Positions 1-26,169 of a DNA stretch of 26,169 bases are shown one piece after another. The stretch comes from Chlamydiota bacterium. GTDB taxonomy: Bacteria > Auribacterota > JACPWU01. The notes under the pieces are model-generated. The model did not search any database, had not been told where the DNA came from, and worked only from the letters and a program-made list of their open reading frames with translations. A program made the position numbers and the translations under genes. Numbering within the stretch: position 1 is the stretch's first letter; the number at the start of each line of letters is the position of its first letter. The stretch covers positions 1 to 26,169 of the forward strand of contig JACPWU010000018.1 of assembly GCA_016196885.1 (NCBI GenBank), given 5' to 3'.

Positions 1-202
1 CATTGGGTGGTCTCCTTTTCTTATGTTGGATGACGTTTGGGTCAACCATTCTTCTCCCCTTCATAATAGCCGAACACTTCGTGTTCAGAGCTCATCAAGT
101 TTAAATACTTGGGGAGACCACCTTTTCCAATTTACCGACAGTGATAGGAAATACTCCTAACTTTCTTTACCCCATCATGTTATAACCTAGCTCTGTTTGA
201 GA

Positions 203-231
203 TTGTGATGCTCTTCGGCCTGTGTTAAAAT
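203..231 (+). promoter_or_regulatory. putative sigma70-type promoter upstream of hisD
   Basis: TTGTGA (203-208), a 17-nt spacer, then TAAAAT (226-231) preceded by TGT (extended -10 like). It lies about 45 nt upstream of the hisD ATG. Sequence match only. Confidence 0.3.
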
Positions 232-275
232 TACCCACCTTTGGTTTTGAGTCCAATTTTACAAGGTGTTCTTGA

Positions 276-1538
276 ATGAAAATTGTTAAGAGAAATGAAT
301 TAGATTTGTCTGGCGGGACTTCTTTCCCACGAGAAGTGGAACAGAGAGTCTCTGAAATTTTACAGGCGGTTCAGATCAGAGGGGATGAGGCGCTTTTAGA
401 GTTTGAACGCCAATTTGATCATGTAGATTTGGCCGCCTCAGGGCTTCGCGTTTCAACTCAGGAATTTTCTCAGGCGAAGCGCAAAGTGCCGACTTCTTTT
501 AAGAAGGTTTTGGCTTGGGTCGCGAGGAATATTCAAAGGTATCAGAAAGATTTGCTTTTTAAGGATAGGGTGAAGGCTTATGGACGTGTAAGGCTTGGAT
601 CTTTGGTGCGACCGTTAAACCGGGTGGGGGTTTACATTCCGGGAGGGACGGCGCCTCTGGTTTCAACTGTGATGATGACGGTGATCCCGGCCCAGGTTGC
701 AGGGGTAAAAGAAATTTTTGTCGCGACTCCGCCCAATCGCTATGGAGAGATTCATCCTTATATTTTAGCGGCTTGCCAGCAAGCGGGAGTGAAAAACGTT
801 TTTAAAGTGGGAGGGGCTCAAGCAGTCGGTGCCTTTGCTTTTGGAACCAAGACCATCCCTAAGGTAGATAAAATTGTGGGCCCTGGAAATATTTATGTCG
901 CGAGTGCCAAGCGTCAAGTTTACGGTTTTGTCGGGATTGACATGGTGGCGGGTCCCAGTGAAGTGTTGGTGATTGCCGATGATTCTGCAAATCCAAAATA
1001 TGTTGCGGCGGATCTTTTGGCGCAAGCAGAGCATGATGTGATGGCTCGAACCTTTTTGGTGACGACGTCTAAAACATTGGCTGAAAAAGTTTTGAAGGAA
1101 ATCGAAATTCAATTGGCAAATTTAAGCCGCTTTGAAATTGCACGACAATCGATTCAAGAGAGGGGTTTTATTATTATTGTGAAAAATTTAGAAGAAGCTG
1201 TTTCACTCACAAATGAAATTGCTCCAGAGCATGTGGAGATTCTTTGTCGAAAGCCAAAGAACATTGTATCTGGCATTCAGAGTGCGGGCGCCATTTTTGT
1301 GGGGGAATCCACGCCGGAACCAGTGGGAGATTATGTCGCGGGCCCCAGCCATGTGCTTCCAACCGGAGGGACCGCAAAATTTTTCTCTCCTCTTTCTTCA
1401 CGTGATTTTTTGAAATCCATCAGTTATCTCGAATACAATCGAAAGAGTTTGGCCAGTGATTTAAAGGCGATTCAGGTGTTGGCCAATGCTGAAGGGTTGG
1501 ATGCACATCGAAAGTCTGCGGAGGCACGGTTTAAATGA
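276..1538 (+). CDS. hisD: histidinol dehydrogenase
   Basis: 420-aa ORF with HisD hallmarks (GPGNIYVASAKR, QAEHD, APEHVE). Its stop overlaps the hisC start in ATGA (1535-1538). Confidence 0.95.
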   Translation: MKIVKRNELDLSGGTSFPREVEQRVSEILQAVQIRGDEALLEFERQFDHVDLAASGLRVSTQEFSQAKRKVPTSFKKVLAWVARNIQRYQKDLLFKDRVKAYGRVRLGSLVRPLNRVGVYIPGGTAPLVSTVMMTVIPAQVAGVKEIFVATPPNRYGEIHPYILAACQQAGVKNVFKVGGAQAVGAFAFGTKTIPKVDKIVGPGNIYVASAKRQVYGFVGIDMVAGPSEVLVIADDSANPKYVAADLLAQAEHDVMARTFLVTTSKTLAEKVLKEIEIQLANLSRFEIARQSIQERGFIIIVKNLEEAVSLTNEIAPEHVEILCRKPKNIVSGIQSAGAIFVGESTPEPVGDYVAGPSHVLPTGGTAKFFSPLSSRDFLKSISYLEYNRKSLASDLKAIQVLANAEGLDAHRKSAEARFK

Positions 1539-2578
1539 GCCTCTTTCGTCCGGCCGTTGAAAAAATGAAAGGCTATGTCCCGGGGTTTCAGCCCAAGGGA
1601 TTAGGTTTCATTAAACTCAATACCAATGAAAATCCATATCCCCCTTCTGAAAAGGTTTTGAATGCATTGAAAGAGGCTGTCAATGCCCGTGTCAGACTTT
1701 ATCCGGATCCTGTGGCTGATGAATTAAGAATGGAATTGGCCAAGGCGTTCCGATTTCCAAAAGATTGGATTATGGTAGGAAATGGCTCGGATGAGATTTT
1801 GAATTTGGCCATGCGTGCGGGGGTCGAAAAAAACGATAAAGTTTTAATCACAGAGCCTACGTATATCCTTTATGAAGTTTTGGCCCAGATGCAGGAGGCG
1901 AAAATCATTCGCTTGGAATTGGATGAGGATTTTAATTTACCTAAACAGGTAGATACGCGTGGGATTAAAATGACGTTCATTTCAAATCCAAACGCGCCGA
2001 CCGGGGCTCTTTTTGGTCGTGAACAATTGAGAAAAATTTGTCGAGCTTCAAAGGGGATTGTGTTGATTGATGAGGCCTATGCTGATTTTGCAAAAGAGAA
2101 TTGCCTGGATTTTGTGAGAGAGTTTAAAAATGTAATTGTGACACGAACCCTTTCAAAATCTTATTCGTTGGCGGGCTTAAGAATTGGGTTTGCTATCGCA
2201 CGACCCCAGGTGATCGAGACCCTGATGAAGCTTAAGGATTCTTATAATGTGAATCGCTTGAGTCAAGTGGCAGGAATTGCCGCGATTCGGGATCGAGGGG
2301 TGATGAAGCGAACGGTTCAGCAAATCATTCGCGACCGGGAGTTTCTCATTCAGCATTTAGAACGATTGGATTTTTCTGTCATTCCTTCACAGACCAATTT
2401 TATTTTTGTGAAGCATGCTCGTTATGATGCTTTCAAACTATTGAAAGAGCTGGAGAGGAAGAAAATTTTGGTGAGATTTTTCAATCGTCCCCGGTTAAAA
2501 GAATATTTAAGAATCAGTATTGGGAGGAATCAGGAGATGATTAAGTTGGTGAGGGAGCTGGAGAGAATTTTAAAATGA
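1535..2578 (+). CDS. hisC: histidinol-phosphate aminotransferase
   Basis: 347-aa ORF of the class-II aminotransferase type with a PLP-lysine context (TLSKSYSLAGLRIGF). Operon position is between hisD and hisB. Confidence 0.93.
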   Translation: MSLFRPAVEKMKGYVPGFQPKGLGFIKLNTNENPYPPSEKVLNALKEAVNARVRLYPDPVADELRMELAKAFRFPKDWIMVGNGSDEILNLAMRAGVEKNDKVLITEPTYILYEVLAQMQEAKIIRLELDEDFNLPKQVDTRGIKMTFISNPNAPTGALFGREQLRKICRASKGIVLIDEAYADFAKENCLDFVREFKNVIVTRTLSKSYSLAGLRIGFAIARPQVIETLMKLKDSYNVNRLSQVAGIAAIRDRGVMKRTVQQIIRDREFLIQHLERLDFSVIPSQTNFIFVKHARYDAFKLLKELERKKILVRFFNRPRLKEYLRISIGRNQEMIKLVRELERILK

Positions 2579-2597
2579 GACCTTTTTAAGAGGTCTC
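2577..2597. repeat. small hairpin overlapping the hisC stop codon
   Basis: A 7-bp stem, GAGACCT (2577-2583) with AGGTCTC (2591-2597). The 18-mer GACCTTTTTAAGAGGTCT (2579-2596) recurs 17/18 at 9580-9597. Confidence 0.5.
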
Positions 2598-2628
2598 TAG
2601 TGTATCCAGCATTCTTTTACTTTTGATT

Positions 2629-2738
2629 GTCATCTCGAGTCCTCCCCGATGTCAATCGGGGAGGAACGAGAGATCTTTCTTTTAGCGCTGGGCGAAAGGC
2701 AGGATTTCTCCCCCGATTTCGATCGGAGTCGAAATGAC
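2629..2738. repeat. composite palindromic spacer element (hisC-hisB)
   Basis: The outer arms GTCATCTCGAG (2629-2639) and GTCGAAATGAC (2728-2738) are complementary at 9 of 11 positions. Inside is a perfect 10-bp hairpin, CCTCCCCGAT-gtca-ATCGGGGAGG (2641-2664), and a second CCGAT-ttcg-ATCGG hairpin near 2712-2725. Confidence 0.55.
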
Positions 2739-2814
2739 ATGATTTGTAAAGCTATTGATTCAGCATTACACTAGAAATAAAGCTTTTAAGAGATATCCAA
2801 AGAAGGAGAACAAC

Positions 2815-3399
2815 GTGAAACGAGTTGCCCAAATCAGTCGCAAGACAAAAGAGACGGACATTCAGTTGAGGTTGAATTTAGATGGTCAAGGGATTCATCA
2901 GGTCAAAACGGGCATGGGGTTTTTTGATCACATGCTTCAGTCTTTGGCCAAGCATGCCCAGTTTGATTTGGAATTAAAGGCCAAAGGCGATCTTCATGTG
3001 GATTATCACCACACCATAGAAGATGTAGGCTTGGTGTTGGGGGAGGTACTTCGCAAAGCGTTGGGTACGAAGGCAGGCATTGAGCGCTTTGGTTTTGGTT
3101 TTGTTCCCATGGATGAATCCTTGGCGAAGGTGGTCCTGGACTTAAGCGGGCGACCCTATCTTCATTACGATGTGCAATGTAAAACAAAGTGGATTCGGGA
3201 TTTCGATTTGTCTATCATGCATGAGTTTTTTAATGCATTGTCACAAACGGGACTGATGACACTTCACATGACTTTGGAATATGGCAAGAATCCTCATCAT
3301 ATTTATGAAGCGCTTTTTAAGGCGTTGGCAAGAGCTCTAAAGATGGCGGTGAAAAGAGGGGATACAAAGAGTGTCCCGTCCACTAAGGGAGTTCTTTAG
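2815..3399 (+). CDS. hisB: imidazoleglycerol-phosphate dehydratase (monofunctional)
   Basis: IGPD motifs are present (HHTIEDVGLVLG, NPHHIYEALFKALARAL). The ORF track starts at 2755, but GTG 2815 is preceded by AAGGAG (2803-2808) and matches the usual IGPD N-terminus (KRVAQISRKTKETDI). There is no phosphatase domain. Confidence 0.9.
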   Translation: MKRVAQISRKTKETDIQLRLNLDGQGIHQVKTGMGFFDHMLQSLAKHAQFDLELKAKGDLHVDYHHTIEDVGLVLGEVLRKALGTKAGIERFGFGFVPMDESLAKVVLDLSGRPYLHYDVQCKTKWIRDFDLSIMHEFFNALSQTGLMTLHMTLEYGKNPHHIYEALFKALARALKMAVKRGDTKSVPSTKGVL

Positions 3400-3411
3400 T
3401 TTGACGTTTGT

Positions 3412-3439
3412 CGAGCAACGATTCACGATATACGAGCAA
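3412..3439. repeat. tandem degenerate heptads CGANNNA x4
   Basis: The units are CGAGCAA CGATTCA CGATATA CGAGCAA, ending 8 nt before the hisH ATG. Confidence 0.5.
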
Positions 3440-3447
3440 CGGTTTTT

Positions 3448-4056
3448 ATGATCTCAATCATTGATTATGGAATGGGAAATTTGAGGAGCGTTGAGAAGGC
3501 CTTTGCGAGTTTGGGGTTTAAGGCTGAGATTACACGTGATCCAAAGACCATTTCTAAAAGCGATAAGGTTATTTTTCCTGGGGTGGGTGCCTTTGCACAG
3601 TGCATGAAGAATTTAAAGGGCTATGGTCTTGAGACAACCGTTTTAGAGGCGGCTCGCTCAGGCAAGCCTTTTCTTGGAATTTGCCTGGGGCTTCAAATGC
3701 TTTTTGAGGAAAGTGACGAGGGAGGACAGCATTTGGGGTTGGGAATTTTAAGAGGAAAAGTGATTCGATTTACAGGGAATATGAAAGTCCCTCACATGGG
3801 ATGGAATCAAATTTATTTTTCTTCAAGAGAGAGTGACTGCCCTATTTTAAAGGGAGTTTCATCGGGGAGTTATGTCTATTTTGTGCATTCTTATTATGGA
3901 ATCGCTCAAGAGGAAAAGGTGGTAGCGGCTCGGACGGACTATGGCGTACAATTTCCGTCTGTTGTTTGGAAAGATCATTTATTTGCCACGCAATTTCATC
4001 CTGAGAAAAGTCAGGAAGTGGGACTTAAAATTTTAAAAAATTTTGGAGAGCTGTAA
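3448..4056 (+). CDS. hisH: imidazole glycerol phosphate synthase, glutamine amidotransferase subunit
   Basis: 202-aa class-I GATase with a nucleophile-Cys context (GICLGLQMLF) and a C-terminal FHPEKS. Confidence 0.95.
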   Translation: MISIIDYGMGNLRSVEKAFASLGFKAEITRDPKTISKSDKVIFPGVGAFAQCMKNLKGYGLETTVLEAARSGKPFLGICLGLQMLFEESDEGGQHLGLGILRGKVIRFTGNMKVPHMGWNQIYFSSRESDCPILKGVSSGSYVYFVHSYYGIAQEEKVVAARTDYGVQFPSVVWKDHLFATQFHPEKSQEVGLKILKNFGEL

Positions 4057-4061
4057 AAACG

Positions 4062-4134
4062 GTACGTCGTACTTCGTGCATCGAACATCGATCGTTCCTT
4101 GTAGGTGAAGTACGAAGTACGATGTTCATAGCAC
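4062..4134. repeat. heptad-periodic complementary blocks (GTACTTC/GAAGTAC family)
   Basis: The left block is GTACGTC GTACTTC GTGCATC GAACATC GATCGTT (4062-4096). The right block is GAAGTAC GAAGTAC GATGTTC ATAGCAC (4107-4134). Confidence 0.7.
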
Positions 4135-4158
4135 GGTCTTATTTAAGGAGATTTTAAA

Positions 4159-4869
4159 ATGCTTGTGATTCCCGCAATTGATATTAAAGGTGGAAAATGT
4201 GTGCGTTTGACACAAGGTGATTTTTCGAAGGAGACGGTTTACGCGGAAGATCCATCTCAGATGGCCTTGCGCTGGCAAAATAAGGGCGCCAAATACCTGC
4301 ATGTCGTAGATTTAGATGGAGCCTTGGCGGGTCGGCCCGTGAATTATAAAACCATTCAAGAAATGACCATGGATCTTTTGGTGCCGTTTGAATATGGTGG
4401 AGGTATACGAGATTTTGAAAGTATTGAGAAAGCTCTTTCCTTGGGAGCGGACCGGGCTGTGTTAGGTACCATGGCTTACGAGTCGGAAGATTTTTTGGAG
4501 AGTGCGATTCGAGAATTTAAAAAGAGGGTGGCCGTAGCCATTGATGCCAAAGGGGGGCTTGTAGCGGTGAGTGGTTGGACGAAGGAAACAGCGGTAGATC
4601 CTGTTTTTCTGGCCAAACAAATGAAGAAGATGGGTGTGAGTGTGGTTATTTACACCGATATTCTTTCGGATGGTGCGTTAAAAGGGCCCAATTATAAGGC
4701 CATTGAATATTTGGTAGATTCCGTGAAAATGCCGATCATTGTTTCAGGAGGGGTGACCACAAAAGAAGATGTTGCGAGATTAAAAAATCTGGAACACAAG
4801 GGGGTCGTGGGCATGATTGTGGGCAAGGCGCTTTATACGGGAGATATTAAATTGGAAGAAGTGGTGTAG
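4159..4869 (+). CDS. hisA: ProFAR isomerase
   Basis: 236 aa with N-terminal VIPAIDIKGGKCVRL, a (beta/alpha)8 HisA pattern. AAGGAG lies 8 nt upstream of the ATG. Confidence 0.95.
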   Translation: MLVIPAIDIKGGKCVRLTQGDFSKETVYAEDPSQMALRWQNKGAKYLHVVDLDGALAGRPVNYKTIQEMTMDLLVPFEYGGGIRDFESIEKALSLGADRAVLGTMAYESEDFLESAIREFKKRVAVAIDAKGGLVAVSGWTKETAVDPVFLAKQMKKMGVSVVIYTDILSDGALKGPNYKAIEYLVDSVKMPIIVSGGVTTKEDVARLKNLEHKGVVGMIVGKALYTGDIKLEEVV

Positions 4870-4886
4870 TTAAATCAAAAATGACA

Positions 4887-4971
4887 ACAGTCGTGAGTCG
4901 TCTGTCGTGGGTCGTGAGTTTTAAAGGTATTATTTTTTACTCACGACTCACCCCTCACGACTCACGACTGT
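4887..4971. repeat. long heptad-based hairpin (GTCGTGA family) followed by T5
   Basis: The arms are 4887-4919 and 4939-4971. There are 15 perfect bp outside, a 9x9 internal loop, 9 perfect bp inside and a 19-nt loop. TTTTT at 4971-4975 overlaps the last stem base, and the AGGAG of hisF follows. Confidence 0.85.
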
Positions 4972-4986
4972 TTTTAGGAGTTTTTC

Positions 4987-5742
4987 ATGCTTGCCAAGCG
5001 TATTATCCCTTGCTTAGATGTCGACAAAGGTCGTGTTGTGAAGGGCGTTAAATTTTTAGGGCTGAAAGATGCAGGAGATCCTGTGGAGGTGGCTCGGCGT
5101 TATGATCAGGAGGGAGCCGATGAGTTGATTTTTTTGGATATCACGGCTTCATCGGAAAATCGCGGCCTGATTCTTGGCATCATTGAGAGAACAGCTGAGC
5201 AAGTTTTTATGCCACTGACGGTAGGTGGTGGGATTCAGAATCTGGAAGACATTCGTTCACTTCTGAAAGCAGGAGCGGACAAGATTTCTATTAATACGTC
5301 GGCTGTGAAAAGGCCGGAGTTGATTAAAGAGGCTTCAGATCGTTTTGGAAGTCAATGCATTGTGGTTGCGATAGATGCTCAAAAAAAAGGGGATGGCTGG
5401 GAAGTTTATACGCATGGAGGAAGGAACCCGACGGGTTTGGATGTCGTGGAGTGGGCTGCGCGTGTGGTGGAATTGGGCGCGGGCGAAATTCTTTTGACGA
5501 GCATGGATCGAGATGGAACAAAGGAAGGATACGATTTGGAATTGACTTGGGCCGTCTCGAGCGCCATTTCTGTTCCTGTGATTGCCTCAGGCGGGGCAGG
5601 TCGGCTGGATCATTTGTATGACGTTTTGGGTGAGGGAGGAGCTGATGCAGTTTTAGCGGCTTCCATTTTTCATTATCGAGAGTTTTTGATTTCAGATGCT
5701 AAGAAATTTTTAAAAGAAAGGGGAGTGGAGGTTCGCTTATGA
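4987..5742 (+). CDS. hisF: imidazole glycerol phosphate synthase, cyclase subunit
   Basis: 251 aa with [15 protein letters not shown] and SGGAG motifs. AGGAG lies 7 nt upstream. The stop overlaps the hisI start (ATGA). Confidence 0.96.
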
Positions 5743-6119
5743 AATTTAATTTGGAGTCTTTGAAATTTGATGAAAATGGTTTGATCCCTGTGATTATTCA
5801 AGATGAGAAAAACTTAGAAGTGCTGATGATGGCTTATATGAATTTGGATTCACTTCGAGAGACTCTGAAAGATGGAAAGACTTCGTTCTGGAGTCGGTCT
5901 CGCAAGAAATATTGGTTGAAGGGGGAAACCTCAGGACATTTTCAACATGTGAAATCTGTTTTTTATGATTGCGACAAAGACACCCTTCTGATCAAGGTAG
6001 AACAGATTGGCGGCGCTTGTCATGACGGCTATCGCTCCTGTTTTTATACGGAGTTGAAGGGGGATGAGACAAGAGTGCTGGGTGAGAAGGTGTTTGATCC
6101 TGAAAAAAAATATAAATAA
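5739..6119 (+). CDS. hisI: phosphoribosyl-AMP cyclohydrolase (HisI domain only)
   Basis: 126 aa with [17 protein letters not shown] and the Cys-rich ACH..YRSCF motif. It is too short to include the HisE pyrophosphohydrolase domain. Confidence 0.9.
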
Positions 6120-6122
6120 AAC

Positions 6123-6195
6123 CGTACTTCGTACGGCGAACTTCGAACATCGTTTTGAAAGGTTTTATTTTTCGAAGTACGAAGTACGAAGTACG
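6123..6195. repeat. long heptad-based hairpin (GTACTTC/CGAAGTA family)
   Basis: Left arm 6123-6147 pairs with right arm 6171-6195: 12 bp, a 5x5 internal loop (2 of its 5 positions can still pair), then 8 bp. The right arm is (CGAAGTA)x3. The loop is 23 nt. Confidence 0.85.
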
Positions 6196-6218
6196 ATGTC
6201 CGATATACGAGATTTAAA

Positions 6219-7730
6219 ATGATCCATCCATCTCGAGAAGAGTTTATTAAGAAAGTGAAACAGGGTAATTTAATTCCCGTTTATAAAGAAATCCTGGCGG
6301 ATTTTGAGACGCCGGTGTCTGCCTATTTAAAAATAGCGGATGGGGAGTATTCTTTCTTGCTCGAAAGTGTGGAGGGCAATGAAAAAGTCGGGCGCTATTC
6401 TTTTTTGGGGAGCTCTCCCAAGTGGATTTTCTCAAGCCAAGGGGAAAAAGTAACCTTTGAAGAAGGGATCTATACAAAGGCTTATTCTACTGCGGATCCT
6501 TTGCAGGAATTGAGAAAACTTTTAAAAATTTATCGCGTGGTGAAAGACGAGAATTTACCGAGATTTTTTGGGGGGGCTGTCGGCTATGTCGGCTACGGTA
6601 TGGTAAAATTTTTTGATGGCATTGCCCAAGATAAATCGAAGGATGAGGATTTACCTGATTTGTGCTTTATGTTGGCGGATACTTTATTGGCTTTTGACCA
6701 TGTTCAGCATCGCTTGAAGATTATGACCAATGCCTTTGTAGGAGAAGGGGCCCATCCCGAAAAAGTTTATGAAGAAGCTGTTCGAAAAGTTGAGGAGATT
6801 GAACAAAAATTACTTCAAGAAAAAAAGGCGATGATCATTTCTTTGGATTCGTCAGAGATTGCTTCTCATGAAGAGGCTATGTCTAATTTTTCTAAAAAGG
6901 ATTTTCAGGCCATTGTTGAGAAGTCCAAGGAATACATTCGAGCAGGGGATATTTTTCAGGTGGTTTTGTCTCAGCGATTTTGCGTGGATTTGAAGGTGGA
7001 TCCCATGACCCTTTATCGGGTCTTGAGAACGGTGAATCCTTCTCCCTATATGTTTCTTCTTAAATTTAAGAACTTTCATTTGGTGGGGACTTCTCCTGAA
7101 ATTTTAGTGCGGTGTGAAGAGGGGGTTGTGGAGGTTCGACCGATTGCGGGAACCAAGCCGAGGGGGAAGACGGCCGAAGAAGATCAGAAAAATGAGAAGG
7201 TCTTGCTCGAAGATCCTAAAGAACGCGCCGAACATATTATGCTGGTGGATTTGGGAAGGAATGACATTGGCCGCGTTTGCGAGTTTGGGTCCGTGCGTGT
7301 TTCTGAATTGATGGTGATTGAACGTTATTCTCATGTGATGCACATTGTTTCAAATGTGGTGGGAAAGCTTTCATCCGATAAAGATGCCTTTGACGTTTTG
7401 CGAGCAACCTTTCCTGCGGGAACCGTGACGGGCGCTCCTAAAATTCGGGCGATGCAAATTATTGAAGAATTAGAAAATGTGCATCGAGGCGTTTATGCGG
7501 GGGCCATTGGTTATTACAGTTTCTCAGGAGACTTGGATTCTTGCATTACGATCAGAACCATTCTTTTAAAAGATGGGAAAGCTTATGTTCAGGCGGGGGC
7601 CGGAATTGTGGCTGATTCTGTGCCGGAAAAAGAGCATCAAGAGTCTGTGAATAAGGCTAAGGCGATGATGAAGGCGATTGCAATTACGAAAAAGTTCAAA
7701 AGCTCAATCCCACGGGACTATAAAATCTGA
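6219..7730 (+). CDS. trpE: anthranilate synthase component I
   Basis: 503 aa with LLESVEG (Trp feedback region), GTKPRG and GAIGY chorismate-binding motifs. Confidence 0.95.
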
Positions 7731-7759
7731 GGTTTAAAGGTTCAAAGGAAAAACGAGAT

Positions 7760-8326
7760 ATGCTTCTGGTCATCGATAATTATGATTCATTTACGTATAA
7801 CCTTGTCCAATATTTCGGCGAGTTGGGACAAGATCCCAAGGTATTTCGCAATGACGAAATCACCGTTTCTGAAATTGAAAAACTTCACCCGCAATGGATT
7901 GTGATTTCTCCAGGGCCTTGCACTCCTCATGAGGCGGGGATTTCGAGTGAAGTCATTCGATCTCTGGGTGGGAAAATTCCGATTCTAGGGGTTTGTTTAG
8001 GGCATCAGTGTATAGGAGAAGTGTACGGGGGACAGATTGTGCGGGCTCCCAGATTGATGCATGGAAAAACGTCTCTCATTCATCACGATGGCAAAGGTCT
8101 TTTTCAAGGGATTAAAAATCCTTTTGAAGCGACGCGATATCATTCTTTGGTGATTGAACCTAAAAGTGTTCCTTCGGTGCTTGAGGTGACGGCCAAGACG
8201 GATCAAAATGAAATCATGGCGGTCCGTCATAGGAGTTTGCCAGTCTGGGGTGTTCAATTTCATCCAGAATCAATTTTAACGAAAGAGGGGAAGAAATTGC
8301 TGAATAATTTTTTGGGGATGAAATGA
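7760..8326 (+). CDS. trpG: anthranilate synthase component II (glutamine amidotransferase; possibly shared with PabA function)
   Basis: 188 aa with the GVCLGHQ nucleophile motif and FHPES. Position is between trpE and trpD. Confidence 0.9.
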
Positions 8327-8444
8327 GGTTATCCAAAAGTTCAATGATTCCCCTCCCTTGATGGGAGGGGTTAGGGGAGGGTGATCTTAAAGACACCCCC
8401 TCCCTAACCCTCCCCACAAAGGGGAGGGAATTTTTCGGATAGCC
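8327..8444. repeat. G-rich palindromic repeat element, copy A
   Basis: It forms a three-hairpin palindrome (CCCCTCCC-ttgat-GGGAGGGG; GGGGAGGGTG...CACCCCCTCC; CCCTCCCC-acaaa-GGGGAGGG) with outer arms GGTTATCCAAAAG / TTTTTCGGATAGCC. The reverse complement of 8349-8440 matches 18656-18746 almost exactly outside the central loop. Confidence 0.9.
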
Positions 8445-8463
8445 TAATTTTTTTGGGGAATCT

Positions 8464-9474
8464 ATGATTTTCAAAGATGCTCTTGAAAAGGTGATTCAAA
8501 GAGAGAATTTGTCGGCCAAAGAAGCCTCTTTTCTTATGGAAGAGATTATGATGGGCCATCTGACACCTGCTCAAATGGGGGCATTGCTGGTGGCTCTCAG
8601 AATGAAGGGTGAAACAGTAGAGGAAATTGCTGGCTTTGCGACAGTGATGCGCAAGATGGTGAGGGAGATTCATACCCATCATCCGATTGTGGTAGATACT
8701 TGTGGGACTGGAGGGGATGGGTTAAAGACTTTTAATATTTCTACAACGGCAGCATTTGTCGTAGCGGGTGCAGGAGTGCCTGTGGCCAAGCATGGAAATG
8801 TCGCAGTTTCGAGCGCTTGTGGTAGTGCGGACCTTTTGAAGGGTTTGGGAATTAAGATTGATGCAGATCGTTCTCTGATGGAAAAAGCTTTAAATGATTT
8901 GGGCATTTGTTTTCTTTTCGCCCCTCTTTTTCATCATGCGATGAAGCATGTTGCAACGCCTCGCCGAGAGTTGGGAATTCGAACGGTTTTTAATATTTTG
9001 GGTCCCTTGACCAATCCTGCTCGTGCCAAGGCGCAGGTGTTAGGTGTTTCTCGAAAAGATTTGGTTTCGACACTGGCGCAGGTATTGATGAAGTTAGGGA
9101 GTGAGCAGGCTTTTGTGGTTTATGGCGAAGATGGATCAGATGAGGTGACGACAACCTCCCTGACGCATGTGGCCCAGTTAAAAGAAGGTCACGTGAGGTA
9201 TTTTGAATTTAATCCAGAGGAATTGGGTATTGCACGCGCATCTCTTTCAGATTTGCAAGGGGGAGATCTTCAGACAAATGTAAAGATTTCTCAAAATATA
9301 TTGGAAGGGCAAAAGGGGCCTCCTCGAGATGTGGTTTTGGTGAATGCAGCTTTTGCGATTTTAGCGGGAAATGGGGCGCTGGACTTGAAAGAGGCTTTTC
9401 AAAAGGCCCAAGAGGCCATTGATTCGGGGAAGGCGAAGCAAAAATTAGAAGAATTGGCAAAATACACCTGTTGA
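8464..9474 (+). CDS. trpD: anthranilate phosphoribosyltransferase
   Basis: 336 aa with CGTGGDG and KHGN motifs. Confidence 0.95.
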   Translation: MIFKDALEKVIQRENLSAKEASFLMEEIMMGHLTPAQMGALLVALRMKGETVEEIAGFATVMRKMVREIHTHHPIVVDTCGTGGDGLKTFNISTTAAFVVAGAGVPVAKHGNVAVSSACGSADLLKGLGIKIDADRSLMEKALNDLGICFLFAPLFHHAMKHVATPRRELGIRTVFNILGPLTNPARAKAQVLGVSRKDLVSTLAQVLMKLGSEQAFVVYGEDGSDEVTTTSLTHVAQLKEGHVRYFEFNPEELGIARASLSDLQGGDLQTNVKISQNILEGQKGPPRDVVLVNAAFAILAGNGALDLKEAFQKAQEAIDSGKAKQKLEELAKYTC

Positions 9475-9597
9475 GACCTCTGAAAAAGGCCCATCTGCTT
9501 CGTTGCCTGCTTCGCTTAGTCGTGCGGCGTACTGGAAAACGTACGCCTCCTCCTTCGCTCGCAGGCGCCTTGCATCTGGGACCTTTTTGAGAGGTCT
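9474..9597. repeat. 124-nt imperfect palindrome (trpD-trpC spacer)
   Basis: Outer pairing is AGACCTCT (9474-9481) with AGAGGTCT (9590-9597) and AAAAAGG (9483-9489) with CCTTTTT (9582-9588). Further in, GCCTGC pairs with GCAGGC (9505-9510/9561-9566). The central hairpin is GGCGTAC-tggaaaac-GTACGCC (9527-9547). Confidence 0.7.
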
Positions 9598-9632
9598 TTA
9601 GAAATAAGAGTTTTTTAGAGGTTAAAAACCAT

Positions 9633-10421
9633 ATGTCAGTTTCATTTTTAGAAGAAATTATTCATCACAAAAGAATTGAAATAGAAGAGAGAAAAAGAAA
9701 TCTCTCCTTAGAAAATTTGATGACAGATGCCAATCTCAAAGTTAAAAGGGCTGATTTTGAGAAGGCGATCACTCGCCAGCCAGGTGGGCCTTTGCGGTTG
9801 ATTGCTGAGATTAAAAAGGCATCGCCTTCAAAGGGACTGCTTCGGAAAGATTTTCATCCGACGCAAATTGCCCAAACTTACGAGAAATATGGGGCTCATG
9901 CAATTTCTGTTTTAACGGATGAAAAATATTTTCAGGGGAGTTTGGATGATTTAAAGGCAGTTTCGGAAGTGGTTTCGCTGCCCTTGCTCAGAAAAGATTT
10001 TATTTTAGATGCATATCAAATTTATGAGGCAAAAGCTTATGGAACCAGTGCCATTTTATTGATTGTGGCCGCTTTGGAGAAAAATGAGTTGTCTTTGCTC
10101 TTGAAAGAAGCTGGGAAAATGGGTCTTTCTGTTTTGACGGAAGTTCATGATGAAAAGGAACTTGAAATTGCTTTGGAAGTAGGTGCAAACCTAATAGGGA
10201 TTAACAATCGAAATTTAAAAACTTTTGAAGTTGATTTAAAGAATTGTGGGAAGTTGATCCCAAAAATTCCCAAAGGAAAAAGAATCGTGATTGAGAGTGG
10301 CATTTTGAAACGGCAAGATGTGCTTTGGGTGGAGAGTCTTCCCGTAGATGCAATTTTGGTAGGTGAGGCGTTTATGCAGGCTCAGGATATGGGTGCAAAA
10401 ATAAGGGAGTTGATGCATTAA
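9633..10421 (+). CDS. trpC: indole-3-glycerol-phosphate synthase
   Basis: 262 aa with EIKKASPSKG and LRKDF motifs. Confidence 0.93.
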   Translation: MSVSFLEEIIHHKRIEIEERKRNLSLENLMTDANLKVKRADFEKAITRQPGGPLRLIAEIKKASPSKGLLRKDFHPTQIAQTYEKYGAHAISVLTDEKYFQGSLDDLKAVSEVVSLPLLRKDFILDAYQIYEAKAYGTSAILLIVAALEKNELSLLLKEAGKMGLSVLTEVHDEKELEIALEVGANLIGINNRNLKTFEVDLKNCGKLIPKIPKGKRIVIESGILKRQDVLWVESLPVDAILVGEAFMQAQDMGAKIRELMH

Positions 10422-10453
10422 ACGGACGACGATCGACGAACGACGAGATACGG
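10422..10453. repeat. tandem degenerate heptads ACGNNNN x5
   Basis: The units are ACGGACG ACGATCG ACGAACG ACGAGAT ACGG.., starting one base after the trpC stop and ending 8 nt before the trpF ATG. Confidence 0.6.
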
Positions 10454-10460
10454 TTTTTTT

Positions 10461-11075
10461 ATGGTGAAAGTCAAAATTTGCGGCATTACCAATTTAGAGG
10501 ATGCGCTTCAAGCAGTTGAAGCGGGCGCAGACGCTTTGGGTTTTAATTTTTATTCAAAGAGTCCGAGATGTTTGACTTCTAAACAGGCAAAGGAAATAAT
10601 GAGTCAGCTTCCCCCTTTTGTGACGTGCGTGGGTGTTTTTGTGAATGCAAAAAGGGAGGATGTTCAAAAAATTGTTGAAGAAACAGGAATAGAGATTGTT
10701 CAATTTCATGGGGATGAAAGACCGCAAGATTGTGAGCCGTTTTCGCGGGCGATGAAGGCTTTTAGAGTGGAAGATAAAATAGGGGATGTAAAATTATATG
10801 ATGGCATTTCTGCCATTCTGTTGGACGCATCCCATCAGGGAGACTACGGCGGTACGGGGAAAACATTTGATTGGAAGAAGGCAGAGCCTTTTCAAAAACT
10901 GGGAAAACCTTTGATTCTCTCAGGGGGGCTGGGTCCAGATAATGTCATGGAGGCTGTCCAAAAAGTAAGACCGTACGCAGTAGATGCGTGCAGTCGTTTA
11001 GAAGATTCGCCGGGCAAAAAGAATCATGAGTATATCAGGCTCTTCATCCGAAGGGCGAAAGAGGCCATAGAATGA
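10461..11075 (+). CDS. trpF: phosphoribosylanthranilate isomerase
   Basis: 204 aa with N-terminal VKICGIT and a C-terminal SGGL pattern. Confidence 0.9.
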   Translation: MVKVKICGITNLEDALQAVEAGADALGFNFYSKSPRCLTSKQAKEIMSQLPPFVTCVGVFVNAKREDVQKIVEETGIEIVQFHGDERPQDCEPFSRAMKAFRVEDKIGDVKLYDGISAILLDASHQGDYGGTGKTFDWKKAEPFQKLGKPLILSGGLGPDNVMEAVQKVRPYAVDACSRLEDSPGKKNHEYIRLFIRRAKEAIE

Positions 11076-11078
11076 TCG

Positions 11079-11349
11079 TGTATTTAAAAGTGTGTCCTTT
11101 TAAGAGGAGGCGGGTCCTGTCCCTCCTCACCCAGCAAGGCAGGTTTTTCTGCCGGTGGCAGAAAAACCTACCGCGGTAGTAAATGTTATTTTTCGTTTAT
11201 CAACTGACGGCACAGAGGTTATAGCCCCTGTGGGGTCGGTCTCGGTTTGGTTTTTGAAGAGTCATTTTCAAGTCTCGACCTGCTGGCGATCAGCGGGGGA
11301 CCCCCAGTCGGGCCACCCGCATCCATAAAAGGACACACTTTTAAATACA
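11079..11349. other. unclassified GC-rich structured element bounded by perfect 24-bp inverted repeats (candidate ncRNA or MITE/PATE-like element)
   Basis: TGTATTTAAAAGTGTGTCCTTTTA (11079-11102) is the exact reverse complement of 11326-11349. Each arm is itself a 7-bp hairpin (TTAAAAG-tgtgtc-CTTTTAA). The interior holds a perfect 13-bp hairpin (11141-11153/11157-11169), a 7-bp hairpin (11104-11110/11122-11128) and a 7-of-8 hairpin (11211-11218/11225-11232). GCATCCATA is directly repeated at 11319-11327 and 11350-11358, flanking the right arm. Confidence 0.7.
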
Positions 11350-11360
11350 GCATCCATAGA

Positions 11361-11394
11361 ATATCTCTAGTAAATTTTAATTTACTAGAGATAT
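11361..11394. promoter_or_regulatory. perfect 16-bp-arm palindrome (candidate operator)
   Basis: ATATCTCTAGTAAATT-tt-AATTTACTAGAGATAT. The right half overlaps the -35 of the putative ATPase promoter. Confidence 0.55.
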
Positions 11395-11410
11395 GTATTT
11401 GTGGTAATAT
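11382..11410 (+). promoter_or_regulatory. putative sigma70-type promoter of the inserted ATPase gene
   Basis: TTACTA (11382-11387), a 17-nt spacer, then TAATAT (11405-11410) preceded by TGG (extended -10 like). It lies 22 nt upstream of the ATG, with AGAGG in between. Confidence 0.45.
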
Positions 11411-11431
11411 ATTATTTACCAGAGGTATTCT

Positions 11432-12871
11432 ATGGCGATGGATGGGGAAAAAAAGGAAAAGATCTTTCGGTTTTTGCAAGACCAAATTGCGGAGGCTCCG
11501 TTCCGTATCAAGGCCTATGTTTTGGACGAGGAAGGTAAGGAGCATCCTCGGCGTGAGGTTTTTGGAAAGCTCCATGGATTTATGGGAGATTTTCTTAAAC
11601 GGCCTTCGGGAGCCAGGTGCTTTGTCCTGACAGGACTGAGGGGGGCTGGGAAGACAACCCTTTTGGCTCAGCTTTATCATGAGAGCCCTGATCGGGATAT
11701 TTATAAGCTCTATCTTTCTGTAGATCAGATGGTTTCTCTTTTGGAGGTTTCTCTTCAAGAGGTTCTCGATGTCTACGAGGAGTTGATTTCAGTGGCCTTT
11801 GAAAGGCTCGATCAACCTCTGGTCCTTTTCTTGGATGAGATTCAGTACGATCCCAAATGGGGGATGGTTCTCAAGAGTTTGTACGATCGCTCTCGAAAGG
11901 TTTTTGTTTTTGCAACAGGTTCATCGGCTCTGCTTCTCCAGACAAATGCGGATGTCGCAAGGCGGGCTATTTTTGAAAAGTTGTTTCCATTGAGATTCAC
12001 AGAGTATGCTCGGATTAAACATGGGCAAGAGGAGGTTTCTGGATTAGGGGCGGAGCTTCAAAGTGCCCTTTTTAAATCTTTGACTTCAGAGGAAGTTTAT
12101 CTTCGCTTGAAGTCTAAAGAGGGGCTGGTTCGGGGCTATTGGAGTCATATTGAGAGACTGGAGCTGGATCGCTATTTGCGATGTGGGTCGCTTCCCTACA
12201 TGCTGAGTTTGAAAAATGAGGCATGGGTTTACGATCAGATTAAAAAGACTTTGGATCGTGTCGTAAGTGTGGATATGGCTCAGCATGGAAAATTTTCATC
12301 TGAGGTTATTTCAAAGGTTCCTGGAATCTTATACAGGATTGCAGATTCAGGTGAACTCAGTTTGACGCGTCTTTGTCAGACGGTAGAAATCAGCAAGCCC
12401 AAGTTGATGGAGATTCTGGATGTTTTAGAAAAAACAGAGGTCCTGCTCAGGGTTTACCCTTATGGTTCTCACACCGTGCAGGTTCGTAAGCCCTCTAAAT
12501 ATCTTTTTGGCGCTCCGGCTTTTCGGGCGATGTATTTTAATTTTGTTGGGAGTATTCGCTCTCAAGGGGAGGAGATGGGGAAATTATGGGAGGATACGGT
12601 CGGGATGTATCTGACCATTTTCTTGGCGAAAAAGATCCATACGTTCTTGAGTTACGACAGTGCTCAGGGGGGAGCAGATTTCATTGTTGGATTTGGGAAA
12701 GAAAGAATCATTCTCGAGGTGGGCAGTGGCAATAAAGGATTTGAACAAATTACTCAGACTTCGAAAAAAGTTTCAGCCAAGTATGGATTGGTGGTTTCAC
12801 GGGACACTTTGATGCATGCTCGCGATGCGAATGTGGTCAGGGTTCCTCTGGAATTTTTTTTATTGATGTGA
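11432..12871 (+). CDS. AAA+ ATPase, AAA_14-like N-domain plus DUF4143-like C-domain (COG1373-type)
   Basis: 479 aa with Walker A (GLRGAGKTT), a family-typical Walker B region (LFLDEIQYDPKWGMVLKSLYD) and a C-terminal GGADFIV...ILEVGSG core. AGAGG lies 6 nt upstream of the ATG, and the gene has its own promoter-like sequence. It interrupts trpF/trpB. Confidence 0.8.
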   Translation: MAMDGEKKEKIFRFLQDQIAEAPFRIKAYVLDEEGKEHPRREVFGKLHGFMGDFLKRPSGARCFVLTGLRGAGKTTLLAQLYHESPDRDIYKLYLSVDQMVSLLEVSLQEVLDVYEELISVAFERLDQPLVLFLDEIQYDPKWGMVLKSLYDRSRKVFVFATGSSALLLQTNADVARRAIFEKLFPLRFTEYARIKHGQEEVSGLGAELQSALFKSLTSEEVYLRLKSKEGLVRGYWSHIERLELDRYLRCGSLPYMLSLKNEAWVYDQIKKTLDRVVSVDMAQHGKFSSEVISKVPGILYRIADSGELSLTRLCQTVEISKPKLMEILDVLEKTEVLLRVYPYGSHTVQVRKPSKYLFGAPAFRAMYFNFVGSIRSQGEEMGKLWEDTVGMYLTIFLAKKIHTFLSYDSAQGGADFIVGFGKERIILEVGSGNKGFEQITQTSKKVSAKYGLVVSRDTLMHARDANVVRVPLEFFLLM

Positions 12872-12921
12872 TGAGAAACATACATGACTTTCAGTCACAA
12901 AGGGGGATGAAAATCACCCTT

Positions 12922-12966
12922 GTAGTCGCCCCATTTATGGGGCTGCCCGATGAATCGGGCGACTAC
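12922..12966. repeat. REP-like GTAG...CTAC element with two internal hairpins
   Basis: The outer stem GTAGTCGC (12922-12929) with GCGACTAC (12959-12966) encloses CCCCA-ttta-TGGGG (12929-12942) and GCCCGA-tgaa-TCGGGC (12945-12960). The helices share edge bases, so not all can form at full length together. Confidence 0.6.
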
Positions 12967-13013
12967 AATTCATCATAACTTATTGTATAAGAACAACTAA
13001 AGACTATTTTCAG

Positions 13014-14252
13014 ATGAAATGCGGGTTAGGGGGTTGCTTGAAAAAATTTAAAGATCGTTATCCCGATAGGGAGGGTCATTTCGCGAGTTTTGGGGGCAGA
13101 TTTGCCCCTGAAACGTTGATGACAGCTCTTGAAGAGTTAGATCTGGAGTATGAAAAGACAAAGAAGGATAAGGGCTTCCAAAAGCTTTTGGATTATTACC
13201 TCAAACAATTTGTGGGACGTCCAACCCCTCTTTATTTTGCTGAACGCTTGTCTAAAGAATTAGATGCGAAAATTTATTTAAAGCGTGAGGATTTATGTCA
13301 CACGGGTGCCCATAAAATCAACAACACCTTGGGGCAGATTTTATTGACTCAGAGAATGGGCAAAAAAAGGGTCATTGCAGAAACGGGTGCTGGACAGCAT
13401 GGCGTCGCGACGGCGACAGTGGCTGCACTTTTTGGTTTGAAGGCCACTGTTTATATGGGGTGCCAGGATATGGAACGTCAGGCCCTGAATGTTTTTCGCA
13501 TGAGACTTTTGGGAACAGAAGTGATTCCTGTGAAGACGGGCTCTTGTACCTTAAAGGATGCTATTAATGAGGCGATGCGAGATTGGGTCACAAATGTTAG
13601 AACCTCCCATTATATTTTAGGTTCTGTGGCGGGTCCACATCCCTTTCCAAAAATAGTGCGGGATTTTCAGAGGGTGATTGGCCGTGAGGCACGTGAGCAA
13701 ATTAAGAAAGAAGAGGGACGTCTTCCTCATTTTCTGGTAGCTTGCGTGGGGGGAGGTTCTAATTCTATAGGTCTTTTTTATGAATTTTTAGACGATACCT
13801 CTGTCAAAATGATTGGAGTCGAAGCGGGAGGCCTCGGTGTAGAAACGGGTCAGCATGCTGCTCGATTTGCCGGAGGCTCGGTGGGTGTTTTTCAAGGGTC
13901 GAGAAGTTTTGTTTTACAAAATGGAGAGGGGCAAATTTTAACGACGCATTCTGTTTCAGCAGGACTAGATTATGCTGGGGTGGGTCCAGAGCATAGTTTC
14001 TTGAGAGAATGTGGGCGCGTAGAATATGAAAACATCAAGGATGACGAGGCGCTAACTGCTTTTTCAAAATTGGCTCATTTAGAGGGGATTATTCCTGCTC
14101 TAGAATCCGCACATGCGATTGCCTATCTCTTTAAGATGAAGAAGTCTCAGCGGAAGGGAAAAATCTTTATTGTGAATTTGTCGGGACGGGGAGATAAAGA
14201 TGTTCAGGTGGCATCACAGGCCTTAAATCTAAAAATGAATGGAAACGAATGA
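13014..14252 (+). CDS. trpB: tryptophan synthase beta chain
   Basis: 412 aa with the PLP-Lys motif HTGAHKINN and GGGSN. The stop overlaps the trpA start (ATGA). Confidence 0.95.
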
Positions 14253-15046
14253 GTCGAATTGAAAAGAAATTTTTAGAATTAAAAAAATCAGGGCGCAAAG
14301 GGCTTATTACCTATATTGCCGCGGGTGACCCTGATTTGTCCAAAACCATTGATCTGGTCAAGTCTTTTGAAGATGCCGGAGTCGATTTTGTAGAACTTGG
14401 AATCCCTTTTTCAGATCCTTTGGCGGATGGGGCCGTGAATCAAATGGCTGCGGACAGGGCTTTAAAATCAGGAACCACGCTAAAGAAAATTTTTGCTGCG
14501 GTCATTGAAATTCGAAAATCAGTTCATTTGCCGATTATTTTCTTCACGTATTTAAATCCCATTTTGAAATATGGCCTTGAAAATTTTGCCAGAGAGGCTG
14601 CTCAAGCGGGGGTAGATGGTGTTTTGGCTTTGGATCTGCCTCCTGAAGAGTCTGATGAATATAAGAAGCTGATGAATAAACATCATTTGGATACGATTTT
14701 TTTAGTAACGCCCACAAGTTCGATCCATCGAATGAAATTGATTGCCTCTAAAGCGACAGGGTTTATTTATTGTGTCTCCAGAACGGGAGTGACCGGGATG
14801 CAGCAGGAAATTTCAAAAGAGGTTCCGTCTTTGATTAAACGCATTAAGAGTGTTTCTGATTTACCTGTGGCGATTGGCTTCGGCGTTTCAAATGGTGAAC
14901 AGGTGAGACAATTGTCAAAATATGCAGATGCAGTTGTAGTAGGAAGTGCGATTGTGAAAAAGATTGAAGAAAATGTGAGTCGTTCTCATTTGTTGGGTGA
15001 AGTGACAAATTTTGTGAGAGATTTAGCGGTGGGTCTTCATGGATAA
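14249..15046 (+). CDS. trpA: tryptophan synthase alpha chain
   Basis: 265 aa with the [13 protein letters not shown] motif. Confidence 0.95.
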
Positions 15047-16130
15047 GAGTAAAAATCTTTACGCGGTTATCATGGCCGGCGGGGTGGGTGAGCGGTTTTG
15101 GCCCCAGAGTCGCCAGCATATTCCGAAACAGTTTCTTAAGATTTTAGGTTCTCGAACCTTGATTCAGAAAACAGTGGAGAGGATTGCGCCGCTTATTCCC
15201 ATGGAACGGGTGTGGGTGGTTTCCAATCAAAAACATGAATCTTTGATTCGGTCTCAGTTGCCAAAGCTTAAAAAGAATCAAATTTTGTTAGAACCTTTTG
15301 GCAAAAATACGGCTCCTTGCATTGGCTTGGCTGTAGCTTTTCTTAACAAAATAGATCCTGAAGGGATCATGGTTGTTTTACCCGCGGATCATCTGATTCG
15401 AGATGAAAAAGAATTTTTGAAGATGTTAAAGGCTGCTGCCGATATAGCCGATCAAGAAGAAAGTTTGGTGACACTGGGGATTAAGCCTGAAGAGCCTGAA
15501 ACGGGGTATGGGTATATTCATTTTGGAAAGCCGATTAAGAAGGGTGCAAATACTCCATTCTTCCATGTTCAAAAATTTGTGGAGAAGCCAACCCTTCAAA
15601 AGGCAAAGGCGTATCTTAAAGATGGACATTATCTATGGAACAGTGGCATGTTTGTGTGGAGGGTGAAAACGATTCTGAAGGCTTTTCAAGAGCATTTACC
15701 TCAGGTGTACGAACCTTTAGAAGAATTTAAGAAGGCAATTGGAACGAGGGGTGAGAAAAAGGCCATTTTGAAAATGTATGAAGCTGTTCCTAAAGTTTCG
15801 ATTGATTATGGCGTGATGGAAAAGGCAGCCAGCATTTTAGTTGGTTCGGGCGATTTTGGTTGGGACGATTTGGGCGCTTGGCCTGGGCTTGAACGGCATT
15901 TGAAAAAGGACAATCAAGGCAATGTGGCCCGAGGAGCGTTTGTCTCAGTAGACGCGGACAATTCAATTGTTTTGAGTCAAGACGGGATTGTGGCTCTTTT
16001 GGGAGTTAAAAATCTTGTGGTTGTGAAAACCAAAGATGCAGTGCTGGTGATGGGCAAAGACCGTGCTCAGGATGTGAAGGCGGTACTTGAAAAGATGAAA
16101 GGGTGTGCAGAGTATAAGAAATACTTGTGA
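15039..16130 (+). CDS. manC: mannose-1-phosphate guanylyltransferase (no PMI domain)
   Basis: 363 aa with an N-terminal nucleotidyltransferase loop (AGGVGERFWP) and GYGYI. The start overlaps the trpA end by 8 nt. Confidence 0.85.
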   Translation: MDKSKNLYAVIMAGGVGERFWPQSRQHIPKQFLKILGSRTLIQKTVERIAPLIPMERVWVVSNQKHESLIRSQLPKLKKNQILLEPFGKNTAPCIGLAVAFLNKIDPEGIMVVLPADHLIRDEKEFLKMLKAAADIADQEESLVTLGIKPEEPETGYGYIHFGKPIKKGANTPFFHVQKFVEKPTLQKAKAYLKDGHYLWNSGMFVWRVKTILKAFQEHLPQVYEPLEEFKKAIGTRGEKKAILKMYEAVPKVSIDYGVMEKAASILVGSGDFGWDDLGAWPGLERHLKKDNQGNVARGAFVSVDADNSIVLSQDGIVALLGVKNLVVVKTKDAVLVMGKDRAQDVKAVLEKMKGCAEYKKYL

Positions 16131-16134
16131 TTTT

Positions 16135-16554
16135 ATGATTATTCTCGCGTTAGACTTTGGTGAAAAAAGAATTGGAATGGCAGTGAGTGATTCCTTGGGA
16201 ATCATTGCGGTTGGACTTTCGACCTTGGAACGCAAGGATGAGGCGTCGGATTTAGCCGCGATTGATGAAGTGGCTAGAGAGAGAAAGGTTGAAAAAATCG
16301 TTTTGGGTATGCCTCTTCACATGAGTGGGAGGGAAGGAATCAAGGCAAAGGAGGTTTTGGCGTTTAAGGAAATCTTGTCATCAAAGACAGGGCTTCCCAT
16401 TGATTTATACGATGAGAGGCTTACCACAGTTCAGGCCGAGCGAGTCCTTTTGGAGGCGGATCTCTCGAGGGAAAAGAGGAAAGGGAAGAGAGATCAATTG
16501 GCTGCACAAATTATTTTACAAAGTTATTTAGAGAGGATGAGAGGCATAGAATGA
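16135..16554 (+). CDS. ruvX: Holliday junction resolvase-like / pre-16S rRNA nuclease YqgF
   Basis: The family N-terminus ILALDFGEKRIGMAVSD begins at ATG 16135. The track ORF start at 16105 would overlap manC by 26 nt. The stop overlaps the next gene (ATGA). Confidence 0.88.
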   Translation: MIILALDFGEKRIGMAVSDSLGIIAVGLSTLERKDEASDLAAIDEVARERKVEKIVLGMPLHMSGREGIKAKEVLAFKEILSSKTGLPIDLYDERLTTVQAERVLLEADLSREKRKGKRDQLAAQIILQSYLERMRGIE

Positions 16555-17822
16555 AATATTCAAAGATGAGATTTCAGAATGGACTCCGCTTAGCGGTTTG
16601 CGAAATGCCGGACGTCAGGAGTGTGACCTTGGGAGTTTGGGTAGGTGTGGGGGGACGATTTGAAGAAGATTCGATTGCAGGTGTTTCTCATTTTTTGGAG
16701 CACATGCTTTTTAAGGGCACACAAAAAAGAACTGCCGTCCAGATTTCTCAGGCGATTGAAGGGGTCGGCGGTAGTATGAACGCCTTTACGACAGAAGAGA
16801 CCACTTGCTTTTATGCGAAGGTGATGGCAGAGCGCTTTCATGAAGTGCTGGATGTTTTGGCAGACATGGTTGAGAACGCGGCCTTTCGCCCTCAGGATGT
16901 GAAGCGGGAACGGGGTGTGATTCTGGAAGAATTGAGAATGAATCGCGATGTGCCTTCCAATTATGTTTTTGAATTGTTGGGAGAGCTGATGTGGCCAAAA
17001 CATCCTTTGGGTCGTGCGCTGATTGGGACAGAGGAAACCATTCGCAGTTTAAACCGAAAGGATTTTCTGAAATTCAAGGATGAAAATTACACCGCCTCTA
17101 ATATTGTGATTGCAGTGGCGGGCAAGGTCAATTTTAAAGAGGTGGGTGAAGCGGTTGGGAAGAAATTTTCATTTCTCAAATCTCAGAAGCCTCGCTTGAA
17201 TTGTCTACCTGTTTTAGAAACTCAGAAAGAGCCAGAGGTTAAAATTTTCAAAAAGAAAACAGAGCAAACTCATCTTTGCATCGGTGTTCGGGCTTATCAT
17301 CGTAATCATCAGGATCGTTTTAGTTTAAGAATCCTAAATGCCATTTTGGGAGAGAACATGAGCTCTCGGCTTTTTCAGGTGATTCGAGAGAAGATGGGAC
17401 TTACTTATGATATCAGTTCTTCCATCGAGAGATTTTCGGATACGGGTTCCTTGGTGATTTCAGCGGGGGTGACCCTTGCACATTTGCCCAAGGCCTTGGA
17501 AGGGACTTTAAAAGAACTCTCGAAGCTTGCAAAAAAAGGGGTGAAGAAAAAAGAATTTGAGATGGCCAAGGAATATTGCATGGGTCAGGTAGGTTTGGGG
17601 ATGGAAAAAAGTTCTAATCAGATGGTTTATATTGGGGAGAGTGAACTTTCTTCAGGGAAGATTTTGGATTTTGATGAGTTGATGGCTGAGATACGGGCTG
17701 TGACAGTAGATGACATTCAACGTGTGGCTCAGGATCTCTTTGTGGATAAAAAGTTAAATTTGGCAATTGTCGGACCGGTCCAGAGAGAGAAGGCGGTGAA
17801 AAGGGTGTTTTCGATGTCATGA
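16551..17822 (+). CDS. M16-family zinc metallopeptidase (pitrilysin-like)
   Basis: 423 aa with an inverted zinc motif HFLEHMLFKGT (HxxEH) and a downstream E in the ILEEL region. Confidence 0.88.
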   Translation: MKYSKMRFQNGLRLAVCEMPDVRSVTLGVWVGVGGRFEEDSIAGVSHFLEHMLFKGTQKRTAVQISQAIEGVGGSMNAFTTEETTCFYAKVMAERFHEVLDVLADMVENAAFRPQDVKRERGVILEELRMNRDVPSNYVFELLGELMWPKHPLGRALIGTEETIRSLNRKDFLKFKDENYTASNIVIAVAGKVNFKEVGEAVGKKFSFLKSQKPRLNCLPVLETQKEPEVKIFKKKTEQTHLCIGVRAYHRNHQDRFSLRILNAILGENMSSRLFQVIREKMGLTYDISSSIERFSDTGSLVISAGVTLAHLPKALEGTLKELSKLAKKGVKKKEFEMAKEYCMGQVGLGMEKSSNQMVYIGESELSSGKILDFDELMAEIRAVTVDDIQRVAQDLFVDKKLNLAIVGPVQREKAVKRVFSMS

Positions 17823-17840
17823 ATAGTAGGAAATAAAAAC

Positions 17841-17945
17841 AATGACCAATATCCAATTTCAAATGTCAAATGAATGACCAATGACCACTTTCCAATTGGA
17901 CATTGGATCATTGGAAATTAACTTGTCATTTGTCATTGGACATTT
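17841..17945. repeat. heptad-periodic imperfect palindrome (AATGACC / ATTGGAC / GTCATTT family)
   Basis: About 15 consecutive 7-nt units (AATGACC AATATCC AATTTCA AATGTCA AATGAAT GACCAAT GACCACT TTCCAAT TGGACAT TGGATCA TTGGAAA .. GTCATTT GTCATTG) are centred on CCAATTGG (17892-17899). Confidence 0.8.
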
Positions 17946-17962
17946 CTGTTTTGTGGGTTTTT

Positions 17963-18640
17963 ATGAACAAAAAAATCAAAATAGCGCCTTCGATTTTGGC
18001 CGGGGATTTTGGGCATTTGGCGGATGAGGCAGAGCGAGCCGAGGAGGCGGGCGCAGATACCCTGCATGTGGACATCATGGATGGCCATTTTGTGCCCAAT
18101 TTAACCATTGGCCCTCAGTCGGTGGCCGCGATTCGAAAAAAGACGAGACTTCCCTTGGATGTTCATTTGATGATTTCGGATCCTCTTAGGTATGCGGATG
18201 AATTTATTAGATCGGGCGCTAATAATCTGACCATTCATTTGGAAATAAAAAAAGATATTTCGTCTATTCTTCGTTACATCAAGTCTAAGCATATTCGTTG
18301 CGGTTTGGCTGTGAAGCCCGGGACCCCTTTTGAAGATGCCGCTCCCTATTTGGAAAAAATAGATCTTTTGCTTCTGATGACGGTAGAACCTGGTTTTGGC
18401 GGGCAAAAGTTCATATCGGAAGTGATTGTGAAAATTGAGAAGGCGCGTCAATGGGCGGATCAACATCGGCGCTCTTTCGATATTGAAGTGGATGGAGGCA
18501 TCAACTCAAAAACCGTGCCAGAGGTGGTGCGTGCGGGTGCTAATGTGTTGGTGGCAGGATCTGCCATTTATGGAGCGTCTGAAATGAAAGATGCTATCAC
18601 TCAAATGCGAACTTTAGCAGAACAATCAAAGGAGAAGTAA
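17963..18640 (+). CDS. rpe: ribulose-phosphate 3-epimerase
   Basis: IAPSILAGDF and HVDIMDGHFVPN motifs are present. The track ORF begins at a TTG (17903) inside the heptad repeat, whereas ATG 17963 gives the canonical N-terminus MNKKIKIAPSIL. Confidence 0.92.
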   Translation: MNKKIKIAPSILAGDFGHLADEAERAEEAGADTLHVDIMDGHFVPNLTIGPQSVAAIRKKTRLPLDVHLMISDPLRYADEFIRSGANNLTIHLEIKKDISSILRYIKSKHIRCGLAVKPGTPFEDAAPYLEKIDLLLLMTVEPGFGGQKFISEVIVKIEKARQWADQHRRSFDIEVDGGINSKTVPEVVRAGANVLVAGSAIYGASEMKDAITQMRTLAEQSKEK

Positions 18641-18655
18641 TTCCCTTATTAGTGT

Positions 18656-18746
18656 ATCCGAAAAGTTCCCTCCCCCTTGTGGGGAGGGTTAGGGAGGGGG
18701 TGCTTGAGCTCACCCTCCCCTAACCCCTCCCATCAAGGGAGGGGAA
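18656..18746. repeat. G-rich palindromic repeat element, copy B (inverted relative to copy A)
   Basis: Compared with the reverse complement of 8349-8440, the arms are identical except for 2 mismatches, and the 34-nt right arm is exact. Only the central loop differs. Confidence 0.9.
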
Positions 18747-18793
18747 TAATAGGGTTTTTGACAGTCTGAGTCGGAGGGGTTAAGGGTTTTAAA

Positions 18794-20593
18794 ATGATAA
18801 ACCTAGATCACATTCGAAATTTTTGTATCATTGCGCACATTGATCATGGCAAGTCTACTTTGGCCGATCGGCTTTTAGAACTCACGAAGACGATCACGCT
18901 TCGTGAGTCACGTGATCAAGTCTTAGACGTGATGGATTTGGAACGGGAGCGGGGGATCACGATCAAGGCCCATCCCGTACGGATGAATTATCAGTCCAAA
19001 GACGGCAAAGTTTATATTTTGAATTTGATGGATACGCCAGGGCATGTAGATTTTTCCTACGAGGTTTCTCGGAGTTTATCAGCTTGCGAGGGTGCGATTC
19101 TTCTCGTGGACGCAGCCCAAGGTGTGGAGGCTCAGACTGTTTCCAATATTCATTTGGCTTTGGAGCAGGGTTTGGAAATCATCCCCGTTATTAATAAAAT
19201 TGATTTGCCCAGTGCGGATGTTGATAGAGTGATTCGACAGTTGGACGCGATCATCGGCGTTTTTCCGGAGGAGGTGATTCGGGTGAGTGCCAAAACAGGG
19301 GAAGGTGTTTCGAATGTAATAGATGCCGTCATTGAGAAAATTCCACCCCCTCAGTCTCAGGGAGAAGGAAAAATTCAGGCCCTGATTTTTGATTCTTTGT
19401 TTGATACGTATAAAGGGGTGATTGTTTATACGCGCGTGATAGAAGGGACGATTCGAGCGGGTCTTAAAATTCTCATGATGGCCACGAATCAGATTTTTGA
19501 AGTGATTGAAGTCGGACATTTTAAATTGAAACTGACTCCCACAGAATCTCTGGGGCCGGGCGAGGTGGGCTATGTGGTAGCCAACATTAAATCGGCGCAA
19601 GACATTCGTGTGGGGGATACCATCACGGATGCCAAGCATCCAGCCTTGGTGCCCTTGCCAGGATTTAAGCATATTTCACCGATGGTGTTTTGCGGCCTTT
19701 ATCCGATTTCGGTGGAGGATTATGGTCTTCTCAAAAATGCAATTCAGAAATTAAGTCTGAATGATTCTTCCTTCACCTTTGAATCTGAGGATTCTGTTGC
19801 TTTGGGGTATGGCTTTCGATGCGGTTTTTTAGGGTTACTTCACATGGAGGTGATTCAGCAGAGATTGGAAAGGGAATTTGGCGTGGATTTGATCGCAACC
19901 TCTCCCAGCGTGATTTATAAAATTAGAAAAACAAATGGAGAGGAACTTTCGTTGGACAACCCCGTGAAATTTCCATCTTTTCAGGAAATTGAATATGTTG
20001 AAGAGCCGGTGATTGAGGCGACAATCATTGCACCGGTCGATTTTATTGGTGCTGTCATGCAACTGGGCGTAGATTATAGGGGTGTGTGCAGCAAAACAGA
20101 ATCTCTTGATCAAACACGGGTGATGATGACTTTTGAATTTCCCTTGGGAGAGATTCTGACGGAGTTCTTCGATCGCTTAAAATCCGTCACGAGGGGATAC
20201 GGCTCTTTGGATTATGAACACAAGGGCTATCAAATTTCAGATGTGGCGAGGCTGGATGTTTTAATCAATGGCGAGGTGATAGATGCTTTTTCCCTCATCG
20301 TGCATCAGACGAAGGGCGAGGCAAAGTGCCGTCAATTGGCTAAGAAATTGAAGGATGTGATTCCCAAACAGCTTTTTCAAGTGGCTATTCAAACTGCCTT
20401 GAACAATCGCGTGGTGGCTCGTGAGACGATTGGCGCGTTAAAAAAAGATGTGACAGCCAAATGTTATGGGGGAGATATCACCCGCAAGAGAAAACTTTGG
20501 GAGAAACAGAAGGAAGGAAAAAAGAAAATGAAGGCCTTTGGCAAGATTCAGATTCCTCAGAAGGCTTTTTTGGATGTTTTAAAGGCGGATTGA
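18794..20593 (+). CDS. lepA: elongation factor 4
   Basis: 599 aa with the G1 motif AHIDHGKSTLADR, DTPGHVDF, NKID and the characteristic LepA C-terminal domain. Confidence 0.97.
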   Translation: MINLDHIRNFCIIAHIDHGKSTLADRLLELTKTITLRESRDQVLDVMDLERERGITIKAHPVRMNYQSKDGKVYILNLMDTPGHVDFSYEVSRSLSACEGAILLVDAAQGVEAQTVSNIHLALEQGLEIIPVINKIDLPSADVDRVIRQLDAIIGVFPEEVIRVSAKTGEGVSNVIDAVIEKIPPPQSQGEGKIQALIFDSLFDTYKGVIVYTRVIEGTIRAGLKILMMATNQIFEVIEVGHFKLKLTPTESLGPGEVGYVVANIKSAQDIRVGDTITDAKHPALVPLPGFKHISPMVFCGLYPISVEDYGLLKNAIQKLSLNDSSFTFESEDSVALGYGFRCGFLGLLHMEVIQQRLEREFGVDLIATSPSVIYKIRKTNGEELSLDNPVKFPSFQEIEYVEEPVIEATIIAPVDFIGAVMQLGVDYRGVCSKTESLDQTRVMMTFEFPLGEILTEFFDRLKSVTRGYGSLDYEHKGYQISDVARLDVLINGEVIDAFSLIVHQTKGEAKCRQLAKKLKDVIPKQLFQVAIQTALNNRVVARETIGALKKDVTAKCYGGDITRKRKLWEKQKEGKKKMKAFGKIQIPQKAFLDVLKAD

Positions 20594-20597
20594 AAAA

Positions 20598-20625
20598 CAG
20601 AAGACAGAAGACAGAAGACAGAAAA
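20598..20625. repeat. tandem heptads (CAGAAGA)x3 plus a degenerate 4th unit
   Basis: There are three perfect CAGAAGA units followed by CAGAAAA, beginning 5 nt after the lepA stop. Confidence 0.85.
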
Positions 20626-20631
20626 ACATAG

Positions 20632-20656
20632 ATCCCCGATTAGTACACTCGGGGAT
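20632..20656. repeat. CCCCGA hairpin
   Basis: ATCCCCGA (20632-20639) pairs with TCGGGGAT (20649-20656) around a 9-nt loop. The stem type matches those at 2641-2664 and 12945-12960. Confidence 0.6.
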
Positions 20657-20678
20657 GACTAAAAATGAGGACTAAAAT

Positions 20679-21386
20679 ATGGAATCTAAAATAAGCTTTG
20701 CTAAGCAACTATCCAGTCTAAAGTGGTGGATCGAATTGCTTGAATCTATTTTGGTCGCTTTTATCATTGCCATGATTGCGAGAACTTTTATTGTGCAGGC
20801 GTTCAAGATTCCAACAGGTTCGATGGAACCGACTCTGCATGGAGATCCCAAGCATGGGGATCGTGTCTTGGTGAATAAATTTGTTTATTCGCTGCATCCT
20901 CCCCAGCGCGGCGATATTGTGGTTTTTAAAACCCTCAATATTGCGGGCTTGGATTATCACAAGGATTATATTAAGCGCTTGGTGGGCTTGCCGGGTGATA
21001 CGGTGGAAATTCGGGATGGACATGTGTATGTGAATGATGAACTCTTGAGCGAACCTGATATTTTTCAAAAGATTCATTACACCAATACCACGATTCGAAA
21101 GAAGCCGTTGGGGGAAGAGGGCCAGTATGGTTTGGAAGGGGGCAGGGTTGTTGTTCCTCCGGATCATTACTTTGTTTTGGGAGATCACAGTTCCGTCAGT
21201 TTCGACAGTCGCTATTGGGGATTTGTCCCCAAAGAAAATTTAATGGGAAAGGCGTTCTTGACGTATTGGCCGCTTGACCGTTTGAAATTGTTAAAAAAGA
21301 GTGAGGAGATTTTTTATGAAGATGAAGGAATCAGAAGGGACAGAAGGAACTCCGAGTTTCGAGGAGTTTCAGAAAGAGTTTTCTAA
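20679..21386 (+). CDS. lepB: signal peptidase I
   Basis: 235 aa with an N-terminal TM segment, the Ser motif IPTGSMEPTL, the Lys motif YIKRLVGLPGD and GDHSSVSFDSRYWGFV. A roughly 30-aa tail extends past the conserved end into the next gene. Confidence 0.9.
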   Translation: MESKISFAKQLSSLKWWIELLESILVAFIIAMIARTFIVQAFKIPTGSMEPTLHGDPKHGDRVLVNKFVYSLHPPQRGDIVVFKTLNIAGLDYHKDYIKRLVGLPGDTVEIRDGHVYVNDELLSEPDIFQKIHYTNTTIRKKPLGEEGQYGLEGGRVVVPPDHYFVLGDHSSVSFDSRYWGFVPKENLMGKAFLTYWPLDRLKLLKKSEEIFYEDEGIRRDRRNSEFRGVSERVF

Positions 21387-22884
21387 ATTGATTAAGGAAA
21401 AATTGGGTGCGAAGGGGGTGGGTTTTGTTTTTCCCCAGCCTGATGCGCTTAAGACTTCGGAGGAACCTGTCAAAGAGAAAAAACCTCCGAGAGAAATTAA
21501 ATTTGATTTAAAGCCCAAAGAGGTCAAGGCCTTTTTGGATCGTTTTGTGATTCAGCAGGATGAGGCAAAAAAAGTTTTAGCCATTGCCGTGTGTGACCAT
21601 TACCATCATGTGGCTTCTTGTCTGGGCAAAGAAGGCTGCGGGAATTATGCCAAGCAAAATGTGCTTTTGATGGGTCCCACCGGTGTCGGTAAAACTTATT
21701 TGATCCGAACCATCGCTACCTTGATCGGTGTTCCATTTATCAAGGCGGATGCGACTAAATTCAGTGAAACGGGCTATGTGGGAGGAGATGTCGAGGATTT
21801 GATCCGGGATTTGGTTCATAAGGCGGACGGGGATATCACACTAGCCCAATACGGCATTATTTATTTGGATGAGGTGGATAAAATTGCGGCTCCTTCGAAT
21901 TTAATGGGCCGCGATGTGAGTGGTCAAGGGGTTCAGCGAGGGCTTCTCAAATTAATGGAAGAGACGGAAATCGCCCTTAAATCTTCCAGCGATTTGACCA
22001 GCCAAATTCAGGCTGTGATGGAATTTCAGGCCAAGGGAAAAATTGAGCGTAAGACCATTAACACGCGGCATGTTTTATTCATCATGAGCGGAGCTTTTGA
22101 TGGGCTCACAGAAATTGTGAAGAAAAGGATGCAAATGCGCTCGATTGGGTTTCTAGAGCCTCTTCAGGCGATGGATCAACATGTTCAGATGCAAAGGCAT
22201 GGGACGACGCAGGATTTTATCAAATTTGGTTTTGATCCTGAGTTTGTGGCGAGACTGCCTGTGCGTGTGGTTTTAAATGATCTATGGGAGGAGGACCTTT
22301 ACAAGATTCTAAAGACTTCTGAAGATTCTGTCGTGAAACAATATGTTGGGGATTTTAAGGCCTATGGGATTGATGTGGTTTTTTCAGATGAATCTTTGTG
22401 GGCCATTGCGAAAAAGGCAGCCCTTGAGAAAACGGGGGCCCGAGGGCTTTTTACGATTTGTGAAAAGGCCCTAAGGGATTATAAATATGAACTTCCCTCT
22501 ACAGGGGTCCGCCGTTTTGTGGTTACACCTGCCCTTATTGAAAATCCTATCGAAGAACTTCAGAGAATGCTTCAAGACCCCGCTTACATTGACCAAGAAT
22601 TTATGACCTTGCAAATTCAATCCTTTGAGAAGGAATTTGAAAATAAATTCCAAGTAAAAATTCATTTTATAGAAGATGCGTGTGCTTGGATGAAAGAGGT
22701 TCTTTCCAAAGAAGGGACTACGGTCGAAGAGTGGTGCCGGGAAAAGTTAAAAAATTATGAATATGGTCTTGTCTTGATTCGGCAAAATTCTGGGAAGGAA
22801 ATATTTGAAATCACAAAAGAAGTTTTGGAAAATCCTCAGGCAGCCTTGGACGGATGGATTCGAGACTCGTATTTTGGTCGATAA
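21316..22884 (+). CDS. ClpX-like AAA+ unfoldase paralog (no zinc-binding domain, extra C-terminal domain)
   Basis: It aligns by eye to ClpX: Walker A GPTGVGKT, pore loop GYVG, Walker B IIYLDEVDKI, RDVSGQGVQRGLLKLME, an IGF-like SIGF and sensor GARGL. ATG 21316 is preceded by AGGAG (21304-21308). The track start GTG 21301 and a TTG at 21388 are alternatives. Confidence 0.8.
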   Translation: MKMKESEGTEGTPSFEEFQKEFSKLIKEKLGAKGVGFVFPQPDALKTSEEPVKEKKPPREIKFDLKPKEVKAFLDRFVIQQDEAKKVLAIAVCDHYHHVASCLGKEGCGNYAKQNVLLMGPTGVGKTYLIRTIATLIGVPFIKADATKFSETGYVGGDVEDLIRDLVHKADGDITLAQYGIIYLDEVDKIAAPSNLMGRDVSGQGVQRGLLKLMEETEIALKSSSDLTSQIQAVMEFQAKGKIERKTINTRHVLFIMSGAFDGLTEIVKKRMQMRSIGFLEPLQAMDQHVQMQRHGTTQDFIKFGFDPEFVARLPVRVVLNDLWEEDLYKILKTSEDSVVKQYVGDFKAYGIDVVFSDESLWAIAKKAALEKTGARGLFTICEKALRDYKYELPSTGVRRFVVTPALIENPIEELQRMLQDPAYIDQEFMTLQIQSFEKEFENKFQVKIHFIEDACAWMKEVLSKEGTTVEEWCREKLKNYEYGLVLIRQNSGKEIFEITKEVLENPQAALDGWIRDSYFGR

Positions 22885-22954
22885 TCCATGGTCCACAGTC
22901 CATAGAAATAAATCATTCCTTTAGAACCGTGGACTATTGACTGTGGACTATGGA
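22885..22954. repeat. heptad-based hairpin (GTCCACA/GTCCATA family)
   Basis: TCCATGGTCCACAGTCCATAG (22885-22905) pairs with CTATTGACTGTGGACTATGGA (22934-22954) at 19 of 21 positions, with a 28-nt loop. It starts 1 nt after the upstream stop and covers ATG 22950. Confidence 0.8.
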
Positions 22955-24272
22955 CTTGTTTATGCCTTCAAAAAAAGAACATGCCCTTTACATTATTAGT
23001 ACCCTTCGCCAAACAGGCTTCGAAGCCCTTTTTGCAGGCGGATGTGTCCGGGACATGGTCATGGGCAAAGAGCCCCATGATTATGATATTGCGACTCGCG
23101 CTCTTCCCGAAGAGGTCATGAAAATTTTTCCCAGAACGGTTCCCGTCGGGGTCCAGTTTGGAGTGGTTCTGGTGCTTTGCGAGGACGAACAATTTGAAGT
23201 TGCCACTTTTCGTTCCGAGGGAGGATACACAGACGGTCGTCATCCAAGCTGCGTTAAATTTACCTCAAGCCGTGAAGATGTTTTGAGACGGGATTTTACC
23301 GTCAATGGTCTTCTTTACGATCCCCAAGAAAATAAAGTCATTGATTATGTTGGAGGTGTCAAAGACATTGAGAGAAAAATCATTCGCACCATTGGCAATC
23401 CCCGCCAAAGATTTGAGGAGGATAAACTTCGGCTTTTAAGGGCGGTTCGGTTTGCCACCCATTTAGAATTTGAAATAGAGCCTGAAACTTTTAGAACCAT
23501 TCTGGAACTTTCTTCCCAAATTTCAGCGGTCAGTGCCGAGAGAATTCGCGATGAATTGGTCAAAATTTTTACGGGCCCTCATCCAGGAAAGGGGCTCGAT
23601 CTTTTAAGCCAAACAGGTCTCCTGAAAATGATTTTACCGGAAGTCGAGGCCATGAAAGGGGTGGAGCAACCTCCCGAATTTCATCCCGAAGGAGATGTGT
23701 ATATTCACACCAAAATGTTGCTCGATCAAATAAGCAGTGTTGACAGGATACTCGCGCTGGGCGCACTTCTTCACGATGTTGGAAAACCTCCCACAAAGAC
23801 CCTTTCAGATCGAATCCGATTTAACAATCACCAAAATGTCGGGGCACGGATGTCCGAAGAAATTCTAAAACGCCTCCGTTTTTCAAATGACGATATTGAA
23901 GACATCACGGCCTGTGTCCAAAATCACATGACCTTCAAGGATGTCAAAGAAATGAGGGTCGCCAAACTCAAGCGCTTCATGGCCAGGCCTACGTTTGCAG
24001 CGGAACTGGAACTCCATCGCATTGACTGCCTGGCCAGTCACGGGATCTTAGAAAATTGGCACTTTCTGAAGGAAAAATATGAAGAATTTCAAAAAGAAGT
24101 TCCTCGTCCCAAACCCCTTCTTACGGGAAATGATTTGATTCAAATGGGCTATCAACCCGGTCCCCGCTTTAAAGAAATCCTAACCGCCGTCGAAGATGCC
24201 TGCCTTGAAAAAACTCTAAACACATCGCAAGGGGCGATGACCTGGGTACAGAAGCATTTCCCTTTACCGTGA
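22950..24272 (+). CDS. cca: CCA-adding tRNA nucleotidyltransferase with HD domain (poly(A) polymerase family)
   Basis: Class-II nucleotidyltransferase head (FAGGCVRD..DYDIAT) plus an HD motif (LLHDVGKP). The first ATG (22950) lies inside a hairpin arm, so ATG 22962 (MPSKKEH) is an equally plausible start. Confidence 0.82.
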   Translation: MDLFMPSKKEHALYIISTLRQTGFEALFAGGCVRDMVMGKEPHDYDIATRALPEEVMKIFPRTVPVGVQFGVVLVLCEDEQFEVATFRSEGGYTDGRHPSCVKFTSSREDVLRRDFTVNGLLYDPQENKVIDYVGGVKDIERKIIRTIGNPRQRFEEDKLRLLRAVRFATHLEFEIEPETFRTILELSSQISAVSAERIRDELVKIFTGPHPGKGLDLLSQTGLLKMILPEVEAMKGVEQPPEFHPEGDVYIHTKMLLDQISSVDRILALGALLHDVGKPPTKTLSDRIRFNNHQNVGARMSEEILKRLRFSNDDIEDITACVQNHMTFKDVKEMRVAKLKRFMARPTFAAELELHRIDCLASHGILENWHFLKEKYEEFQKEVPRPKPLLTGNDLIQMGYQPGPRFKEILTAVEDACLEKTLNTSQGAMTWVQKHFPLP

Positions 24273-24281
24273 TAGGGCGTT

Positions 24282-24491
24282 TTAGATCAGATCTTTAAAT
24301 TCTTCTTCGCTAAGACCAGAGTCTTTGATGATGGATTTTAAGGTATAAGGGTTGATTCTCTTATGACGCGGAATGGTTAGATGGTGTTTACTGTCAGACA
24401 TGCCGATGTGTTTACCCTGCTTTATGATTCTAAATCCTACTTTGGAGAAAGCGTTAACAATTCTCTCAGAGGAGAGATCAGTGAATAACAT
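24282..24491 (-). CDS. hicA: HicA-family (YcfA-like) mRNA interferase toxin
   Basis: 69 aa with the pattern GFRIIKQGKHIGMSD...LTIPRHKRINPYTLKSIIKDSGLS, typical of HicA/YcfA. The start overlaps the hicB stop in TAATG (shared base 24491). Confidence 0.82.
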   Translation of the reverse strand: MLFTDLSSERIVNAFSKVGFRIIKQGKHIGMSDSKHHLTIPRHKRINPYTLKSIIKDSGLSEEEFKDLI

Positions 24492-24700
24492 TAGATTGCT
24501 ACCTCAACTTCATAAAGAGAGCCCTTAGATTCTTCCGAAATCATTTCAAGATAGGTGTGGATGGCGTCTTTGATATTCTCCAGTGCTTCTTCCAAAGTAT
24601 CTCCCTGACTGTGACATCCTGGTAGAAGGGGACAGTGAATATCATAGCCATACTCGCTTTTATGAACAACAACAGGATATTTCATGGTAAAAAAACCCAT
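24491..24700 (-). CDS. hicB: HicB-family (UPF0150) antitoxin, core domain only
   Basis: 69 aa with YPVVVHKSEYGYDIHCPLLPGCHSQGDTLEEALENIKDAI, the HicB N-domain signature. There is no appended HTH/RHH DNA-binding domain. Confidence 0.82.
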   Translation of the reverse strand: MGFFTMKYPVVVHKSEYGYDIHCPLLPGCHSQGDTLEEALENIKDAIHTYLEMISEESKGSLYEVEVAI

Positions 24701-24751
24701 CCTCTCTAGGATATAACTATATCAGATTGATTCATTCTGTCCATTCATTTG

Positions 24752-24994
24752 CTACAACATTTTCTTAAGCACTTCTTGCCAGGGGAGAATAAATATGTTG
24801 TCCTCTCTTTTTTCAACTTGACCCCAATAAGCGATGCAGAGATGGCAGGTCCTGCCATAAAATTCAGCGAAATTTTTAAGGCCGCGTAAATCTGTAGAAT
24901 TCACATTCGTAGAAGCCTTCAGTTCAACAAATTGAATGTACATATTGTGGTCGTAATACCGCGTAAAATGACCACATGTCAACAAAGCTCTTAA
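24752..24994 (-). pseudogene. C-terminal remnant of a second AAA_14/DUF4143-type ATPase
   Basis: The translation (..RYYDHNMYIQFVELKAS...IFILPWQEVL) parallels the C-terminal end of the 11432-12871 protein (..DFIV..ILEVGSG...VVRVPLEFFL). The ATPase domain is absent. The 117-aa track ORF (to 25105) has a non-homologous N-part that overlaps the next gene. Confidence 0.5.
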
Positions 24995-25070
24995 AATACA
25001 CAAAAAAACAACAAAATTTTGACCTTTTCTCCTCTTTAAATGTCCTATTCTAAAAGAGGAGTTCTTTAAA

Positions 25071-26159
25071 GTGACGATTCTGTCTCGATTGATCCAAAAA
25101 TGCATCAGCTTGGTATTATGTCTTTCTTTCCTAACTTATGATATCACAGTGAGTTATGGTCAAGACATGCAGATTTCTGGCATGGTGAAGGCTTCTTCTA
25201 CCCCTGTTGAGTTCAAAGAGCTACTCGAAAACATTCAAATTCCCAATGAAATAGGTGAAATCATTGACCAAAAAATAGTTCCCAATCGACCCATGCTTTA
25301 CATCATTGAAGACATTCACTGCCACAGTGAGGTTCAGGCGAATATTGCAAGGATATTAAAACAGTTAGAAGTTAAAAGTTCAAAGTTGGAAGAAAAAAAT
25401 AAAGAGACCTTTAAAACTTCCAACTTCCAACATCTAACTTCTAACCGTTTTTACGTCTTTTCCGAAGGCTCTGTCAACAAGATGGACATGAGCTTCTTTA
25501 CCGGATTCCCTGACAAAGAGGCCCTACAAAAGGCGCAAAGCAAATTCATAAAAGACCATTCCATTAATGGAGTGGAGGCCTTTCTGATAGGAGAAGGAAA
25601 TCATATGGCAGAAGGTCTCGGTGCAGAAGACCTATCAGCTTATGTCGACAACATCAAATTCATGGGCGAATTTATGGAAGAGAAAGAGCTTCAGGAACAG
25701 GTCTGGAGTAATCTCGAAGAAACTTTTAAAAATTTGAGAAAAAAGATTTATTCTCCCGAATTATTAGAACTCATGAATAAACGGGATCAATATAGCCAAT
25801 TCAAAATAGGGGTGAAGGAATATGTTTCTTATCTATTGGATGAAGAATCTAAGTCTTCTCAATATCCAACCATTCAAAAATTCACAGAACTCCAAGTTCT
25901 CGAAGAAGAAACAGACATATCAAAAGTAGAAAGTGAATACCTTGCATTCCTTTCTGAATTAGAAAAGAAGCTTCCCAAAGAAGAATTAAACGAAGTTTTG
26001 AAAAATGTCTTAGAACATCGGTTGGGGAGAATCAGTGATCAGGAGCATTATTTGTTTTTAAGTCGATATCTAGACGCGGAAGGTGGAGAGGGTTTCTCCC
26101 CTCTTTTTTTCAATCCCACAGGAACTATAAAATCTCGAGAGGGGTCGGGGGGGAGTTAG
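25071..26159 (+). CDS. hypothetical secreted/membrane-anchored protein, Glu/Lys-rich
   Basis: 362-aa ORF from GTG with GAGGAG 9 nt upstream and a hydrophobic signal-like N-terminus (CISLVLCLSFL). I recognise no family with confidence. It contains an in-frame heptad hairpin (25364-25445), and its 3' end runs into a G-rich repeat, so the true stop and extent are uncertain. Confidence 0.55.
   Translation: MTILSRLIQKCISLVLCLSFLTYDITVSYGQDMQISGMVKASSTPVEFKELLENIQIPNEIGEIIDQKIVPNRPMLYIIEDIHCHSEVQANIARILKQLEVKSSKLEEKNKETFKTSNFQHLTSNRFYVFSEGSVNKMDMSFFTGFPDKEALQKAQSKFIKDHSINGVEAFLIGEGNHMAEGLGAEDLSAYVDNIKFMGEFMEEKELQEQVWSNLEETFKNLRKKIYSPELLELMNKRDQYSQFKIGVKEYVSYLLDEESKSSQYPTIQKFTELQVLEEETDISKVESEYLAFLSELEKKLPKEELNEVLKNVLEHRLGRISDQEHYLFLSRYLDAEGGEGFSPLFFNPTGTIKSREGSGGS
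25364..25445. repeat. heptad-based hairpin (AGTTNNA / AACTTCC family) inside the predicted ORF
   Basis: Arms 25364-25392 and 25417-25445 are complementary at 25 of 29 positions (11 perfect bp outside, 9 perfect bp inside), with a 24-nt A-rich loop. TTTTT lies at 25448-25452. Confidence 0.8.
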
Positions 26160-26169
26160 GGGCTGGAGG
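26138..26169. repeat. possible partial third copy of the G-rich element at the window edge
   Basis: GAGAGGGGTCGGGGGGGAGTTAGGGGCTGGAGG resembles GGGAGGGGTTAGGGGAGGGTG of copy A. It is truncated by the window end and the similarity is only moderate. Confidence 0.35.

Follow-up and report, generated by a model that had tools for sequence, protein, structure and literature searches.

Heptanucleotide-periodic arrays and hairpins between and within genes of a Chlamydiota-labelled bacterium

Heptamer repeats described in other bacteria

STRR heptamer units were reportedly described in cyanobacteria by Mazel and co-workers in 1990. The stretch of 26,169 nucleotides analysed here (the window) holds TGACCAA at 17875-17881, which we take to be the reverse complement of the STRR unit TTGGTCA. 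The resemblance to these repeats remarked on in a first-pass annotation holds: (AATGACC)2 at 17873 is the cyclic unit of a Nostoc 7120 array, (GAC[C/T]AAT)x8 upstream of recO (bioRxiv 10.1101/2022.06.06.494920), AATGACC being GACCAAT rotated, one identical unit. Both systems place tandem heptanucleotides near starts and in spacers, with several families per genome. Here, however, the host, an uncultured bacterium, is not cyanobacterial, as the annotation had judged (its NCBI label is 'Chlamydiae/Chlamydiota bacterium'), the STRR-type unit occurs at only one two-copy locus, and the arrays are short (~4 units), degenerate and mostly paired in hairpins.

Rehm et al. (2015, PMC4692102) described heptamer SSRs between genes in Xanthomonas and Nostoc (GGGNATC / GGGGA[C/T]T). 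These likewise have units with conserved and free positions, such as (GGGANTN)n, most often number about four units, and include some inverted, stem-loop-capable copies. They form one G-rich, G-quadruplex-prone family per genus, whereas here many non-G-rich families occur in one genome, mostly as hairpin doublets, several of them in frame in genes, in a Chlamydiae-labelled host. Geobacter metallireducens carries multicopy four-heptad elements (GGACCGG in 49 copies; MTYCTGA x5; Aklujkar et al. 2009, PMC2700814), which are similarly discrete (4-5 heptads), multicopy and dispersed between and within genes. Those belong to one GC-rich consensus family that was read as regulatory, with no hairpin doublets described; here there are many families, which turn over quickly from one sister genome to the other.

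MacGregor (2015, PMC4679880) described TAACTGA direct repeats in Beggiatoaceae, cyanobacteria and Bacteroidetes. They are comparable in that arrays of 2-6 heptamers stand immediately before start codons, in genomes where Shine-Dalgarno sequences are weakly used, and in sharing one unit across phyla with no known transfer mechanism. Their counterparts in our material are (CTGANNN)x9 in the relative L088 and an ACTCACG variant found also on a Bacteroidota contig. A single unit dominates the TAACTGA repeats, with 169 direct sets to 1 indirect, whereas inverted doublets predominate here.

In overall architecture the elements resemble REPINs, doublets of REP sequences that form hairpins (Bertels & Rainey 2011, PMC3116915). 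These too are inverted doublets of a ~30-nt repeat with a short spacer, dispersed and extragenic, with singlets that are likely remnants and a family content that varies strongly among related genomes. REP units, however, are imperfect palindromes, usually with GTAG/CGTC tags, one family per RAYT, and extragenic; the heptad arms are non-palindromic, many families coexist, and some copies lie in frame within genes. Rickettsia palindromic elements (PMC10969869) also form in-frame inserts in unrelated genes and are translated as extra peptide segments, but they are ~100-150 bp long, follow a family consensus, lack heptad periodicity and belong to Alphaproteobacteria.

Period-7 signal and structures of the window

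The period-7 signal in the window is real, specific and strong. In spacers of less than 400 nt, autocorrelation gives a lag-7 identity of 0.340, where 500 dinucleotide shuffles yield 0.259±0.0097 (z=8.4), a comparison of the kind that the first-pass annotation had suggested; lag-14 identity in the same spacers is 0.32, and the coding DNA of the window displays period 3 only. A lag-k array detector found nine arrays at k=7 in the window and none at k=4-6 or k=8-12, and TRF returned 11 period-7 rows, with heptad structures where they had first been noticed. The density of k=7 arrays is ~17 times that of unrelated HisF loci (1.35 Mb), in which 27 arrays at k=7 were nonetheless detected versus 4 at k=5 or k=8. 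A published survey of long SSRs is in line with this over-representation of heptamers in unrelated bacteria.

Table 1. Heptad loci of the window. dG is given in kcal/mol, z is the fold score against shuffles, and SD stands for Shine-Dalgarno.
Locus	Position	Strand	Form	dG	z	TRF	Units	Surroundings
hisB–hisH spacer	3404..3441	+	single-arm degenerate heptad array, spacer-filling, unstructured		+0.57		(NNN-ACGA)x5-6	3' end ACGG-T5-ATG, without SD
hisH–hisA spacer	4062..4134	+	hairpin	-32.1	-3.2	yes	5' GTACNTC x4 (4062-4091); 3' GAAGTAC-type x4 (4106-4134)	intact GGAG SD downstream
hisA–hisF spacer	4887..4972	+	hairpin, loop ~18 nt	-52.7	-9.2		5' GTCGTGN x4 (4887-4920); 3' ACTCACG x4 (4939-4972)	then T5 run and GGAG SD
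hisI–trpE spacer (his/trp junction)	6123..6213	+	hairpin	-32.0	-4.1	yes, 100% matches (3' arm)	5' GTACTTC-type x4 (6123-6152); 3' (6172-6213) perfect (CGAAGTA)x3.4, then CGATGTC CGATATA CGAGAT	
trpC–trpF spacer	10422..10453	+	single-arm array, unstructured		+1.4		(ACGANNN)x4 + ACGG	begins at base 1 after trpC stop; then T7-ATG (trpF), without SD
M16 peptidase–rpe spacer	17841..17945	+	complex hairpin	-36.2	-2.4	yes	AATGACC/AATNTCA (17841-17887) opposite ATTGGAC/GTCATTT (17895-17945)	
lepA–lepB spacer	20597..20626	+	perfect single-arm array, unpaired in predicted fold			yes, 100% matches	(ACAGAAG)x3.9	separate CCCCGA/TCGGGG hairpin 3' of array (20631-20657)
clpX-like–cca spacer	22885..22957	+	hairpin	-32.0	-5.8	yes	TCCANNG x3 (22885-22905) opposite CNNTGGA x4 (22929-22957)	begins at base 1 after stop codon
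conserved hypothetical protein (ORF 25071-26159)	25364..25445	+	in-gene hairpin	-30.1	-7.5		AGTTNNA x4 opposite AACTTCN x4	in-frame peptide LEVKSSKLEE…KTSNFQHLTSN

Six of the nine loci (4057, 4870, 6120, 17823, 22885 and 25355) fold strongly, at -30 to -53 kcal/mol and z from -2.4 to -9.2; the other three (3404-3441, 10422-10453, 20597-26) are single arms. The NCBI gene-call starts of rpe (17963) and cca (22962) leave both adjoining arrays wholly intergenic. The first-pass annotation had counted at least ten spacers and spoken of almost every one: the number comes down to eight intergenic spacers out of ~15 of at least 25 nt, the rest of which hold different palindromic repeats, and the ninth locus lies in frame inside a conserved ORF. 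Several hairpins besides the one at 4870 precede T-rich tracts.

As had been proposed, the second arm is the heptad-wise complement of the first: complementarity is maximal at register shifts of 0, ±7, ±14 and ±21 and low at ±1-3, with registers 0, ±7 and ±14 giving almost equal pairing. In the GTCGTGA family all four arms contain exactly 4 units. Stem mismatches comprise 11 G·U and 17 A·C, no excess of G·U in this small sample (n=28). The search for compensatory arm changes that had been suggested found no double-sided change in the orthologous hairpin pair P0124/P0125. Rfam gave no match for the window structures, a terminator scan flagged none of the hairpins on the + strand, and no GTAG/CGTC terminal tag was found on the heptad arms, which by fold analysis are not palindromic in themselves.

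Copies between loci, within genes and among relatives

The idea that each locus uses its own heptad family had to be abandoned. All five his–trp spacer arrays read (ACGANNN)n on the sense strand, with the ACGA core in common; the elements at 4057 and 6120 are 75% identical copies, and the arrays at 3400 (hisB–hisH) and 10422 (trpC–trpF) are 78% identical. The phenomenon also extends beyond the window, as a second contig of this genome, L094, carries some of these heptad families again. Over 42 nt, window positions 4933-4974 are 97.6% identical to the opposite strand of L094 6186-6227, and an irregular ACTCACC-CCTCACG unit is part of the match; the homology spans ~61 nt, reaching into the loop and the terminal ACTGTTTT, and the L094 copy retains the hairpin base with one arm missing. 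The lepA–lepB array shares 93% identity with one that lies within valS (L094 2063-2092). Within 48 kb of the source genome, the ACAGAAG, ACTCACG and AGTTNNA families have at least two loci each, at least eight different cores are present, and copies of the same family run both with and against transcription. Inverted doublets have the conserved termini AAAACAGT…ACTGTTTT. The arrays are thus dispersed multi-copy families with conserved flanks, and their doublets REPIN-like in architecture, which undoes the contrast previously drawn with REP/BIME families on the ground that no consensus is shared.

Arrays also enter protein-coding genes. Homologues of ORF 25071-26159 share 47-51% identity, with conserved blocks on both sides of the hairpin site, and in its paralogues and orthologues the same site is occupied by hairpins of other heptad families. 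At two linker sites the P0123/P0125/P0126/P0124 family has hairpins, built from differing heptad families, that fold at -31 to -58 kcal/mol; the P0124/P0125 hairpin is 84% identical in nucleotides, the proteins overall 55% in amino acids. The valS array is in frame; compared with T. thermophilus ValRS, its 42 nt (6 units) add 14 residues. In uvrB one array supplies the C-terminus and the stop codon.

Among relatives the distribution is patchy. Arrays are carried by the window and by L083, L087, L091 and L088, with a different core per lineage, a core being shared only between the sister pair L087/L091; cores are wholly different even between genomes with 80% identical housekeeping proteins. 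Some of these relatives have arrays at the same junctions as the window, made of other units, and the hisI–trpE junction has a hairpin in five lineages (the window and four others), with differing units. In L085/86, L089 and L092 synteny is conserved, operons are compact and arrays are absent. Separately, a bona fide GTAG-tagged, REP-like palindrome is common to two sister genomes.

Possible origins of the arrays

The reading that we favour, with about even confidence, takes the structures for copies of small dispersed repeats that are non-autonomous, have heptad arms, are kept by DNA-level slippage, template switching and copying, and accumulate where tolerated. They look like fast-evolving, largely selfish DNA rather than a dedicated regulatory system, and look related to heptamer repeats already known from cyanobacteria, Xanthomonas and Geobacter. 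Counted in favour are the specific period 7, the copies between loci and in frame, both orientations, the patchy relatives and strand-symmetric mismatches. The building block is an arm of ~4 degenerate heptads (28-34 nt), each unit combining a conserved core of 4-5 nt with 2-3 variable positions. Some arms stand alone; others are paired as inverted doublets of ~80-110 nt, which fold into hairpins, an architecture resembling REPINs with heptad arrays in place of palindromic REPs. The perfect unit runs fit slippage in a 7-nt register; misaligned hairpins and intra-hairpin (quasi-palindrome) template switching may then keep drifting arms heptad-periodic and complementary. Since near-identical copies with shared flanks exist, families are copied between loci, possibly by ectopic template switching, gene conversion or an enzyme acting in trans. 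Accumulation would take place wherever it is tolerated: between cistrons, in the few bases that separate a stop codon from the next ribosome-binding site, and in proteins as in-frame placements in variable loops and linkers. Effects on polycistronic mRNA are probably side effects: translation would be uncoupled, or 3' exonucleases blocked, by stable hairpins, and U-rich leaders that are unstructured and lack a Shine-Dalgarno would be another such effect. Of the two options in the first-pass annotation, a process seeding arrays and their complements thus fares better, except that the arrays are copied between loci, not seeded uniquely at each.

Several observations weigh against this model of dispersed elements. 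The conserved 4-nt core, free positions and recurring arms of ~4 units look like constraint of a kind not obviously expected from pure neutrality; the hairpin is retained through large divergence at hisI–trpE and at site 1 of the paralogue family, which could point to selection instead of recurrent insertion or self-renewal; and the P0124/P0125 hairpin is better conserved than its proteins. In ~48 kb of the source genome neither a mobilising enzyme nor a transposition footprint was seen. The model gives no reason for the period of 7, for which the sole published idea is a polymerase footprint affecting slippage.

The other option, selection for inter-cistronic hairpins, seems unlikely to us. 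On this view the hairpins would act in cis on polycistronic mRNAs, whether as REP-like barriers to 3' exonucleases, as processing sites or as partial terminators, and would set the relative expression of the his and trp cistrons. Stable hairpins do stand right after stops and spare the downstream Shine-Dalgarno, T5 follows the 4870 hairpin and T-rich tracts several others, and the hisI–trpE hairpin persists in five lineages with its sequence fully turned over. Against selection stand the three unstructured single arms, members of the same families in frame within ORFs and in both orientations, some close relatives with the same operon and no arrays, the lack of a G·U over A·C excess or compensatory change, and the negative terminator (+ strand) and Rfam scans.

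We find it improbable that the arrays are landing sites where an oligomeric or cooperative protein binds single-stranded nucleic acid with a 7-nt step and tunes translation initiation. The protein might be of the cold-shock-domain type, ribosomal protein S1, or a HutP-like one reading a short core every 7 nt. The unit design and ~4 units per arm would suit such a protein, as would single arms that abut start codons without Shine-Dalgarno and are less structured than shuffles; comparable proposals exist for the TAACTGA repeats (PMC4679880) and the Nostoc heptamers (bioRxiv 10.1101/2022.06.06.494920). The diversity of cores within one genome and between genomes of similar housekeeping proteins, the two orientations of a single family and the arrays within coding sequences all argue against it.

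Quite doubtful, too, is the suggestion that the doublets belong to the REPINs proper, or to a sister class of these, and are mobilised by a Y1 (RAYT/IS200-605-like) transposase, unlinked and single-copy, that recognises the hairpin. In its favour are the inverted arrangement with conserved termini, copies both ways round and remnant-like singlets (L094 6186-6227), and the tagged palindrome of the sister genomes suggests that a RAYT may be present. The arms are nevertheless neither palindromic nor GTAG/CGTC-tagged, many unrelated families occur together rather than one REP family per RAYT, the 48 kb of source genome contain no transposase, and in-frame coding insertions are atypical of REPINs.

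Growth of each array in situ, by slippage of a chance heptamer, with hairpins from local inverted duplication and no copying between loci, is very improbable and largely refuted. It accords with the perfect runs at 6173 (x3.4) and 20597 (x3.9) and with the heptamer excess in unrelated bacteria, but not with copies across contigs that include an irregular unit, loop and flanks, with the homology of different spacers, or with the constant 4-unit arm length within a family. Finally, the source is a MAG contig, yet the chance that assembly or binning of short-read metagenomes created the arrays is practically negligible: independently made Logan assemblies match exactly, also within the arrays, over stretches of 3171 nt and 9882 nt, in-ORF arrays keep reading frames intact, and several MAGs from different samples contain arrays.

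To return to the dispersed-repeat reading, the spacers host other dispersed repeats as well, from which it follows that the lineage tolerates spacer invasion.

Periodicity and folding of the arrays

The window sequence is that of contig JACOUD010000077.1 of MAG GCA_016178005.1. Its + strand carries the his operon (hisD, C, B, H, A, F, I), the trp operon (trpE, G, D, C, F, an inserted AAA_14/DUF4143 ATPase gene, trpB, A), manC, ruvX, an M16 peptidase gene, rpe, lepA, lepB and genes for a ClpX-like ATPase, a CCA-adding enzyme and a hypothetical protein; a HicA/HicB pair lies on the - strand. NCBI names the proteins 'Chlamydiae/Chlamydiota bacterium', in line with the first-pass annotation, which had considered the host non-cyanobacterial.

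In spacers shorter than 400 nt, identity at lag 7 reaches 0.340, against 0.259±0.0097 in 500 dinucleotide-preserving shuffles of these spacers (z=8.4), and it is likewise raised at lag 14; coding DNA displays period 3 only. The period-7 signal suspected at first sight is thus well above shuffled controls, and TRF returns 11 period-7 rows at the positions where the first-pass annotation had placed heptads, with perfect runs only at 6173 and 20597. A detector of degenerate arrays, set to a minimum of 16 matches out of 21 at lag k, yields nine in the window for k=7 and zero for k=4-6 and 8-12. Applied to 1.35 Mb of unrelated HisF-centred loci, it finds 27 at k=7 versus 4-6 at k=5, 8, 10 and 11. 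Heptads are generally favoured in bacteria, and the window is about 17 times denser in them than this HisF background; the HisF probe is too conserved for finding relatives (best match 73% identical), and its 80 loci serve as background only. The arrays consist of head-to-tail 7-nt units beyond chance, as do prokaryotic long simple-sequence repeats (LSSRs) in the definition quoted in PMC4679880 and PMC4692102 (head-to-tail 7-nt units, longer or more frequent than chance).

An assembly artefact is ruled out, since independent Logan assemblies are identical across the arrays (0 mismatches in 3171 nt and in 9882 nt). Altogether, the observation is real and statistically strong, and its earlier description needed correction: heptads do occupy the spacers, in eight rather than at least ten cases, among about 15 spacers of at least 25 nt, the others holding different repeats.

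Six of the nine loci form strong hairpins (dG -30 to -53 kcal/mol; z -2.4 to -9.2 versus shuffles) with loops of 18-25 nt; two single arrays are no more structured than shuffles and another stays unpaired in the fold (Table). The proposal that the second arm is the heptad-wise complement of the first holds well, complementarity between the halves peaking at shifts of 0, ±7, ±14 and ±21 and being low at ±1-3. The best register is little above those at ±7 (for example, 34 vs 26/24, or 29 vs 28/28), so that the conserved cores carry most of the pairing and the hairpins are 'slippery'. In spacers with a Shine-Dalgarno sequence, the arrays lie between it and the upstream stop codon; in two window spacers, an array and a U-tract stand in for it.

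The heptad hairpins do not have the form of an intrinsic (Rho-independent) terminator, taken as a short GC-rich stem with a 3-8-nt loop and then a U-tract; the 4870 hairpin alone has T5 directly after it. A consensus terminator scan of positions 1-13100, uninformative for long-loop hairpins, flagged no heptad hairpin on the + strand, and Rfam 15 gave no match at gathering score in the whole window.

Positions, units and folding of arrays, other repeats and associated genes in the window and related sequences
Feature	Sequence	Position (nt)	Unit or sequence	Remark
his operon	window	276-6119		+ strand
AAA_14/DUF4143 ATPase gene	window	11432-12871		+ strand
HicA/HicB pair	window	24282-24685		- strand
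Single array	window	3404-3441		z +0.6
Single array	window	10422-10453		z +1.4
Array	window	20597-20626		unpaired in fold
hisI–trpE junction	window		GTACTTC/GAAGTAC
hisI–trpE junction	L083		AAAATCA/TGATTTT
hisI–trpE junction	L087 and sister L091		NNTGCGT/ACGCANN
hisI–trpE junction	L088		NNNATCA/(CTGANNN)x9
Linker site 1	last-ORF protein, window		AGTTNNA/AACTTCN	-31 kcal/mol
Linker site 1	P0125, window's genome		GGAAGCT/AGCCTCC	-55 kcal/mol
Linker site 1	P0126, sister genome		GCTCGAA/CCTCGAG	-51 kcal/mol
Linker site 1	P0124, sister genome		P0125-type unit	-56 kcal/mol
valS array	L094	2045-2102	(A/T)CAGAAG, six units	in frame, translated RKTEDRSQKSEDRKNKS
102-nt nested palindromic element	window	8347-8448	GGGAGGG/CCCTCCC-rich	fills trpG–trpD spacer
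102-nt nested palindromic element	window	18648-18747	GGGAGGG/CCCTCCC-rich	fills rpe–lepA spacer
MITE-like element, ~121 nt	window	9475-9597	GACCTCTGAAAAAGG…CCTTTTTGAGAGGTC	trpD–trpC spacer
MITE-like element, copy	L094	19421-19541		87% identical
Solo hairpin	window	2579-2595	GACCTTTTTAAGAGGTC	after hisC
GTAG-tagged REP-like palindrome	window	~12922-12966	GTAGTCGCCCCATTTATGGGGCTGCCCGATGAATCGGGCGACTAC
GTAG-tagged REP-like palindrome	L083	10831-10895		hisA–hisF spacer
GTAG-tagged REP-like palindrome	L095	92, 1199-1252
271-nt element	window	11079-11349	TGTATTTAAAAGTGTGTCCTTTTA	perfect 24-bp terminal inverted repeats
GC-rich REP-like hairpin	window	2640-2666	CCCCGAT-loop-ATCGGGG / CCCCGA…TCGGGG	hisC–hisB spacer
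GC-rich REP-like hairpin	window	20631-20657	CCCCGAT-loop-ATCGGGG / CCCCGA…TCGGGG	lepA–lepB spacer, z=-3.3
Period-8 repeat	window	7731-7759	AGGTTCAA x2.4	29-nt trpE–trpG spacer

Shared families, dispersed copies and arrays inside genes

Contrary to the first-pass annotation, in which each locus had its own heptad family, families are common to several loci of the window and to L094, a second contig of its genome (JACOUD010000031.1, 21.9 kb) that surfaced in a paralog search. On the sense strand, (ACGANNN)n makes up the gene-proximal arm, or the single array, of every one of the five his–trp spacers. The spacers at 4057 and 6120 are copies of one element (75% identical); those at 3400 and 10422 are 78% identical and have a common ending, ACGG-T5-7-ATG. 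Nor are the arrays restricted to the window: L094 has six to eight lag-7 arrays (intergenic lag-7 z 2.6). Its valS contains (ACAGAAG)n, 93% identical to the window's 20597-20626 array, ACTCACG x4 overlaps the stop of a glycosyltransferase gene, and P0125, a paralog of the window's last ORF, contains an AGTTNNA array. A his/trp-specific regulator acting on the ACGA repeats (TRAP- or HutP-like) is out, as the core family is also found at uvrB–nadC and at the glycosyltransferase gene.

Window positions 4933-4974 and L094 6186-6227, on the opposite strand, are 97.6% identical over 42 nt, spanning an irregular ACTCACC-CCTCACG unit and the flanking A/T runs. Gapped homology of ~61 nt takes in the terminal ACTGTTTT and reaches into the hairpin loop; read the other way round, it runs into the 5' flank ATCAAA..AACAGTCGTG. 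Since irregular unit, loop and flanks are shared, independent slippage, judging from these alignments, cannot yield such likeness; the loci are therefore copies of one discrete element, ~100 nt long, whose termini are inverted and whose arms comprise four heptads each. In L094 the copy has retained the base of the hairpin but not one of the arms, and uvrB takes its final residues and stop codon from it.

Slippage at each locus, as for an LSSR with variable copy number and unshared flanks, is not the pattern found: flanks, irregular unit and a fixed four-unit length are common across loci. The inverted termini of the 4870-family element (AAAACAGT…ACTGTTTT) would fit a MITE, taken here as an IS-derived element with terminal inverted repeats and target-site duplication; neither a target duplication nor a parent IS was identified for this family.

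Arrays also reside within genes. The hairpin at 25364-25445, first described as intergenic, lies in frame in the ORF 25071-26159, whose homologs (47-51% identical) have conserved blocks on either side of it. In-frame hairpins of differing families occupy this linker (site 1) across the protein family (Table), so the 'same site, different family' pattern holds in ORFs as at operon junctions. A second site has further arrays or hairpins in P0125, P0126 and P0124 (-58 kcal/mol) and none in the window. The valS array of L094, placed between the two Cys pairs, makes the enzyme 14 residues (42 nt) longer there than T. thermophilus ValRS.

Relatives and known repeat classes

HisA homologs are 75-81% identical within the clade and 63-64% in the outgroup, then fall to ~52%. 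The HisA+F+I tree is ((window, L083), (L087, L091), L089, L085), (L088, L092), where L083 comes from the sister genome of the window, and these relatives keep the genes in the order his–trp–manC–ruvX–M16. L085/L086, L089/L090 and L092 are array-free; in their compact operons, genes overlap or are set 1-29 nt apart, with a Shine-Dalgarno sequence in the spacer. The remaining relatives have arrays at the same junctions, made of other units (Table). Neighbouring spacers within a genome have a common core: ACGA in the window, AAAAT/AAAGT in L083, ACGCA in L087. The comparison of orthologous spacers proposed in the first-pass annotation thus revealed presence and absence, patchy within the clade, but no double-sided compensatory changes in the arms; the L087/L091 pair, with too few substitutions to decide, had none.

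Near HisF, paired inverted degenerate heptad arrays forming hairpins also occur in the background loci L004, L009, L029, L046, L066, L071 and L073, from MAGs labelled Nitrospirota, Thermodesulfobacteriota, Binatia, Peptococcaceae, Manganitrophaceae and 'Deltaproteobacteria'; the inverted architecture is therefore phylogenetically widespread.

We know of no accepted origin or function for the excess of 7-nt tandem repeats in bacteria. In intergenic DNA it has been noted since 1990 (STRR) and 2007 (long-SSR survey). The clade is a good system for tracing the origin of these repeats. It is a natural experiment, with conserved his–trp order, array-free versus array-rich members, family replacement at the same junctions, in-frame protein copies and dispersed copies within a genome. 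Questions that it can address are whether such repeats are selfish or functional, maintained at the DNA or the RNA level, and slipped in place or copied between loci.

Membership among the STRRs fails on units and host. Of CCCCAGT, TTGGTCA and CAACAGT, which we take to be the STRR units, only the TTGGTCA class is represented, at 17873-17887 as (AATGACC)x2.1; all other loci use other units, and the proteins are those of a '[Chlamydiae bacterium]' in NCBI, not of a heterocystous cyanobacterium. None of the literature searched reports heptamer repeats for Chlamydiae. Elhai et al. (2008) reportedly described small dispersed repeats of Nostoc.

REP/REPIN membership fails as well. The inverted-doublet hairpins at six of nine loci parallel the doublet architecture of REPINs (PMC3116915), but single arms are unstructured against shuffles and are not 20-40-nt imperfectly palindromic units, arm termini, read directly, bear no GTAG/CGTC tag, and many families coexist. 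No transposase (RAYT and Y1 included) is present among the genes of the window and L094, ~48 kb of the source genome. Rickettsia palindromic elements, which are ~100-150 bp long, follow a family consensus and insert into genes in frame (PMC10969869), parallel this lineage in their in-frame genic copies; heptad periodicity and host differ.

The closest known system is the heterogeneous intergenic heptamer SSRs of Xanthomonas and Nostoc, whose units combine conserved with free positions, most often number four and are in part arranged as inverted pairs; these SSRs occupy the same intergenic sites with variable sequence (PMC4692102). Next are the four-heptad multicopy elements of Geobacter, located both within and between genes (PMC2700814); arrays of about four units recur in Xanthomonas and Geobacter as in the window (PMC4692102, PMC2700814). 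They are followed by the TAACTGA repeats, upstream of start codons and common to several phyla, with a transfer mechanism that is not known (PMC4679880). Nostoc heptamers near start codons include the window unit AATGACC/GACCAAT (bioRxiv 10.1101/2022.06.06.494920).

An element-specific 23-mer matched exactly a single contig in the JGI metagenome collection (L096, JGI Ga0307416_100000113), with no further match from the source organism. The TyrRS of L096 is 85-91% identical to Cyclobacteriaceae/Chryseosolibacter proteins, which assigns the contig to Bacteroidota (Cytophagales-like). At 13650-14133, within a ~143-nt tandem repeat, it has a cluster of ACTCACG arrays including the irregular unit of the window element; 29 nt of one array are identical to the window's 4939 arm. 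A heptamer 'vocabulary' shared across phyla is not relied on: the exact unit matches (8 vs 2.0 expected) are not robust, one being ascertainment-biased and two coming from related Binatia, and matches with at most one mismatch are not in excess (55 vs 51.5).

Maintenance of the arrays and accompanying repeats

Selection at the RNA level is expected to tolerate G·U and not A·C oppositions. There is no such bias in the stems of 15 hairpins, where Watson-Crick oppositions number 286, transversion mismatches 51, G·U 11 and A·C 17. The P0124/P0125 hairpins (84% nt identity) differ by transitions only, split about evenly between G·U-type and A·C-type; this pair, the only orthologous one similar enough, has no double-sided compensatory change, with too few substitutions to decide. 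Relative to transcription, one family is found either way round, GTCGTGA being the sense sequence at L094 6191 and ACTCACG at L094 20289. Mismatch symmetry and the two orientations, as well as the copies within ORFs and the relatives lacking arrays, disfavour sequence-specific RNA recognition and selection on RNA pairing, and favour a strand-symmetric process at the DNA level.

Our preferred reading of the structures is that of small dispersed elements, built of heptad arrays and originating at the DNA level, a variant among known, poorly understood bacterial heptamer repeats. Their arms have about four degenerate heptads with a conserved core, dispersed copies are near-identical including flanks, and tolerated sites accumulate them. 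Slippage would proceed in a 7-nt register, and the arms may stay periodic and complementary during sequence drift through misaligned hairpins and template switching at quasi-palindromes, which is known as an error of replication. The copying of families between loci, perhaps preferring nearby ones, would be due to ectopic template switching, gene conversion or a putative trans-acting enzyme. In mRNA, the elements could uncouple translation, act as exonuclease barriers and produce leaders without a Shine-Dalgarno sequence. The only published idea on period 7, as quoted in PMC4679880 and PMC4692102, is that ~7 nt corresponds to the polymerase-contacting segment.

A further-reaching possibility, which we consider rather improbable, is that heptad hairpins constitute a distinct self-renewing repeat class, quasi-palindromes that slip, self-correct and overwrite each other via the 7-nt register. 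Such a class may persist for long at fixed 'landing pads' (operon junctions, protein linkers) while its sequence is replaced. A putative, possibly dedicated copying activity may spread unit families within a genome and also from phylum to phylum; the ACTCACG variant in both a Chlamydiae-labelled MAG and a Bacteroidota contig suggests the latter. If true, such an activity would account for the long-noted excess of heptamer repeats in bacteria.

Small elements of DNA-level origin, the reading we retain, are relevant to MAG annotation because they lengthen spacers, remove or replace ribosome-binding sites, make new C-termini and insert peptides in essential enzymes, ValRS among them.

Other repeats lie in the same spacers (Table). 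The two copies of the 102-nt element are mutually inverted, 91% identical and not heptad-periodic. The ~121-nt element has terminal inverted repeats, which the solo hairpin after hisC resembles. The GTAG-tagged palindrome, common to source and sister genomes, suggests that a RAYT-type system may exist in both. The 271-nt element lies just upstream of the AAA_14/DUF4143 ATPase gene, and the two split the trp operon between trpF and trpB, genes that are 2 nt apart or overlapping in relatives. The trpE–trpG spacer holds no heptads and ends in ACGAGAT-ATG; ACGAGAT is also the terminal 7-mer of the arrays preceding trpE and is found close to trpF. With such repeats in its spacers, the heptad-bearing lineage is evidently permissive to invasion by small repeats, the heptad elements being the most numerous class.

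In the window (276-15046) and L083-L092, complete his and trp operons are fused, co-directional and followed by manC–ruvX–M16 peptidase. This cluster is kept across the clade down to 63% HisA identity, a biosynthetic capacity unusual for the Chlamydiae label. Toxin–antitoxin modules are dense, with HicA/HicB in the window and MNT/HEPN (HepT), PIN, PemK and AbiEii on the related contigs L083, L094 and L095.

Follow-up and report, generated by a model that had tools for sequence, protein, structure and literature searches.

MITEs of prokaryotes are shorter than 500 bp, their inverted repeats measure 4-30 bp and are accompanied by flanking direct repeats, and their transcripts form stable stem-loops (PMC10969869). 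QMITE2 of Coxiella has inverted repeats of 23-29 bp and direct repeats of 7-9 bp (PMC10969869). The Acinetobacter element MITEAba12 has 9-bp duplications and shares its ends with ISAba12 (PMC6382973). In Geobacter uraniireducens, a MITE named Chunjie is described as ~235 bp long, with inverted and direct repeats, and as lying within an operon of housekeeping genes; the same description counts 37 further full copies in the genome (Chen et al. 2008, as given in PMC10969869).

REP and BIME sequences associated with RAYT (Y1) proteins are likewise small, intergenic and palindromic. They are imperfect palindromes of 20-40 nt starting with GTAG, and they have neither long terminal inverted repeats nor a target duplication. 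Elements derived from IS200/IS605, like REPs, lack terminal inverted repeats and target-site duplications. In invertons (fimS-like invertible promoters), inverted repeats flank a few hundred bp upstream of a gene.

The element analysed here is 281 bp long (11074-11354), and is bounded by a 29-nt inverted repeat with a perfect 24-nt core. It belongs to an uncultivated bacterial lineage related to Chlamydiae and Verrucomicrobia. The window, that is, the whole stretch of 26,169 nt that was analysed, corresponds to contig JACOUD010000077.1 of the MAG GCA_016178005.1. It is a his-trp cluster with the gene order hisDCBHAFI, trpE, trpG, trpD, trpC, trpF, element, ATPase gene, trpB, trpA, manC, ruvX etc. 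We consider the element a probable MITE (probability roughly 65%), representing a new sequence family of a known kind of element. In common with QMITE2 and MITEAba12, it is shorter than 500 bp and non-coding, with inverted repeats in the range of 16-29 bp, direct repeats in the range of 7-9 bp, a transcript predicted as one long stable stem-loop and an interior unrelated to any transposase. It has no sequence similarity to either of them, its interior is G+C-rich instead of A+T-rich, and, unlike MITEAba12, it has no known parent insertion sequence. Chunjie, compared by description only, is similar in being a small MITE with inverted and direct repeats inside an operon. It differs in its 37 further copies, whereas no further copy of the element was found in collections that lack the source locus. 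The parts of the element are as follows.

11074..11102, no strand: left terminal inverted repeat GATCGTGTATTTAAAAGTGTGTCCTTTTA, with the perfect core at 11079-11102
11084-11103: small palindrome TTAAAAG-tgtgtc-CTTTTAA in the left terminal inverted repeat
11103..11325, no strand: non-coding interior with several nested hairpins, 223 nt, 55.6% G+C
11326..11354, no strand: right terminal inverted repeat TAAAAGGACACACTTTTAAATACAGCATC, 29 nt, the pair being 93% complementary

A first-pass annotation of this DNA had reported a perfect 24-bp inverted repeat, far beyond chance, which closed an element of 271 bp. The repeat was indeed present (11079-11102 / 11326-11349), and among perfect inverted repeats within 400 nt it was the longest one of the whole window. 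Across 100 Markov-shuffled versions of the window, the maximum was 17 nt and the mean near 12. The limits of the core (11079-11349) were right, but the repeat runs further out, to 29 nt with 93% complementarity (11074-11102 / 11326-11354, with 223 nt between the arms), which gives the element its 281 bp. Inward, it grows to ~37 nt if a 2-nt indel is allowed. When a 21-mer from the arm was searched in the window with up to 3 mismatches, it matched at the two arms only (0.01 matches expected by chance). The arms had a G+C content of 31%. Both contain a small hairpin, as had been noticed before, but the stem has 7 bp only in the left arm and 6 bp in the right one, and both hairpins are weak as DNA (-1.7 to -3 kcal/mol).

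Each outer end of the inverted repeat is adjoined by one copy of a 9-bp direct repeat, CCATAGAAT (11065-11073 and 11354-11362), and the two copies match perfectly. This direct repeat had escaped the first-pass annotation. The chance of finding a flanking repeat of at least 9 nt at such a site was ~1e-4, as estimated from random pairs of window positions with ±2 nt slack. The last base of the inverted repeat overlaps the right copy, so that the duplication is 8 or 9 bp long. The features flanking the element are listed below.

10461..11075, + strand: trpF (Pfam PRAI, E = 3.5e-42)
11065..11073: left copy of CCATAGAAT (100% identical repeat), taken as a target-site duplication; makes up the final codons of trpF
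11354..11362: right copy of CCATAGAAT, sharing base 11354 with the inverted repeat
11354..11435, + strand: 82-nt hairpin, read as pre-existing and as the insertion target; the right arm includes both the ribosome-binding site and the start codon of the ATPase gene
11432-12871: AAA_14/DUF4143 ATPase gene, downstream of the element and before trpB

The element had been placed immediately after trpF. This position needs correction, because the trpF stop codon TGA (11073-11075) straddles the left boundary, with one base from the duplication and two from the element. When 11074-11362 was removed in silico, the sequence continued as …GCC ATA GAA TAT CTC TAG, an in-frame trpF ending in …EAIEYL*, two codons longer than at present. 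The empty site reconstructed in this way, by deleting the element and one copy of the repeat, is GAGGCCATAGAATATCTCTAG. Its outer stem, GCCATAGAAT/ATTCTATGGC, has 10 bp compared to 9 at present, through the added pair G11064-C11436, and the predicted fold of the hairpin improves from -36.8 to -40.1 kcal/mol. The base G11064 lies on the left of the element yet extends the hairpin on its right, as one would predict if the two flanks had originally adjoined each other.

A perfect 16-bp palindrome (11361-11394) forms part of the 82-nt hairpin. The right arm of the hairpin pairs with the region of the AGAGG ribosome-binding site and with the ATPase start codon ATG, and the weak promoter-like matches inside the hairpin are the only sigma-70-like ones near this gene. 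We can speculate that transcripts reading through from trpF could hide the ATPase start, unlike those initiated at an internal promoter.

The 9-nt direct repeat GCATCCATA noted earlier on both sides of the right arm was also present, at 11319-11327 and 11350-11358. In its longer form, the arm is flanked by GCATCCATAAAA (11319-11330) and GCATCCATAGAA (11350-11361). The outer copy, GCATCCATAGAA, is a hybrid of the element end (GCATC) and the duplicated target (CATAGAA). The likeness of the inner copy, GCATCCATAAAA, to end plus target may be due to chance or to target choice.

The closest trpF proteins were 59-65% identical. At all four relative loci fetched (L005, L006, L032 and L033), trpB directly follows trpF, with a gap of -8 to +24 nt. 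Therefore, the whole 1.94 kb between the two genes in the window is lineage-specific. It consists of the element, the 82-nt hairpin, the ATPase gene and a REP pair. Empty sites with trpF followed by trpB had been envisaged for relatives, and this gene order was found in the four, but what they lack is the whole ~1.9-kb region and not the element by itself, so they do not represent the exact empty site, in which the ATPase gene would be there without the element.

At best, homologues of the ATPase were 58-59% identical, and the named ones among these were from Patescibacteria-type MAGs. They are solitary genes in unrelated contexts. The ATPase gene looks horizontally acquired. The duplicated 9-mer belongs to the hairpin in front of the ATPase gene, and the ATPase insertion therefore came first and the element second.

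This order bears on an earlier proposal, in which the element was a cis-acting end belonging to the unit that brought the ATPase gene in between trpF and trpB. In its favor, the element adjoins a gene that was apparently acquired horizontally, and the relatives are without both. However, the element is self-contained, with two ends and a duplication of its own, and by the order given above it arrived later than the ATPase gene. A third copy of the end was not present beyond the ATPase gene, and no direct or inverted repeat bracketed the 1.9-kb insertion. Further copies had also been anticipated beside AAA_14/DUF4143 genes, and nothing similar to the element was found on either side of the ATPase homologues at five loci (L006-L010). 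We thus reject this proposal as extremely improbable.

In the sister locus L006, another AAA_14/DUF4143 ATPase gene is located between trpA and manC (9752-10966). It is only 21% identical to the ATPase in the window at the protein level, which indicates independent insertions into the same operon. Genes of this type seem to act as solitary genes that are mobile or selfish. DUF4143 is reportedly mentioned in a survey of the PD-(D/E)XK nuclease superfamily (PMC3424549). The presence of unrelated ATPase genes at different points of one operon in two MAGs may be a more interesting lead than the element. A HicA toxin and HicB antitoxin gene pair is found elsewhere in the window, on the minus strand (24282-24700).

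The interior of the element was described as GC-rich by the first-pass annotation, and its G+C content was 55.6%, compared to 43.6% for the whole window. The perfect 13-bp stem reported at 11141-11169 was present too. It is part of the largest interior hairpin, which has a 16-bp stem with 94% complementarity (11138-11172). Among ORFs with a start codon and contained entirely in the element, the longest had 57 aa. The concatenated six-frame translation of the element, meant to catch spurious ORFs called on other copies, had no match among 5.8 billion proteins, and a Pfam search of the translated frames gave no family. A stop-free frame of 74 aa, compared with 1.84 billion representative proteins, had a single match, a TPR-repeat STAND protein. 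This match is the sum of weak matches (19-25% identity) to a tandem repeat and was dismissed as a repeat artefact. Tandem repeats, tRNA or tmRNA genes, and promoter-like or terminator-like sites were not detected inside the element, the promoter search including sigma-70-like sites on either strand.

As RNA, the whole element had a very stable predicted fold, with -131 kcal/mol (z = -9.9) for the plus strand. This, its location within the operon transcript and the z-score of the interior alone (-4.8 for the plus strand) are compatible with an undescribed structured ncRNA or cis-regulatory RNA of the trp operon, of which the inverted repeats would be the closing stem. The reverse strand folded as well or better, with -128 kcal/mol (z = -10.0) for the whole element and z = -5.5 for the interior. 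Such an equal fold on both strands is indicative of palindromic DNA rather than of a strand-specific RNA gene. Rfam gave zero matches in the element at gathering thresholds. At permissive thresholds there were only three matches inside it, all sub-threshold and at chance level, the best one being tfoR with 17.6 bits against a threshold of 70, and the lack of resemblance to known RNA families stated in the first-pass annotation therefore holds. No homologue was present in the collections searched, thus conservation or covariation does not support an RNA. In addition, the element is missing from four of the four closest syntenic relatives, and the flanking duplication marks an insertion. An ncRNA, one of the candidates put forward before, is thus unsupported and in our view improbable.

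The terminal inverted repeats and the flanking duplication favor a non-autonomous mobile element, which had been another of the earlier candidates. The mechanism attached to it does not agree with the same features. It assumed an element of the IS200/IS605 (PATE) or REP type, moved in single-stranded form by a Y1 (HUH) transposase that recognises the end hairpins. Each arm does contain a small hairpin, and the lineage does carry REPs. An inverted REP pair, made up of GTAGTCGCCCCATTTATGGGGC and the reverse complement of GTAGTCGCCCGATTCATCGGGC, is found at 12922-12966, between the ATPase gene and trpB and in the same intergenic stretch as the element. A sister MAG has a Y1 transposase gene, flanked by the same REPs, inside its trp operon. 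However, PATE and REP families have no terminal inverted repeats and no target-site duplications. In the element, the inverted repeat runs well beyond the arm hairpin on both sides, and the hairpins are weak. There is no Y1 transposase in the window. The REP pair, 1.6 kb downstream of the element, has the 5' GTAG signature and is unrelated to it in sequence. The element lacks the GTAG motif, whose only matches in the window are those at 12922-12966, and has no similarity to the REPs of L006. Mobilisation by a Y1 transposase is thus very improbable.

In the sister MAG (GCA_016178055.1), the same REP occurs ~10 times around the Y1_Tnp (RAYT-like) gene (L006, 7973-8835), which is inserted between trpB and trpA. 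The REPs and the Y1_Tnp gene together are a classic REP-plus-RAYT unit.

Further copies, a question raised in the first-pass annotation, were not found in genome, metagenome, plasmid, phage or viral collections, from which the source locus itself is absent, nor was there another copy in the window. The genome and metagenome collections do not contain the window's own locus, and their negative results therefore mean only that the element is not widespread. A 20-mer from the element end had one single-arm match each in 185,579 species genomes, in JGI metagenomes and in viral contigs, most likely by chance. BLASTN gave no match in plasmids and one weak match of 36 nt in phages (E = 0.9). In viral contigs, a degenerate pattern of the end had 18 single-arm matches and a pattern of the interior stem had none.

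A Logan contig (L004, run SRR12113387) was identical to the window over 9568-11102, and its ends are informative. Logan assemblies are built as de Bruijn graphs at k = 31, where each 31-mer occurs only once (PMC12424806). A contig that comes from unique sequence is therefore expected to end 30 nt into a repeated one. On its left, L004 begins exactly 30 nt inside the right boundary (9597) of a second inverted-repeat-bounded element (9474-9597). The right end lies 29 nt inside the 281-bp element, or 30 nt from T11073, one base off the simplest expectation. Together, the two ends indirectly suggest that both elements (11074-11354 and 9474-9597) are repeated in the sample.

The right end of L004 can be read in another way, because position 11102 is also the inner edge of the perfect left repeat. 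An inverted isoform would break the graph alike, since the two orientations would diverge there at k = 31. This would fit an inverton, in which a recombinase would flip the 223-bp interior and change the expression of the downstream ATPase gene. In such an isoform, 11073-11102 would be followed by TGGATGCGGG…, with a mirror junction at the other end, as reconstructed here. The general layout, with inverted repeats of 24-29 nt around ~220 bp just upstream of a gene, is also similar to invertons. Against this, no sigma-70-like promoter was detected inside the element on either strand, no invertase or other recombinase is encoded in the 26-kb window, and the 9-bp flanking direct repeat is not a feature of invertons. 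The 82-nt hairpin, with the nearest sigma-70-like matches, separates the element from the ATPase gene. Furthermore, L004 obeys the multi-copy rule at its other end, where the repeat of the element is not long enough for an inversion branch. We consider an inverton quite improbable.

With its terminal inverted repeats, its target-site duplication, its 281 bp and its lack of coding capacity, the element has the anatomy of a MITE. The element is well below ~500 bp, has no transposase gene, and is bordered by inverted repeats and, in the single copy seen, by a flanking direct repeat. The G+C-rich interior argues against this reading, as MITEs are typically A+T-rich. A transposase or a parent insertion sequence with matching ends was found neither in the window nor by exact-match scans for the end.

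The combination of a 29-nt inverted repeat with a 9-bp direct repeat points to a MITE moved by a DDE-type transposase. Duplications of 8-9 bp are found in several DDE families, among them IS1, IS4, IS5/IS903, IS256 and ISAs1. A transposase encoded elsewhere in the genome would bind both 29-nt terminal inverted repeats and mobilise the element in trans. The small palindrome in each end would suit a dimeric DNA-binding domain. The enzyme would cut the target with a 9-bp stagger and join the element ends to it, and gap repair would then duplicate CCATAGAAT on both sides. The target would have been the left arm of the hairpin that overlaps the last trpF codons, just upstream of the ATPase gene. 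Through the insertion, trpF would have lost its last two codons (Tyr-Leu) and gained in their place a stop codon that arose at the junction, and a very stable stem-loop would have come to lie in the operon transcript. The likely effect at this locus is a two-codon truncation of trpF and a structured insert in the operon mRNA.

If confirmed, the element would represent an orphan family of MITEs in a bacterial lineage that is uncultivated and poorly sampled. It would also be a clear case in which a MITE has given a biosynthetic gene within an operon a new stop codon at its end. For annotation, the MITE reading avoids calling the element an RNA gene, and it helps explain why short reads of this lineage assemble into fragments. 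For transposon biology, no new question arises from it.

The second element bounded by inverted repeats, at 9474-9597, is 124 bp long and directly follows the trpD stop codon. Its arms, AGACCTCTGAAAAAGGCCCA and TGGGACCTTTTTGAGAGGTCT, each form a small hairpin, and no flanking duplication was visible. In the relative L005, the gap between trpD and trpC is only 12 nt. A hairpin of similar kind, GACCTTTTTAAGAGGTCT (2579-2596), stands alone after the stop codon of hisC. The two elements are unrelated to each other, yet both are hairpin-ended and sit in a palindrome-packed genome, which gives some ground for a bolder reading. They could belong to an undescribed class of hairpin-ended mobile elements, with an unknown enzyme that makes a 9-bp duplication. 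Alternatively, the 281-bp element could be an inverting switch of the ATPase-nuclease. Either way, this reading is improbable, and we prefer the MITE.

Palindromic repeats were found in nearly every intergenic gap of the his-trp window, and this wider pattern may be more interesting than the element. One G-rich palindrome family, GGGAGGGGTTAGGGGAGGG…, occurs in the trpG-trpD gap (8347-8431) and in the rpe-lepA gap (18666-18746). The copies span 105 nt, are 90% identical and have opposite orientations; this is a dispersed repeat family. Other palindromes consist of inverted short tandem units (4064-4125, 4886-4972, 6123-6195, 20594-20620, 22885-22954 and 25349-25460), the units including GTACGAA, CGTGAGT and AGAAGAC. 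In L006, ATCCGCA repeats are located in front of manC (11010-11040).
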